Positions 1 to 64,000 are shown, numbered from the stretch's first letter. The stretch: 64,000 nucleotides of DNA from an uncultured Gemmatimonadaceae bacterium (GCA_963829055.1 CAWHHI010000020.1:512001-576000); one strand, 5' to 3'. Numbers and translations are program-made. Notes: a model not told the origin generated them from the sequence alone.

Positions 1-493
1 TCAATGACGCACGTCCAAGCCACGCCATCGAGAGCGCAGGCGAACGCCAGAATCGCGCGTGGAGTCGCGCCAGTGCCGCCAGAAGCTCGTCCTCGTGTGA
101 GCGCGCGATGGGCTCGCGCACGTCGGGGAACACGTGCGCTCCGATGTCCTCCATCAGCAGGCCCGATCGGCCACCCTCGACCGCGTACGCGACGTACGGC
201 GACACGAAGGCTTCCCACACTGCGTCGAGGGCGCGCTCGGCGAGGAGGGACCACTCGCGTCCCACGCGATCCCCGGTCCGAATCGCGGTCCACTCGCGCG
301 CCGGATCGCAGAGCTTGAGGACGAAGCGCCGCGTCTCGCCGGAGGGGAGCACCGCGACGATTCGCCCGTGAACGGCCCCGGAGAACCCGACGGTCGAGAG
401 AGGCTCCTCGCGCACACTAACCGCACCGAGCGTCGCCGGGTCTGTCAGGTCCGCGAGACAGTTCACACGGAGGGCCGGTGTCGGGCGCCGCAT
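1..493 (-). CDS. Phosphotransferase (APH/choline kinase-like) family protein, N-terminal part, runs off the window edge
   Basis: Not in the ORF track. Manual minus-strand translation from ATG at 493 is open to base 1: MRRPTPALRV...GFSGAVHGRI...RFVLK...GRE...LLMEDI...LARLHARFW, a kinase-like N-lobe pattern. Confidence 0.6.
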   Translation of the reverse strand, partial: MRRPTPALRVNCLADLTDPATLGAVSVREEPLSTVGFSGAVHGRIVAVLPSGETRRFVLKLCDPAREWTAIRTGDRVGREWSLLAERALDAVWEAFVSPYVAYAVEGGRSGLLMEDIGAHVFPDVREPIARSHEDELLAALARLHARFWRSPALSMAWLGRASL

Positions 494-497
494 CAGA

Positions 498-2073
498 TCA
501 CGGCTTCCACAAGGGAGGTGGAAAATTCCCGTAGCCCGTCGTCCACGAAAGCGGTATCTCCAGCCCCGTGCTCACGTTGAGCAACGTAACCGTTGTCCCC
601 GCCCACCCATCGCGCGGCTCGAAGGCCGCGAAGATCCACTGCCCATCGGGCGACCACTTCACACCGGGAACGTACTTGCGCCCCGGCGGCGAGAGGGCAC
701 GCGCGCCGGTGCCGTCAGACCGAATCGTCCAGATCTGGTTATTGGCCGCCGTGTAGGCGATCAGCTCCCCACTCGGCGCCCACTGCGGGCGCTGGCCACC
801 GGGCGCGATCTCTCGCACTGACCTGTTCGCGATCGTCAGTATCCGCACCGAATAGCCGGTCCGGTTCCCTGTCTGGTTCTCGAACGCGATTCGCGTTCCG
901 TCCGGCGAAATCGATGGCCATTTATTCACGAGCTCGAAGCACTCGTTGCCACCCGGAGGACTGAGCCGGTCGATGACCTGCGGACTCGTTAGGTGCAGCC
1001 GATAGATGATCTGGCTGAAATTGCAGTTACCGGCTGACATGTAGACCCACTGTCCGTCCGGCGAAGCCGTGAACCCCCCGTCCATTACCGCGGGCACGGC
1101 GATGCCACCCGCGCCCGTTCCGGACGTCGATGCGAGCAGCTGCATGGACCCGTTCAGCGAGACGCGATAGAGCGCGCTTCGCAGTGCTGAAGGTGCCGAG
1201 CAGGGCGAGAAACGACTGACCATCCGGCTGCCACTCGAGACCGAAATCGCTGGCTTCGAGATCGTGCGGGATCCCGACGAACGCGCTACCGTCGAGCGGT
1301 CCCGTCACGAACTTCGCGTTCCGCCGCACCAGGATGGTCGCGGCGGGAACGACGCTGACCCACGTCGTGTCGGGAGCGACCGAGCTTCGATCGAGTCGAC
1401 CAACGACGGCGGCACGAGCCGGCACACTCGTACCCACCTGGCCGCTGGCCGAAACCGTTATCCCCTGACCCACCAGCGCATAGGTCACGACCTCGGGGCG
1501 TAAGTTGAAGTACCGATCCTCCACGCGTCCACCGAGCGCGAACGTGCGCCCAACCTGGACGGTTGTATCCTCGACTGGCAGGGTCACGATCGCCGGCTGG
1601 CCGGGGAGCACCGTGTAGCGCACCGTGTCCACGAGACCCGCCTGCGGCACGGAGATCTCGACGCCCGCTGCACCAGCAAGATCACCCATGGTGATTCGTG
1701 CGGCGGCCGCGCCTTGAGCGGACGTCGTCTCGGCGAGGAATGTCTTGTCGACCTGGTTGCTCAAGTCGCCGACGAGCACGGTTTGCGTCCGGGGACCTAC
1801 CGGTTCGCCCAGCGGCACTGACGAAAAGCGCACGATGGCACCCGCGAGAACGTCTCCCGCCTGATCGCGCACGACCACGCGGAGCGGCTGCGGCAGGACG
1901 GCGTCGATCGTGTCGGTGACATTCGCGCCGGCGATGACATTGATCCCAGGTTCCCTGCCGTCAGGCCCGGTGGATTCAGCGCAGCTAGCCGTCACGACAG
2001 CGAACAACGCGAGGAGCGAGACGCGAGCGCAGCGGGCGGCACACGAAGAGGGCGAGATCATTCGGCGCATCAT
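498..2073 (-). CDS. Lipoprotein with Ig-like domains and TolB-like (PD40) beta-propeller; frameshift near 1175
   Basis: Signal peptide ending VVTASC; SPDG/WSPDG repeats; split over ORFs 1027..2547 and 498..1223. Start could be 2061, 2070 or 2073. Confidence 0.7.
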
Positions 2074-2337
2074 AAACGCCGGCACACCACGTCGCCATAT
2101 CCGGCTCGGCGTTAGGCACCGAGGCGTCGATTGCCTCCGTGGCGTGACCCGCGAGGTGAAGACGGAACACCGGCTCGCCGATGAGCCAGTAGCGAAAGCC
2201 CCCACCCCACAGTTAGCCGAACGTCGTATTGCTGCGCGTCCCGGTTCGCGGTCACGATTAGCCGTGATATCAGCGAAGACCGGCCGACGCGACGCGGGGT
2301 AATCGGCGAGTCTCCACACGAAAACCGAGCAGACCAG

Positions 2338-5236
2338 ATGGCAACCACGAGCTCTGCATTGGGTTTGCGGTTCGTTCGTGCGAGCCCGTGGCTGTGCCTT
2401 GGTGGCGCGACGCTTGGCGCCGTCGGGTTGTTCGGCTGGGTAAGCGGCGTGCCTGGTCTCACGACGATCGTGCCCGGCCTGCCGCCCATGATGCCGAAAA
2501 CGGCACTCGCACTCATGCTGATCGGCGGCGCCGGGGCGGCGCGCCAACCATCCGACAGCCGACCGCTGCGGAACGCGCTGTCGCTCCTGGCCACCCTCGT
2601 CGTGCTCGCGTTAGGCGCGTCGCAGCTGGCCGAGTATGCACTGGGGATCGATCTGCCGATCGATCGAGCCCTCGCACGCATTGACCTGACATTGTTCCTT
2701 GGGCGGTCGTCGCCGCCGACGACACTGGCTCTGACCTGCCTCTCCGCCGCGCTCCTCCTGTCGAACCTCGGCGCGACGGCCCGTGTGACCCTCTCGCAGT
2801 GGCTCATCCTCGGTGCTGCGCTCGTCGCGTTCACGGGCCTCACCGGAATCATCCTCGAAGCGGCGCCGCTCTACCGATTGGCGCGGACGCCCGTCATCGG
2901 CCTGAGCCTTCCTTCGGCGGTCAGCCTGCTCCTGACGTCGATGGGGCTGCTGCTCGCACGTCCCACCGATGGAGTCATGCGCGTGGCTGTCTCGCCAGGC
3001 CCCGGTGGCGTTCTGCTCAGACGCCTGGTACTGCCAGCCATCGTCGCACCGGTGCTGATCGCCTTCGTCGTCACACGAGTTTTCGCCGCTCGCGGCACCG
3101 TCGGGGTTTCTACCCCCGTGGCGATCCTCGCGGCGACGATGGCCGCGGTGAGTCTTGTTCTGCTCGTCGTCATTTCGGGGCCTCTCGACCTCGCGCATCA
3201 GGACGCGGAGGTGAGCCGCACGCACACCCGGAACCTCGTCGAGCAGGCACCCGATGGCATCTTCGTGGCCAATATCGACGGACGCTACACCGACGTGAAC
3301 GACGCGGGCTGCCGCATGCTCCAGTACTCCCGCGAGGAGCTCATCGGGAAGACGATCGTCGACCTGATCCCTCCGGAAGATGTCGGGCGGCTGTGGCAAT
3401 CGAGGGAGCGGCTTCTCGAGGGCACCGTGCAGGTTGACGAGTGGACGCTTCGGCGCAAGGACGGCACCTTCATCCCGGTGGAGGTGAGCGCGAGGATTCT
3501 CCCGGACGGGCGGTGGCAGGGGTTCGTTCGTGACATCGGCGAGCGCAAGCGGCTCGAGGATGCGCTTCGCCTCTCCGAGGCGATATCAACCGGGATCCTC
3601 TCGATCTCCGCTGACGCGATCATCTCCGTGGACGCGGATCAGCGCATCACGCAGTTCAACGAGGGCGCGGAGAAGATCTACGGCTACACGAAGGCGGAGG
3701 TGATCGGCGCCCCGCTCGACATGCTCGTTCCGGCGCGGTCTCGCGGCGCCCACCATCGACACGTGGCGCGCTTCGCGACGACACCAGGAATCGCCCGGAC
3801 GATGGGGGTGCGCGAAGGCATCGTCGGGCTCCGCAAGAATGGCGAGGAGTTCCCCGCTGACGTAGCGATCTCGAATCTGGAGGTCGGTGGGTCGCGCGTT
3901 CTGACGGCCATCGTTCGCGATGCCACGGAGCAGAGGCGAACGGAGAACGAGCAGCGATTCCTGGCCGAGGTCGGTCCGGTGCTGGCAACGACACTGGACT
4001 ACGAGGAGACGCTCTCACGTATCGCCGAAATGGCCACGCGGGGACTCGCCGACTTCTGCATCGTCGATCTCGTCGATGACAAGGGCGAGGTCCGGCGGGC
4101 GAGGGTCGTCAGCCGGGATCCCGCGAAGGTCTGGCTATGCGAAGCCCTGCAACGGCTTCCGCTCGGTCCGGGGCGGCCGCCCCTCGTCAGGTCCGTGCTC
4201 GAATCCGGGCAGCCGTTCCTCCTGCCGCGCCTAACGACGGAGGAGGTCGAACGGCTCGCTGCGACGGACGACCATCGTCGGTTAGTGATCGCGGCAGAGC
4301 TGGAGTCCGTCATGGTCATCCCCCTCATCGCGGCTGGAAGACGCCTGGGCGCAATGTCCTTTCTGTCCGCGACCCCATCCCACCTGTACGGGCCGGACGA
4401 CTTGCGCATGGCGCACGAGCTCGCGCAGCGAGCAGCACTCGCCGTCGACAGCGCCCGCCTCTATCGCGCCGCGCAACGGGCGATCCAGATGAGGGACGAC
4501 GTACTCGGCATCGTGGCTCACGATCTCCGAACTCCACTCTCGCTGATCCTTCTCGAAGCCCAACTCATTGAACTGAGCTCGCACGGCGCCGAGCGCCGGT
4601 CGCGGGAACGCTGCCGAGGCGATCGATCGGGCGGCGACCCGCATGAATCGCCTCATCCAGGACCTCCTGGACGTGACCAGCATCGAAGCCGGCCAGCTGA
4701 CCATCGAACACAACCGCCTGGCCAGTGCACAGGTTGTGTCCGACACGGTGAAAGCCCACCGCGCGTTGACGTCCGCTGTAGCCATCGAGTTTCGGCTGGC
4801 CACGTCGCCGGAGGTTCCTGAGATCTGGGCGGATCGTGACCGGATCCTCCAGGTGTTCGACAACCTCATCGGGAATGCCGTCAAGTTCACCGCACCAGGT
4901 GGGTCCATCACTATTGGAGCGGCCCCTCGAGATGCCGGCGTGCTCTTTTGGGTTGGCGACACGGGGCCCGGGATCGCGATCGAGGACCAGGCGCACCTGT
5001 TCGATCGGTTCTGGCGCGCGCAGCACACAAAACGCGCCGGTGCGGGTTTGGGACTCGCTATCGTCAAGGGCATCGTCGAGGCCCACGGCGGTCGTGTCTG
5101 GGTCGAGAGCGCGCCAGCGCGAGGGAGCACGTTCTACTTCACGATCCCGGCAGCGCCGCCGATGGAGCTGACAACGGGGACAACGGGCGATCCGCCCGCG
5201 AGTCGCATCGGCGGTGTCCCGCAAGCGTCTGCGTGA
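2338..5236 (+). CDS. Membrane-bound PAS-PAS-GAF sensor histidine kinase; frameshift near 4609
   Basis: N-terminal TM helices, two PAS repeats, GAF, H-box AHDLRTPL; HATPase boxes (NLIGNAVKF, DTGPG, GAGLGL) in ORF 4643..5236. Confidence 0.85.
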
Positions 5237-5257
5237 TATCCTGACAGCCGCCACAGG

Positions 5258-5629
5258 TCAGGTGGCAAACGCTCCTTGAATGGCGGGCAACAGGTCGTCA
5301 ACCACCTTCATCTTGGAAACGAAGGCTGAGGCCCCCGCCGTCAGAACTCTAGTCCGAGTGAACGCATCGTCAGCGCCGGACACCACAACGATCTTCGCGT
5401 GTGGGATTACTCCCCTGAGGTGCCGACACGTGTCCAGTCCGTCGTGTGTCGGCATGAACAGATCGACGACGATGACGTCGGGTTGGAGTCTGCTCGCGGC
5501 GTCGAACAACGCGCCGACGTCAGTGACACAGCCCACCACGTCGCACGACGGTGCCAGCAGCCGCTCGAACGCGTTCAGGATCCCCGCGTTGTCGTCGGCC
5601 AGTAGAACGCGCAGTCGTGGGCTACTCAC
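5258..5629 (-). CDS. Single-domain response regulator receiver
   Basis: VLLADD...VVDLFMP...VVSG...FVSK motifs; likely GTG start at 5629; convergent with the kinase. Confidence 0.8.
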   Translation of the reverse strand: MSSPRLRVLLADDNAGILNAFERLLAPSCDVVGCVTDVGALFDAASRLQPDVIVVDLFMPTHDGLDTCRHLRGVIPHAKIVVVSGADDAFTRTRVLTAGASAFVSKMKVVDDLLPAIQGAFAT

Positions 5630-5988
5630 AAAGAATTCCGAGCACGCTCGACGATCTCGGGAGTCGCGCTGCAAGGGATTTCTTTCCCATGAACAGGTCG
5701 GGGAAAGCTGGGGCCAGCGAAGCCTGCGGGAGATCGAGTCTGCCTCGGCGCGTCTGATCACGTGTTCGGTCGCACCACACGCTGCCAACGTAGTTCCCCG
5801 CGTCAACTCGCCGCCAGCGCCTCTCTCATCTCCGACTCGCAGTCCCGGCGGATCCCCACTCACGTCGACAATCACGCCGGCGCTGAACTAGAGAGACAGG
5901 GCCACGTCGCGGTCTCGAAACTCCAGTGGGCTCGCACCGTACAGCCCGCGAATCATCCCGTGGAGTGGGGCATGCCGTGGAGTGGGGC

Positions 5989-7492
5989 ATGGTGACACAT
6001 GCGGCGAGAAACGGTGGAGCGCAGCGCCGAGTCCTGATGTCCATTCTCGCCTTTGCTTGCACCGGCGTGGCGACCGCACTGCTCGCCGGCTCGCTCGCCG
6101 CGCGCGGCGTGAACGCGGTTCTCGTCGCGCCGCCGGAGATCGACACGGCCGCCGTCGGGCGGTTCGTCAGCGCTTATTGCGCGCGCACCGGGCTGCCCGG
6201 AGCCGTCGTCGCGATCACCAGGGGCAATCGCGCGATCTATCTCGGTGGCCAGGGGACGAGCTCCGACGGCTCGCCGCTCGATGCGGACTCCCGGCTTCCG
6301 ATCGCTTCGCTCAGCAAGTCCTTCACCGCGCTGGCGATCATGCAGCTCGTCGAGAGGGGAACGCTCGACCTCGACCAGCCAGTACGCCGCTTCCTCCCCG
6401 AGTTCGTCGTGGCCGATGCGCGCGGTGACCGGATCACCGTCCGTCAACTCCTCGACCACACGTCGGGGATGGCGGACACCGAGTTCCCGGAGAAGAGCAT
6501 CCCGACGCCGGTATCGTTGCGAGACGCCGTCGCGCGTCTGCGCACGGCCCGCCTGGCCAGCGATCCAGGGACGTCCTTCCACTACCACAACCCGAACTAC
6601 TGGGTGGCCGCGCGACTGATCGAGGTGGTCAGCGGCGAATCATTCCCCGACTATCTGCAGCGGCACGTGTTCGATCCCGCAGGGATGCACGCCAGCACCA
6701 CGGCCGGCAGCCTCCCTTCCGTCGCGGACGTGGCGCACGGTCACATCCGGTTCTATGGCGCGTCGCTCGCGCTTCCCGAACCGCCATGGTACCTCGAGGG
6801 TGCCAGCGGCGTGGTGACGACCGCGCGCGATCTCGCGCGCTGGCTGATCGTCCAGAGCACCGGGGGCGTGTCGGCCGACGGTGTTCGGCTGATCTCGGCG
6901 GCAGAGCGTCGACGCGATGCACCGCAAGGACCTTGGCTGGAGTCTCGACCAACGGACGGGTGCAGCGCACCACGCGGGATGGCTGTTCACGTTCACCGCC
7001 AGGCAGGTCGTGCTGCCTAACGGCTATGCGATCGCGGTGGCGACGAACCGTGGCGTGAGCGTGGGCCCGGACGACAGCGAGGAGATCATGCGCGGGCTGA
7101 TCGCCATGACGCGCGGCGAGACACCCACCGTGGGCGCGCCAGTCGGCCGGATCATTGACCTCGTGCTGCTCCTGCTCACGCTCGGCGTCGGCGCGGCGGG
7201 TATCCGGAGCGTTCGACGCTCACGCACCTGGGCGGAGCGCTGGCACCGCCACGCCACGGTTTCGGCGGTACTTGGACTCGCCGCGTGGATCGCTCCGATC
7301 GTGACGCTCGCCAGTCTGCGCCGGATCGTCATGTATGTCTTCGGCGGCAGGGACGGCACGTGGACGCAGCTCGCGTACGTCGCGCCCTCGCTGGTGGTGA
7401 TGCTCGCCGTCGCGACGGCGTTCGGGGTGGTGATCGTCATCCTGCGGATCGTTCTCGTGACGCGGGACGGGACCCTCGGTCCGGGGTCCTAG
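5989..7492 (+). CDS. Serine hydrolase (beta-lactamase/PBP-like family) with C-terminal TM helices; frameshift near 6905
   Basis: SxxK (ASLSKS), LLDHTSG, YHN; continues in ORF 6917..7492 (HAG motif then TM segments). Confidence 0.8.
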
Positions 7493-7751
7493 CACGATCG
7501 GTCGGCGCGCACTGACCCCCTTCGGTCCCGCAGAGGGACGATAGGGTGGCGCTCTGGACCGCCACTGCGGGTGCGCTGCTCTTCGCGGCGTTAGGCGCGG
7601 GCTCCGCGGCCGGCCAACAAGGACAACAGGAGTGCTTTACTTCCGCCGGCGACGTGGGCCGGACCCGCTCGTTGCTCCGGTGCTCCCTCGAGCGTCGCTA
7701 CTGAGTATTGCTCAGCGCTCGCGAACCACCTCCCAACGCCGGAAGGGCCGA

Positions 7752-7976
7752 ATGATCAACGCAACGCCTGACCATGAGCGGCGCGCCGCCATCTCCGAGC
7801 GTCTGGCGCGGGTGCGCGGCGCCCTGACCGACGCCGAGTTCGCGCAGCTCGTCGTTGACGTCGCACGGACTGCGGAACGATTCGACGAGATCGTGGCGCA
7901 GCGCCGAGACGGGATGAGGGTGACGCATTACCGAAGGGCGCCGGAGCCCCTGAAGGACCGCAACGCGCGGGCGTAA
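7752..7976 (+). CDS. Small hypothetical protein
   Basis: ATG after GGAAGG; helical-looking 74 aa sequence MINATPDHERRAAISERLARVR... Confidence 0.45.
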   Translation: MINATPDHERRAAISERLARVRGALTDAEFAQLVVDVARTAERFDEIVAQRRDGMRVTHYRRAPEPLKDRNARA

Positions 7977-8012
7977 TCGCGCGGGTTGACGTGGCGTGGA
8001 CGCGCGCGATGG

Positions 8013-9442
8013 TCAGGGGAACTCGAAGCGAAGCGGTGCACGACCGCTCGGGAGGCGCTCCGGAATGAGCCGCCGCAGGTACTGCGGGCGAGCCGCCGGG
8101 TCGAGGAGGCCTCCGCTAACAAAGTCCACCAGCGCCTCGAGCTCGGCGTCCGAGAGTGCGACCGGCACCCGCAGCCGAGGGTCGAGCCGGGCCAGCGCGG
8201 GGGCCGTCGGCCCAAGCGGCCCGCGCAGGTCCGCCGCAAGGAGATCCGGCGTATACGAGCTCGCCTGCCCTATGGGGTCCAGGTGGTACCGGATCGCGTC
8301 CTTCAGCCTGACGAACGCGCCGTTGTGCATGAACGCCGGCTGCAGCGCCACGTTCCGGAGCGGCGACGTGCGGAACGCGTACCGATCGGCCGGGTCTCCC
8401 GTCACCTGCTCGAGCCCGAAGTCCTCGTTCAGGCCCGGCCCGTCGAAGGTCACGTTCCCGACCGCCGGCGCCACCTGCGGCACCGCGGTGACGTGCTCGC
8501 GGAAGTCGCTGAACATCTCGTTGGACTGGCCCGACACGGCGTGACACTGGACACATCCGGCCCGGCCGAAGAAGAGCACGGCGCCACGCTTTTGTCCCTC
8601 ACTGAGCGCATTGCGATCGCCGCGCGCGTAGCGATCGATCGGCGCGTCGGTGGTGACGAGCGTGAACTCGAACTCGGCGATCGCACGGCCGACGTGATCG
8701 AACGTGATTGGCGCGCCGGCCTTGACCTGCGGGAACGCTCGCGAGAAGAGGTCGCGGTAGTTCCGGTTGGCGTTCAGCCGGCGCAGCACCTCGTTTCGGA
8801 TGTCGTCGTTGTTCCCCGGGAACGTCGAACCCCGCAACCTCCACGCGCTCGGTGGGTGGGATGAACGCCTGCGCCGCGAGCAGGTGCGGCTGGTACGACA
8901 GCGTTAGGCCCTCGGGCTGCGGGAACTGAGAATCCGGCACGGTTGTCGAACGGGTTACCGGAGCGCGCGCGGAAGCGCGAGTTCCACATCAGCGTCGGGT
9001 AGAACGCCGTGTTGATCACCATCGGCGAGCGTCGCTGATTGCGCGGGCCGGTTCGCCCCGGACCCACGATCCCGTTGTTGTCGATCCCAATAGCGATCGA
9101 CTGCGTGTCACCGAAGCCGTTCGTGGGCGAGTGACAGCCTCCACACGTGTTGTCGTCGTTCAACCCGCCGATCGGGTCGAACCACAGCATGCGCCCGACC
9201 TCGGCGACCTGCTGATCGACGCGGCGACCGAGGCGCGCCTCGAGCGTGCTCGCCATACGGCCAGTGAAGCCGAGTGTGTTCAGGTACGTCTGCAGGTCAG
9301 CGTCCAATCCAGGTGCGCCCGCTACGGAGGCCGCCGGTGCCGGCACGGCAGTGATGCCATCCACCTCCGCGCGCTCGGTGCACGCGCCGATGGCAGGAAG
9401 CATTGTCGTGACTGCGAGGACCATCCACACATTCGCTTTCAT
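8013..9442 (-). CDS. Di-heme cytochrome c peroxidase / MauG family lipoprotein; frameshift near 8929
   Basis: Two CxxCH motifs (CGGCH, CVQCH), RRSPMVIN, WNSR, FRTSPLRNV, FMHNG; signal ending IGAC. Confidence 0.85.
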
Positions 9443-9555
9443 GGCCGACGCCGGGTCGTGGTGGGGCGATCGTCGATTCGGCGATCGCGGTCAAGCGTTA
9501 GGTGAGCGGCAAGCGGCCGCGGTGCGGCGCCTCACTGCACCGCGGCCGACTTGTC

Positions 9556-10077
9556 TCAGATGGGATCGCAGAAGATGTCCAGGCCCCGGACGACGGGATT
9601 GTCGACGGGCTCGAAGGCGGGGTACGTGAATTTGCCGCGGAGGTATACCCTGACGTCCGGCGTTTTCCCCTGTCCGAGGAGATTGAAGTGATCGACGATG
9701 TCGACTACGGTCGGGGGCGTGGTCGGGCTGACTGGGTCGACCCAGATTTGGGTGCCGGCGTAGTCGAACACATACGTGGACCCGTCCGTTCCGCTCGCCG
9801 TTCCATGCGCGCTCAGGTTGAGCACGACTTTCAATTCGCCCGTCGGGGACTGCGACACGCGGGTCACCGCGTGGAGGACGCCGGTGCCCGTGACATCCGT
9901 CGGTAGGGCGCACAGGGTGGCGGAGAGCGTGAACTGGACCGGGACCGTCGAGTTGTCCACCACCGCGGGTACGGCCTGTTTCGGCACGTTAGGCGGCGCG
10001 GATGGTGGCGAGACGGGTTCGGCGCAGGCGACGAGCGTAACGGCGCCGAGGGCGAGCAGTGAGGCGCGGAGCAGCAT
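9556..10077 (-). CDS. Hypothetical lipoprotein
   Basis: MLLRASLLALGAVTLVAC lipobox; GGAGG RBS upstream. Confidence 0.7.
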   Translation of the reverse strand: MLLRASLLALGAVTLVACAEPVSPPSAPPNVPKQAVPAVVDNSTVPVQFTLSATLCALPTDVTGTGVLHAVTRVSQSPTGELKVVLNLSAHGTASGTDGSTYVFDYAGTQIWVDPVSPTTPPTVVDIVDHFNLLGQGKTPDVRVYLRGKFTYPAFEPVDNPVVRGLDIFCDPI

Positions 10078-10390
10078 AGAACCTCCAGGGTTCTTGCCGG
10101 CAGAGCGCCGGCGGTGAACGTGTCCGACCGAACCGCGAAGCGACCAGATCGATCTCGTGCCTCGAGCTGCAAATCGCCACCGCCAGCATGGCCGGGGCGA
10201 CATCAAAGGTCCGCGACGATACGTCGCGTGACACCGAGACGTGTTTCATCGTGTTGCCTTCGGCAGGTCCCCCGTCCATGTTGTCACGGCACTGCGGTGG
10301 CGTCTCTGGTCACCGGGTAGAACGACGTAGCGAGCCAGGATGCGACATTGTGGTTTCGACGCGTTCTCACGGCGGGCGGTCTAACGGGAT

Positions 10391-10951
10391 ATGGATGGCT
10401 CGACGACACGCACCGACATCCTCGGGGAACAGCGTAGCGGTGCCTCCGAACCGCTCGACCGACTCGTGCCGATCGTGTACGCGGAGCTGCGCGCCATCGC
10501 CCATCGACAGCTTGCGATCGGTGGACGCGGCGGCACGCTCGCGACGACCGCGCTCGTCCACGAGGCGTACATCAAACTCGTCGACCAGTCGCAGGCGCAG
10601 TGGCGCGACCGTACACACTTCTTCGCCGTCGCGGCGCTCGCGATGCGGCATGTCCTGGTCGATCGAGCGAAGGCTCGCCGGAGGCTGAAGCGGGGCGGCG
10701 ACCAGCACCACGTCAGTCTCGACGAGGAGAACATCGGCGCCGACGATCAACCGGATGCGCTACTGGAGCTCGACGAGGCGCTGACCAGACTCGCCGCATT
10801 CGATCCGCGCCTCGCGCGCGTGGTCGAGTACCGCTTCTTCGGCGGCCTCACCGAGCAGGAGATTGCCGAGGCAATGGGCGTCACGCTGCGCACCGTCCAG
10901 CGCGACTGGGCAAAGGCACGCGCCCTCCTGCATCGCGCGCTCGCACCGTGA
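10391..10951 (+). CDS. ECF sigma factor, TIGR02999/kinase-associated type
   Basis: LVPIVYAELR, TLATTALVHEAY, MRHVLVD, YRFFGGLT, TVQRDW motifs; stop overlaps the kinase GTG. Confidence 0.9.
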   Translation: MDGSTTRTDILGEQRSGASEPLDRLVPIVYAELRAIAHRQLAIGGRGGTLATTALVHEAYIKLVDQSQAQWRDRTHFFAVAALAMRHVLVDRAKARRRLKRGGDQHHVSLDEENIGADDQPDALLELDEALTRLAAFDPRLARVVEYRFFGGLTEQEIAEAMGVTLRTVQRDWAKARALLHRALAP

Positions 10952-13828
10952 GCGAGCGTCCAGGAAGTGCCGAAGGTGGCCCGTCGTCCCTCGGTGCGCT
11001 CAACGACTGGGCGCGGATCGAGCCACTCATCGACGCGGTGCTCGACGCGCCACCGGATCGGCGGGACGTGGTCGCCCGGGAACTGAGCGGCGGCGACGAC
11101 GCCGTGTACGCCCGGCTGCAGGGTCTGGCCGCCGATTGTGCGAAAGACCACCGCCTTCTGGACCGACCGGCGGCCGAGCGCTTCGCGTCATTGTTCGATC
11201 CGGACCCGTTCCCCATTCCGGAGACGCACCTGACCGACCGCCTCTCGGCCGCAGTTGCGGACCGCTACCGGATCGAGCGCGAGCTCGGCTCGGGCGGTAT
11301 GGCGACCGTCTACCTGGCGCAGGATCTCAAGCACGACCGCAAGGTCGCGCTCAAGGTCTTGAAACCCGAGCTGGCCGCCGTGTTAGGCGCCGAGCGGTTC
11401 GTGGTCGAGATCAAGACGACCGCGGCGCTGCAGCACCCGCAGATCCTGCCGCTCTTCGATAGTGGCACCGCCGACGGATTTCTCTATTACGTCATGCCGT
11501 TCATCGACGGCGAGACGCTGCGCGCGAAGCTCGATCGGGAGAAGCAGCTGAGCGTCGGCGAGGCCGTGAAGATCACCACCGAGGTTGCCAACGCCCTGGA
11601 TTACGCCCACCGCCACGGCGTGGTCCACCGCGACATCAAGCCGGAGAACATCCTGCTCCACGAGGGCCGGCCGGTGGTGGCCGACTTCGGCATCGCGCTG
11701 GCCGTGAGCGCGGCAGCGGGCGGCAGGATGACGGAGCCGGGCCTGTCGTTAGGCACGCCGCACTACATGAGCCCCGAGCAGGCGACGGCGGAGCAAGGAG
11801 ATCACCGCGCGCTCCGACATCTACTCGCTCGCGAGCGTGCTCTACGAGATGCTCACCGGCGAGCCACCCCACCACGGCGGATCGGCGCAGCAGATCATCA
11901 TGAAGATCGTCACCGAGGAAGCGCAGCCGCTGACCCGGCGGCGCAAGTCGGTGCCGACGAATGTCGAGGCCGCGGTGGCACAGGCACTCGAAAAGCTTCC
12001 CGCCGACCGGTTCGAGACCGCAGCGAAGTTCGCGGAAGCGCTGAGAGATCCACATTTCACGACGCGTACCGACTCAGCCACGTGCCGTTAGGCAGGGCGC
12101 AGCACGCACGCCGCCCGTCGCGCGGTGGCTCGTTGGACTTGGACTCCTCGCGGCAGGGCGCCGTTGGCTGGGTGCTCCACCCACGCGGGGCCAGCCTGCC
12201 AGCCCCGGTGACGCACCTCACGATTCCGGTCCCGGGCGGCCTCGATGGAGAGGGCATCTTCCCGATGCTCGCCGTCTCGCCAGATGGCCGCTCCGTTGTC
12301 TACTTCCAGGGTGGCACCCTGTACAGGCAACGATTGGAGCGCGATGCACCCGAATCGCTCGCCACCTTCGCGATGGGCTGCTGCCCGCAGTTCGCGGAGG
12401 GCGGACGGTCGGTGCTGGTCGGTAACGCCACTCGCTTCGGGGGTGAATTGCGAATGGTGGCACTCTCCGGCGGACCGATCGTGAATGTCGCATCTCGACC
12501 GCTCGGAGAGGACATCATCAGCTCGGAATGGTTGCGCCCAGGCGTCTTCCGCCGCCACGCCGGCGACACCGCGTGGAAGCTCATCACGAAGCCGGACTCC
12601 GGAGGCGCGGTGGCCGCGTACATGTGGCCGCAGCTCCTCGAAGGTGGCCAGTCCGTGCTCTACACGATCATGGGGCCGAGCGGGATGTGGCACGACTCCA
12701 GGATCGTGCTCGAGGACCTAACGAGCGGCGAGCGCACGACCGTCGCGAGCGAGGGCACGTATGGCCGATACGTTCCGACGGGTCACGTGGTCTACATCCG
12801 CGACGATGGCACGGTGGAGGCGGTCCCATTCGACCTCCGTCGGCGGCGCGTGACCGGACGTGCATTCACGGTCGTCGAAGGCGTTCAGACCGGGTATTGG
12901 GGAGGCGCCGGCTCGTTCGCCATCTCCGACTCCGGGACATTCGCGTACGTCCGCGGATCGAACTGGCAACTGCATCAGCTGACGTGGGTCGACCGGCAGG
13001 GGAAGGTGGTGGGCCATGTCGGCGAACCGATCACCGCGGAGGGCGTGAGACTCTCACCCGACGAACGCTACGTCGTGACGTACGTGGCGTCGCCCAACGC
13101 GGATATCGCGCGGTTCGATGTCGCGACGGGCGAGCAACGCCGCCTGACGTTCGATCCGAAGACCGAGGACATTCCAGTGTGGTCCCGCGACGGGCGGCGC
13201 GTGGCGTACCGGCTCATCATGGGGGCGAACGACAACCGTATCGTGATGCGGGCGGCTGACGGACAGGGCGCGGTCGAGCACGTTGTATGCCCCACACCAT
13301 GGCGGGACGGTCCTTCCGCTCGACTTTACCCCGGACGACTCGGCGCTCGCACTCGAGGACGATGGATTGCTCATACTCCACCTCGCGAGCCAGCGCGTGG
13401 ACACGGTGAGCCGGAGCCGGAAGAGACAGGCTCAGTTCTCTCCCGATGGGCGTTGGCTGGCGTACACGGCGGAGGATACCGGACGGGAAGAAGTGTACGT
13501 CATCGCCTATCCGGCCCTCACCGGCAAGCAGCAGATCTCGACGACGGGCGGCCGGACTCCGGTGTGGTCGGCGCGAAGCGGAGAGCTGTTCTTTCTGAAG
13601 AACGACACCGTGATGGCGACGTCGGTGTCCACGCAGCCCAGCCTGGAGTGGACGACGCCACGAGCGCTGTTCGCACGACCAGATCTGGCGGCACTCGATT
13701 ATGGGTTCTCCGTATCGGCCGACGGGCGTCGGTTTCTGTACCCCGCCCGAAACCCCGACGCAGCGCCTCGGGAGATACACGTCGTCCTGAACTGGTTCGA
13801 GGAGCTGAAGGCCAGGGGCGCTCCGTGA
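10948..13828 (+). CDS. Hanks-type Ser/Thr kinase + TM + TolB-like (PD40) propeller; frameshifts near 11796, 12075-12160 and 13290
   Basis: GSGGMATVY, VALK, HRDIKPEN, DFG, YMSPEQ; SPDG repeats; ends VVLNWFEELK. Confidence 0.85.
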
Positions 13829-14171
13829 CGGCGACCGTCAGGGCCGACGCGACCTGTACTCGTTAGGCTGCGTCCGAACACGGCCCCGCCGAGAACCGCG
13901 ACCGCGCGATTCGTCCGGACCAGATCGGCCAGGGGTCGCGACGTGTTCGCTCGACCTGGCATGCCAACATTGGCCTCGCCGCGCCACGCCAAGCTACGGA
14001 CGATTCATGACGTCAGGCCACGGCACCGTGCGCCGAGCGTCGCCGGGCAGCCCATAGTGCGCATTCGGCCGGAGTTTCCTAAGTTCTCACAACGGAGGGC
14101 CGGCGCTCGTTGAGCGGCGACGGCCCCGCCGCACCCCTCGAAGATCCTCGTTCGGCACGCACACGAAAGCT

Positions 14172-16457
14172 CTACGCGGGCGACGGCCGAGAGTCCACCG
14201 CAGGCCTGAGAACACGGGCGAAGCGCGACTCGCCACGCAGCGGATCGAACACCGGTCGGACCGCGATCCACGGCAGGTCGGTGGCGCGCACCCGCCGCGC
14301 GGCGTCGAGTGCGTCGAGCGCCCGCTCGTGCTCGCCCAAAGCCGTGTGGACCTGCGCCAAAAGCACCGGCGAAACGTAGCCGCCCCTCGCGCGCTGCTCG
14401 AGCGACGCGAGAGCCTCGCGCGCCCGGCGCTCGTCCAGCCGGACGAGCGTGACTCCCGAGGCGGCGGTGACCTCTGCGCTCTCCCCCATCAGCCCAGCGG
14501 CGTCGCGCAGGTGCGCCAGCGCGGCGGCGTCGTCCCCAACCTCCCGGCGCGCGCAGCCGAGGAAGTAATGCGCCATGCCGAACCGCGGGTTGCCCTCGAT
14601 GATCGCGCCGAGCCTCGCAATCGCCTCATGGAAGTCGCGCTCGTAATAGCGCATGACTCCCTCACTCAGCGCCACCACAGGTGACAGCGGGTCCAGCTCT
14701 CGCGCGCGGGCGAGCTGCTCCCGGCCCTCGCTAAAGCGGCCGAGTGGCACGAGGAAGTTGGTCGCGTACCATTGCGCCGGCGTCGGCATCTGCCGGTTCG
14801 ACTCGATCGCCGCGCGAAAGTCGGCTTCCGCCTCGGGCCACTTCCAGTCGAAGAGTGCCAGCACGCAGGCACGGGCAGAGAGCGCACCCTCGTGCCGCGG
14901 GTCGCGCGCCAGAGCGCGCTCAGCCGCCTGGCGCGCGGATGGCATCTCGACGTCAGGCGCCGCAACCCCGTAAATAGCCCTCGTCACATGCAACTCGGCG
15001 AGCGCCGCGAGGGCCGGGACGAACCCGGAGTCGAGTTCGAGCGCTTCCTGCAGGAGAGTGAGGCTGCGGCCGAGGCCAGCACTCGTGCGCCGATTCCACT
15101 CGTATCGCGCCTCGAGGTAGCGCTCGTAGGCAGCCACGTTATTCGTGCGCGACTCGACCAGCGGCGCTTCCGGCGTGAGCAACTGCACCCTGAGCGCGTC
15201 GACGATCGAGCGCGCGATCTCGTCCTGCACGTCGAATACGTCGGTCAACGCGCGGTCATACCGCTCCGTCCAGCGCTCGAAGCCGGTCGCTACGTCGATG
15301 AGCTGCACGGTGATCCGCAGTCGATTCCCTGAGCGCCGCAGGCTCCCTTCCAAGACAGTGCCGACCTGGAGCTGGCGGCCAATGGCGCGGACGTCCTCCG
15401 TGCGGCCCTTGAACGCGAACGCCAATGTGCGCGCCACGACCCGCAGGCCATCGAGCTTCGCCAGCGCGTGGATCAGCTCCTCGGTGATCCCGTCGCTCAG
15501 GAACTCGTTCTCCGCGTCGGCATTGTGATTGGCGAGCGGCAGCACCGCGATGGAAGGGGTGGATGCCGGGCGCGGTGCCCCGACACGCACAGTCCTCGAC
15601 GGGCGCTCACCGTCGCCTAACGCTCGCAGGAACTCCTCGACCGAGGAGTAGCGTGCGTCCGGGTCCCGCGAGAGGGCGCGGGCGATCGCCTCCTCGACGT
15701 GCCCTGGGATGGCGATCTCTCCCGACGATGAGAGCCGCGGGGCGGGTTCGCTCATCTTGCGCATCAGCGTGGCCATCGCCGTGCCGCCGCTGAACGGCGG
15801 CGTCCCGGCCAGCATCTCGTAGAGCACGCAGGCGAGACTGTAGATGTCGCTCCGGAAGTCGGTAACGCGCTCGCCTAACGCCTGCTCGGGGCTGATGTAA
15901 TGTGGGGTGCCCAGGCCAAACCCCGTCTGCGTCAGCCGCTCGGTATCGGCCGCGTCCAGGGCAGAGGCGATGCCGAAGTCGGCAACCATGGCGTGCCCCG
16001 ACGAGAAGAGAACGTTTTCCGGTTTCACGTCCCAATGGACGATCCCCCGTCCATGCGCGAATGCGAGCGCGTCACCGATCTCCGTGGTAATGCGCAGCGC
16101 CTCCTCGAGCTCCAACATGCCGTCGCGCCGGAGGCGGCTCCGCAGGGTGTCGCCCTCGATGTACGGCATGACGTAGAAGATCACCCCGTCGGCGTTCCCG
16201 GAGTCGTAGACCGGAAGGATGTTCGGGTGCTGGAGCTGGGCGGCGATCCGGATCTCACGCAGGAAGCGCTCGGCGCCGACATCGGTCGCGGTCTCGGGCC
16301 TGAGGAACTTGACCGCGACCGCGCGAGCGTGCTTCACATCCGAGGCTCGGTAGACGTACGCCATCCCGCCGCTGCCGATGGCACGCTCGATCACGTAGTG
16401 CGTGCCGAACGCCGCGCCGAAGCGGTCGAGGAAATCAGCGATCCACGGATCGGTCAT
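14172..16457 (-). CDS. Ser/Thr kinase + TolB-N-like domain + TPR repeats
   Basis: GSGGMA, HWDVKPEN, DFG, SIAVLPL...DGITEELI, LEGSLRRSGNRLRI, TPR-like C-terminus. Confidence 0.9.
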   Translation of the reverse strand: MTDPWIADFLDRFGAAFGTHYVIERAIGSGGMAYVYRASDVKHARAVAVKFLRPETATDVGAERFLREIRIAAQLQHPNILPVYDSGNADGVIFYVMPYIEGDTLRSRLRRDGMLELEEALRITTEIGDALAFAHGRGIVHWDVKPENVLFSSGHAMVADFGIASALDAADTERLTQTGFGLGTPHYISPEQALGERVTDFRSDIYSLACVLYEMLAGTPPFSGGTAMATLMRKMSEPAPRLSSSGEIAIPGHVEEAIARALSRDPDARYSSVEEFLRALGDGERPSRTVRVGAPRPASTPSIAVLPLANHNADAENEFLSDGITEELIHALAKLDGLRVVARTLAFAFKGRTEDVRAIGRQLQVGTVLEGSLRRSGNRLRITVQLIDVATGFERWTERYDRALTDVFDVQDEIARSIVDALRVQLLTPEAPLVESRTNNVAAYERYLEARYEWNRRTSAGLGRSLTLLQEALELDSGFVPALAALAELHVTRAIYGVAAPDVEMPSARQAAERALARDPRHEGALSARACVLALFDWKWPEAEADFRAAIESNRQMPTPAQWYATNFLVPLGRFSEGREQLARARELDPLSPVVALSEGVMRYYERDFHEAIARLGAIIEGNPRFGMAHYFLGCARREVGDDAAALAHLRDAAGLMGESAEVTAASGVTLVRLDERRAREALASLEQRARGGYVSPVLLAQVHTALGEHERALDALDAARRVRATDLPWIAVRPVFDPLRGESRFARVLRPAVDSRPSPA

Positions 16458-16605
16458 GGCATGTCATCATACGGGCGCTCTCGGGCTCGAGCCAGCGCGA
16501 TCGGCCGGTGTCGACTGTGCCCGCGCGCAGCACAACGAGCCACTTGACCACCCTTCCCCAGAACGCTACGGTGCCCGCTAGCTACGCGTAGGAGGCCCCA
16601 ACCGA

Positions 16606-19600
16606 ATGCAGTGCCCTCGCTGCCAGCAAGCCAACGAAGCCGGCGCCAAGTTCTGCGAGCAATGCGCCGCGCCACTCTCGCGGGCGTGCGGGCGGTGCGG
16701 GCATCCGCTCTCGGCGACGTCCAAGTTCTGTCCCGAATGCGCTCACCCCACGAGCCTGGCGCCAGCCGGCCCGCCAGCCCGACGCTTCGCCGCTCCCGAG
16801 GACTACACGCCCAGGCATCTGGCCGAGCGGATCCTCCGCTCCAGAGACGCGCTGACGGGCGAGCGCAAGCAAGTGACGGTGCTGTTCGCCGACCTCAAGG
16901 GCTCGATGGAGCTGCTGGCCGATCGCGATCCGGAGGAGGCCCGCGCGCTTCTCGATCCGGTGCTCGAGCGGATGATGGACGCCGTACACCGCTACGAGGG
17001 CACGGTGAACCAGGTCATGGGCGACGGCATCATGGCGCTGTTCGGCGCGCCGCTCGCCCACGAGGATCACGCCGTGCGCGCGTGCTACGCCGCGCTCGAT
17101 CTGCAGGCGGCGATGCGCCGCTACGCCGAGGATGCGCGCCGGGACTTCGGCGTCGAGCCGCGAGTGCGCATCGGCTTGAACTCCGGCGAGGTGGTCGTGC
17201 GCGCCATCGGCAGCGACCTGCACATGGACTACTCCGCGATCGGCCAGACCACGCATCTGGCCGCCCGGATGGAACAGCTCGCCGCGCCGGGTAGCATCCG
17301 GGTCACCGCCGACACGCTGCGGCTGGCCGAGGGGTACGTGGAGGCGAAGTCCCTCGGCCCCGTGCCGGTCAAGGGGCTCGAGACGCCGATCGAGGTCTAC
17401 GACCTCGTCGGCGCCGACCCGCAGGGCTCCCGCCTGCACGCGTCCGTCGGCTCGCGGACTGACGCGATTCGTCGGGCGCGATCGGGAGCTCGACGCCCTC
17501 GCCGACGGGCTCGCGCGCGCCGCAGCCGGGCACGGCCAGGTCGTGGCCGTCGTCGGCGAGCCCGGTGTCGGCAAGTCGCGCCTGGTCTGGGAGGTGAGCC
17601 ACTCGTCCCGCGCCGACGGCTGGCGGGTTCTCCACGCGCGCTCGGTCTCCTACGGCAAGGCCATGCCGTACCTGCCGATCATCGACCTGCTCAAGGGCTA
17701 CTTTCAGATCGAGGAGCGCGACGACGCGCGCGCGATTCGCGAGAAGGTCACGGGCCGGCTGCTGACGCTCGACCGCGCGATGGAGCCGGCATTGTCGCCG
17801 ATCCTGGCTCTGCTGGACGCCTCGCCGGACGACGCCGAGTGGCAGAACCTGGATCCGCCGCAGCGGCGCCGGCGCACCCTGGAGGCGGTCAAGCGCCTCC
17901 TGCTGCGCGAGAGCCATGTGCAGCCGCTCCTGCTGGTGTTCGAGGACCTCCACTGGATCGACAACGAGACGCAGGCCTTCCTCGACGGCCTCGTGGACAG
18001 CGCACCCACCGCGCGCGTGCTGCTGCTCGTCGACGTACCGACCCGAATACCAGCACGGGTGGGGGAGCAAGACGTACTACACGCAGCTGCGGCTGGACCC
18101 GTTGCCTCCGGACAGTGCCGAGCGAGCTGCTCGGCGCCGTGCTCGGGAGCGACGCGGGCGTGCGGTCGCTCGCCCCGCTGCTCATCGCCCGCACCCAGGG
18201 CAATCCCTTCTTCCTCGAGGAAAGCCTTCGCGCGCTCGTGGAGACCGGCGTGCTCGCCGGTGAACGCGGCGCGTACCGCCTAACGAGGGCGGTGGGCGCC
18301 GTGGCGGTGCCCGCGACCGTCCAGGCGGTCCTGGCGGCGCGGATCGACCGGCTCCCGCCGGAGCAGAAGGCGCTGCTACAGATGGCGTCCGTGATCGGGA
18401 GGGACGTGCCGTTCGCGCTCCTGCGGGCGATCGCAGACCACGACGAGTACGATCTGCGCGGCGCCCTGGCCGATCTCCAGGCCGCCGAGTTCCTCTACGA
18501 GGCGCGGCTCTTTCCCGATCTCGAGTACACGTTCAAGCACGCGCTGACCCACGAGGTGGCGTACGCCAGCCTCCTCCACGAGCGGCGCCGGACCCTGCAC
18601 GGCCGCCTCGTCGCCGCGATCGAGGAGCTCTATGCCGACCGTCTGGCCGAGCAGATCGACAGCCTCGCGCACCATGCGTTCCGCGGAGGGGTGTGGGACA
18701 AGGCCGTGTCCTACCTGCGCGAGGCCGGCGCCCGCGCGCTGGGCCGCTCGGCGAACCGCGAGGCGGCGGCGTACTTCGAGCAGGCGGTCGCCGCGGTCGA
18801 GCGCTTGCCCCGGGACGCGGACGCGATCCGGACCTCCATCGACCTGCGCGTGCAACTGCGGACGTCACTGTATCCACTCGGCGAGGACGATGATCGGATC
18901 ATCGAGCACCTGCGCGTCGGCGAGCGACTGGCCGCCGAGCTCGGCGACAACCGCCTGCGGTCCCGGATGATCGCGTTCCAGGCGCACATCGCGTGGTCGA
19001 CGAGCGACCCGATGCGCGCGATCGCGCTGTCCGAGCAAGCGCTCGCCCACGCGGAAGGCGAGTCGGACCTCGGGTTGACGGTGCTGGCGTCGTTCTTCCT
19101 CGGGCAGGCATGCCACTCCCACGGCGACTACCAGCGCGGCATCGCGGTGCTCACTGCCAATATCGATCGCCTGTCCCCCGACATGCTCGGCGAGCGATTC
19201 GGAATGGGACTGCCGGCGTCGGTGGTCACGCGGGTGTGGCTCGCGTTCTGCCTCGCCTACGTCGGGCGCTTCGGCGAGGCTCGCGCGCGCGCCGACGAGG
19301 CGGGGCAGATCACCCGGGCACTGGGGCCGCGGCCGTACACCGATTTTCATTCGCTGGTGGCCGCGGGGCTTGTCTCCTCCATGCAGGGCGATCCCGCGTC
19401 CGCGATCCCGAGCCTGGAGGGCGCGCTCGAGGTGGCGCGCCACGGCAATCTCAACCTCATGGTCAGTGCCGCGCTCGGCTGGCTCGCCCACGGCTACCTG
19501 GTCGGCGGGCGCCCGTCGGACGCCGTCGTCGCGCTGGAGGAGTCGTTGTCCCAGAAGGCCGAACTCAGGTTCGGCGCGTTTCACCACCACAGCCTGGCCC

Positions 19601-19986
19601 TGCTCGCCGAGGCCCAGCTCCAGGTGGGGAACGTGATCGAGGCGGAACGCCTGGCCGGGCAGGCGGTAGAGGGGTGCCGGCGCCAGCACCAGCGCGGGTG
19701 GGAGGCCGACAGCCTGCGCGTGCTCGCCGAGACCGCCGCGCATCCGAACCGCCTCGCGCCCGAAAAGGCTGCCGCCGGCTACCGAGACGCCTTGGCCCTC
19801 GCCAGTGAGCTCGGCATGCGGCCGCTCGTCGCGCACTGCCGGCTCGGCCTGGGCAACCTCTGCCGCCTAACGGGCGACCGCAGTCAGGCCCGCGAGCACC
19901 TCGCGGCGGCGAGCGAGATGTACGACGAGATGGACATGCCGTCGTGGCGAGGCCAGGTCGCGGTGGCCCTGCGGGACGTCACGTGA
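16606..19986 (+). CDS. Double zinc ribbon + class III adenylate/guanylate cyclase + AAA/STAND ATPase + TPR; frameshifts near 17450, 18035 and 18122
   Basis: Four CxxC, FADLKGS, GDGIMALFGAP; Walker A GEPGVGKS and FEDLHW in frame 17543..18283; GNPFFLEE, FKHALT. Confidence 0.85.
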   Translation: MQCPRCQQANEAGAKFCEQCAAPLSRACGRCGHPLSATSKFCPECAHPTSLAPAGPPARRFAAPEDYTPRHLAERILRSRDALTGERKQVTVLFADLKGSMELLADRDPEEARALLDPVLERMMDAVHRYEGTVNQVMGDGIMALFGAPLAHEDHAVRACYAALDLQAAMRRYAEDARRDFGVEPRVRIGLNSGEVVVRAIGSDLHMDYSAIGQTTHLAARMEQLAAPGSIRVTADTLRLAEGYVEAKSLGPVPVKGLETPIEVYDLVGADPQGSRLHASVGSRTDAIRRARSGARRPRRRARARRSRARPGRGRRRRARCRQVAPGLGGEPLVPRRRLAGSPRALGLLRQGHAVPADHRPAQGLLSDRGARRRARDSREGHGPAADARPRDGAGIVADPGSAGRLAGRRRVAEPGSAAAAPAHPGGGQAPPAAREPCAAAPAGVRGPPLDRQRDAGLPRRPRGQRTHRARAAARRRTDPNTSTGGGARRTTRSCGWTRCLRTVPSELLGAVLGSDAGVRSLAPLLIARTQGNPFFLEESLRALVETGVLAGERGAYRLTRAVGAVAVPATVQAVLAARIDRLPPEQKALLQMASVIGRDVPFALLRAIADHDEYDLRGALADLQAAEFLYEARLFPDLEYTFKHALTHEVAYASLLHERRRTLHGRLVAAIEELYADRLAEQIDSLAHHAFRGGVWDKAVSYLREAGARALGRSANREAAAYFEQAVAAVERLPRDADAIRTSIDLRVQLRTSLYPLGEDDDRIIEHLRVGERLAAELGDNRLRSRMIAFQAHIAWSTSDPMRAIALSEQALAHAEGESDLGLTVLASFFLGQACHSHGDYQRGIAVLTANIDRLSPDMLGERFGMGLPASVVTRVWLAFCLAYVGRFGEARARADEAGQITRALGPRPYTDFHSLVAAGLVSSMQGDPASAIPSLEGALEVARHGNLNLMVSAALGWLAHGYLVGGRPSDAVVALEESLSQKAELRFGAFHHHSLALLAEAQLQVGNVIEAERLAGQAVEGCRRQHQRGWEADSLRVLAETAAHPNRLAPEKAAAGYRDALALASELGMRPLVAHCRLGLGNLCRLTGDRSQAREHLAAASEMYDEMDMPSWRGQVAVALRDVT

Positions 19987-19999
19987 TGGGTCGGGAGGC

Positions 20000-21380
20000 T
20001 CAGAGGAACTCGAAGAACTCGGCGCGCTCCCAGTCCGACACCGAGTCACCGAAGGCGCTCGAGTCATAGTCGGCAACGGCTGCCCGGGCCTTCGCGACCT
20101 CGTGGCGCTTGACCGCCAGGAAGAGCTTGACGAACTCCTCGCCTAACGCGGCGCGCAGCGCTCCGTCGGCCTCGAACGCGTCGAGCGCGTCCTCGAGGCG
20201 CCGCGGCAGCGCGGTGACCCCGGGCAGGTCCCAGGCGATACCCCGCGCCTCGGTGGTCGGCTCGATCTTGTTCGCCAGCCCGTCGATGCCCGCCGCCAGC
20301 ACGCCCGCCATCACCAGGTAGGGGTTGGCGCTGCCGCATGGGATTCGGTTCTCGATGTGCGCGTTGCCGTTGTCGAGGTCCTTGATCCGGAACGCCGCGC
20401 TCCGGTTCTCCACGCCCCAGGTGATATTCGTCGGCGCCATCGAGTAGACCTTGTAGCGCTTGCCGCAGTTCACCGTGGGCGCGGCCAGCGCGGTCAGCGC
20501 CGTCGCGTGGGCCATCTGGCCACCCAGCCACCATCGGGCGACGTCGGTCAGCGTGCCGGACCGTCCGGCAAAGGCGTTGCGCCCCCGCTTCACGTCGAGC
20601 AGGCTCTGATGGTAGTGGCAGCCGTTGGCCGACTGGTCGGCATAGGGCTTCGTCATGAACGACGCCATGTAGCCCTGGCGCTGGGCGATCTCTTTCACGC
20701 CGGTCTTGAAGGTAAAGGCGTGGTCCGCGGCGTCGATGCCGATCGCCGGCGCGAAGTTGATCTCGAACTGTCCGCGGCCGGACTCGGCGTTGGCGGTGAT
20801 GACGTCCACGCCCGATTGCGATCATCCCGCGCACGACCTCGAACACGAACGCCTCGTCGAAGGCGTTGCGGATGGTGGAGAACATCTGCACCCCCGGAAA
20901 GACCGGCTGCCGGGTGGCGCGGTCGACCAGGTAGAACTCGTACTCGAAGCCGGAGAGGAGGCGATAGCCCATGGCCTCGAGCTGCTCGAGGAGGGCGCGC
21001 GCCACCGCGCGGGGCGCGGCCATCGCCGGCCGGCCGTCCAAGTGATACGGCTCGCACAGCAGCCGCGCCGTCCTGTCGGCCCACGGCAGCACGCGATAGG
21101 TGCTGAGGTCGGGACGGATCCTGGCGTCGGCGTAGCCGACTTCCTCGAGGTACCCAGTCCCGGTGGGGATGCCGAACTGCGCGTCGACGCCGAGCAGCCC
21201 GAGCACGAAGTTGAGACCGGACTCCGCGAAGTGCCGCACGTGGCGGGCGGGGACGATCTTCGACCGGGCGATCCCGTGCGTGTCGGACTGCTCGAAGCGG
21301 ACGAAGTCGACCTTGTCGGCCGCGATGCGGCGCTCGAGGGCGTCCAGGGGATCGGCAGCGCGCCGGCGGCGAACGGGCAT
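20000..21380 (-). CDS. Glutamine synthetase-family protein (GS I-like, possibly a gamma-glutamyl-amine ligase); frameshift near 20812
   Basis: DTHGIARSK, GFEYEFY, ESGRGQFEIN, FMTKP, NGCHYHQS, ENRSAAFR, IENR, ANPYL. Confidence 0.85.
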
Positions 21381-22144
21381 GGGGCCTCCTATCACCAGGG
21401 CTGCCGGGTACTGTGGGCACCCGGCCGGGGCAAGTCAAGGCGAGGAACAGCGGCGGGCTCACGCTGCCACGGCGATCAAAGCGAAGACCCGCGTAGGCGG
21501 CTACTTGGTCGACCCTTTCTCCGCGCCGTGCAACGGGGACACAGCGGGAAAGTTACCTAACGAGACCTGCCCCAGATGGAAGATGAAGCAGGACGCCACC
21601 GATCAGCTGTTCCGGGGCGAGCCGTTCCGGATCGTGATGCGGAAGGCGCTCGCCACTTAGCAGCTGCGGCCGCCGGATCGCGGGGCGTCCCGCTCCCAGG
21701 CGGCTCCGGTTCGCCAGTGGGGAACGGGAACATTCAGGTGCGTCCGTAGCACTGTGTCTCGCGGGAGCGCGTGAGGAGGTTCGCGCCCCTGCCACCGCGC
21801 TGCCAACGAACCGGCGCCACGTTGGCGCCGCCGGAGTGCACGCGGGTCGCCGGCCGCGCCTGTTGTACCGTAGTCGCCGCGGCCAATGGCAGCGCGCTAG
21901 GCAGGCCGACCGGCCGGGCCGCCGGGCGGGTCAGAGGGGGATCAGCGTCACGGGCTCGACGTCGAACACGATTGTGCCGTCCGGCCAGATCCGTCACACC
22001 GAAAGCGATGGCCGCGTTAGGGTTGCCGGAGTTGTGACGGATGTCACGGATAGAATACCGGGAGAACGGCCCCGGTCACCTCCGGCTTCTTTCGCTTTGT
22101 TCGCATCCCGTAGACCTCGGTGATAACCCCGGAGACGGTGGACA

Positions 22145-22264
22145 ATAAACCGCATTGGAGTCGTGGGAATAGTCGCGCTGCTGCTAACCGGCTGCGCCAC
22201 TGGAATCATCGGACGAACACAGCAAGTGGCGCTCGTCTCGGCGCGGCTTGTCGTCCCTCCATGA
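22145..22264 (+). pseudogene. Truncated lipoprotein relic
   Basis: Reads (ATA)NRIGVVGIVALLLTGCATGIIGRTQQVALVS...stop: intact lipobox, no ATG, early stop, lower-GC context. Confidence 0.35.
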
Positions 22265-23026
22265 TGCGTATCGGCCAAACGCCGCCTCGAAGTCCTTCAT
22301 GTGGAACGGTGGCTCGATGTCGTACCTGTCTGGTAGCGCAAGCCATTTCGGATCAAACTTCAGCACTTCTCGACGTTGGCCACGAACGCCGGGACGTATA
22401 ACGCGCGCGGGCTGGCCACCTTGAACAATGCAAGCTGTGTTTGCGCGTGACAGCCTCACATGTAGCTCGCTTGACAGCGGGCCACTCTGCTCGCGAGGCG
22501 AATGCCGCCGACGCGACACGCTTGAGGTCGGATCACGACTCGGCCTGTCGCTCGTTGAGGGACGCGTCGGCGGCGCTGAACGCGGCATCAGCGTTTCGAC
22601 TTTGCGACGCAGTCGAGCTCGGCGTGCGCAATGGGCGAATTGAACGATCGCGAAGAATCCAGCTTGACCGGGTGGGGCCGTTCCATTAGCGTAGCGTGCC
22701 ATTTGTTTACTGCTTGCACCGACGTTGGTGTGATTAGCAACGGTGTCGCCGCCACTGGTTCTGTCCTCCACAGGTACGCTGATGCCTGTATCGAGGTACT
22801 ATAGCCGCGTGGCGCGCCGGGTAAGCCGACTCACGCGCCCTTTCCGCATTTCTCACTAAGGCGACTTAGGGCGACCGCGGTTGGGGAGTCCTCCCCCGTG
22901 ATACGCCGAGCGATGTCAGGCTCCGCAGTTCGGCAACGCCGCGCCTCTGCACGGGCGACGGCGCTGTCATTGTTCGGTGATCGATCGCATAAGGCGGTGA
23001 CGGACGCCTAACGCCGCCGCGCGGGC

Positions 23027-23062
23027 CCTAGTTCGGCCCCTAGTTCGGCCCCTAGTTCGGCG
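23027..23062. repeat. 12-bp tandem repeat x3 (CCTAGTTCGGCC)
   Basis: Units at 23027, 23039 and 23051 (third imperfect). Confidence 0.85.
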
Positions 23063-23117
23063 CCGCCGCTGGCGCCACGGCGCGGTACCGCGCGGGCTTT
23101 CGCACCACCGTTGGAGG

Positions 23118-24324
23118 ATGAGAAGAATGATTGTCATGAGAAGGACTTCCGTGCTCGGCTCGTTCCTGGCCATTCTCCCTCGCCGTGACCGGCTGTCAAG
23201 ACGCTACGACCGCGCCCGCGACCGCACGTGTCGCGCCGCAAACTGCCCGCGCGGTGAAGTCGATGTCGAGTGGCCTTTTTCTCGACCGTGCGCGCTGCGA
23301 TTGCCGGCGGCGGCCCAGCTGGCCGATTTGGGCTTCTCGGGCGCGGGCGCGCGGCGCTTGATCGATCCGAACGACTACGAGTGTCCCGCGACGCCGTCGC
23401 CCCTCAACGCCTGGTTCATCGACAAGTTGACGCAGGTCGCCACGCAGGAACCCGATGTCTTCGACGCCTTGTTCTTCTACGCCATGCCCGACGTCCCGTG
23501 GCTCGAGGCGCTGCTCTTCGAGACCGAGGACACGCCCCAGTACTTCGGGTACAACGGCGAGTACACCAAGGTCCTGCTCAAGACCGAGAGGGATGTGAAG
23601 CGCTTCTGGGACATTCCCTCAGCGGACATCCAGATGATCGGTTTCCACGGCACCGTACTGCTGGACGCCGAGCGCGTCGCCGCGACGTACGTCGCCGCGT
23701 TCGAGGGGCCCAACGGACCCGTATCGCCCGAAGAAGGCGCGGAAGTGGCGGCCATCGTCAGGCGACGTGGTGCGCCGATCGCGGACGTTGAACGGTGGCA
23801 ACCACCCAGTCTTCAGCTTCAACGCCTTCGCGATTCCAATGTTGGACGAGTCGATCCCCGCCAAGATCCTCATGGGCGATGGGATTCTGGCTGGCTACGA
23901 TGCGATCGGTTTCGGCGACGTGGCGCCGCAGGCCGTCTACGCGCACGAGTTCGGACACCAGATCCAGTTCGCGAACGAGTATTTCGGTGACCCGTATGCG
24001 ACGTCGGGTAGCTTTGCCGAGCGCACTCGGTACACCGAGCTCATGGCCGACGCGATGTCCGCTTACTACCTCACACACAAGCGCGGGGCGGCGCTGAACC
24101 AGAAGCGCGTCGAGCAATTTCTTCAGGTCTTCTTTCAGATCGGGGACTGCGCGTTTGCCGACCCCGGTCACCACGGTACTCCGAACCAGCGGATGGCTGC
24201 GGCGCAGTTCGGGTTCGACCTCGCCGACCAGGCCCAGAAGCAGGGACACATCCTCACGGCCGAGCAATTCCATGCGCTCTTCGTGGCGGCGTACCCGAAG
24301 CTGATCGCTGCCGACCGGCGGTGA
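23118..24324 (+). CDS. Secreted neutral zinc metallopeptidase; frameshifts near 23175-23290 and 23762
   Basis: FNAFA, AHEFGHQIQ, ELMADA, HHGTPNQR; signal-like N-terminus after a GGAGG RBS. Confidence 0.75.
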
Positions 24325-24709
24325 ACGGTCCCGATGGCCAGCCCCGACCGGTAGACTAGACGCTACCGGGCAGGGCTTGGCCTCATCGAATGGGAAATGC
24401 TGTCCCCGCCTAACGAATGCTGGCTGGAACGGCCGGCGCTCTCGCCCAACGGACCCGAGGAACGCCCGCAAGGTCCGCGTGATCGAAGCGGCGCCAGATG
24501 TCGCGGGTGAAGGCGTCGAGCCGAGCGCGGTCCATCGTCGCCACCATGTCGCACCACACGTTCACGACGATCCGCGGCGCCGGGACTCGACATCGTGAAC
24601 GCCTCCATGATTGCGATGCGGACGCCGTCGCGTATTTCACAGCATTGCACACCTCATGTACGTTCGCGGTCGCGATTTTTCACTATGAGCCAAGAAAGGT
24701 ACGGTTGCG

Positions 24710-24743
24710 GAAACGGGCCTCCTAACCCGGGAGGCCCGTTTTC
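24710..24743. terminator. Intrinsic terminator-like hairpin downstream of tRNA-Cys
   Basis: GAAACGGGCCTCC-TAACCCG-GGAGGCCCGTTTTC. Confidence 0.6.
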
Positions 24744-24826
24744 AAACCAGAATGTTGCCATTGATGTTGCCATTACGCGGCCGCGCGTACGAGCGACCGG
24801 TCCACGTAAGTCGTTGTCGCACAAAG

Positions 24827-24898
24827 AGGCGCCGGCCGGAATCGAACCGGCGAATAGCGGTTTTGCAGACCGCTGCCTTACCACTTGGCTACGGCGCC
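24827..24898 (-). tRNA. tRNA-Cys (GCA), CCA not encoded
   Basis: Reverse complement GGCGCCGTAGCCAAGTGGTAAGGCAGCGGTCTGCAAAACCGCTATTCGCCGGTTCGATTCCGGCCGGCGCCT folds as a cloverleaf with a GCA anticodon and U discriminator. Confidence 0.97.
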
Positions 24899-24958
24899 GT
24901 AAGGACTCTCAAGCTATTGGCCCGCTTGCTTGTTCTCAAGCCACGCCGTTGCGCCTCG

Positions 24959-27900
24959 TCAATTCTTCACGACGACGCTCGCCGTCCCGCTCTTCCCCTC
25001 GCTCGTCGCCGTGACCGTCGTCTCGCCCTCTCTCTGCGCCGTCACTATACCGCTCTGGGTCACCGTCGCGATCTGTATGTTCGAGCTCGACCACGCCACC
25101 GTTCGCCCCGTGAGAGCATTCCCGAGCGCGTCCCGGAGCGTCGCCGTGAGCGTGCCCGTACGCTGATTGTCCCTGTCACGAAGGTTGAGCGGCGACGGCG
25201 TCACCGTCACCGTCGCCACCGGCGCCGGCACCACCGTGACCGTCGCCGTTCCGCTCTTCCCCCCTGACGCTGCCGTGATCGTCGCGCTCCCGGGCAGGAG
25301 ACCCGTGACCACGCCGGCCTGGGTTACCGACGCGGTAAGCGGCTTGTCGCTCGACCACGCGACGGCCTGTTCGGCCATCACGCTGCCGTTCACGTCGCGC
25401 ACCGTCGCTGTCAGCGTGGTCGTCGCCGCCACACTCACGCTCGCCGTCGGCGGCGTGACGGTGACGCTCCCCACGGCCGGCGGTGCGACCGTGACAGTCA
25501 CCGTTCCCGTTCTCCCCTCGCTCGTCGCGGTGACCGTCGTGTTCCCGGCACCGACGGCCGTGATGAGGCCTGCTTGCGTGACGGTCGCGATGTTGGTGTT
25601 CGCGGAGCTCCACACCACGGCGCGGCCGGTGAGCGCGTTGCCCTGCGCGTCGCGTGGGGTGGCCGAGACCTGCTGGGTGCCGCCGATCGTCAGGTTGGCG
25701 GTGGTTGGAGCCACGACCACCGTGGCCACAGGCACCGCGGTCACGGTCACCGTCGCGGTGCCTGTCTTTCCTTCGCTCGTCGCGGTGATGGTCGTGCTGC
25801 CGGGCGCGACGGCGGTCACCGTCCCGTTAGGCGCCACCGTCGCGATGCCGGTGTTGCCCGAGGTCCACGTCACGGCGCGACCCGTGAGCACGGTGTTCCC
25901 CGCATCGCGAGTCGTCGCGGTGAGCGTCCCCGTCTGCCCTACCTGAAGTGGCAGTGTCGACGGAGCCACTGTCACCGTCGCCACAGCGGCTGGAGGCGGC
26001 GCCGTGACGGTGACGGTCGCGGTGCCAGTCTTTCCCTCGCTGGTCGCCGTGATCGTCGCCGATACCGACGCCGACCGCGGTCACGGTCCCGTTAGGCGCC
26101 ACCGTGGCGATCGCGGTGTTGCTCGAGCTCCAGGTAACCGCGCGACCGGTCAACACGTTGTTCGCCGCGTCACGGGTCGTCGCCGTCAGCGTTCCGGTCT
26201 GACCGGTCTGCAGCGGCAGCGTCGTCGGTGCGACGGTCACCGTCGCCACCGCGGCCGGGGGCGGGGCGGTCACCGTCACGGTTGCGGTCCCGGTCTTCCC
26301 TTCGCTCGTGGCGGTGATCGTCGCCGTCCCAACAGCCACCGCGGTCACGGTCCCGTTAGGCGCGACGGTCGCGACGGCAGTGTTGCTCGATGTCCACGAG
26401 ACGGCGCGGTCGGTCAGCACGTTGTTCCCGGCATCGCGCACGGTCGCGGTCAGGTTTCCGGTCTGCCCCGTCTGTAACGGGAGCGTTCCTGGTGCGACTG
26501 TCACCGTCGCGACCGGCACCGCGGTCACCGTGATCGTCGCCGTTCCGCTCTTGCCCTCGCTCGTCGCGGTGATCGTCGCCGTGCCGGGCGCGACACCGGT
26601 GACGACGCCCGCGTTGGACACCGTGGCGACGCCCGTGTTGCTGCTCGACCACGTCACCGCACGCCCGGTGAGCGTCGCGCCGTTGGCGTCGAGCGTCTGG
26701 GCCTGCAGCGTCGTCGTCTGACCCACGGTCACGCTCGCGGTCGGCGGCGTCACGTTCACGCTCGCCACCGGCGCCGGCGTCACGGTCACGGTCGCGGTGC
26801 CGTTCGTTCCCTCGCTCGACGCCGTGATCGTCACGGTGCCGGCCTTGAGACCGCTCACACGTCCGGTGCTCGAGACCACGGCGATGGCCTCGTCACTCGA
26901 GCTCCACCCGACGAGCCGCCCCTGCAACTCGGCCCCGCCCGCGTCGCGGACACTGGCCGAGAGTTGGGTGGCGCCGCCCACGGGCACGGTCGACGTCGGC
27001 GGGGTCACGACGACGCTCCCGACCGGCACCTGCCTAACGGTGACGGTCGCCGTGCCACCACGCCTTCGATGTTCGCGAAGATGATCGCGGTACCGGGCGC
27101 GAGGGCGGACACCGCCCCGCTCTGCGAGACCGTCGCGACGCTGGGCGCGCCGCTGGACCACGTCACCGTGCGCCCGCCAAGGTCCTGGCCGTTCGCTGCC
27201 TTGGCGGTCGCGGCGAGCTGCACGCCCTGACCGACGACCACGTTAGGCGCGTTCGGCGTCACGGTCACACTGGCGACCGGGATCGGCGTCACGGTCACGG
27301 TCGCCGTGCCGGTCTTGCCTTCACTCGTGGCGGTGATGGTCGTCGAACCGGGTGCGACTCCGGTGACGAGTCCGCTGGCCGATACCGTCGCGATGGCCGT
27401 GTTGCCGCTGGTAAACGAAACGGGTCGGCCCGCCAGCACGTTGCCCTGATCGTCGGTCACCTGCCCGCTCAGCTGCGTCGTTTGCCCGACGACGACGTTC
27501 GCCTGCCCCGGCGAGACGATCACCGAGCTGACCGGCTTGGGGCTGACGGTGATGCTGGCCGTTCCCGTCTTGCCCTCGGCCGCGGCCGTAATCGTCGCGC
27601 TTCCCGGCGCGATGGCGGTAACGAGGCCGGTGGACGACACGCTCGCGACGGCGGGTGCGCTCGTGGTCCACGCGACGACGCGACCCGCGAGCGCCGTGCC
27701 TGACGCATCGCGTGGCTCGGCACTCAACTGCGTCGTCTGGCCGGTGACGAGGGAGCTCGTACTCGGCGTCACGGCAACCGACGCGACCGGGACGGACGTG
27801 ACGGTGACAGTCGCGACCGAGTTCTTCCCCTCAGCGGTGGCGGTGATGATGCTGCTGCCGGACGCGAGCGCCGTGACGAGACCAGCCGAGTTGACGGTCG

Positions 27901-28393
27901 CGACGGTCGCGTTGCTCGTCGTGAACGTCACCGGTCGGCCGTCGAGCGCGTTGCCCTGCGCGTCCAGCGGCTGGGCGCTGAGCTGCATGGTCTGACCGAC
28001 GAGCAGGTCACGCGTCGTGGGCGTGAGCCTAACGCTGGCAACGGGTGTCGGAACGACGCTGACTTCGGCGATCGCGCTCTTTCCCTGCGCGCTCGCCGCG
28101 ATCTGCACCGTTCCGGTCGCCACCCCGGTAACGACGCCCGTGCTGGACACGGTCGCGACCGCGGGCTTTCCCGTCGCCCACGCGATCTTCACACCCGCCA
28201 ACGCTTTGCCCGACGCATCGAGCGCTTCGGCGGTGAGCGGTGCCGTCGACCCGACGGCGACTGTCGCCTTGGATGGCGCGATAACGACGGAGGCAACCGC
28301 GCTGCCGTCAGGGTCGAGTGAGTCGCTCTTGCAGGACAGGGCCGCGACGACGAACGCCGCGAGCCACCAGGTCTTCGATTGTAAGGACCGCAT
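24959..28393 (-). CDS. Large lipoprotein of about 13 tandem Ig-like (Big_2) domains; frameshifts near 27060 and 26065
   Basis: Lipobox VVAALSC; ~87-aa repeats VASVTVTP...WSSSN..VATV...G.VT...G.ATITATSEGK across three ORF pieces. Confidence 0.85.
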
Positions 28394-28423
28394 CAGCGAT
28401 CGCGGTTTGCAGGAATCGCACCC

Positions 28424-28547
28424 GGAGCGGAGGGCGGAGGGCGGAGGGCGGAGGAGATGGCGGACAGCGGACTCGGACGGCATGGCGGGAGCCAGCAGCG
28501 TTCAGCGGTCGTCACGACGGCCTCCTTCCGCCGTCCGCCTTCCGCTC
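28424..28547. repeat. GGCGGAG heptamer-arm inverted repeat element
   Basis: Left arm (GGCGGAG)n and right arm CCTTCCGCCGTCCGCCTTCCGC; related copy at 38134-38260. Confidence 0.65.
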
Positions 28548-30292
28548 ACGTCGCGCAGCGCGACCTTCGTCACCCACTCCGTGAGCGTATCCAGCACCAC
28601 ATCCGGCACCGCGCTCGTCTCGAGGTGCGAGTACTCCGAGAAGGATCCCGTCTTCGACGGCAGAAAGAGATGGTTGAGCGTGGGGAACACCTTCACCGTC
28701 ACGCTCTTGTTGCCCGCCGCGCGGGCAGCGTCGGCGAGCATCGCCGCGTGCGCCTGAAGAACCTGCCGATCGCGTTCGCCCTGCAGGATCAGCAGCGGCT
28801 GCTTCACCTTCCGGATCGTCGGCAGCGGATCGTACGAGAAATACTCGCGAACCCAGGCAGTGGCCTTCTGTCCCGGGAGCTCACCGCCGGCAAGAAACGT
28901 CTTCACCACCTCCTTCTGCTGCTGACGAAGCGAGTCCCGCCTCGCCTCCGTCATCGTCGTGTCCGACTGCAGCATGTCCTCCTGCTGCTCGAAGGAGACG
29001 TCCGCGCCGCGCTTCGCGACGCCCGCCATCAGGACCACGGCCGCAAGCTTGGGGTCGCTCGCCGCGATCATCGCCGCGATCGACGCGCCCTCGCTGTGGC
29101 CGATCACGATGATGTGCTGCGGATCGATGTCCTTCCGCGCGCGCAGCCACGCGATCTGCGCCTTCGTGTCGTCGGCCAGCAACGTCGTCGTCGCGTTCTC
29201 GAGCGTCTCGCGTCCGGTCGAGCCGCCGATGCCGCGATCGTCCACGCGCAGCACGGCCACTCCGTTTGTCGCGAGTCGCTCCGCGATCTGACGGAACGGC
29301 GCGTACTGCTCCAGCCCGGGGAGCGCAATCCGCGAATCGCGCGTCTGCAGACCGGAGCCGGTGATCATCACGACCGCTGGGTACGCGCGCTTACCCGTCT
29401 TCGGCACGAGCAGCGTTCCGGCCAGTGAGTAGGTCGCGACCGGAATCGTGACTTCTTCCGCCGTGAACGCCGCGCCAGCCGGCGCCGAGTAGTCGATCCC
29501 GGTCGCCGCTGGGGCTGGGGGCGTCGAGGACGGAGTCGCCGGCTTCGCCGCTGAGAGCTTGGCTGACAACGCGGGGAGCCACTTCGCGTTCTCTGGACGC
29601 GCCGCGGTAAAGCCCTGCGTGGGAAGCGCGATGATCGCGAGTCGGCCGGCCGCGTCGCGCCAGAGAATCATCTCCTGCCCGACGAGGCGCATGGAGAAGC
29701 GCGTGAAGGTGGCGGACTCGCCGTTGTCGAGTCGCACCGCATCGGATGCCTGACGCTCGACCGTCGCCGTCATTTGCGGGAAGACCGGAACCTGCTGCAC
29801 GCCTCCCTTCGCCTCGTCATAGCGTGCGGCGACGAACACGTTCGGGTAGAAGATGTTTCCGCCCGACCACGACGCACCTGGCGTGTACGAGATCGTCTGT
29901 GATTGTCCGTTCGTGCTCAACGTCGCGGTTCCGTTCTCGTACTTGCCCGACTGGTCCAACGTTTGGCCCTGCGCCGTGCCCTTCGCCGACGACGCGAGCG
30001 GCAGCATGTCTGCACCGAGCTCGAGCGTCGTCGTCAGGTCGATCGCCATGGCGCCGGCCGCGAGCTGCGTGTGTCCGGTCGCCGAGTAGCGGCCATCTGG
30101 CTTACACGTGACCTCGAACGTCTCTCGGCCCAGCGACTTCCCGCCTGCAACGAGGTCGTACGTGCCTGCGCCGCACAGCGACCATTTCGACGGTGTGGTT
30201 GGCGACTTCGCCTGCGCGGCTGCCGGTTCATCCATGAAGGTCACGGCCGCTATGATCATCAGCGCGCTCGAGCGCGCTCGGTTCGTTGTCAT
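28502..30292 (-). CDS. Secreted alpha/beta hydrolase (S9/Hydrolase_4-like) with extra N-terminal domain
   Basis: Signal peptide, GSGLQTRD, DDRGIGGS, GHSEG nucleophile, QGERDRQV, LNHLF. Confidence 0.85.
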   Translation of the reverse strand: MTTNRARSSALMIIAAVTFMDEPAAAQAKSPTTPSKWSLCGAGTYDLVAGGKSLGRETFEVTCKPDGRYSATGHTQLAAGAMAIDLTTTLELGADMLPLASSAKGTAQGQTLDQSGKYENGTATLSTNGQSQTISYTPGASWSGGNIFYPNVFVAARYDEAKGGVQQVPVFPQMTATVERQASDAVRLDNGESATFTRFSMRLVGQEMILWRDAAGRLAIIALPTQGFTAARPENAKWLPALSAKLSAAKPATPSSTPPAPAATGIDYSAPAGAAFTAEEVTIPVATYSLAGTLLVPKTGKRAYPAVVMITGSGLQTRDSRIALPGLEQYAPFRQIAERLATNGVAVLRVDDRGIGGSTGRETLENATTTLLADDTKAQIAWLRARKDIDPQHIIVIGHSEGASIAAMIAASDPKLAAVVLMAGVAKRGADVSFEQQEDMLQSDTTMTEARRDSLRQQQKEVVKTFLAGGELPGQKATAWVREYFSYDPLPTIRKVKQPLLILQGERDRQVLQAHAAMLADAARAAGNKSVTVKVFPTLNHLFLPSKTGSFSEYSHLETSAVPDVVLDTLTEWVTKVALRDVSGRRTAEGGRRDDR

Positions 30293-30357
30293 TGGATCCT
30301 CTGAGAGCTGACATGCGTCGACTTGCCTTGGGTACGTATGCGACGGCGATGCTTCGA

Positions 30358-30379
30358 TAATTAGCCAATTCTCTAATTA
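30358..30379. promoter_or_regulatory. AT-rich palindromic operator TAATTAG-N8-CTAATTA
   Basis: Perfect 7-bp arms in the divergent intergenic region; same geometry as 38282-38301. Confidence 0.55.
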
Positions 30380-30469
30380 AATCAAGGTCGCAGCCGCGGG
30401 TAGGCTCCGGGCCTATCTTGTTCCGGGAACAGGCACCGGCACTTCACGCCAACTCCTCGATGAAGCAGC

Positions 30470-31444
30470 ATGCCCGAGACGCTCGCTGACCAGTCGCTCG
30501 TTTCGCACGCGCAGATGATCGCTGCGCGCGACGTGATCCGGTCGCGCCTGCATTACACGCCGTCGATGACGTCGGCGTACCTGTCCGATCGCATTGGTGC
30601 GCCGCTCCACCTCAAGCTCGAGCTCTTCCAGAAGACGGGATCGTTCAAGCCGCGTGGCGTGCTCAACCGTCTAGCGAATCTGACGGAAGCCGAGCGTCAG
30701 CGGGGGCTGATCACGTTGTCGGCGGGTAACCACGCGCAGGCCGTCGCCTGGGCTGCTCGGGAGTACGGTGTGCGGGCCACCGTCGTGATGCCGACGCGCG
30801 CGACACAGGCGAAGGTGGACGCGACGCGCGGCTACGGCGGCGACGTCATCCTCACCGATGGCGATCTGTTGGCGACCGCGCACGAGCTGCAACGCGCACG
30901 CGACCTGACGCTCATTCATCCGTTCGATGACCCGTTCGTCATCGCCGGTCAGGGAACGTTAGGCCTGGAGCTGCTCGAGCAGGTGCCGGACCTCGAGACG
31001 GTGGTCGTAGGGGTCGGAGGCGGCGGGCTCATCTCGGGTGTCGCGGCCGCGATCAAGGCGCTCAGGCCTAACGCGCGCGTCATCGGCGTCGAGCCGGAAG
31101 GCGCGCCGGGCATGACGGAGAGCCTGCGGCGCGGCGAAGCGGTGCGACTCGATGCCGTGAATACGGTGGCAGATGGACTCGCCGCTCCATTCGCGGGTCG
31201 TCTCAACTACTTCCACGTGCGCGAGCTGGTGGACGAGATGGTGCTCGTGACTGATGACGAGATCGTGTCGGCCATCCCGATCCTCATCGAGCGCTGCAAG
31301 GTCGTTCCGGAACCCGCAGCCGCGGCGGCCGTCGCGGCGCTCCTGTGCGGCAAGATCCGCGTGGCGACAGGATCGACGACGGTCGCGGTCGTGAGCGGAG
31401 GCAATATCGATCGAGCGCGACTCCGATCCCTGCTCGGCACCTAA
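30470..31444 (+). CDS. PLP-dependent threonine/serine dehydratase
   Basis: QKTGSFKPRG, SAGNHAQ, GGGGLISG, SGGNID. Confidence 0.9.
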   Translation: MPETLADQSLVSHAQMIAARDVIRSRLHYTPSMTSAYLSDRIGAPLHLKLELFQKTGSFKPRGVLNRLANLTEAERQRGLITLSAGNHAQAVAWAAREYGVRATVVMPTRATQAKVDATRGYGGDVILTDGDLLATAHELQRARDLTLIHPFDDPFVIAGQGTLGLELLEQVPDLETVVVGVGGGGLISGVAAAIKALRPNARVIGVEPEGAPGMTESLRRGEAVRLDAVNTVADGLAAPFAGRLNYFHVRELVDEMVLVTDDEIVSAIPILIERCKVVPEPAAAAAVAALLCGKIRVATGSTTVAVVSGGNIDRARLRSLLGT

Positions 31445-31491
31445 CGCACGTCGACAGGATTCCCGCTTCCGACAACCGAAACAGCAAACGC

Positions 31492-31757
31492 TACGGCAAC
31501 TGCAACGGCAACTGCAACTGCAGGACAGGATGGCCAGGATTGGCAGGATTGAGAAGATGACCGCTTCGGCGTCGGGAGCGTGTCGCCGGGGCCTAACGAA
31601 TGAAGGAACACATCTCGGGGAGAGTGGCGTCCCGAGCGGCCGTTCCCCTCATTCCGGGCTCGTTGCGGGAGGGGCCCTTAAGTGCGACACGGAGGCTCTG
31701 TTCAATCCTGTCCATCCTGGCCATCCTGTCAGGCCGTTGCCGTTGCCGTTGTAGTTC
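31492..31757. repeat. MITE-like element with ~29-bp inverted arms and a structured core
   Basis: GACAGGATGGCCAGGATTGGCAGGATTGA (31524-31552) is inverted to 31702-31730, flanked by GCAAC/GTTGC hexamer repeats; core homologous to 43307-43400. Confidence 0.7.
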
Positions 31758-31849
31758 TTGTCCTCTTCGGCTGATCCTGTCGCCCAGGATGGATGCGCCA
31801 ACTGACAATCGTTTGGGGACCCGACCGCCACGACTTCGCTCGGGTACGG

Positions 31850-32845
31850 CTATTCTCGGCTCCACCGCGCACTCGTCCCTCGCACGTCGATATGCGCGAA
31901 CGGGCCGCTCGTGCCCATGGCGTGATAGAGGCCAAGCCCACCGACGAGTGACGGGTGCGCCTTCTCCACCCGTTCCACCGCGCGCAGGATCACCTGCGTG
32001 TCGCTCAGGTCGAGACGCCCGTCGCGGTTGAGGTCATCCATCCGGCCGTCGCCGTTCGCGTCGATGATCACGTCCGCTGCGTCACCGTACTGGTGACGGC
32101 TCGCGCGCGCAGCACCTTCGGCGACGATCCGCTCGTTGTAGTACGGCGCCCGGAATCCGCTCAGCACCCTGACGCGGTCCGTCGCCACGCCGTGCGCGGC
32201 GAGATCCGCGAGCACGAGCTCGAGCTTGTCGATCAGCGGCTCCTGCAACACCGCGTACTTGGGCCACACATCGCGCTGGTCGTGCGTGAGGAAATCGGCG
32301 AGCACGAAGTGCTCGGACAACCTGAGTCCCGCGGTCGCCGGCGTGACTTCGATGAAGCCGTCCGGGTTCCAGTACTTCCGCCCCATCATCCATCGCTCCG
32401 ATGGCCATCGACCGAGGCGGTACCCCTGAAGCACCTCACCCCGCTTCTCGCCGAACGGCCGCAGCACGATGAACGCGAACGGCGTCGACGACCCATTGGC
32501 CGCGACCTGATGAATGGCGGGCTCGCGTATCGCGCGCTCGCCGTACGTCGAGATGAAGCTGGGAAGTGCGATCGCGGTCACGCGCGTCAGCGTCTTGAAA
32601 CGCAGCTTGCCGCTCTGCCCGAACAGCGTGTCCGCGACGGGGAACGACGACAGCGTGGCGACGTTCGCGGTATCGGGTGGCGCGGACACACCGGCGAGCG
32701 CGTCGACGGCCTCGCTCTCAGGCGCGCGGAGCAGGTCTGCATCACCACGCGCCGTCGACACCGCGCGCGCGATGCCCGCGACGGCGACGACGGCGGCAAC
32801 GAGCGCGATGGTGCGTCTGCCGGTGGGGGACCCGAGCCATTTCAT
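31850..32845 (-). CDS. Peptidase M15A-like (D-Ala-D-Ala carboxypeptidase/DUF882) protein
   Basis: SGFRAP, SRHQYGDAADV, HIDVRG; N-terminal TM. Confidence 0.8.
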   Translation of the reverse strand: MKWLGSPTGRRTIALVAAVVAVAGIARAVSTARGDADLLRAPESEAVDALAGVSAPPDTANVATLSSFPVADTLFGQSGKLRFKTLTRVTAIALPSFISTYGERAIREPAIHQVAANGSSTPFAFIVLRPFGEKRGEVLQGYRLGRWPSERWMMGRKYWNPDGFIEVTPATAGLRLSEHFVLADFLTHDQRDVWPKYAVLQEPLIDKLELVLADLAAHGVATDRVRVLSGFRAPYYNERIVAEGAARASRHQYGDAADVIIDANGDGRMDDLNRDGRLDLSDTQVILRAVERVEKAHPSLVGGLGLYHAMGTSGPFAHIDVRGTSARWSRE

Positions 32846-32865
32846 GTCCGCAATTTACCACCAGG

Positions 32866-32971
32866 TGTCATCCCGAGCGTCAGCGAGGGACCTTGCGTGA
32901 AGTACTGGTGGCCAGTCGGCTACGAGTACCTCACAGAAGGTCCCTCGTCGCTAGCCGCTCCTCGGGATGAC
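32866..32971. repeat. REP-like palindromic element TGTCATCCCGAG...CTCGGGATGAC, copy 1
   Basis: Terminal inverted arms with an internal GAGGGACCTT/AAGGTCCCTC pair; related copies at 37027, 43098 and 58035. Confidence 0.85.
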
Positions 32972-32978
32972 GACCCCG

Positions 32979-34646
32979 TCACCAGGCGATCGCGTATGCC
33001 TCGCGACGCGGATCCGCGCCCGCCACTCGGCCGCCCGATGGCGTAAGCATGATCACCTGCGCGCCACCGAACTCCTCACTCGGCTCCTGCAGCGTCACCT
33101 GATGCCCACGCCGGGTAAGCGCCTCGCGGACGTCTGCCGCGATACCAGGCTCCACGCCGATGCGCTCGCGGCCATACCAGCGGAATCGCGCCGCCTCCAC
33201 CGCCTGCTGCGGCGTTAGGCCGAACTGCAGGATGTTCGTGAGCACCTGCACGAGCGTCTGCGGCTGCCCGTCCCCGCCCGGCGTTCCCACGACCATCATC
33301 AGCGAGCCATCGGGGCGGAGCACCATCGCCGGACACAGCGTATGGAACGGACGCTTCCCGGGGGCGATCACGTTCGCGTGCGTCGTATCGAGCACATACA
33401 GCGACCCGCGATTGTGGAGCGTGACGCCAGTGCCCGGCACCATCCGGCCGCTCCCGAAGGCGGCGAACAGGCTCTGGATCATCGACACCGCATTTCCGTC
33501 CTTGTCGATGACGCCGAGGTACACGGTGTCGCCCGTGCCATCGCGGTTCGCGTTCGCGTCGCCGTCATTGGCCTTGAGCTTGTCGCGCAGGCGACGCGCG
33601 AGATCCGCCGCGTAGTCCTTGGAGATCAGCTTCGCGACGGGCACCTCCGAGAACGCCGGATCGGCGACGTACTTGTCGCGATCCGCGTACGCGAGCTTCG
33701 CTCCTTCGACCAGCGAGTGGATGTAGTCCGCCGAGTTGCGGCCCATCGGCTTGAGATCCGATAGCTCGGCGATGTTGAGCTGTTCCAGCAGCGTCACGCC
33801 CTGCGTGTTAGGCGGAAACGCGATCACCGGGTTGCCGAGGTACGTGCTCGAGATCGGCTTCTCCCACGTGGAGTGGTGGCGCGCAAGATCGCTCGCGGTG
33901 AGCAGGCCGCCCTCCTTCTCCATGAACTGCGCGATCTGCTTGGCGAGCGCTCCCTTGTAGACGACGTCCGGCCCGCCGGCGGCGATCGCGCGCAGCGTAC
34001 GCGCGAGATCGGGCTGTTTGAGCAGCGACCCCACGGGCGGCGCTTCACCGTTAGGCAGGAAGATGCGCGCGAGCTCCGGATCCGCGGCGACCTTCTTCTT
34101 CGACTCGGTGATGTCGGCGTTGAGCCGCGGCGACACGGGGAATCCACGCTCGGCGTAGCGGATCGCCGGCTGCAGCGCCTGCGACAGCGTGATGGTGCCG
34201 TACTTCTGGAGCGCGTCGGCCCAGCCGCGGACAGCGCCGGGCACCGAAACGGAGAGGATGCCCGTGCCCGGCACGGCTTTCATCCCCTTGGCACTGAAGA
34301 ACGCAGGCGTCGCCTTGCTTCCGGCTCGGCCGCTGCCATTCAGTGCCACGATCTCGCCCGTCTTCGCGAGACGAATGAGCATGAAGTTGTCGCCACCGAC
34401 GCCGTTCATGTGCGGCCTGACGACGGTGAGCAGCGCCGCCATCGTGATCGCCGCATCGACGGCGTTGCCGCCGCGCTTGATCACTTCCATGCCGGCGGCG
34501 GACGCGAGCACGTGGTCCGACGTCACGGCGGCGTCGATTCCGCCGACATCCGGACGCATCGACGGCAGTTGGGCGATTGCCGGTGCCGCCAGGAACGGAA
34601 GCAGCGCGAGCGCGCGAGTGGTCGAAAGGAATCGAGGCATATGCAT
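32979..34646 (-). CDS. ggt: Gamma-glutamyltransferase
   Basis: GGNAVDAA, GVGGDNF, GDTVYL (Thr nucleophile), PGKRPFHTL, GTPGGDGQPQ, GADPRR. Confidence 0.92.
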   Translation of the reverse strand: MHMPRFLSTTRALALLPFLAAPAIAQLPSMRPDVGGIDAAVTSDHVLASAAGMEVIKRGGNAVDAAITMAALLTVVRPHMNGVGGDNFMLIRLAKTGEIVALNGSGRAGSKATPAFFSAKGMKAVPGTGILSVSVPGAVRGWADALQKYGTITLSQALQPAIRYAERGFPVSPRLNADITESKKKVAADPELARIFLPNGEAPPVGSLLKQPDLARTLRAIAAGGPDVVYKGALAKQIAQFMEKEGGLLTASDLARHHSTWEKPISSTYLGNPVIAFPPNTQGVTLLEQLNIAELSDLKPMGRNSADYIHSLVEGAKLAYADRDKYVADPAFSEVPVAKLISKDYAADLARRLRDKLKANDGDANANRDGTGDTVYLGVIDKDGNAVSMIQSLFAAFGSGRMVPGTGVTLHNRGSLYVLDTTHANVIAPGKRPFHTLCPAMVLRPDGSLMMVVGTPGGDGQPQTLVQVLTNILQFGLTPQQAVEAARFRWYGRERIGVEPGIAADVREALTRRGHQVTLQEPSEEFGGAQVIMLTPSGGRVAGADPRREAYAIAW

Positions 34647-34651
34647 CGTCG

Positions 34652-35393
34652 TTAGGTGTCGGATCGACCGGCCGGCATCGCGGACTGGTCGATCATCCAG
34701 ATGGTGCGTTCACGTGAAGAAACCATCGCGGCCGGATAGCGGCGGGCCGTGTCCTCCCCGGACAGGATCTCTCCGATGACCGGACGCTTGTCCGCACCCG
34801 CGATGAGGAACATCGCGCATCGCGCGCCATTCAGAAATGGGAGTGTCGTCGTGACGCGCGGTACGGCAGGCTGAACCGCCGTTGGCGCCGCGACGGCGAC
34901 CGCAAAGCGAGTCTGCTCCTCGAGCGCGGGCGATCCAGGGAACAGCGACGCGGTATGGCCGTCTGGGCCAACGCCCAGAAGGACGAGATCGATGCCGTCG
35001 CGGACGAGTCGGCGTCAGCGTCGCGTCGTAGGCAGCGGCCGCGGCATCCACCGTCGCCGTATCGGTTGGCACCGCGTGCACGCGCTCGTGCGGAATGGGC
35101 ACTCGCGAGAGCAACGCCTCGCGTGCCATCCTGTAGTTGCTGCGCTGATCGTCCGCGGGCACGAAGCGCTCGTCGCCGAAAACGATGTTGGTCCGCGACC
35201 AGTCGATCGCGTCGCGATGTCGCGTCGCCAACAGCTCGTACGTTCGCCGCGGCGTGTTGCCGCCCGCGAGCGCCAACGTGAACCGTCCGCGCGCCGCAAC
35301 GCTCTCACGAGCGATCGCCACGATCTCGTCGGCCGCGGCATCGCTCAACGCCTCGAGGTCGCGGAATGGTCGAACGTCGCGGGCGCTCGTCAT
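34652..35393 (-). CDS. pgl: 6-phosphogluconolactonase; frameshift near 35010
   Basis: LAGGNTP, FGDERFVP, SNY; then LLGVGPDGHTASLFPG in the shifted frame; downstream of zwf. Confidence 0.88.
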
Positions 35394-35415
35394 CTCGTGC
35401 CAGAGCAACTCGTGG

Positions 35416-36975
<1,560 letters not shown>

Positions 36976-37026
36976 TGTAACGCGTCCCCGCTCGTTTGCA
37001 GTTCAGACCTAACGATTGGCAACCAC

Positions 37027-37158
37027 TGTCATCCCGAGGAGCGCCAGCGCTTGTCATCCCGAGCGACAGCGAGGGATCTTCTGTCCGGTCCTCGTGGATC
37101 GTCCGGCTACGATGCCATCACAGAAGGTCCCTCGTCGCTAGCGCTCCTCGGGATGACA
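37027..37158. repeat. REP-like element copy 2, with a doubled left arm
   Basis: TGTCATCCCGAG at 37027 and 37052; CTCGGGATGACA ends at 37158. Confidence 0.85.
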
Positions 37159-37162
37159 CAGA

Positions 37163-38068
37163 TCAGCTCTTCTTCACCGCGTGCCCGCCAAACTGATTGC
37201 GGAGCGCCGACAGCAGGCGGTCCGTGTACGATTCGGAGTCACGCGAGCGCAGACGCTGTAGCAGCGCCAGCGTGATGACCGGCGCCGGCACGTCGAGGTC
37301 GATCGCCTCCGCCACCGTCCATCGCCCCTCGCCCGAGTCCGACACGTACGGTGCGATGGACGACAGGTCCTGGTCGTCGTGCAGGGCGCGCGCCGTGAGA
37401 TCCAGCAGCCACGATCGTACCACGCTGCCCGTGCGCCACAGCTCGGCGATCTGCGCCAGGTCGAGATCGAATTCCTTCTTGTGCTTGAGGATCGAGAAGC
37501 CTTCGGCATACGCCTGCATCATGCCGTACTCGATCCCGTTGTGGACCATCTTCGTGAAGTGGCCCGACCCGACCGGACCGACGTGTCCCCAGCCCTGATC
37601 CTTTGCCGGCGCGAGCGTCTCGAAGATCGGGCGGATGCGATCGACTGCCTCGTTAGGTCCGCCAACCATGAGGCTGTAGCCCTCCGTCAGCCCCCAGATC
37701 CCGCCGCTCGTACCGGCGTCCACGAAATGCAATCCGCGCTCGGCGACCATGGCCGAGCGGCGGATCGATTCCTTGTAGTTGCTGTTGCCGCCGTCGATGA
37801 TCGTGTCGCCCGAGGCGAGCAGGTCGGCGAGCGCGCGCACCGTGTTTTCGGTGGGGTCGCCCGCGGGAACCATGATCCAGACCGCGCGCGGAGCCGCGAG
37901 CTGCTTGACGAGATCCTCGAGCGTGTTCGCGCCGCGAGCCCCGTTGGTCGTCGCGGCTTTGACGGCGTCCGCGGTCCGATCGAATGCGACGACCTCATGC
38001 CCACCGCGAACGAGCCGCGTCGTCATGTTCGCGCCCATCTTTCCCAGTCCCACCATCCCTAGCTGCAT
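37163..38068 (-). CDS. gnd: 6-phosphogluconate dehydrogenase, decarboxylating, short type
   Basis: GLGKMG, IDGGNS, SGG, KMVHNGIEYG, DSGEGRW, RNQFGGH. Confidence 0.95.
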   Translation of the reverse strand: MQLGMVGLGKMGANMTTRLVRGGHEVVAFDRTADAVKAATTNGARGANTLEDLVKQLAAPRAVWIMVPAGDPTENTVRALADLLASGDTIIDGGNSNYKESIRRSAMVAERGLHFVDAGTSGGIWGLTEGYSLMVGGPNEAVDRIRPIFETLAPAKDQGWGHVGPVGSGHFTKMVHNGIEYGMMQAYAEGFSILKHKKEFDLDLAQIAELWRTGSVVRSWLLDLTARALHDDQDLSSIAPYVSDSGEGRWTVAEAIDLDVPAPVITLALLQRLRSRDSESYTDRLLSALRNQFGGHAVKKS

Positions 38069-38133
38069 GTCGCCCTCGGTTGACGGTATTTAAAACATGA
38101 CATGCTCGGCGCATGGATGGATGACTCGGATCG

Positions 38134-38260
38134 CGGAAGGCGGAGGGCGGAGGGCGGAGGGCGGAGGGCGGAACGCGGGACGCGGCCGTTGGACGGGGAA
38201 CGGACGCGACCCACGGCGGTCGCGTTGTTCCGCCGTCCGCCCTCCGCTGTCCGCCTTCCG
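38134..38260. repeat. GGCGGAG heptamer-arm inverted repeat element
   Basis: About 5 heptamers in the left arm, a complementary degenerate right arm, and an internal ACGCGACC/GGTCGCGT hairpin. Confidence 0.75.
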
Positions 38261-38281
38261 GCAGTCGGCGGCCGGTTCTAG

Positions 38282-38301
38282 AATTAGATACTTAGCTAAA
38301 T
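38282..38301. promoter_or_regulatory. Putative SdpR/ArsR autorepressor operator AATTAG-N8-CTAAAT
   Basis: AT-rich near-palindrome ending 13 bp before the ArsR start codon. Confidence 0.6.
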
Positions 38302-38314
38302 ATTGAATTCTTGA

Positions 38315-38590
38315 ATGAACGACGTCTTCCGCGCACTCGCCGACCCAACCCGACGCGAAATCCTCAAGCTCCTGCGAGCAGGACCGCGCACGTCCGGCGA
38401 AATCGCCGACCGGTTCCCTTCCACATGGGCTACCGTCTCGCGACACCTTGGCATCCTCAAGGATGCCAAGCTCGTGTTGGCTGAGCGCGATGGGCAGAGC
38501 ATACGGTACGAGTTGAACACCACGGTATTTCAGGAGGTCGTCGAGCACATGCTCGATTGGACCAAGCCCCCACGGAGGCCCAATGCGTAG
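38315..38590 (+). CDS. ArsR/SdpR-family transcriptional repressor
   Basis: FRALADPTRREIL, SRHLGILK, YELNTTVFQE; overlaps the SdpI-like gene. Confidence 0.9.
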   Translation: MNDVFRALADPTRREILKLLRAGPRTSGEIADRFPSTWATVSRHLGILKDAKLVLAERDGQSIRYELNTTVFQEVVEHMLDWTKPPRRPNA

Positions 38591-39236
38591 GTGGTTGCCG
38601 GCAGTGCTGATCGCCGGCGCAGTGCTATTCTCGCTCGCAGTTTATTCGAGACTTCCCGATCAGGTGCCCGTCCACTGGGGATCTTCAGGCGAAGCCAACC
38701 GTTACGGCACTCGCATCGAGGGCGCGTTCCTCATGCCGGCGCTCATGATCGCATTGCTGGTGATCATGCGCTGGTATCCATCGCGCGATCCACGCTCGGC
38801 AAACATCGCCAAGTTCCGTGACGCGTACGACACGGTAGTCACCGGAACGATCGCCCTGTTGACCGGAATCCACGTGCTCGCCCTGGGGGATGCACTCGGG
38901 TGGCAGGTCGACATGGCCAGAGCGGTCATGATCAGCATCGGCGTGTTGTTCATTCTGGTGGGCAACCTGCTCCCGGTCGTTCGATCGAACTTCATCCTCG
39001 GCATCCGGACGCCGTGGACGTTGTCGAGTGAGACGGTGTGGACGCGCTCGCACCGCGTGGGCGGCTACGCCATGGTCGGCGCCGGCGTGATCACGATTGT
39101 CGGCGCGCTGGTGGCCCGGCCGTGGGGACTCGCGGTTGCATTGGTGAGCTTACTGATCTCCGCCGCGATTCCGATCATCTACTCATACGTATTGTGGACG
39201 AGGGAGCACGGCCGTCCGTCGGACGAGCGACCCTAG
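38583..39236 (+). CDS. SdpI-family membrane immunity protein (DUF1648 + SdpI)
   Basis: LPDQVPVHW, GNLLP, GIRTPWTLSSETVW. Confidence 0.9.
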   Translation: MRRWLPAVLIAGAVLFSLAVYSRLPDQVPVHWGSSGEANRYGTRIEGAFLMPALMIALLVIMRWYPSRDPRSANIAKFRDAYDTVVTGTIALLTGIHVLALGDALGWQVDMARAVMISIGVLFILVGNLLPVVRSNFILGIRTPWTLSSETVWTRSHRVGGYAMVGAGVITIVGALVARPWGLAVALVSLLISAAIPIIYSYVLWTREHGRPSDERP

Positions 39237-39326
39237 CGGGGGGCTGAGCCGGCGGTCAAGCACGCGCCGTGCAATGCGTTGGTGGGAGTGGGTGCGATTC
39301 CGGCACTCGGAGTCGGCTCGCGGGCC

Positions 39327-39356
39327 GATTCCCAATTCCCGATTCCCTATTCCCGA
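39327..39356. repeat. Heptamer short tandem repeat (ATTCCC core) x4
   Basis: cgattcccaattcccgattccctattcccg immediately upstream of the PAP2 start. Confidence 0.6.
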
Positions 39357-39359
39357 CGG

Positions 39360-40169
39360 ATGACCGCAGCCGAGCGCCGCAACGAAGACCGAGGACGATT
39401 CCGGGTTCTCTGGGATCTCGTGTTCCGCGGGCTTCGCATGTCATACGGCCACGTCCATTCGTTCACGACGGCGCTCGGGTTGTTTCTCGTCGCGGGCGGA
39501 CTCGTGGCGATCGCGTTCACGTACGCGTTCGCGAGGATCGCGGAGCTCGTGCGAAGCGGCTACACGCAGCCGTTCGATGAGTCGGTGCTTCGCTGGATGG
39601 AACGGCATCAGACGCCGCTGATCGAGCGACTGATGGTCGAGGTCACGATGCTCGGCACCTGGATCGTGGTGCTCAGTATCGTGAGCATCGCGGCGCTATT
39701 CCTCTGGCTGACGCGCCACAAATACTCGGCGACGCTGCTGCTCGTGGCGACGGCCGGCGGTATTGGCCTCAACAACATCCTCAAGGTCGGCTTCTCGCGT
39801 CCGCGTCCTCAGGTCTTCGAGTGGGGCACGACCGCAAGCAGCTCGTCGTTTCCTTCGGGCCATGCGATGAGTGCGACTGTCGTGTACATGACGGTCGCGT
39901 ATCTGGCGGCGCGCCTCCAGAAGACGCACGTCGCGCGGCTCGCGACGCTCGCGGTCGCCGGATTTCTCGTCGCCATCATCTGCTTCAGCCGTCTGTACCT
40001 CGGCGTGCACTACCCATCGGATGTCGTGGCGGGCGTGCTCGTCGGGCTCGCGTGGGCGGCGTTCTGCATGGCGACGCTCGAGGCCATTCAGCGCTTCGCG
40101 AAACGCAATGCGAAGGAGGTGCTCAAGGACGAGGCCCCCGCCCCAGAGCCACAGACGGCGAAGGCCTGA
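39360..40169 (+). CDS. PAP2 family phosphatase
   Basis: K...RPRP, SFPSGH, SRLYLGVHYPSDV. Confidence 0.92.
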   Translation: MTAAERRNEDRGRFRVLWDLVFRGLRMSYGHVHSFTTALGLFLVAGGLVAIAFTYAFARIAELVRSGYTQPFDESVLRWMERHQTPLIERLMVEVTMLGTWIVVLSIVSIAALFLWLTRHKYSATLLLVATAGGIGLNNILKVGFSRPRPQVFEWGTTASSSSFPSGHAMSATVVYMTVAYLAARLQKTHVARLATLAVAGFLVAIICFSRLYLGVHYPSDVVAGVLVGLAWAAFCMATLEAIQRFAKRNAKEVLKDEAPAPEPQTAKA

Positions 40170-40181
40170 GCGGTTGTTCCG

Positions 40182-40934
40182 CTATCGGTGCGCCGTTACT
40201 CCAACCTGGCGGCAGTACTCGAGCACCGGACACGTCGAGCATTTGGGAAGCCGCCCCGTGCAGATGTGCTTCCCGAAAGGCACGAGCAGTCGGTTGATCT
40301 CGATCCAGTACTCGCGCGGAAGCTTCCCCTCGAGCGCGACCATCGTCGCTTCGGGAGAGCTCGTCGCGACGTAGCCCCACCGATTCGTGACACGGTGGAC
40401 GTGAATGTCCACGCTGATCCGCTCAGCCCCGCAAGCGACGCCCATCGTTAGGTTCGCGCACTTGGGGCCGACGCCGCGGAACGATGTGAGGACGTCGAAG
40501 TCGCACGGGAGCTCGCCGCCGAACTCGTCCACCGTACGTCTCGCGATCTCGCGGATCTGGGCGGCCTTCGCCTCGTGAAAGCTGCTCGCGCGGATCAGCG
40601 TGTCGATCTGCGCCACGGACAGCTTCGCCATCTTCTCCGGCGTCGGCGCGCGCTCGAGCAGCTCGATCGCGACCGGCAGGCTCACCTCGTCACGCGTGCG
40701 GATCGAGATGATGCACGCGACGAGCTGCTGGAACACGCTCTTGAACCCGCGCTCTGCGAGGTCGAACATCGCCGCATCGGCATGCTCGGCCACCGCCGCA
40801 CGAATGCGACGGAGCACCGTGTGAATGTCGAAGCGGCGCTTCGATCCCTCGTTGCGGTCGGCGCGCGCGCCACGCGCCGCGGTGGTCTCACGAGTTCGCA
40901 CGAGCACCTGAAGCGCAGAAGCAATGCCGTGCAC
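40182..40934 (-). CDS. nth: Endonuclease III (HhH-GPD, 4Fe-4S); start uncertain
   Basis: GVGPKCAN, VDIHVHR, C-x6-C-x2-C-x5-C. Confidence 0.88.
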   Translation of the reverse strand: MHGIASALQVLVRTRETTAARGARADRNEGSKRRFDIHTVLRRIRAAVAEHADAAMFDLAERGFKSVFQQLVACIISIRTRDEVSLPVAIELLERAPTPEKMAKLSVAQIDTLIRASSFHEAKAAQIREIARRTVDEFGGELPCDFDVLTSFRGVGPKCANLTMGVACGAERISVDIHVHRVTNRWGYVATSSPEATMVALEGKLPREYWIEINRLLVPFGKHICTGRLPKCSTCPVLEYCRQVGVTAHR

Positions 40935-41005
40935 CGTCGCACTGGCGGGAAACGCCGTGCCTGCCGAAGCTCATGAGCCTGGCGCCAATCCCAAAAAACA
41001 CACTG

Positions 41006-43013
41006 ATGCGCATCGAACTTTCACTATTGGTCGTCGCGACACTGCTTGGTGCGCCCCTCGTCGCTCAAACGCGTCCGGCGACGGGCGTCGACACGACCGG
41101 TGCCGTGCGTGATGGTCGGCCGACTCCCGGACCCGTCTACGAGATCCCGGAGTTCTCGCGAGCGGTCGAGCGGGGCACGCGTACGCGCACGGGACAACCG
41201 GGCCCGAAGTACTGGACCCAGCAGATCCGCTATCGGATCGACGCCCGCCTCGACCCCGCAGCCGCCCGCATCCGCGGGACCGAGAGGGTGACCTACACGA
41301 ACCGCTCGCCGGACGCACTGCGACAGATCGCCATTCATCTGCGCCAGAACGTGTTCGCGCCCGGCAGCCCGCGGCGGGAGTCCGCTCCGCCCACCGATGG
41401 GATGACGGTCTCGCGCGTGTCGGTGAATGGCCAGGCTGTGCGAGCGGCCCCTCCGGGAACGAATCCCAACCGCGCGCCCGCGGGTACGTTCGCGGTCGAC
41501 GCCACCGTGATGTGGATCTCGCTGTCCGCGCCGCTCCAGCCTAACGACAGTGTGTCGCTCGACATCGCCTGGTCCTACTCACCCGCGCCATCGCCTTCCG
41601 ACGGTCGGCAGGGCCGAGAGAGTGACGTGTACATCACGGGGTACTGGTATCCGCAGGTCGCGGTGTACGACGACGTGCACGGCTGGGTGGCTGACCCGTA
41701 TCTGCTCGAGGCCGAGTTCTACATGGAGCCCGCGGACTACGACGTGCGCGTCACGGCCCCGCGCGGCTGGGTCGTTGGCGCGACGGGCGTGCTGCTGAAC
41801 GCCGACTCCATCCTGTCGTCGGACGTCCGCGCGCGACTGGCCGATGCGCGGCGAACGGGCGATGTCGTTCACGTCGTCACGCCAGCACCCGATGCGTCGC
41901 GTGCAACGAGTGGCCGGGCCCCGACCATCACCTGGCATTTCTCGGCTGACTCCGTCCGCGATTTCGCGTGGGGCGCCGGCAATCACTACGTGTGGGACGC
42001 AACGCGGGCGCTCGTCAGGCGTCGCGACGGCGCGCCCGATACGGTCATGATCCACAGCTTCTTCCGCCGGAGCGCGCCGGCCGCCGCGTGGGCCGTCGGT
42101 GGCGCGCGCTACACGCGCGACGCGATCCAGGAGCTCTCGAAGTACCTGTGGCCGTACCCGTGGCCGCAGATGACGTCAATGGAAGGCGTGCTGACGGGCG
42201 GAGGCATGGAGTACCCGATGATGACGGCCATGCAGCCGTGGGCGGATACGCTGTCGCTGGCCGGAGACCTGATGCACGAGACCGGCCACATGTGGTTTCC
42301 CATGCAGGTCGGCTCGAACGAGACACGCTACCCGTGGATGGACGAGGGATTCACCCAGTTCGACGCCGCGCAGGCAATGCGCGTGCTGTACGGGGAACCG
42401 CGGAGCGGCGGCAGGCCTAACGATTCTGAGCCGGGGCAGCGCGGGCGGTATCTCCGAGCTGTTCGATCCGGGAACGACGCGCCGCTCATGACGTTCGGCG
42501 ACGACATGCCGCGCGACTCGTATTCGGCGATGTACTACGACAAGACATCGCAGGTGCTCGCGGCGCTTCGCGCAGTACTCGGTGAGCAGACCTTTCACCG
42601 CGCGTTCCTCGAGTACGGGCGGCGATGGACGGGCAAACACCCCTACCCGTACGATTTCTTCAACACGATGGCGGACGTCACCGGGCGCGATCTGTCGTGG
42701 TTCTGGTCCGCGTGGATGTACGAGGCGTGGCCACTGGACCAGGCGATCGAGTCGGTGACCACGAGTGGTGATTCCGTCGCTGTCGTCATCGCTGACCGCG
42801 GCCTCGCGCCCATGCCGGTGCTTGTCGCCATCACGCGCGCAGATGGCACCGTGCAGCGGATCGAGCTTCCGGTAGATGCGATGGCTGCGCGGCGAGCGCC
42901 GGCAAACGCTACGGATCTCTGGCAGGCCAGCGATCACGCGAATCGAGATAGACCCTGATGGTCTTTTCCCGGATGTCGATCGTCGCAACCAGGTATGGAT
43001 GCCTAACAAGTGA
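41006..43013 (+). CDS. M1 family metallopeptidase, secreted; frameshift near 42880
   Basis: GMEYP, HETGHMW, WMDEG, YDK; true C-terminus ...IDPDGLFPDVDRRN in the shifted frame. Confidence 0.88.
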
Positions 43014-43033
43014 TGGCCGGTCGTCCGGCAAGC

Positions 43034-43482
43034 ATCATCGCGCCGGGGCCGGTGGGAACTACGATTGGGCGGATGAACGGCAAAACAACCGGATAGGTGT
43101 CATTCCGAGCGAGCGGCAGCGAGTCGAGGAATCGCGATCGTCCGGATCGAGGGGCCACTCTGCCAGTACCCTCACGATTCCTCGACTTCGCTCGGAATGA
43201 CAGCCCGGCTTTGCATTCACGCATCATTGCGCCGGGGCCGGTGGGAACTGCGATTTCGCGGATGACGCGGAAGAAGCAGGATGATCGCGTCGGTAGATCC
43301 GGCTCCTCACGCAACGAGCCGGGACTCTTTGGGAACGGCCGCTCGGGAGACTCCCGCGTCCCGAGCGGCCGTTCCCATTTCATTCAGGGCCGCGGCGAGG
43401 GCCAGCGTCGCTGCAAAGCAGTATCCGGCAGTTTTGCAGTTGATCCGCCAAATCGTAGTTCCCACCGGCCCCGGCGCGATGA
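43034..43482. repeat. Composite nested repeat: ~60-bp terminal inverted repeats enclosing a REP-like element and a structured core
   Basis: TCATCGCGCCGGGGCCGGTGGGAACTACGATT near 43034, direct copy near 43225, inverted copy ending 43482; TGTCATTCCGAGCG...CGCTCGGAATGACA at 43098-43202. Confidence 0.8.
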
Positions 43483-43498
43483 AGAGGAACCGACGAGG

Positions 43499-43891
43499 TC
43501 AACGACCCGCGACGTCGATGGGCCAGCTGCCCGTCCGCTCGTCTGATGGAGCTCCCGGCCGGTACATGATGACCCGAGCCCGTTCCAGCGTGATGAGTCC
43601 GCCGCCGATCATTTCATCGAGCTCGGGGAGGATCGCCTCGATGCGCTCCTCGGTCTCGACGCACTCCACGACGATCGGAAGGTCGAGCGAAAGCACTTCG
43701 ACACGATCGGTGCGGACGTGTGCACTGGCGCCGAATCCCATGATGGCTCGGAACACGGTCGCGCCGGCATAGTGACGGGCCCGCAGCAACTCGACGATCG
43801 CCTGATAGAGCGGCTTCCCGGATTTCGGGTCCTTGTCGCGCTCTCCTATGTGGATGCGCATGAGGGTGCGTTCACCCTTGAAGCCGTGCAT
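43499..43891 (-). CDS. DUF190 (PII-like) protein
   Basis: LMRIHIGE, AGATVFRAIMGFG, LSLDLPIVVE, GLITLE; follows crcB. Confidence 0.9.
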   Translation of the reverse strand: MHGFKGERTLMRIHIGERDKDPKSGKPLYQAIVELLRARHYAGATVFRAIMGFGASAHVRTDRVEVLSLDLPIVVECVETEERIEAILPELDEMIGGGLITLERARVIMYRPGAPSDERTGSWPIDVAGR

Positions 43892-43924
43892 GACGTGCCT
43901 CCGCCTGAACCGGGACTCGTACCC

Positions 43925-44320
43925 CTACATCGACCGTCGCGCCGCGAGCAGCTGCCCGGCCGCCGCGATGCCGAGGAACGTCGCGACGAGCGACACCAGC
44001 ACGCTCGCGCCGATGTAGATCGCGGCGCGTCGATAGTCACCATCCTCGATGAGCGTCATCGCGTCGTAGCTGAACGTCGAGAACGTCGTGTACCCGCCGC
44101 AGAATCCGGTCGTAAGAAGCGCGCGAACCTCCGCCGAGACGGAGGGCGAGCCGAGCGCGTACCGGAGCACGAACCCGAGCACGAGTGAGCCGGTAACGTT
44201 CACGATCAAGGTGCCGATCGGAAACGTGCTCGACGCGCGCTGCTGGATGAACATCGAGAGTGCGTAGCGCGACGCACCGCCGACGGCGCTTCCGAGCGCA
44301 ACGTACCAGAGCAGGTTCAT
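43925..44320 (-). CDS. crcB: Fluoride channel CrcB/Fluc
   Basis: GGASRY, FPIGTLIVNVTGS, TTGFCGGYTTFSTFS. Confidence 0.95.
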   Translation of the reverse strand: MNLLWYVALGSAVGGASRYALSMFIQQRASSTFPIGTLIVNVTGSLVLGFVLRYALGSPSVSAEVRALLTTGFCGGYTTFSTFSYDAMTLIEDGDYRRAAIYIGASVLVSLVATFLGIAAAGQLLAARRSM

Positions 44321-44347
44321 GGATCTCCGCGCGCGCGGGACCGAACG

Positions 44348-44383
44348 AAAAGACTCCCACGCGTTAGGTGACGCGTAGGAGTC
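44348..44383 (-). terminator. Riboswitch expression-platform terminator
   Basis: GACTCCTACGCGT-CACCTA-ACGCGTGGGAGTC-TTTT on the minus strand, overlapping the aptamer 3' end. Confidence 0.85.
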
Positions 44384-44422
44384 ATCAGCCGAAATCGGCG
44401 GTTCACGGCGAACTCCATCGCC
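44375..44422 (-). ncRNA. Fluoride (crcB) riboswitch aptamer
   Basis: GGCGATGGAGTTCGCC-GTGAACCGCCGATTTCGGCTGATGACTCCTAC matches the consensus and sits directly upstream of crcB. Confidence 0.93.
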
Positions 44423-44511
44423 GACCACGCTCCGTGGTGCGGCAATCCTACCGAGTCACGGCCCTCCCTGTCAACGCGACCGTGGTCGCGGTTGGGCCAG
44501 AGCGGGCGTGC

Positions 44512-44844
44512 TCACGCCGCCGCTTTGACCCGCTGGAACAGCGAGCCGAGCGCTCGGACGACCGTCTCGTTTCCCTCGCGGAGGAGCGCGGCGAGAATGT
44601 GCTTGCAGATCCGCTCGCGCCAGATGTGGTCCCCGCAATCACACCGGGGAATGGAGGTGGTGTAGAGGTCCACCCAGTGGTCGTGATCCCCGCCAACGAC
44701 GTGGTAGCGGCCGTTTCCAACTCGCCGCCCATCCAACGCGAGGCTTCGTTCCAGACGGTCCAGATCGACGCCCCCAGCTGCCTCGAAATCGATTGCGACG
44801 CGTGCTGCCGCGCCTGCTGCTACGTGTGCCATGCCCATCTCCAT
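44512..44844 (-). CDS. Small SWIM zinc-finger protein
   Basis: CDC-x9-CKH motif; start uncertain (44832-44862). Confidence 0.75.
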   Translation of the reverse strand: MEMGMAHVAAGAAARVAIDFEAAGGVDLDRLERSLALDGRRVGNGRYHVVGGDHDHWVDLYTTSIPRCDCGDHIWRERICKHILAALLREGNETVVRALGSLFQRVKAAA

Positions 44845-45094
44845 CCCTGTAGTCCAAGCCAATTATTCGCAACGGTAAAGCGTCCCAAATATACTCCGAA
44901 ACACCTCTCGGGTTTCGATATTCCCAGAGCGAATTGCTTACGAAATACCCTGCACTCGAGACGTGGAAACGGGCTCCGCGCTGAAAGATTTTCAGCGAGA
45001 TGTGAGACTTGGCGGGCGGTCGTCTCGTACTGACCTGAATCAGAAAGTGGCGTGATCGCGTTGCTCGCGCCGATCGTGTCCGTTTGACTCTGAT

Positions 45095-45586
45095 TTGATA
45101 CCTCCTGCTTTGATTACGGTCATGTCCTCATCGCCCAACACCGCCCCCTGGCAGCTCGCACCTGTGTCCGCAGCTCCGCGGGTCGCCGCGGCCGCGCTCG
45201 CGGTCATTGCCATCGATTCGACGTTCGCCTGGCAGTCGATGCCGCTCCTCGCGTCGATCGCGTTTCTGATCATTCCACTGCTTGTGGCTATCCGCGTCGT
45301 GCGCGGGTTTCCTGGGTCACTCAGCGCCAGCGCCGTCACCCTCGGCGTTACGGCAGCGCTCGCCGGTCGCGCGCTCGTTGCATCGACACCCTCTCGACCC
45401 GCATACGTCTCGTCTGCCCTTCTGGTCGCAGCGATCGTGAGCGCCGTCGGGCTAGCAGCCGTCGCGGTCGCCTGGTGGGGTCGGCGGCAGCACGCACCGA
45501 TCATTGCCATCGAGATCACCGACTCTGGCGAATTCGCGGTCGTCCGGAGCTGGTCACGCCGGGCCCGCAACCGGACATATCGATAG
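45095..45586 (+). CDS. Hypothetical membrane protein
   Basis: About 4 hydrophobic segments; start uncertain. Confidence 0.5.
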   Translation: MIPPALITVMSSSPNTAPWQLAPVSAAPRVAAAALAVIAIDSTFAWQSMPLLASIAFLIIPLLVAIRVVRGFPGSLSASAVTLGVTAALAGRALVASTPSRPAYVSSALLVAAIVSAVGLAAVAVAWWGRRQHAPIIAIEITDSGEFAVVRSWSRRARNRTYR

Positions 45587-45852
45587 CGCAGTCATCCTGG
45601 AACATGACGAGGGCAGCCGACTTTCGGACATTGTCGGCCATTTTGTGCAGAAAACGCATTATTTCTTGCGCGACGTCTCAGGTAACAGCTAGATTCTGAG
45701 ACCAACGCAACGGTTTTTCTGTCGTTTCTGCACGTTTTACAGAACGCCAGCGGGCCTTACATCGTGATGGCGCGACGTTAGGCCCGCCTCGTCGTTTTCC
45801 GAACCTGCCCTGTCCGCCCGCCCTCGAGCCTTCGTCCGGGAGTCTTCGACGC

Positions 45853-48090
45853 ATGCCATCAACCAGCTCAACGCCGCGAAAAGCCGCGATCCAGTCGATC
45901 GCCGGCCGAGCCGCCACCAAGCCAGCGCACCCTAACGCGTCCGAGAACGGCGGCCCGCCGCCACGCCCGACTTCCGACTACTTCGGCATCAACACATTCG
46001 GCTGGCGCCAGATGCGCTCGAAGCTGCCACGCGAGGTCTACGCGAAGCTTCTCGCCTCGGTCCGACACGGAAAGAAGCTCGATGGCGAGATCGCGCCGAC
46101 GGTCGCGCAGGTCATCAAGGAATGGGCGATTTCGCGCGGGGTCACGCACTTCACGCACTGGTTCCAGCCCATGACGGGGCTGACGGCCGAGAAGCACGAC
46201 GCCTTCCTCTCGTTCGATGATCAGCGTCAGCCGGTCGAGACGTTCTCCGGCGCACAGCTCATCCAGAGCGAGCCGGACGCGTCCAGCTTCCCGTCGGGCG
46301 GATTGCGCGCGACGTGGGAAGCGCGCGGCTACACGGCGTGGAACCCGGCGAGCCCGGTGTTCATCGTCGAGTCCGGCGGCGCACGCACGTTATGCATCCC
46401 GTCGGTCTTCATCGGCTACAACGGCGAAGCGCTCGACGAGATGACGCCGCTCCTCCGCTCGAGCGACGTCCTCTCCGAGAAGGCGATGGGGCTGCTCGAG
46501 TTGTTAGGCGACACCGGCATCATCCGCGTCTACACCACGCTCGGACCGGAGCAGGAATACTTCCTCATCGATCGCACCCACTTCGCGCTCCGCCCCGACC
46601 TCGTCATGGCAGGCCGCACGCTGGTCGGTGCGCCGCCGCCGCGCGGCCAGCAGCTCGAAGACCACTACTTCGGCGGCATTCCCGAGCGCATCCAGGCGTG
46701 CATCTCCGAAGTCGAGACTGAGCTGTACAAGCTCGGCGTCCCGATCGTCACGCGGCATAACGAGGTCGCGCCCTGTCAGTTCGAGATGGCGCCGAACTTC
46801 GAGGACACGGACATCGCCGTCGACCACAACCAGCTCGTGATGGCGACGCTGCGCAAGGTCGCGTTGCGCCACGGACTGCAGGCCGTGCTGCACGAGAAGC
46901 CGTTCGCCGGGATCAACGGCTCGGGCAAGCACTGCAACTGGTCCATGGCCATCTCGGCCGACGGTCCGCTCGATGGCGTGAACCTGCTCAAGCCGGGCAG
47001 GACGCCGCATCAGAACATCCGCTTCCTCATCTTCCTCGCGGCCGTTCTGAAGGGCGTGCACAAGCACGCGGGACTCCTGCGCGCCGGCATCGGCACGTCG
47101 GGGAACGAGCACCGGCTCGGCGCGAACGAGGCACCGCCCGCCATCATCTCGGTGTTCATGGGCGCCATGCTCACGCGTCTCATCGAGAACATCATCGCCG
47201 GCAAGGAAGCGGGCAAAGGCGCTGAGCAGCAGCTCATCAAGCTCGGCGTCGCGAAGCTGCCGGAGATCGAGAAAGACAACACGGATCGCAACCGCACGTC
47301 GCCGTTCGCGTTCACCGGCAACAAGTTCGAATTCCGCGCCGTCGGCTCGTCGCAGTCCATCGCGTTCCCGGTCACGCTGCTCCATGCTGCGGTCGCCGAA
47401 GCGATCGGCGAGCTCACGGATCAGCTCCGCGAGACGCTCAAGCGCACGAAGAACGTGAACGACGCGGTGCTCAAGGTCGTACGCGAGTCGTTCAAGGAGA
47501 CGAGCGCGGTGCGCTTCGAAGGGAACAACTACTCGCAGGAGTGGGTGGACGACGCTGCCAAGCGTGGCCTGCTCAATCTGCGTCGCACGCCGGAAGCGCT
47601 GGCACAGCTCACGACGAAGTCGTCGCGCGCCGTGTTCACGAAGCTCGGCATCCTCGCGAAGGCCGAGATCGACTCGCGCTACCACGTGCGGATGGAGCGC
47701 TACATCAAGGACATGCTCATCGAGCTGCACACGTTAGGCCAGATCATCGATACGATGATCCTGCCGGCGTGCTACTCGTATCATGGACTGCTCGCCGAGG
47801 CGGCGTCGAATGCGACGGCGGCCGGGATCAAGTCGATTCCACAGATCGCGGCGGCGAACGAAGCCGGCGCGCTCATCGAGCAGCTGCAGACCCGTCGCGC
47901 GGCACTGGCGAAAGTGATCGAGAACGCGGAGCACAAGCACGACGACGTCGACGGCTGTGGCCGGCTGCTGACGTCGGACGGCGCCGACGCGATGGCGGCG
48001 GTGCGCGAGACGTGCGACGCACTCGAGCTCATCGTCGGTGACGAGTACTGGCCGCTGCCGAAGTACCGGGAGATGCTCTTCCCGGTGTAG
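45853..48090 (+). CDS. Glutamine synthetase type III
   Basis: HWFQPMTG, AEKHD, EPDASSFPSGGLR, EQEYF, HNEVAP, NGSGKHCNWS, DRNRTSPFAFTGNKFEFR. Confidence 0.96.
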   Translation: MPSTSSTPRKAAIQSIAGRAATKPAHPNASENGGPPPRPTSDYFGINTFGWRQMRSKLPREVYAKLLASVRHGKKLDGEIAPTVAQVIKEWAISRGVTHFTHWFQPMTGLTAEKHDAFLSFDDQRQPVETFSGAQLIQSEPDASSFPSGGLRATWEARGYTAWNPASPVFIVESGGARTLCIPSVFIGYNGEALDEMTPLLRSSDVLSEKAMGLLELLGDTGIIRVYTTLGPEQEYFLIDRTHFALRPDLVMAGRTLVGAPPPRGQQLEDHYFGGIPERIQACISEVETELYKLGVPIVTRHNEVAPCQFEMAPNFEDTDIAVDHNQLVMATLRKVALRHGLQAVLHEKPFAGINGSGKHCNWSMAISADGPLDGVNLLKPGRTPHQNIRFLIFLAAVLKGVHKHAGLLRAGIGTSGNEHRLGANEAPPAIISVFMGAMLTRLIENIIAGKEAGKGAEQQLIKLGVAKLPEIEKDNTDRNRTSPFAFTGNKFEFRAVGSSQSIAFPVTLLHAAVAEAIGELTDQLRETLKRTKNVNDAVLKVVRESFKETSAVRFEGNNYSQEWVDDAAKRGLLNLRRTPEALAQLTTKSSRAVFTKLGILAKAEIDSRYHVRMERYIKDMLIELHTLGQIIDTMILPACYSYHGLLAEAASNATAAGIKSIPQIAAANEAGALIEQLQTRRAALAKVIENAEHKHDDVDGCGRLLTSDGADAMAAVRETCDALELIVGDEYWPLPKYREMLFPV

Positions 48091-48107
48091 TCGTCCTACA
48101 CGTCCTG

Positions 48108-48505
48108 CTACACGTCCTGCCGCGTTAGGGCGCGAGGAGTACGGCCGTCCACATCGGTCACGCCGTACTCCTCCGCCACCGCAGCCGCGACCAGCACCTC
48201 GCCGCTCCGCCGCAACACGTTCTCGTCGCCGGCCAGCGCCGCGATCACTAGCCGCCCCACGCGTTGTTCACGAGATGATCGATACGACCGTGCCTGGCGT
48301 CGATCTGCGCGAACACGCGCTCGACCTCCGCATCGTCCGTGTGATCGCACGGTACGCGGATCACGTCCGGCGGGAGGTCAGCGTCGGCGACCGTTCGGCC
48401 GGTCGCGTACACGGTCGATCCGGTTTCCGCCATGCTGACGGCAACGCCGCGACCGACGCCGCGGCTCCCGCCCGTCACGAGCGTTACGGTGTCCGCGAGC
48501 GCCAC
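48108..48505 (-). pseudogene. SDR oxidoreductase (DHRS1-like) with an internal deletion
   Basis: TGGSRGVG...LVNNAWGG is joined out of frame near 48250 to the C-terminal VIAALAGDENV...YGVTDVDG; the YxxxK region is missing. Confidence 0.7.
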
Positions 48506-48595
48506 GACGACACCTCCACGATTCTGGCAACGTGAGTAACGTTCATCATGGTGATGGTGAAAACCGACGACGACCATGATGCCGCGGCTCGTTGA

Positions 48596-49123
48596 ATGAC
48601 GCCACCGACAGTTCGACTCGTGCCGTACGACAGCACGTGGCCATTGGAGTTCGCCACCGAAGCCGAGCGTATCGAGCGAGCGTGTGCCGGCCTGCCGATC
48701 AGGCTCGAACACATCGGGAGCACGTCGATTCCCGGGCTGTCCGCGAAGCCCGTGATCGACATTCTCGCCGGCCGACCCGGCAACGTTCGCGGCACAAGTT
48801 ACGTCGAGGCGTTCAAGCAGCTGGGCTACGAGCACAAGGGTGCGTTCGGTATTCCGGGACGAAACTATTTCCGCCGCGGCACGCCGCGCACGCATCACGT
48901 GCATCTGGTGAACTGGTCGAGCGACCTGTGGAGCGATCACCTTCTCTTCCGTGACTACCTCCGCATGCATGCCGAGGTTGCGCGCGAGTACGAGACGCTC
49001 AAGCGAGAGCTCGCCGGACTGTACTTGCACGACAAGGAGCGGTACACCGACGCCAAGGGCCCCTTCGTTCGTTCGATCGTGCGTCGCGCCCGCGAAGAAG
49101 GCTTCGCCGACGCCTACCGCTGA
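48596..49123 (+). CDS. GrpB family protein
   Basis: HIGSTSIPGLSAKPVIDI, FRDYLR, YTDAK. Confidence 0.9.
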   Translation: MTPPTVRLVPYDSTWPLEFATEAERIERACAGLPIRLEHIGSTSIPGLSAKPVIDILAGRPGNVRGTSYVEAFKQLGYEHKGAFGIPGRNYFRRGTPRTHHVHLVNWSSDLWSDHLLFRDYLRMHAEVAREYETLKRELAGLYLHDKERYTDAKGPFVRSIVRRAREEGFADAYR

Positions 49124-50385
49124 TGCCACCGCGTAGCCCACGTCGCTCGGCCGCACAGTCGAAGGCCGACAAACTGACTGGGACGATCGAGCCGACGACG
49201 GCGTCCGCTGAGCTCGCGACGCTCACCGCACTCGCTCAGGCGCTGAGCGGACCGGCCGATCTGGCGACGTCGCTCGAGGCCGCGCTCGCGACCGTTGCCG
49301 ACCTGCTCGGTCTCGAGACGGGATGGGTGTGGCTGCTCGACGCGTCGAACGAGCCGACGCTCGCCGCCGCTCGCGCTCTGCCGCCGTCGCTGCGTGATCA
49401 CCCTGACGCGATGCACGGCGACTGCTACTGTCTCAAGACGTTTCGTGCAGGTGATCTTCGCGGTGCCGCGAACGTGAACGTCGTCTGGTGCAGCAGGCTC
49501 GCGCTGCTCCACGACGATGACGGAGGCGACGACGACGTCGGTCGACTGCAATGTCACGCGAGCGTCCCGCTCGCGGTGGGTGACCGCAGGCTCGGGATGT
49601 TGAACGTCGCGAGCCGTGACTGGCGTGTGCTCTCGGATGCAGAGCTGAGCCTGTTGACGACTGCCGGTGCGCTCGTGAGCCTCGCCGTGGAGCGCAGTCG
49701 GCTCGAGGCCGCGACCGTTCGCGCGCGCGCCGCGGAAGAGCGCAATCGCCTTGCGCGTGAGATTCACGACACGCTCGCCCAGGGACTCGCCGGCCTCACC
49801 ATGCATCTCGAGGTCGCGGACGCACTCACGAGTACCAGCGCGCCCGGCGACGAGCGACTCGGTGCCGCTGTCAGGCGGGCACTCGCGCTTGCGCGGTCGA
49901 CACTCGACGAAGCGAGACGGTCGGTGCTGGATCTGCGTGAGGCACCACTCGAGGGGCGAACGCTTCGGGAGGCGATCGACGCGCTGGCCCACCACACCCG
50001 GGCCATGAATGCGGAGCGCGTCGAGATCGAGACCGCCGTGTCCGACGAGGTGGACGACGGCCTAACGCCGGCCATCGCCACCGGTCTCTACCGGGTGGCC
50101 CAGCAGGCCGTCGCCAACGCGCTGCAGCATGCCCGAGCGCGACACATCCTGGTGCGCCTCACGCGAGACACCGGCACCCTCCGGTTGCGCGTCGAGGACG
50201 ACGGGACCGGCTTCGATGCGGGTGACGTATCGGCCGACCGCTTCGGGCTCGTCGGCATGCGGGAGCGCGCGCACCTCATCGGCGGCACGCTGACGGTGGA
50301 GAGCGCGCCGGACGCCGGGACGGCGATCAATGTGGTGGTGCCGGTCGACGTTAGGCGTGGGCGTCCGCGGCACGGGCAGCCATGA
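49123..50385 (+). CDS. Cytoplasmic GAF sensor histidine kinase (HisKA_3), AirS/YhcY-like
   Basis: No TM; GAF with CYC...AANVN..CSRL...HASVPL...G.LNVAS; ERNRLAREIHDTLAQ; DDGTGF, FGLVGMRERA. Confidence 0.88.
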   Translation: MPPRSPRRSAAQSKADKLTGTIEPTTASAELATLTALAQALSGPADLATSLEAALATVADLLGLETGWVWLLDASNEPTLAAARALPPSLRDHPDAMHGDCYCLKTFRAGDLRGAANVNVVWCSRLALLHDDDGGDDDVGRLQCHASVPLAVGDRRLGMLNVASRDWRVLSDAELSLLTTAGALVSLAVERSRLEAATVRARAAEERNRLAREIHDTLAQGLAGLTMHLEVADALTSTSAPGDERLGAAVRRALALARSTLDEARRSVLDLREAPLEGRTLREAIDALAHHTRAMNAERVEIETAVSDEVDDGLTPAIATGLYRVAQQAVANALQHARARHILVRLTRDTGTLRLRVEDDGTGFDAGDVSADRFGLVGMRERAHLIGGTLTVESAPDAGTAINVVVPVDVRRGRPRHGQP

Positions 50386-51047
50386 GCAACCCTGACACGC
50401 CAGGGCGGATTCGCATCGCCGTCGCCGACGATCACCCCGTTGTTCGCGACGGCCTGATCGCGATGCTCGAGACGCAACCCGATTTCACGATCACGGGCAG
50501 CGCGGGAACCGGCGCCGAAGCGCTCGCGCTCGTACGGTCGAGCGACCCCAATGTCCTGCTGCTCGACCTCGAGATGCCGGACCTCGATGGCGTGGCGGTG
50601 CTGCGCCGCCTGCGCGAAATGAACGGACGTGTGCGTGCGATCGTGTTTACTGCCTTCGACACCGACGAGCGCATCATCTCGGCCGTGGAGGCCGGAGCGG
50701 CCGGGTATCTCCTCAAGGGCGCGCCGCGCGCGGACGTGTTCGCGGCTGTGCGCGTGGTGGCCGGCGGCGGCTCGCTGCTCGCGCCACTCGCGGCGTCGGC
50801 GGTGCTGCGTCGCGTCCGCGGTGAATCGCCTCCAACCACCGCGACGAGTCCGGGCCTAACGCCGCGCGAGCGGAGTGTGCTCGAGCACCTGGCGCGTGGG
50901 CTCGGCAACAAGCAGATCGCGGCGCGACTCGGGATCTCCGAACGAACGGTCAAATTTCATGTGAGCTCGGTGTTCACGAAGCTGGGCGCCGCGAACAGAA
51001 CGGACGCCGTGGCGCGGGCCGCGCAGGCCGGGATCATCCAGCTATAG
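50382..51047 (+). CDS. NarL/LuxR-family response regulator
   Basis: ADDHPVVR, DLEMP, LTPRE, NKQIA, TVKFHV. Confidence 0.95.
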   Translation: MSNPDTPGRIRIAVADDHPVVRDGLIAMLETQPDFTITGSAGTGAEALALVRSSDPNVLLLDLEMPDLDGVAVLRRLREMNGRVRAIVFTAFDTDERIISAVEAGAAGYLLKGAPRADVFAAVRVVAGGGSLLAPLAASAVLRRVRGESPPTTATSPGLTPRERSVLEHLARGLGNKQIAARLGISERTVKFHVSSVFTKLGAANRTDAVARAAQAGIIQL

Positions 51048-51116
51048 CATTCGACGCGTCGCAGCGAGCGGTGCTCAGTGACGGGATGTGCTTCGGGCAG
51101 GTCGGCAGCGAGCGCT

Positions 51117-53786
51117 TCACTCCTCCCGCATGGCCGTGAGGACGTCCACGTGCAAGGCATCACGCGCCGGCAGATAACACGCGAGCACAGCCGCCGCCGT
51201 AAGTAACAGCGCCACGCCCGCGTACGTCGGCAGATCGAGCGCCGTGACGCCGAACAGCAGCGTCGCCATGTAGCGAGACAGCGCCACCGCTCCCGTCAGG
51301 CCCACGACGAGCCCGATCACCACGGGCCGCATCCCCTGGGAGATGATGAGCCGGAGCACGCTCGACGTACTCGCGCCGAGCGCCATGCGCATACCGATCT
51401 CCGTGCGACGGCGCGACACGCTGTACGACAACACGCCGTACACACCGGCAAGCGCGAGCAAGAGCGCGACAGCCGCCAGCGACGCGAGCAGCAGCATCGT
51501 GAACCGGCGCGCGGCGACTGACTCTCCCACCATGTCGTCGAGTGTGCGGACGTTCGATAACGGCGTCGTCGGCGCCACCTCCTTCATGATCGCGCGGACG
51601 CTCGGAATGAGCGCCGACGGGGCCGAGTTGGTGTGCACGATGAAATGCACCGGCGTCATCCCGCCGCCATTGTACGGCATGTAGACCGCGAGTGACGGCG
51701 TGTCGGCGAGATCCCAGTCGCGCGTGTCGCCGGCGACGCCGATGACCTCCGCGATGTCCTCGTTCTGCCCCTTCCAGAGCACGATGTGGCGACCAACCGC
51801 GCTTTCACCGGGCCACAGACGTTCCGCGACGCGATGGCTGATGATGACGCGCCATGGCTTCCCGATGACATCCTGGTCGGTGAAGTCGCGCCCCGCCTCC
51901 AGCGGCACACCCATGGTCTTGAAGTAGTCACGCGTGATCATACGCCAGCCCGCCCACGGAATCGCATCGCGCGCGGGTGACGGCTTGTCCTGGGCGGCGA
52001 ATCCCATGCCGGTCCCGATGCCGCGGAGTAACCCCATGCTCACCCCCGCGACGCCCTGCACCTGCGGCAGCGCCTCGAGGCGCGTCTTGAGCTGCGTCAT
52101 CGCGGCGGTGAATCGCTGCGCGTCCGCGTCGTTCTGCGGGCCCGGCAGCGTCACCTCGAACGTGACGCGGTTCTCCGTCTTGAAACCGCGGTCGACGGCG
52201 AGCACCGCGCCGAAACTGCGAATGAGAAGCCCAGCGCCTACGAGCAGCACGAGCGACAGCGCCACCTCGATGCTCACGAGCGCGGCGCGCAGGCCAACCG
52301 TGCGACGATTGCCGACGACGCTCCGTTCGCCCTCCCTGAGCGCGGCGACGATGTCGTGGTACGGCGTCCGTAGCGCCGGGACGAGCCCGGTGATGATGCT
52401 CGTGAGCAGCGCCGCGCCTAACGTCAACGCCAGCACCGCCCCGTCCACCGACACCTCGGCCAGGCGCGGAATGTCTCCGGGGTCGAACGCGCGCAGCAGG
52501 CGCACGACGCCGAACGCGATCCCCAGTCCGACGGCCGCACCAACAAGGCCGAGTAACAGCGACTCGGCGACCGCCGTCTGCACGATGCGCCCCCGCGACG
52601 CACCCAGCGCCGACCGCACCGCACGCTCACGAACGCGACCCGTGGATCGCGCGAGCAGCATGTTCGCCAGGTTCACGCACGCGATGAGCAGCAGGAAGCC
52701 GACCGACGCCATGAGAACCCACAGTGCGCGGCGCAGCGAGTCGCTCGCGACCCAATCTGCGGAAGGCCCAACGGTGATGCCCATGCCTTTCGCTTGCGGG
52801 TACTGACTCGCGAGTTGGCGGGCGACGCGCTCCAGATCCGCGTGCGCGGCCGCAACCGTTACGCCAGGCTCGAGACGTCCAACGACGGTGAGCTCGAAGC
52901 TGTCCCTGTCCTCACGCGGCCCGCGCGTCAGTGGAAGAAACAGGTCGCCCGCGTCGAGCCACGGCGTGCCGGGTGGCAACACGCCGATCACGCGGTAGCC
53001 GCTCCCACTCAGCGTGATCGTGCGCCCGACGATACCACGGTCGCCGCCGAACTGCGTCGTCCACAACCGATGGCTGAGGATGGCGACGCGCGTGTCCGCA
53101 CCGGCGCGATCCTCTCCGTCGGCCAGTGTCCGGCCGGCGAGGGGCGTGACGCCTAACGCGCGGAAGAATCCCGTGGTGACATACGCTACGTTCAGCCGCT
53201 CCGGGCTGTCCTTCCCCGCCAGCGTTATCGACCCCCACGTGATCGCGCCCATCGCGGTGAGCGTGCGATTCATGTCCTGGACGTCCCAGAAGTTCGCGTG
53301 CGTGAACGACGACTGGGTCCAGCCGCGGTCCTGACGCGCCTCCCAGATCTGAACGAGGCGGTCCGGCTCCGGGAACGGCAGCGGACGGAGCAGCACGGTG
53401 CGCACGACGCTGAAGATGGCCGCGTTGGCGCCGATACCTAACGCCAGCGTCAGCACGGCGATCGCGGTGAACGCCGGCTGCCGGATCATCGCCCGGGCGC
53501 CGGACCGCAGGTCAGCCACGAGGGTCGTCATCTTCTCACTCCCGTTGAGTGTCGGTTCACGCACAGGTGGTGCAACCAGAGGCCCGCCGGTGAGCAACGC
53601 GAGGCGCAGCCGCAGCGCGAAACCGGGGACCTGACGACGGTACCATCGGTTGGCCGATCGACGACCGTCACGCGTTAGGCGCAGGACATACCCTTCACGA
53701 AGCTCCTCGAGCGCCTCGTCCCGCACGGCTTCGGGGAGCAGCAGACGAAGCACGGCGGCGGAGAGCCGCGGCGGCGTGGCTGTCAT
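51117..53786 (-). CDS. Duplicated MacB/FtsX-type ABC permease (ADOP-like)
   Basis: LALGIGANAAIFS, LLIACVNLAN, R.ALGA twice, GVYGVLSY; coupled to PadR; no ATPase gene adjacent. Confidence 0.92.
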   Translation of the reverse strand: MTATPPRLSAAVLRLLLPEAVRDEALEELREGYVLRLTRDGRRSANRWYRRQVPGFALRLRLALLTGGPLVAPPVREPTLNGSEKMTTLVADLRSGARAMIRQPAFTAIAVLTLALGIGANAAIFSVVRTVLLRPLPFPEPDRLVQIWEARQDRGWTQSSFTHANFWDVQDMNRTLTAMGAITWGSITLAGKDSPERLNVAYVTTGFFRALGVTPLAGRTLADGEDRAGADTRVAILSHRLWTTQFGGDRGIVGRTITLSGSGYRVIGVLPPGTPWLDAGDLFLPLTRGPREDRDSFELTVVGRLEPGVTVAAAHADLERVARQLASQYPQAKGMGITVGPSADWVASDSLRRALWVLMASVGFLLLIACVNLANMLLARSTGRVRERAVRSALGASRGRIVQTAVAESLLLGLVGAAVGLGIAFGVVRLLRAFDPGDIPRLAEVSVDGAVLALTLGAALLTSIITGLVPALRTPYHDIVAALREGERSVVGNRRTVGLRAALVSIEVALSLVLLVGAGLLIRSFGAVLAVDRGFKTENRVTFEVTLPGPQNDADAQRFTAAMTQLKTRLEALPQVQGVAGVSMGLLRGIGTGMGFAAQDKPSPARDAIPWAGWRMITRDYFKTMGVPLEAGRDFTDQDVIGKPWRVIISHRVAERLWPGESAVGRHIVLWKGQNEDIAEVIGVAGDTRDWDLADTPSLAVYMPYNGGGMTPVHFIVHTNSAPSALIPSVRAIMKEVAPTTPLSNVRTLDDMVGESVAARRFTMLLLASLAAVALLLALAGVYGVLSYSVSRRRTEIGMRMALGASTSSVLRLIISQGMRPVVIGLVVGLTGAVALSRYMATLLFGVTALDLPTYAGVALLLTAAAVLACYLPARDALHVDVLTAMREE

Positions 53787-54112
53787 GACGGCTCCGCGAG
53801 CGGATCGCCGGCGCGCCACAACCGCTCGAACGTCCGCCGTGACTCGGCGAGCTTGGTCTTGCCCGCCGCGGTGATCTGAAACTCGCGGCTCCCTCGCCCG
53901 CCCTCGCCGGGTCGGGCTTCGCGCTTCGACGAGCGCGCGTAGCCGCGCTGCTCGAGTCGCCTCAACGCCACGAACACCGCGGCGGGTGAGATCGTGCGGC
54001 CCGTCGCCGCCTCGAGCTCGAGCACGATCGGCGCGCCGCGAGACCGGCCGCCGAGTCGAACGAGGGCGAGCATCACGTGATGTTCGAACTCGCCGAGGGC
54101 CATGCGTGACAT
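53783..54112 (-). CDS. PadR-family regulator
   Basis: LGEFEHHVMLAL, LRRLEQRG; ATGA overlap with the permease. Confidence 0.85.
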   Translation of the reverse strand: MSRMALGEFEHHVMLALVRLGGRSRGAPIVLELEAATGRTISPAAVFVALRRLEQRGYARSSKREARPGEGGRGSREFQITAAGKTKLAESRRTFERLWRAGDPLAEPS

Positions 54113-54185
54113 GCGTTGGCTCCTGCGTTGGTCGGCTGGATCAAACTTGCAGTGATAGTATGGTCGCGCATCGGACGAGGCAATA

Positions 54186-54203
54186 CCTGTCCGAATGGAC
54201 AGG
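54186..54203. promoter_or_regulatory. Palindrome CCTGTCC-N4-GGACAGG, candidate regulator site
   Basis: Perfect 7-bp arms in the padR/SDR divergent region. Confidence 0.45.
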
Positions 54204-54314
54204 GCGCTCTGCCCGATCGCTCAATGCCGGGAGGCTCGGAGCGACACGATCGTTCGATCACCGGTGGTCGTCACCGGACATCGAACGGACGGAGTCTCAC
54301 AAAGCCTTGTCGCC

Positions 54315-55055
54315 ATGACAGCCAACATCGACCGAACGGCGCTCATCACCGGCGCCTCACGCGGACTCGGCCTCGCGCTCTCACGCGCGCTCGCCACGCG
54401 TGGATGGAATCTCATTCTCACCGCTCGCGACCCGGAGCGGCTGCGACTCGTGCGGGACGAGCTCGCCCGCGTCACACACGTCGCCGCGATCGCCGGTGAC
54501 GTCATCGACCCCGCACATCGGAGCGCGCTCGCGGTACTCGCGCGCGGTCACGCCGGGCTCGACGCGATCGTGAACAACGCCGGCGTGCTCGGACCGAGCC
54601 CGCAGCCGACACTCCTCGAGTATCCGCTCGAGGCGCTCGTCGAGGTGTTTCTCGCGAACGTGCTGGCGCCGCTCGCCGTCATCCAGGAACTCCGAGGCGA
54701 GCTCAAGCCCGGCGCCCGGATCATCAACGTGACGAGCGACGCCGCGGTCAACGCGTATCCAGGCTGGGGCGGATACGGCGCGAGCAAAGCGGCGCTCGAG
54801 CAGCTCTCGGCGGTTCTCGCGGCGGAGAATCGCGACGTGCGTGTGTATTCCGTCGATCCGGGAGACATGCGCACGGACATGCATCAAGCGGCATATCCAG
54901 GCGAGGACATCAGCGACCGGCCACTCCCCGAGTCGAAGGTGCCGGGATTCATTGCCGTGCTCGAGGGGGATCTGCCGAGCGGGCGGTATGTCGCCTCGGA
55001 CGTCGCGGATGGTGCGCGCTCTCACGCGTTGACATCCGCATCGGTGGCCGCATGA
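54315..55055 (+). CDS. SDR family oxidoreductase
   Basis: TGASRGLG, NNAG, YGASK, VDPGDMRT. Confidence 0.92.
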   Translation: MTANIDRTALITGASRGLGLALSRALATRGWNLILTARDPERLRLVRDELARVTHVAAIAGDVIDPAHRSALAVLARGHAGLDAIVNNAGVLGPSPQPTLLEYPLEALVEVFLANVLAPLAVIQELRGELKPGARIINVTSDAAVNAYPGWGGYGASKAALEQLSAVLAAENRDVRVYSVDPGDMRTDMHQAAYPGEDISDRPLPESKVPGFIAVLEGDLPSGRYVASDVADGARSHALTSASVAA

Positions 55056-56221
55056 GTCACGCGCTTCGAGCACGACCCATCGAGCTCGTTGCGCGGACGC
55101 CAGACGAGTCGGTCGACTTCGAGTCGCTCGACTTCGAACTTTCCGACGCGCTGCTGGCGCACGAGCCGCCGGAAGCGCGTGGACTCTCGCGGGACCAAGT
55201 GCGCCTGCTCGTGACCGATCCGACCAATGATAGCGTTAGGCACGCCGTGGCCCGCGACCTGCCGACCTACCTCGACGCCGGCGATCTGCTCGTCGCCAAC
55301 TCCAGCGCGACGATCAATGCGGCACTCGATGCGTGGCGCCCAGCCACAGGTGGCGCATCTGACGAGTTGATCGCGCTGCATCTGTCGTCGCCGGTGCCGG
55401 GTGCGGCGACTGATGATCGCTGGGTCGTCGAGCTACGCCGGTTGACGCCCGACGGTACTCGGCCGCTGCTCGACGCGCGTGCTGGCGAGCGGATCGGACT
55501 CCGCGGCGGCGCATTCGCGACGCTGATCGCTCCGTTCAGGCGTGGTGCCGCGGGCGGCCCGCCTAACGACCAAACCCGCCTCTGGGAAGCCGAGCTCTCT
55601 TACCCGGGCGGTGCACTGGCGTACGCCTGGGAGTTCGGGTCGCCCATCCGCTACGGCTATGTGCACGACCGCTGGCCACTCGCCACGTACCAGACGGTAT
55701 TCGCCGATGAACCGGGAAGCGCCGAGATGCCTTCTGCCGGCCGACCGTTCACGCCGGAGCTGGTCGAACGGATCCGATCGCGCGGCGTGGCGATCGCATT
55801 GCTGACGCTTCACACAGGCGTGGCGAGCCTCGAGTCAGGCGAGTCGCCGTATCCCGAGCGCTACCGCGTTCCGCGCGAGACCGCGATCGCGGTGAATCGC
55901 GCCCGTGCCGCTGGCGGCCGCGTCGTCGCCATCGGGACGACGGTCGTGCGCGCGCTCGAGACGGTCGCGGACATCGACGGGACCGTGAGCGCCGGTGAGG
56001 GGTGGACGGATCTCGTGATCACGCCGGAGCGTGGCGTACGAGCGGTGGACGCCCTGCTCACCGGGTTCCACGAGCCGCGTGCATCACACCTCGCGATGCT
56101 GGAAGCCATCGCGGGGCGACGGCATCTCGCCGCCGCGTACGGCGCCGCGATCCGAGAGCGGTATCTCTGGCACGAGTTCGGCGATGTCCACCTGATCATG
56201 CGCCGATCGGGAGCGGGGTGA
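55052..56221 (+). CDS. QueA-like protein (divergent SAM:tRNA ribosyltransferase-isomerase paralog)
   Basis: YQTVFA, GSAEMPSAGRPF, LHTGV, AIGTTVVRALE, TGFHEP, YLWHEFGD. Confidence 0.85.
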   Translation: MSHALRARPIELVARTPDESVDFESLDFELSDALLAHEPPEARGLSRDQVRLLVTDPTNDSVRHAVARDLPTYLDAGDLLVANSSATINAALDAWRPATGGASDELIALHLSSPVPGAATDDRWVVELRRLTPDGTRPLLDARAGERIGLRGGAFATLIAPFRRGAAGGPPNDQTRLWEAELSYPGGALAYAWEFGSPIRYGYVHDRWPLATYQTVFADEPGSAEMPSAGRPFTPELVERIRSRGVAIALLTLHTGVASLESGESPYPERYRVPRETAIAVNRARAAGGRVVAIGTTVVRALETVADIDGTVSAGEGWTDLVITPERGVRAVDALLTGFHEPRASHLAMLEAIAGRRHLAAAYGAAIRERYLWHEFGDVHLIMRRSGAG

Positions 56222-56266
56222 TAGCTTGCGTCGGCCACGCTACGCGCCATTGCTCTCATCGCCTCC

Positions 56267-58003
56267 ATGCGCCGACTCCATTCGCTATCGCCTCTCATCG
56301 CCAGCGCGCTCATCGCGTGCACTCGTGCCGTGCCGGGCACGTCCACGCCGGTCGCCGCTGGCGAGCTGCCACGAACGCACGTCGCCAGGCCGACGACGGG
56401 CGCGATAGACCCGGCCGATCTCATGACGCGCTTGTACGTGCTCGCCGACGACTCGATGCTCGGGCGCGAAGCGGCGACGCTGGGCAACGTGAAGGCGACG
56501 GACTACATCGCGCGCGAGATGCAGCGCATTGGACTCGCGCCCGGCGGCGAGAACGGGACGTACTTCCAGACGGTGCCGGTGCTGATCGCGCGAATAGACA
56601 CGACGCGCACGATCTCCGTCGAGGGAACGCGACTCGCGCTCGGCAGCGACGTGCTGCCGTTCTCGGCCAACACGGCGGCGACCATGCTGCCACGTGGTGC
56701 GACGATCCGCTCGGTGGACGGCGCGCAGGTCGTCTACGGCGGGCTGCTCGGCAGCGGCACGCTCATCGCCCCCGAGCAAGCGGCGGGCAAGGTGGTCGTG
56801 TTCACGGTCGCGCCCGATTCGACCGGACGGCGCGACTACCGCTTCTACCTGAAAGGGCCGCTCACGCAGTACGGCGACGCCGCCGGCATCGCGGCTGTCG
56901 TGCTGGACGTCGTGCCGCCTAACGTGCTCAATCGCTTTCGCGGCGCGGCGATGCGCATCCATCGCGACGATCCGACAGGAACGGCGCCGACCATCATGCT
57001 GGTGACACCCGCGGCCGCGCAGCGGATGCTCGGTGTCGCGCAACTCGACCGAATTAGCGTCGGGACTGTCGGGAAGACGCTGAGTGGGACGGTCGCGATC
57101 ACAGAGGCGCCCACGCTGTATCCGGCTCGCAACGTGATCGGTGTCCTGGCCGGCTCCGACCCCGCGCTGCGCGGCCAGTACGTCGCCGTCGGTGCGCACA
57201 ACGATCACATCGGCCTAACGAATCGTCCGCTCGACCACGACTCGGTGGAGGCGACGAATCGCGTCATCCGCCGGCAGGGAGGTCAGGACCCGGTGCGCGC
57301 GGCGACGCCGGAAGAATCGGCTCGCATCACCCAGCTCCGCGACAGCCTGCGTCAGGCGCACGGCGGCGTGCGGATGGATTCCGTGAACAACGGCGCCGAC
57401 GATGACGGCTCGGGCACGGTCGCGATGCTCGAGATCGCGGAGCGGTTCGCCACGGCGCCGCATCCGAGGCGGTCGCTGATCTTCGTCTCGCACACGGGCG
57501 AGGAGAAGGGGCTCTGGGGGTCTGACTGGTTCACGGACCACTCGACCGTTCCACGCGACTCGATCGTCGCCCAGTTGAACATGGACATGGTGGGGCGCGG
57601 GAAGGCGACGGACGCGATGGGTCGCGGCCCGAACAACATCCAGATGATCGGCTCGCGCCGCCTGTCCACGCAGCTCGGCGATCTCATCGACTCGTTGAAC
57701 ACGGCGCGCACGCCGCACATGGACCCGGACTACTCGTTCGACACGCCGGGCCATCCGCTCAATCGGTACTGCCGCAGCGACCACTATATGTATGCGCGCT
57801 ACGGCATCCCGATCACCTACTTCTCGCTCGGCTACCACACGGGATATCACCAGGTCGTGGATGAGCCGCAGTACATCGACTACGACCACATGGCCCGGAT
57901 CGCCAGCTTCGTGCACGACATTGCCGAGGCGGTGGCGAACCGACCGCAGCGTCTGATCGTGGACAAGCCAAAGCCGGATCCAAAGGCGGGTTGTCGGCAA
58001 TGA
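56267..58003 (+). CDS. M28 family peptidase lipoprotein
   Basis: Lipobox LIAC; GAHNDH, NGADDDGSG, GEEKGLWGS, NMDMVG, RSDH, YH. Confidence 0.92.
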   Translation: MRRLHSLSPLIASALIACTRAVPGTSTPVAAGELPRTHVARPTTGAIDPADLMTRLYVLADDSMLGREAATLGNVKATDYIAREMQRIGLAPGGENGTYFQTVPVLIARIDTTRTISVEGTRLALGSDVLPFSANTAATMLPRGATIRSVDGAQVVYGGLLGSGTLIAPEQAAGKVVVFTVAPDSTGRRDYRFYLKGPLTQYGDAAGIAAVVLDVVPPNVLNRFRGAAMRIHRDDPTGTAPTIMLVTPAAAQRMLGVAQLDRISVGTVGKTLSGTVAITEAPTLYPARNVIGVLAGSDPALRGQYVAVGAHNDHIGLTNRPLDHDSVEATNRVIRRQGGQDPVRAATPEESARITQLRDSLRQAHGGVRMDSVNNGADDDGSGTVAMLEIAERFATAPHPRRSLIFVSHTGEEKGLWGSDWFTDHSTVPRDSIVAQLNMDMVGRGKATDAMGRGPNNIQMIGSRRLSTQLGDLIDSLNTARTPHMDPDYSFDTPGHPLNRYCRSDHYMYARYGIPITYFSLGYHTGYHQVVDEPQYIDYDHMARIASFVHDIAEAVANRPQRLIVDKPKPDPKAGCRQ

Positions 58004-58034
58004 GCGCTGGGAACGGGGAACGGCGGAGCTGAGC

Positions 58035-58144
58035 TGTCATCCCGAGCGTCAGCGAGGGATCTTCTCGAACGTGATCGTGGCTTGGCCAGCTACAATGACA
58101 TTCACACGAGGGTCCCTCGTCGCTGGCGCTCCTCGGGATCGACG
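58035..58144. repeat. REP-like element copy
   Basis: TGTCATCCCGAGCGTCAGCGAGGGATCTT...GGTCCCTCGTCGCTGGCGCTCCTCGGGATC. Confidence 0.8.
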
Positions 58145-58189
58145 ATAACGTGGCTGGCGCGGCCACGCGCCAGTTACCATTGTACCCCA

Positions 58190-61075
58190 ATGCTTTCGCC
58201 GTTCCGTCGCACAGTCGTCGCGCCTGCGCTGGTCGCTCTCGTCGCCAGCACCGCATTGCAGCAGTCCTCGCTCCCGCGCACGCCAAACGAAGTGGTACGC
58301 GCCGCCGAGCGAGCCGTGACCGCGCGCCGGGCCGCCGTCGTGCGACAGGAGTGGCTCGGACGACTCCGACGTGAGCCCGCCAATCGGCTCGCCAGGCTTG
58401 GCGTCGCGGCATTCGCGCGACTGGCGTACGACTATGCGGCCGCCGACTCGTTCGCCGCTCCACTGCTCGCTCGTAGTGGCGATCGGCCCGACGGCATCGC
58501 GGCGTGGGCGCGCATCGAAACCGCCCTGGCACTTGCGCAGCAATGGCGGCTCGGAGAAACCGATTCGCTACTCACGATCGCCGCGAGCGAAGGAGCCGCG
58601 GCCGGCGACGGGACAGCCGAGGGCGTCGCCCTCGCACGCCTCGCGCTGCTGCGTGGTCGCACGCAGGGCGTGGACGCCGGGCTCGCCCTGCTCGATCGCG
58701 CAGTCCGCGCTCTCCCACCGGCCGATTCCGTCGACCGCGCGCTCGCTCTCGCCTATCGCGCGCAGCTCGTGCTGGCGCGCGGGACGCCCGGTGCCGGGCC
58801 GCTCGCCGACTCCGCGCTCCGACTCGCGCGACGTACCGGCGCCGCACGCATCGAAGGATTGGCCTACAACATCCTCGGCCGCGAACAGCTCCGCGTAAGG
58901 CGCGCCGACTCCGCCGAGGTGCTGTTCAGTCGCGCAGTCGAGCGGTTGCGCGCCGCGGGCGATCTCGCCGGCTACGCAGGGTCGCTCCAGTGGCGCGGCT
59001 ATCTGCTTCGCTCGCGCGGCGAGCTCGGGGCGGCCGAGCGCGACCTCCGCGCGGGTCTCGCCGTCGGACGCATTGCGGGGCAAGTGGTGCTCGGGTGGAC
59101 GGAGATGAACCTCGGGCAGGTCGCGATGTCGCTCAACGACTGGGGCGAAGCGCGACGTCACCTCACGTCGTCGCAGGCGCTGCTCGATTCCGCGCGTGAT
59201 CGCTGGGGCGGGGCCACTGCGACGCAGCTCGAGGCGTCGGTTCGCTGGGCCGTGCGCGATTGGGCAGGCGCCGACTCCCTGCTCCGCGCCGCCGAGCAGC
59301 AGCTCGCGCAGTCGGGCAACACGTCGCAGATCCTGGACACGCGCGTGCAGCGACTCCGCTATGCGCTCGCGCGTCGCGACTGGCCGCATGCGGCGGAGAT
59401 GCTCGCGCTCGCGCGCGACTCGACGATCCGGGGACGCTCCGCCGAGTACGTCGACCTCGACTACTACGACGCACTGCTCGCGCTCGGCACCGGACGGCCT
59501 AACGATGCTCGCCGCGCGCTCGATCGATCGCAGCGCGAGAGTGCGCGCAGCGGAGAAGCCCCGACCTACCTGCAGCTCGCCCGCGCCGCGGAAGCCGAGG
59601 CGCTCCTCGGGCGTCTCGATACCGCAGAAGCGAAGTTAGGCGAGGCGATGAAGGTCTTCGAGCGGTACCGCGCGTCGCAGGCGACTCGGGAGCAACGACT
59701 CGCCGCTCTCGGCGTCGCCGGCGACGCCGATGATCCCAGCGTTGGCGTCGCCACGGTCGTCGCGTCGCTCGCGCGCGCGGGCCGCACGGCCGCAGCCTTC
59801 AACTTCGCCGAGCGAACGAAGGCGCGTGAGCTGCTCGATGGGATGACGCGTCGAGAGGCGCTGCGCGATCCGGGCAACGATCGCCCAGAGACGCGTGAGG
59901 CGGCGCTCGCGAACGTGTACGCGCGGCCCGTGACGCTCGCCGAATTGCAGTCCGCTCTGCCGGAATCGACGGCGGTCGTGCACTTCAACACTGGAACGTG
60001 GAACGAGCCGACGACCGCATTCGTGCTCACGCGCGAGGGCACGTCGGCATACGTGCTCCCGCCCGCGGATTCGCTCGTCGATCCTGTTCGCCGACTCGTC
60101 CTCGCCATGCAGGCGAAGAGCGACATTCGCATCCAGGCCCGAAATCTGGGCAATGCGATCGCCGCGCCGATTGCCGCCGCGATGCCAGCCGCCATCACGC
60201 GCCTCGTCATCGTTCCAGGGGCGCCGCTGAACACATTGCCGTTCGACGTGCTCACGCTGCCGGATGGCCGCATGATGATCCAGCGGTTCGAGCTGTCGTA
60301 CGCGCCGAGTGCGTCGGTGTACGCCGCGCTGCGGCGTCGCGCAATCGACGGCGCGGGCGACCACACGAATGCGACGACGGTTGGAGGGCCCGGGGTGCTC
60401 GCGTTCGGTGCGCCGGAGCGGTCGCGAAAGTCCGGCGTGGCGCGATGGGACACGCTTCCGCCACTGCCCGCGGCCGCAGCCGAAGCGCGCGACGTCGCCC
60501 GGTCCGCACCGCGATCACTCGTTAGGCTCGGCCGCGATGCGAGCGAGGCGGCGCTCAAGCAGGCGGCGCTCTCCGACGTCGCCGTGCTGCACTTCGCGTC
60601 GCATGCCGTGGTCGACCCGGCCGGACTGCGAGGGACGGCACTGCTGCTCGCGTCAGGCGGAGGCGAGGATGGCGTCGTGCGGCCCGAGGAGCTGAGCGCC
60701 CTCGCGCTCGACACGGATCTCGTCGTGCTCTCAGCGTGTTCGACGGCGTTGAGCGGCGGTCACGCGGGTGACGAGGGCCTTCGCGGGTTGGTCGCGCCGA
60801 TGATCGAGGCCGGCGCGCGGGGCGTGGCCGCGACGCTCTGGGCGGTGGACGACGAGGCCCAACGGCTGCTCGTCCGTCGCTTCTATCAGCGACTGTCGCG
60901 AGGAGAAACCTCTGCCGCGGCGCTGCGGGGGGCGAAGCTCGAGGCCATTCGCGACGGCGCGATCCCGCGTGACTGGGCGGCCATGGTGCTGTGGGGCGAT
61001 CCACTCACCCGGCCGCTCGGCGGAGCCCGCCAGCTGGGCGGTAACGTTCGCCCGAGCTCGAGCCGCCGACCCTGA
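58190..61075 (+). CDS. TPR + CHAT (caspase-like) domain protein with a signal-like N-terminus
   Basis: AERTKARELLD, LPFDVL, YAPSAS, LHFASHA (His), LSACST (Cys), TLWAVDD. Confidence 0.88.
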   Translation: MLSPFRRTVVAPALVALVASTALQQSSLPRTPNEVVRAAERAVTARRAAVVRQEWLGRLRREPANRLARLGVAAFARLAYDYAAADSFAAPLLARSGDRPDGIAAWARIETALALAQQWRLGETDSLLTIAASEGAAAGDGTAEGVALARLALLRGRTQGVDAGLALLDRAVRALPPADSVDRALALAYRAQLVLARGTPGAGPLADSALRLARRTGAARIEGLAYNILGREQLRVRRADSAEVLFSRAVERLRAAGDLAGYAGSLQWRGYLLRSRGELGAAERDLRAGLAVGRIAGQVVLGWTEMNLGQVAMSLNDWGEARRHLTSSQALLDSARDRWGGATATQLEASVRWAVRDWAGADSLLRAAEQQLAQSGNTSQILDTRVQRLRYALARRDWPHAAEMLALARDSTIRGRSAEYVDLDYYDALLALGTGRPNDARRALDRSQRESARSGEAPTYLQLARAAEAEALLGRLDTAEAKLGEAMKVFERYRASQATREQRLAALGVAGDADDPSVGVATVVASLARAGRTAAAFNFAERTKARELLDGMTRREALRDPGNDRPETREAALANVYARPVTLAELQSALPESTAVVHFNTGTWNEPTTAFVLTREGTSAYVLPPADSLVDPVRRLVLAMQAKSDIRIQARNLGNAIAAPIAAAMPAAITRLVIVPGAPLNTLPFDVLTLPDGRMMIQRFELSYAPSASVYAALRRRAIDGAGDHTNATTVGGPGVLAFGAPERSRKSGVARWDTLPPLPAAAAEARDVARSAPRSLVRLGRDASEAALKQAALSDVAVLHFASHAVVDPAGLRGTALLLASGGGEDGVVRPEELSALALDTDLVVLSACSTALSGGHAGDEGLRGLVAPMIEAGARGVAATLWAVDDEAQRLLVRRFYQRLSRGETSAAALRGAKLEAIRDGAIPRDWAAMVLWGDPLTRPLGGARQLGGNVRPSSSRRP

Positions 61076-61181
61076 GCGCCGCACCGACGCAACAGTCAGC
61101 ATCCTCTGCTGGCTTCCGCTGGCGACGGTCGCGGGTGTCGTTGCAATATCCGCGTGTGGCCTCCCTTCCTATCCGAATCCG

Positions 61182-61739
61182 ATGTCGAGCGTGATGCGGG
61201 CCGATCCCGTATCGCAGGCACTCGAGTCAGTGATGACCCGCTACTCGGGCGTGCTCCGAACGGTCGGGGCGCGCTACCGGCTACCCAGTGCCGACCTCGA
61301 CGAGCTGGCCCAGGAGGTCCGGGTGCGATTGTGGGGCGCGCTCAACTCAGATGAGAGGATCGACGCCGTAAGTCCGTCCTATCTCTACAGGGCGGCGACG
61401 ACGGCAGCGATCGACATCGTGCGGCGGCGGCGTTCGTCCCGGGGCGATTCGCTCGAATTGGTGGACGACGCCGAGTTGAGTCAGCGGCGAGCGCCGCGGA
61501 CGCCGGATCATGACGCGTCGATGAAGGAGCTGGGCGAGCAGGTGGAAGCGGCATTGCAGTCGATCGCGCCGTCGCGGCGCCCGGTGGTTCGGATGTATCT
61601 CGCCGGCTACGGCACGACCGAGATCGGCGAGTTGTTAGGGTGGACGGAGGCGAAGGCGAGGAATCTCGTCTATCGCGGGTTGGCTGATCTTCGCTCACGG
61701 CTTCGCGCCATGGGCATCGAAGGCGGGGGAGACACTTGA
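61182..61739 (+). CDS. ECF sigma factor
   Basis: DLDELAQEV, YLYRAA..AIDIVRRR, EIGELLG..ARNLVYRGL. Confidence 0.88.
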   Translation: MSSVMRADPVSQALESVMTRYSGVLRTVGARYRLPSADLDELAQEVRVRLWGALNSDERIDAVSPSYLYRAATTAAIDIVRRRRSSRGDSLELVDDAELSQRRAPRTPDHDASMKELGEQVEAALQSIAPSRRPVVRMYLAGYGTTEIGELLGWTEAKARNLVYRGLADLRSRLRAMGIEGGGDT

Positions 61740-62365
61740 TGCACTCGAACGACGAGCAGCTTCGCCTCGCCTACGGCGCCTCACTCGCGAGTGGGGGGGG
61801 CAGACGGTCGCACGCGACACCTGAAGCGCTACTGGCACTGGCCGAGCGCTCCGGGAGCGAAGCGTCGCGGCTCGAGGTGCTCGATCACGTGATGGCCTGC
61901 GACGCCTGTCGTCGCGAGCTCGATCTCGTGCGCGCCTCTATCGCCGCGGCCGGGGTACCGCGCCAGCGTACGTGGTTTCGGTCGCCGTCCATAGGGCTGA
62001 TGGCCCTCGCCGCGACGCTGCTGATCGTCGCCGGCGTGCGGATGTATGTCGTGTCGCAAGAGCCGGATGCGGGATCGCTCATGCGCGGTGGGTCCGGCGT
62101 GTCGACGTATCCGGTGCGGTGGCTGCCGTCCGTTGGTGCCGGGCTGGCGTGGCGCCCGACTGCGGGCGCAGCAAGCTATCGGCTCGAAGTCGTCGACGAA
62201 GCAGGCGTTGCCGTCGTCGATTCGACGATGCGCGACACCACGTTCCTCGTGCCGGTTTCCGCGTTGCGCGACCGCCGCGGACTTTTGTGGTCGGTGACCA
62301 CGACGCTTTCCGACGGATCGACGGTGACTTCCCTCCCCGTTCCTCTCGTCTCGCCGGCACGGTAG
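61739..62365 (+). CDS. Putative anti-sigma factor (HxxxCxxC zinc finger + TM + extracytoplasmic domain)
   Basis: H...DHVMACDACRREL; TM LMALAATLLIVAGV; TGATG coupling to the sigma gene. Confidence 0.8.
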   Translation: MHSNDEQLRLAYGASLASGGGRRSHATPEALLALAERSGSEASRLEVLDHVMACDACRRELDLVRASIAAAGVPRQRTWFRSPSIGLMALAATLLIVAGVRMYVVSQEPDAGSLMRGGSGVSTYPVRWLPSVGAGLAWRPTAGAASYRLEVVDEAGVAVVDSTMRDTTFLVPVSALRDRRGLLWSVTTTLSDGSTVTSLPVPLVSPAR

Positions 62366-62387
62366 AACTCGCAGCAGCACGAGCGTG

Positions 62388-62420
62388 AGGCGCCACGACG
62401 CATGTCGCGTCGTGGCGCCT
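62388..62420. terminator. GC-rich hairpin after the anti-sigma gene
   Basis: AGGCGCCACGACGC-ATGTC-GCGTCGTGGCGCCT; weak U-tract. Confidence 0.45.
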
Positions 62421-62477
62421 TCCACATCGCCTGAGTTTGCCGCTCGGCAGCAAACTTGCGCACGCTGCTCGCCGCAA

Positions 62478-64000
62478 TGACCACTCGGCCTCGCATCGCC
62501 ACCAACGCCATGCGCGCGTTCATCCTGCTCTTTGGCGCGGGGGCCCTCTGGCTCGCCCGCGATGGGATGAACGCCGACGGCATCGCGTACCTGGACGCCA
62601 GCGACGTCTATCTCGCGGGCGGATGGCCCGCGTCGGGCAGCGGGTACTGGAGCCCACTCTATCCGACGCTCCTCGCGATTGCACGATTCGTAGGAGGCAC
62701 AGCGCCCGATCGCGAGCTCGCAATCACGCAGGCCGTGAACTTCGCGGTCTTCATTCTCGCGTTTGCGGCCCTCGAGTTTCTGATCCGCAGCGTCCGAGCC
62801 GCGACGCTGGCGCGGCAGCCCGCGGGCGAGCCACCTAACGATTTCACCTGGCGCGTCCTCGTCTACGCGCTGTTCGTCATCGCGACCATCGGCTGGATCC
62901 GCGTGTGGATCCTGACGCCGGACATGTGTGTCGCCGCGATCGTCTTCGCGGTGGCCGGTGTGAGCGTCCGCATCGCGAGCGGACGCGCCGGCCGGGCAAG
63001 CTCCATCGGCCTCGGCGCGCTCCTCGCGCTGGGCTACCTGGCCAAGGCGGTGCTCTTTCCGTTCGGCATTTTCGTGGTCGCGACGCTCGCGATCATGCTT
63101 CGCCGGAAACGGCAGCTCGGCCGAGTCGCCATCGCGGCGCTCGTGTTCCTCGTCGGCTCGGCGCCGCAGATCGTATACGCGTCGCGTCTCAAGGGTGCGC
63201 CCACGTTCAGCGACGTTGGACGACTCACGTACCTCTGGTTCGTCGCCGATGTGCCCGGCCCGGTGTCGTCGGCCTTTCCCCTGCCCGCCCGACTGCCGTC
63301 ACCGTCAGCGACGCACCAGACCCTCGCGCGGCTGGACCGGACCAGCGGAGTTCATCCCGCCGTGTACGACATCGACGCCCCCATCCCCGGCACGCTACCG
63401 ATCTGGTACGACGCGGGCCACTGGTACCGCGGCGTAGTCGCGCCGTTGCTCCCCATCGCGGTGATCCGGAGCGCTCGTTAGGCACGCGCGGGTGTACCTG
63501 GAGATGTTCGGGCTGCTGGTCGCCGGCGCGCTGGCGGCGGCGTTCACCCGCCGCGTGACCTGGCGCGAGACAATCGCCATGAGGCCTCTCCTCATCCTCG
63601 TCATTCCCGCAGTCGCGGTCCTCGCCGCGTATGCGCTCATGTTGGTGCAGGACCGCTACGTCGCCCCATTCGCGCTGCTCCTGTTCGCCGGTCTCGTACC
63701 GCCGTGGGCAACGGATGACCTCTCGCGCCGCGTGCGGGTCGGCCTGGCGACGGGCGCGCTCGTCGCCGTCGCACTCGTCCTCCACCAGGCCCGCGTCGAT
63801 GCCACTTACTGGCGCGGTTCGGCACGCTCACGCGCGAACGTCGTCGCCGCACTCGAGGCCCGAGGCATCCGACCGGGTTCGCGCGTCGGCTTCATCGGCG
63901 AGGCGTACGACGCGCTCTGGGCGCGCCAGGCACGCCTGCGATTCGTGTCACTCGTCCCGCTCGCGGAGGCCGAGCGGTTCTGGGAGCTGGATGCGGCGGG
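62478..64000 (+). CDS. Polytopic membrane protein (GT-C/ArnT-like); frameshift near 63470; runs off the window
   Basis: DGIAYLD, YWSPLYP, TPD, LGYLAKA; frame continues VRHARVYLEMFG... after the indel. Confidence 0.6.

Follow-up and report, generated by a model that had tools for sequence, protein, structure and literature searches.

A hyper-abundant octamer in Gemmatimonadaceae genomes and phages matches the integron attC R' box and may serve as a self tag

The word in the window, the genome and the family

The window, a 64-kb stretch of DNA from an uncultured Gemmatimonadaceae bacterium, encodes among others a PAS/GAF protein, a Ser/Thr kinase, a further kinase, a glutamine synthetase, a second one of the GSIII type, G6PD, a MacB-like permease, QueA and a CHAT protein. 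Within and between these genes lie 62 copies of CGTTAGG, 31 on each strand, 47 of which extend to the octamer CGTTAGGC (hereafter the word). The word is non-palindromic, its reverse complement being GCCTAACG. Dinucleotide shuffles of the window gave a mean of 3.16 heptamers (maximum 8; 62 reached in 0 of 100 shuffles) and 1.07 octamers. The original prediction had reported about 31 CGTTAGG, about 30 CCTAACG and about 46 full octamers, all far above chance; every coordinate it quoted was found, and its counts were right to within one. The copies are listed below. ORFs came from a crude caller made for the analysis (72% coding, with split ORFs present in the assembly), sense and antisense refer to the ORF concerned, G000 is the source genome, and G001 to G006 are genomes of the same genus.

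987..993, +, CGTTAGG heptamer only; outside called ORFs
2110..2117, +, octamer; outside called ORFs
2609..2616, +, octamer; sense, GCG TTA GGC (ALG); PAS/GAF protein ORF 2338-4821
4229..4236, -, octamer; antisense, CGC CTA ACG (RLT)
7015..7022, -, octamer; antisense, CTG CCT AAC G (LPN)
7589..7596, +, octamer; outside called ORFs
8902..8909, +, octamer; outside called ORFs
9496..9502, +, heptamer only
9987..9994, +, octamer; antisense, CCG CCT AAC G (PPN)
11747..11754, +, octamer; sense, TCG TTA GGC (SLG); Ser/Thr kinase ORF
12086..12093, +, octamer; sense, CCG TTA GGC (PLG)
12717..12723, -, heptamer only; antisense, CTA ACG (LT)
13861..13868, +, octamer; ORF 10948-13866 stops at its TAG (13864-13866)
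15615..15622, -, octamer; sense, GCG TTA GGC (ALG); kinase ORF 14172-16457
15873..15880, -, octamer; sense, GCG TTA GGC (ALG)
18278..18285, -, octamer; antisense, CGC CTA ACG (RLT)
19865..19872, -, octamer; antisense, CGC CTA ACG (RLT)
20141..20148, -, octamer; sense, GCG TTA GGC (ALG); glutamine synthetase ORF
21556..21562, -, heptamer only
22015..22021, +, heptamer only
23006..23013, -, octamer
24408..24415, -, octamer
25825..25832, +, octamer; antisense, GCG CCT AAC G (APN)
26090..26097, +, octamer
26354..26361, +, octamer; sense, CCG TTA GGC (PLG)
27032..27039, -, octamer; sense, CCG TTA GGC (PLG)
27241..27248, +, octamer; antisense, GCG CCT AAC G (APN)
28027..28034, -, octamer; sense, AGC GTT AGG C (SVR)
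30957..30964, +, octamer; sense, ACG TTA GGC (TLG); also in G001 and G005, absent in G003
31066..31073, -, octamer; antisense, AGG CCT AAC G (RPN); KPT or KPH in the G001 and G005 orthologues
31440..31446, -, heptamer; ORF 30470-31444 stops at its TAA (31442-31444)
31591..31598, -, octamer
33213..33220, +, octamer; antisense, GGC CTA ACG (GLT); absent in the G001 and G004 orthologues
34049..34056, +, octamer; antisense, CTG CCT AAC G (LPN); common to 4/4 aligned genomes
34650..34656, +, heptamer only
35788..35795, -, octamer; sense, CCG TTA GGC (PLG); G6PD; CTC, TTG and TTA steps in relatives
36531..36538, +, octamer; antisense, CCG CCT AAC G (PPN); G6PD; common to 6/6 genomes
37008..37014, -, heptamer only
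37651..37657, +, heptamer only; antisense, CCT AAC G (PN); extended to the octamer in G001, G002 and G005
40446..40452, +, heptamer only; antisense
41539..41546, -, octamer; antisense, CAG CCT AAC G (QPN)
42415..42422, -, octamer; antisense, AGG CCT AAC G (RPN)
44362..44368, +, heptamer only
45776..45783, +, octamer; upstream of the GSIII gene
45931..45937, -, heptamer only; within GSIII, antisense
47732..47739, +, octamer; sense, ACG TTA GGC (TLG); in GSIII
48123..48129, +, heptamer only
50060..50067, -, octamer; antisense, GGC CTA ACG (GLT)
50349..50356, +, octamer; sense, GAC GTT AGG C (DVR)
50854..50861, -, octamer; antisense, GGC CTA ACG (GLT)
52416..52423, -, octamer; sense, ACG TTA GGC (TLG); MacB-like permease
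53151..53158, -, octamer; sense, GCG TTA GGC (ALG)
53437..53443, -, heptamer in the CGTTAGGT variant; sense, GCG TTA GGT
53673..53680, +, octamer; antisense, CGC CTA ACG (RLT)
55234..55241, +, octamer; sense, AGC GTT AGG C (SVR); QueA
55561..55568, -, octamer; antisense, CCG CCT AAC G (PPN)
56917..56924, -, octamer; antisense, CCG CCT AAC G (PPN)
57213..57220, -, octamer; antisense, GGC CTA ACG (GLT)
59497..59504, -, octamer; antisense, CGG CCT AAC G (RPN)
60520..60527, +, octamer; sense, CTC GTT AGG C (LVR); CHAT protein
62834..62840, -, heptamer only; antisense
63476..63483, +, octamer; ORF 62456-63481 stops at its TAG (63479-63481)

The source genome (7.78 Mb, from an uncultured genus of the family, 86% complete) contained 5,004 octamers, 2,547 forward and 2,457 reverse, or about one per 1.5 kb in genes and spacers on both strands. 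Markov models of orders 1 to 3, a count the original prediction had called for, gave 102 to 258, and under all of them the word was the top 8-mer by z-score; measured against an expectation of 102-131, the excess over chance was roughly 40-fold. The core GTTAGG was strict and the flanks preferred a pyrimidine, while near-variants were enriched rather than depleted (TGTTAGGC, 435 copies; CGTTAGGT, 827 copies). Two contigs of the assembly have word-free ends of 30 to 48 kb that look foreign to the remainder. Literature searches found no published description of the word, and the original prediction knew of none.

The word overrides codon and amino-acid choice. Coding sequence held 2,922 octamers (1,581 sense, 1,341 antisense) versus 127.8 +/- 8.9 (maximum 150) when synonymous codons were shuffled within each of 5,029 confident ORFs (20 shuffles), a ratio of about 23 and not near 1 under the codon-aware null that had been proposed. 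Among in-frame codons, 48% of TTA and 17% of CTA fell inside the octamer, and the word filled 23% of all [SPTA]-L-G, 20% of [CRSG]-L-T, 46% of x-P-N-[VADEG] and 10% of x-V-R-[LPHQR] sites. Comparison of 11 genes across up to six genomes of the genus covered 19 distinct sites, 17 with at least one aligned relative and two common to all aligned genomes. Gains arose by stepwise point changes (CTC, TTG, TTA), and amino-acid changes often accompanied them (TLA to TLG, ALH to ALG, KPT to RPN). At the GSIII site (47732..47739), five relatives have TLA, TVG, TIG or TMA instead of TLG, so that octamer was gained together with an amino-acid change.

The word was enriched in 7/7 genomes of the genus, in 46/151 of the family (at least twice a reversed-word control) at graded levels, and in 2/162 of the phylum outside the family. 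It therefore recurs in independent genomes as the lineage-specific, genome-wide signal, akin to uptake sequences or HIP1, that had been predicted. Octamer density reached 1.25-1.33 per kb in the densest hosts. The same word ranked top in samples from three enriched genomes of other genera (G010, G022, G061), among which no dialects were seen; no alternative hyper-abundant word was found in G064, the single word-poor relative sampled. No link was found across the 151 family genomes between enrichment and the presence of IntI, RecC or ComEC. The last (PF03772) occurs in 45/46 enriched genomes, including the source genome, in 94/105 of the others and in 139/151 overall, and being near-universal it does not discriminate between them.

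Spacing and orientation of the copies

Adjacent copies had the same orientation in 52% of pairs genome-wide, forward and reverse counts were nearly equal in every 50-kb bin series, and orientation was hardly related to GC skew (r = 0.14, 50-kb bins), contig C16 having a slight leading-strand (G-rich strand) excess of 53-59%. KOPS, whose strong strand polarity switches at origin and terminus as in architecture-imparting sequences, is excluded by this lack of polarity.

Copies shun one another within about 300 bp irrespective of orientation, and their spacing is more even than chance. Pair correlations below 200 bp were 0.25-0.57 for same-strand and 0.09-0.51 for opposite-strand pairs (0.09-0.43 of expectation for opposite-strand pairs below 100 bp), returning to 1 by 300-600 bp, versus 0.74-1.68 for three control words. 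The gamma shape of the spacing was 1.24-1.29, versus 0.83-1.06 for 25 control words, and copies in the window had a minimum spacing of 109 bp (P = 0.00025) and a CV of 0.76 (P = 0.009). Inverted pairs that might serve as terminators were depleted, with isolated cases only (e.g., C18:97494-97548).

Since exclusion between opposite strands was as strong as on the same strand, an oriented Chi-like reading is disfavored; the original prediction had argued against both Chi and KOPS from strand balance. In a Chi-like hotspot, AddAB or RecBCD would recognize the word on one strand and turn from degradation to repair, and phages relying on host recombination would accumulate it. The word is indeed an over-represented octamer, the source genome has an AddAB-like region (C15, 9-16 kb) with two PD-(D/E)XK domains, and contig C16 has its leading-strand excess. 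Yet that polarity is much weaker than Chi's, an oriented single-strand reader does not predict equal exclusion between opposite orientations, and a roughly 40-fold excess far exceeds the approximately 5-fold excess of E. coli Chi. Only 17/151 family genomes (4/46 enriched) had RecC, which was not found in the source genome; the AddB model TIGR02786 had no match, the AddAB-like ORFs are fragmented, and a viral contig with its own Erf-like recombinase (L165) carries the word nonetheless. We regard this explanation as quite improbable.

Under methylation or biased repair, a methyltransferase with very-short-patch-like repair would convert near-matches in all DNA that replicates in the cell. Phage DNA would be among its targets, and a passage in PMC5861425 gives a precedent, the cyanobacterial octamer HIP1 (GCGATCGC) with its 15- to 300-fold excess. 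The 86%-complete source genome had no match to Vsr (PF03852) or C5 methylase (PF00145), however, and near-variants are enriched, not depleted. Local conversion does not predict a 300-bp repulsion or even tiling, and a purely local mutational process would not make neighboring copies repel one another over that distance. We hold this to be very improbable, and among the options in the original prediction it is weakened.

A replication or structural site is an idea to which we give very little credence. The word would supply YTA trinucleotides, which are otherwise rare (TTA on one strand and CTA on its complement) and which a primase with a trinucleotide preference might need, or would nucleate a nucleoid protein, either being needed regularly by the replicons of a GC-rich cell. 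Even kilobase-scale spacing, occurrence on both strands and in phage, and the large share of TTA codons inside the word fit; but word-poor sister genera of similar GC do without it, essential machinery should not be so patchy, and nothing in the idea ties the word to the integron R box.

Identity with the integron R' box, and carriage by phages

In spelling, the word is identical to the attC R' box in this order's own integron cassette arrays, down to the preceding 5' C, an identity absent from the original prediction. Its GTTAGGC fits the R' consensus GTTRRRY stated in a passage of PMC12901181. Word-poor relatives have few copies, located in cassette arrays: in G064, 9/17 octamers fall in the 33 kb that flank intI on its 3' side, and in G096 10/14 fall in the corresponding 22 kb. 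Their attC sites are about 97 nt long and end in CGTTAG[GA][CT], and family f2 has the same ending in attC sites of 90-103 nt.

The genomic copies themselves were rejected as attC sites: the source genome had no excess of R''-R' pairs at 40-160 bp (84 versus 78-93 for other arrangements), its 57 fold-compatible loci have no sequence family in common, and its copies are dispersed over all contigs with Poisson-like or more even spacing, not arrayed beside intI. That genome encodes a divergent IntI (265.7 bits, 45% identical to that of G096) and a truncated second copy, with only one attC-like hairpin nearby, 2.9 kb away. Elsewhere in the genus, IntI is intact in G001, G003 and G005, partial in G002 and G006, and was not found in G004.

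IntI or a derivative might bind the thousands of R-box duplexes as dispersed attI- or attG-like landing or exchange sites, or the word might serve some other IntI-dependent function. The exact identity, the IntI remains and hairpin in the source genome, and the unusually common occurrence of IntI above cut-off in the family (88/151) argue in this direction. So do assemblies of at most 20 contigs, where IntI or a remnant of it is present in 9/9 enriched genomes and the seven without a full-length copy (five with no match, two with a fragment only) are all word-poor, a pattern that is not significant. Against it, IntI and the word are not associated, since IntI occurs in 28/46 enriched and 60/105 other genomes, and its state varies within the genus; genomic copies have no partner, close pairs are depleted, and insertion at intragenic copies would do harm. 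We know of no mechanism by which IntI would create copies, and consider such a role improbable.

Phages carry the word as well. One phage lineage has 3.7 cores per kb, regularly placed every 250 bp (minimum 95 bp, CV 0.58, P about 0.001). Contig L177 of this lineage, which encodes an SU10-type adaptor, a lysozyme and virion proteins, has 29 cores, evenly spaced in this way, versus 1.9 expected, and its twin L347 has 15 versus 1.05, whereas 78 related phage contigs show no excess (102 observed, 283 expected). GTTAGG is also the top hexamer of viral contigs L160 and L165.

Such saturation beside relatives without excess would be expected if the word were read on intracellular DNA, by a patchy accessory defense or nucleoid-protein system, as yet putative, that scans double-stranded DNA and spares or organizes stretches with the word no more than a few hundred base pairs away, so that the host tiles itself and phages mimic it. 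In hosts, the evenness of spacing and an exclusion zone blind to orientation agree with this, and a horizontally mobile system would suit the patchy, graded occurrence of a single word in several genera. Conversely, no candidate system was recognized, a newly acquired one would attack its untagged host, and nothing in this explanation accounts for the match to the integron R' box. Octamer density in word-carrying phage (1.5 per kb) is near that of the densest hosts, so passive sharing of a host process could also account for it. Chi excepted, we know of no precedent for a defense that reads the presence of a word. This explanation is possible, though we doubt it.

A possible self tag, and known systems compared

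We favor, at a probability of roughly one in three, a reading based on sequence analysis in which the word marks double-stranded DNA as self, whatever its orientation, and is maintained by an advantage to each segment that bears it and spelled after the integron R box. A putative sequence-specific protein would recognize CGTTAGGC in either orientation, presumably as DNA is taken up and not on the resident genome, and segments with at least one copy would be preferentially transmitted or retained. Point mutations that give a copy to some hundreds of base pairs of untagged DNA would spread for that reason, following the molecular-drive reasoning applied to uptake sequences in Pasteurellaceae and Neisseriaceae. 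The spelling was presumably borrowed from the attC R' box, and not the reverse, in which case the reader would also favor import or retention of cassettes. The specificity factor may have been gained and lost among genera, with the word decaying after loss, which would produce the graded densities.

The size of the excess, the override of coding, the strand symmetry, the segment-level spacing, the distribution, the presence of ComEC and the integron identity speak for the self tag. On the other side, ComEC does not discriminate, and inverted terminator pairs are depleted, unlike in DUS. Typical uptake fragments are longer than the 300-bp exclusion scale. Uptake drive explains the phage lineage only if those phages are temperate or gain by transfection, and a reader acting inside the cell is the simpler explanation for it. 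No dialects were seen in G010, G022 and G061, though uptake sequences drift within families (a passage in PMC3630211).

The word is a very strong example of a possible self word in an abundant, little-studied soil phylum, with about half of all TTA codons inside it. Its coincidence with the lineage's integron core, its spacing rule over a few hundred base pairs irrespective of orientation, and its copying by phages make it open to experiment. It could serve as a marker for metagenome binning and chimera detection and as a host-prediction signal for phages. To our knowledge, a genome-wide self word is understood in just two bacterial families, in the form of their uptake sequences. More speculatively, and with considerable doubt, this may be a third, independent one, derived from an integron core: a mobile specificity factor would favor R'-box segments of a few hundred base pairs at uptake or inside the cell, coupling acquisition of kin DNA to cassette capture, forcing the genome to be tiled and leading phages to copy the word. 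If that were so, the word would offer a handle on cassette recruitment and exchange in soil bacteria and on discrimination of self from foreign DNA without modification.

Among known systems, Chi is likewise an over-represented octamer, and it too is accumulated by some phages (a passage in PMC3784561). The Gemmatimonadaceae word differs from Chi and KOPS in its near lack of replication polarity and its orientation-blind exclusion of neighbors, and from Chi in its much larger excess and in the rarity of RecC in the family. HIP1 is another hyper-abundant octamer inside genes that is kept by selection. It is palindromic, unlike the present word, and has a periodicity of 18-94 kb in place of a 300-bp exclusion zone; a link to a methyltransferase and short-patch repair has been proposed for it, for which no C5 methylase or Vsr counterpart was found in the 86%-complete source genome. 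Integron attC and attI cores (R' GTTRRRY, R'' RYYYAAC) share the spelling, but genomic copies of the word are solitary and dispersed, mostly in ordinary genes, lack L boxes and a hairpin partner, do not lie beside intI, and do not track IntI presence in number. Uptake sequences (USS and DUS) differ in that inverted pairs are frequent in DUS and in that here no dialects were seen in the three sampled enriched genomes of other genera, a phage lineage is saturated, the word is an attC R' box, and a role in uptake is proposed by analogy. They resemble it in being non-palindromic words of 8 to 12 nucleotides present in hundreds to thousands of copies far above chance, spread over both strands at a density near one per kb. 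Their spacing is said (Karlin et al., 1996) to be more even than chance. Like the word described here, they occur inside genes in more than one frame, run counter to codon preference and cost amino-acid changes, with graded position weights and restricted to particular lineages.

Abundance, spelling and coding context of the octamer

A recount of the window gave 62 copies of CGTTAGG, 31 per strand, against 3.2 ± 1.7 in dinucleotide shuffles, none of 100 of which reached 62, and 47 copies of the octamer CGTTAGGC (here, the word) against 1.07 expected from the shuffles; the original prediction had put these numbers at about 61 and 46, and every position it quoted for a copy was correct. Across the whole genome assembly (7.78 Mb, 20 contigs, 66.7% GC), of which the window is C20:512001-576000, the octamer occurs 5,004 times, CGTTAGG 6,391 times, and the core GTTAGG 7,103 times, and CGTTAGGC is the top over-represented 8-mer under Markov models of orders 1 to 3, by which 102 to 258 copies are expected. 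The core is invariant in the sequence logo and almost no information lies outside the octamer: the core is mostly preceded by C (90% of copies) or T (7%) and mostly followed by C (79%), T (12%), or G (7%). Only four one-off variants were enriched (TGTTAGGC, 435 copies; CGTTAGGT, 827; CGTTAGGG, 428; CGTTATGC, 583), and variants at core positions 2, 6, and 7 were scarce (9 to 58 copies), the exception being the G6>T change that gives CGTTATGC. In a literature search whose coverage included few subscription journals, neither the word nor any uptake sequence was found described for Gemmatimonadota.

ORFs were called with a home-made codon-likelihood caller, giving 6,460 that cover 72% of the assembly. 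At C15:9000-16100 and many other loci, large genes (an AddAB-like pair, chorismate synthase) were split over several frames, which suggests frameshift errors of the assembly and, with them, the reason for the low coding fraction; because ORFs are split, "outside ORFs" is not equal to intergenic. The excess persists under a codon-aware null, as the original prediction would have it: 5,029 confident ORFs hold 2,922 octamers against 127.8 ± 8.9 after within-gene synonymous codon shuffling, which retains a codon usage inflated by the word itself. The two reading frames that would put TAG or TAA in frame are both empty in these ORFs, and the four remaining frames are all occupied (xCG TTA GGC, 1,197; xxG CCT AAC Gxx, 804; xGC CTA ACG, 537; xxC GTT AGG Cxx, 384). 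Of the TTA codons read in frame, 48% belong to a copy of the word, as do 17% of the CTA codons, and the word fills 23% of the encodable peptide contexts in the xCG TTA GGC frame, 46% in the CCT AAC frame, 20% in the CTA ACG frame, and 10% in the GTT AGG frame. Confident ORFs carry 0.58 copies per kb, and short spacers carry 1.25 between convergent, 0.92 between tandem, and 0.50 between divergent genes. Stop codons also fall within the core: in a set of 3,102 high-confidence ORFs, CCTAAC accounts for 139 of 397 TAA stops and GTTAGG for 110 of 857 TAG stops, and three window genes have their stop codon in the core. A transcribed-strand bias was rejected, the sense share being only 54%.

The three largest stretches free of GTTAGG span 31 to 48 kb:

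C6:6854-55038, contig end, 70-73% GC
C6:591809-623330, contig end, 70-73% GC
C11:7377-44055, contig end, 66.4% GC

They carry housekeeping genes (aromatic amino-acid synthesis, FtsK, GreA), many of them split into partial ORFs. Their contig-end position, their GC content of 66-73%, and these split genes led us to reject recently acquired or mobile DNA as their origin; probably they stem from chimeric joins or from mis-binning of a word-poor organism's DNA, and such word-free contig ends suggest that the word could serve as a marker of assembly quality. A separate feature of the window is an intergenic palindromic repeat of ~110 bp (43096-43205; arms TGTCATTCCGAGCG...GAGTCGAGGAATC), with half-copies near 32867, 37053, and 58036. 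The words GCTCGGAATGAC and AGTCGAGGAATC occur ~670 and ~370 times genome-wide, and many contigs from other members of the genus carry the repeat, which resembles REP or MITE families and seems to have no relation to the octamer.

Spacing, strand symmetry and evolution of the word

Copies were nearly equal on the two strands (2,547 forward, 2,457 reverse), neighboring copies shared orientation in 52% of cases, and the correlation of orientation with GC skew in 50-kb bins was 0.14; on C16, a contig with a clear skew switch, the G-rich strand holds 59% and 53% of copies on its two arms. These values exclude a KOPS-like signal and lie far from the strength of Chi-like polarity, which bears out the strand-balance argument made earlier against both. 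An oriented Chi-like hotspot is very improbable, and a replication or structural site appears to us the least probable reading of all. Spacing was more even than random, with a gamma shape of 1.24-1.29 against 0.83-1.06 for 25 control 8-mers, and gaps below one fifth of the mean made up 9% of the total against 18% expected. Within 200 bp, pair correlation dropped both for same-strand pairs (0.25-0.57 of expectation) and for opposite-strand pairs (0.09-0.51), and it was back at 1 by 300-600 bp; no such dip was seen for three control words. The 70 cores of the window are at least 109 bp apart (P = 0.00025), with a CV of 0.76. Given this even spacing and exclusion zone, the advantage of one copy extends over a few hundred base pairs independently of orientation, and the unit of benefit, the zone being blind to orientation, is a double-stranded DNA segment of that length. 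Such a shared benefit speaks against a reader bound to one strand and one direction, and also against the idea that copies arise by local mutation or repair alone. The original prediction had offered an uptake sequence, a methylation- or repair-driven motif, or a nucleoid site: uptake sequences match best overall, and the exclusion zone disfavors a purely local methylation or repair process, so that an origin in methylation or repair is hardly credible.

Codon-wise alignment of 11 window genes with orthologues from up to five other genomes of the genus (74-86% DNA identity) covered 19 distinct octamer sites, 17 of them with at least one relative aligned; two sites were common to every aligned genome, and most were lineage-specific. 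Intermediate spellings were found (e.g., CTC, TTG, and TTA at codon 394 of G6PD), and many gains accompany residue replacements, such as TLA, TVG, TIG, or TMA to TLG in GSIII, ALH to ALG, and KPT or KPH to RPN or APN. Both patterns show that new copies arise by ordinary point substitutions under strong directional pressure, which overrides codon choice and, at tolerant positions, residue choice as well. No strain-level relatives were found for timing single gains or losses, metagenome contigs reaching at most 78% protein identity.

All seven genomes of the genus carry 2,500 to 5,100 copies each. Enrichment, defined as over twice the count of a reversed-word control, was found in 46 of 151 genomes of the family, spread over about 27 of 77 genera, at levels between about 2-fold and 1.3 copies per kb; most non-enriched genomes have fewer copies than the control. 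One genus is split, two of its species having about 4,000 copies and one 66. In the rest of the phylum, 2 of 162 genomes were enriched, both in one genus of a sister family. (Each survey set includes four genomes flagged unpublished, all non-enriched.) The top word was unchanged in samples of three other enriched genomes (G010, G022, and G061, all from other genera), and an alternative "dialect" was rejected for the word-poor G064, 200 kb of whose complete genome hold no hyper-abundant word. Among the hosts sampled, there is a single word at many intensities and no dialect. In one enriched sample (G010:C1 1-200000), the octamer was 14-fold in excess and the one-off CGTTTGGC 5-fold (48 versus 9.4).

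The integron R' box and phage genomes

The integron consensus in the available text of PMC12901181 is GTTRRRY for R' and RYYYAAC for R'', and Gemmatimonadota integrons are on record (PMC8618304, in part). The integron integrase (IntI; TIGR02249) scored above the model threshold in 88 of the 151 genomes of the family. Where a genome is poor in the word, its few octamers cluster 3' of intI: in G064, 9 of 17 are within 33 kb of it, in G096, 10 of 14 are within 22 kb, and two more such genomes have 3 of 28 (G008) and 2 of 19 (G065) there. Folding revealed the G064 and G096 clusters to be cassette arrays with 17-19 attC sites of ~97 nt, whose ends read 5' [GA][CT]CTAAC and 3' ..TCGTTAG[GA][CT]; in both, the two arrays examined, the cassettes lie on the 3' side of intI, the "inverted integrase" layout. 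Same-strand octamer clusters in the sister family are likewise arrays of 90-103-nt attC sites with the 3' end ..CCGTTAGGC. Since the array attC sites end in the word, the hyper-abundant octamer, its 5' C included, is the R' box of attC sites native to this order; identity by chance is very unlikely.

The dispersed genomic copies were rejected as attC sites: they are solitary, R''-R' pairs at 40-160 bp number 84 versus 78-93 for other arrangements, close pairs are depleted, and 57 fold-compatible pairs share no sequence family. Three integron-related features were located in the genome under study:

C20:208008-208985 (-), divergent IntI (265.7 bits, just above cut-off), 45% identical to that of G096, tyrosine retained
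C20:205101-205191, the one attC-like hairpin, beside the divergent IntI
C4:2862-3170 (-), truncated integrase N-terminus near a contig end

This genome's integron appears to have decayed. Elsewhere in the genus, G001, G003, and G005 have an intact IntI and G002 and G006 a partial one, and none was found in G004. An N-terminal-only IntI protein, considered as a candidate reader (a protein recognizing the word), proved to be a truncated integrase remnant. A reading in which IntI itself recognizes the word would draw on the R' box identity and is improbable; IntI shows no association with enrichment, being present in 28 of 46 enriched genomes and in 60 of the 105 others.

When viral contigs were screened for two octamers separated by 200-230 bp, L177 emerged, a 7.8-kb contig encoding an SU10-type adaptor, a lysozyme, and virion proteins. 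It holds 29 GTTAGG cores versus 1.9 expected, on both strands, at a mean spacing of 252 bp and a minimum of 95 bp (reached by none of 20,000 random placements), with a CV of 0.58 (P = 0.001); its 12 octamers give a density like that of the densest hosts. L347, 99% identical to L177, has 15 cores versus 1.05 expected, and 78 related phage contigs (41-44% identity in a structural protein, 870 kb) together hold 102 versus 283 expected. GTTAGG is the top hexamer also in viral contigs L160 and L165, the latter coding for an Erf-like recombinase and a spanin. Viruses too, then, copy the word or have it imposed on them. Chi, over-represented in Escherichia coli phages without recombinases according to the available part of PMC3784561, is an earlier case of phages mimicking a host word. 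The prophage markers PF05065 and PF03354 had no match in the genome under study, and same-strand octamer clusters in the low-GC viral contigs L152, L194, and L149 are unrelated repeats, not attC. Separately, L165:7815-10505 has eight CCTAAC...GTTAGG pairs 10-92 nt apart, one every 200-650 nt, which may be a small cassette-like array or word-flanked hairpins on a phage; the top hexamers of L174 (51% GC), GTTAGT with GTTAGG, and of L195, CGTTAG with GTTAGC, may be dialects of the word in unsampled hosts.

Candidate readers and the nature of the word

The main rival explanation holds that a patchy accessory system reads the tag on intracellular DNA. It accounts for the tiling of phages more simply than a transfer tag does, yet no candidate system was found, and to our knowledge such intracellular reading has no precedent; we consider it doubtful. 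Among known proteins, ComEC is encoded by 139 of 151 family genomes and 45 of 46 enriched ones with no association with enrichment, a distribution compatible with uptake but uninformative. RecC (17 of 151 family genomes, 4 of 46 enriched, not in the genome under study) is unrelated to the word. In that genome the ORFs of the AddAB-like region are fragmented, the AddB model TIGR02786 had no match, and neither Vsr nor a C5 methyltransferase was found. None of these proteins names the reader.

Since the benefit lies at the level of the segment, the reading we tentatively adopt, at a probability of about 0.35, is that the word is a self tag kept by a segment-level advantage in transfer, its spelling borrowed from the integron R box. 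Transfer would favor DNA segments bearing the word, as for the uptake sequences USS and DUS. Transforming DNA enters single-stranded, and attC sites fold as single strands; by this reasoning, a receptor that prefers the R box would raise the share of cassettes in incoming DNA, a rationale we infer for the borrowed spelling. Among known systems, USS and DUS are the best match to the word, in the scale of excess, strand symmetry, indifference to frame, graded position weights, even spacing, and lineage restriction, and the size of the effect also matches that of HIP1, 15- to 300-fold in the available text of PMC5861425.
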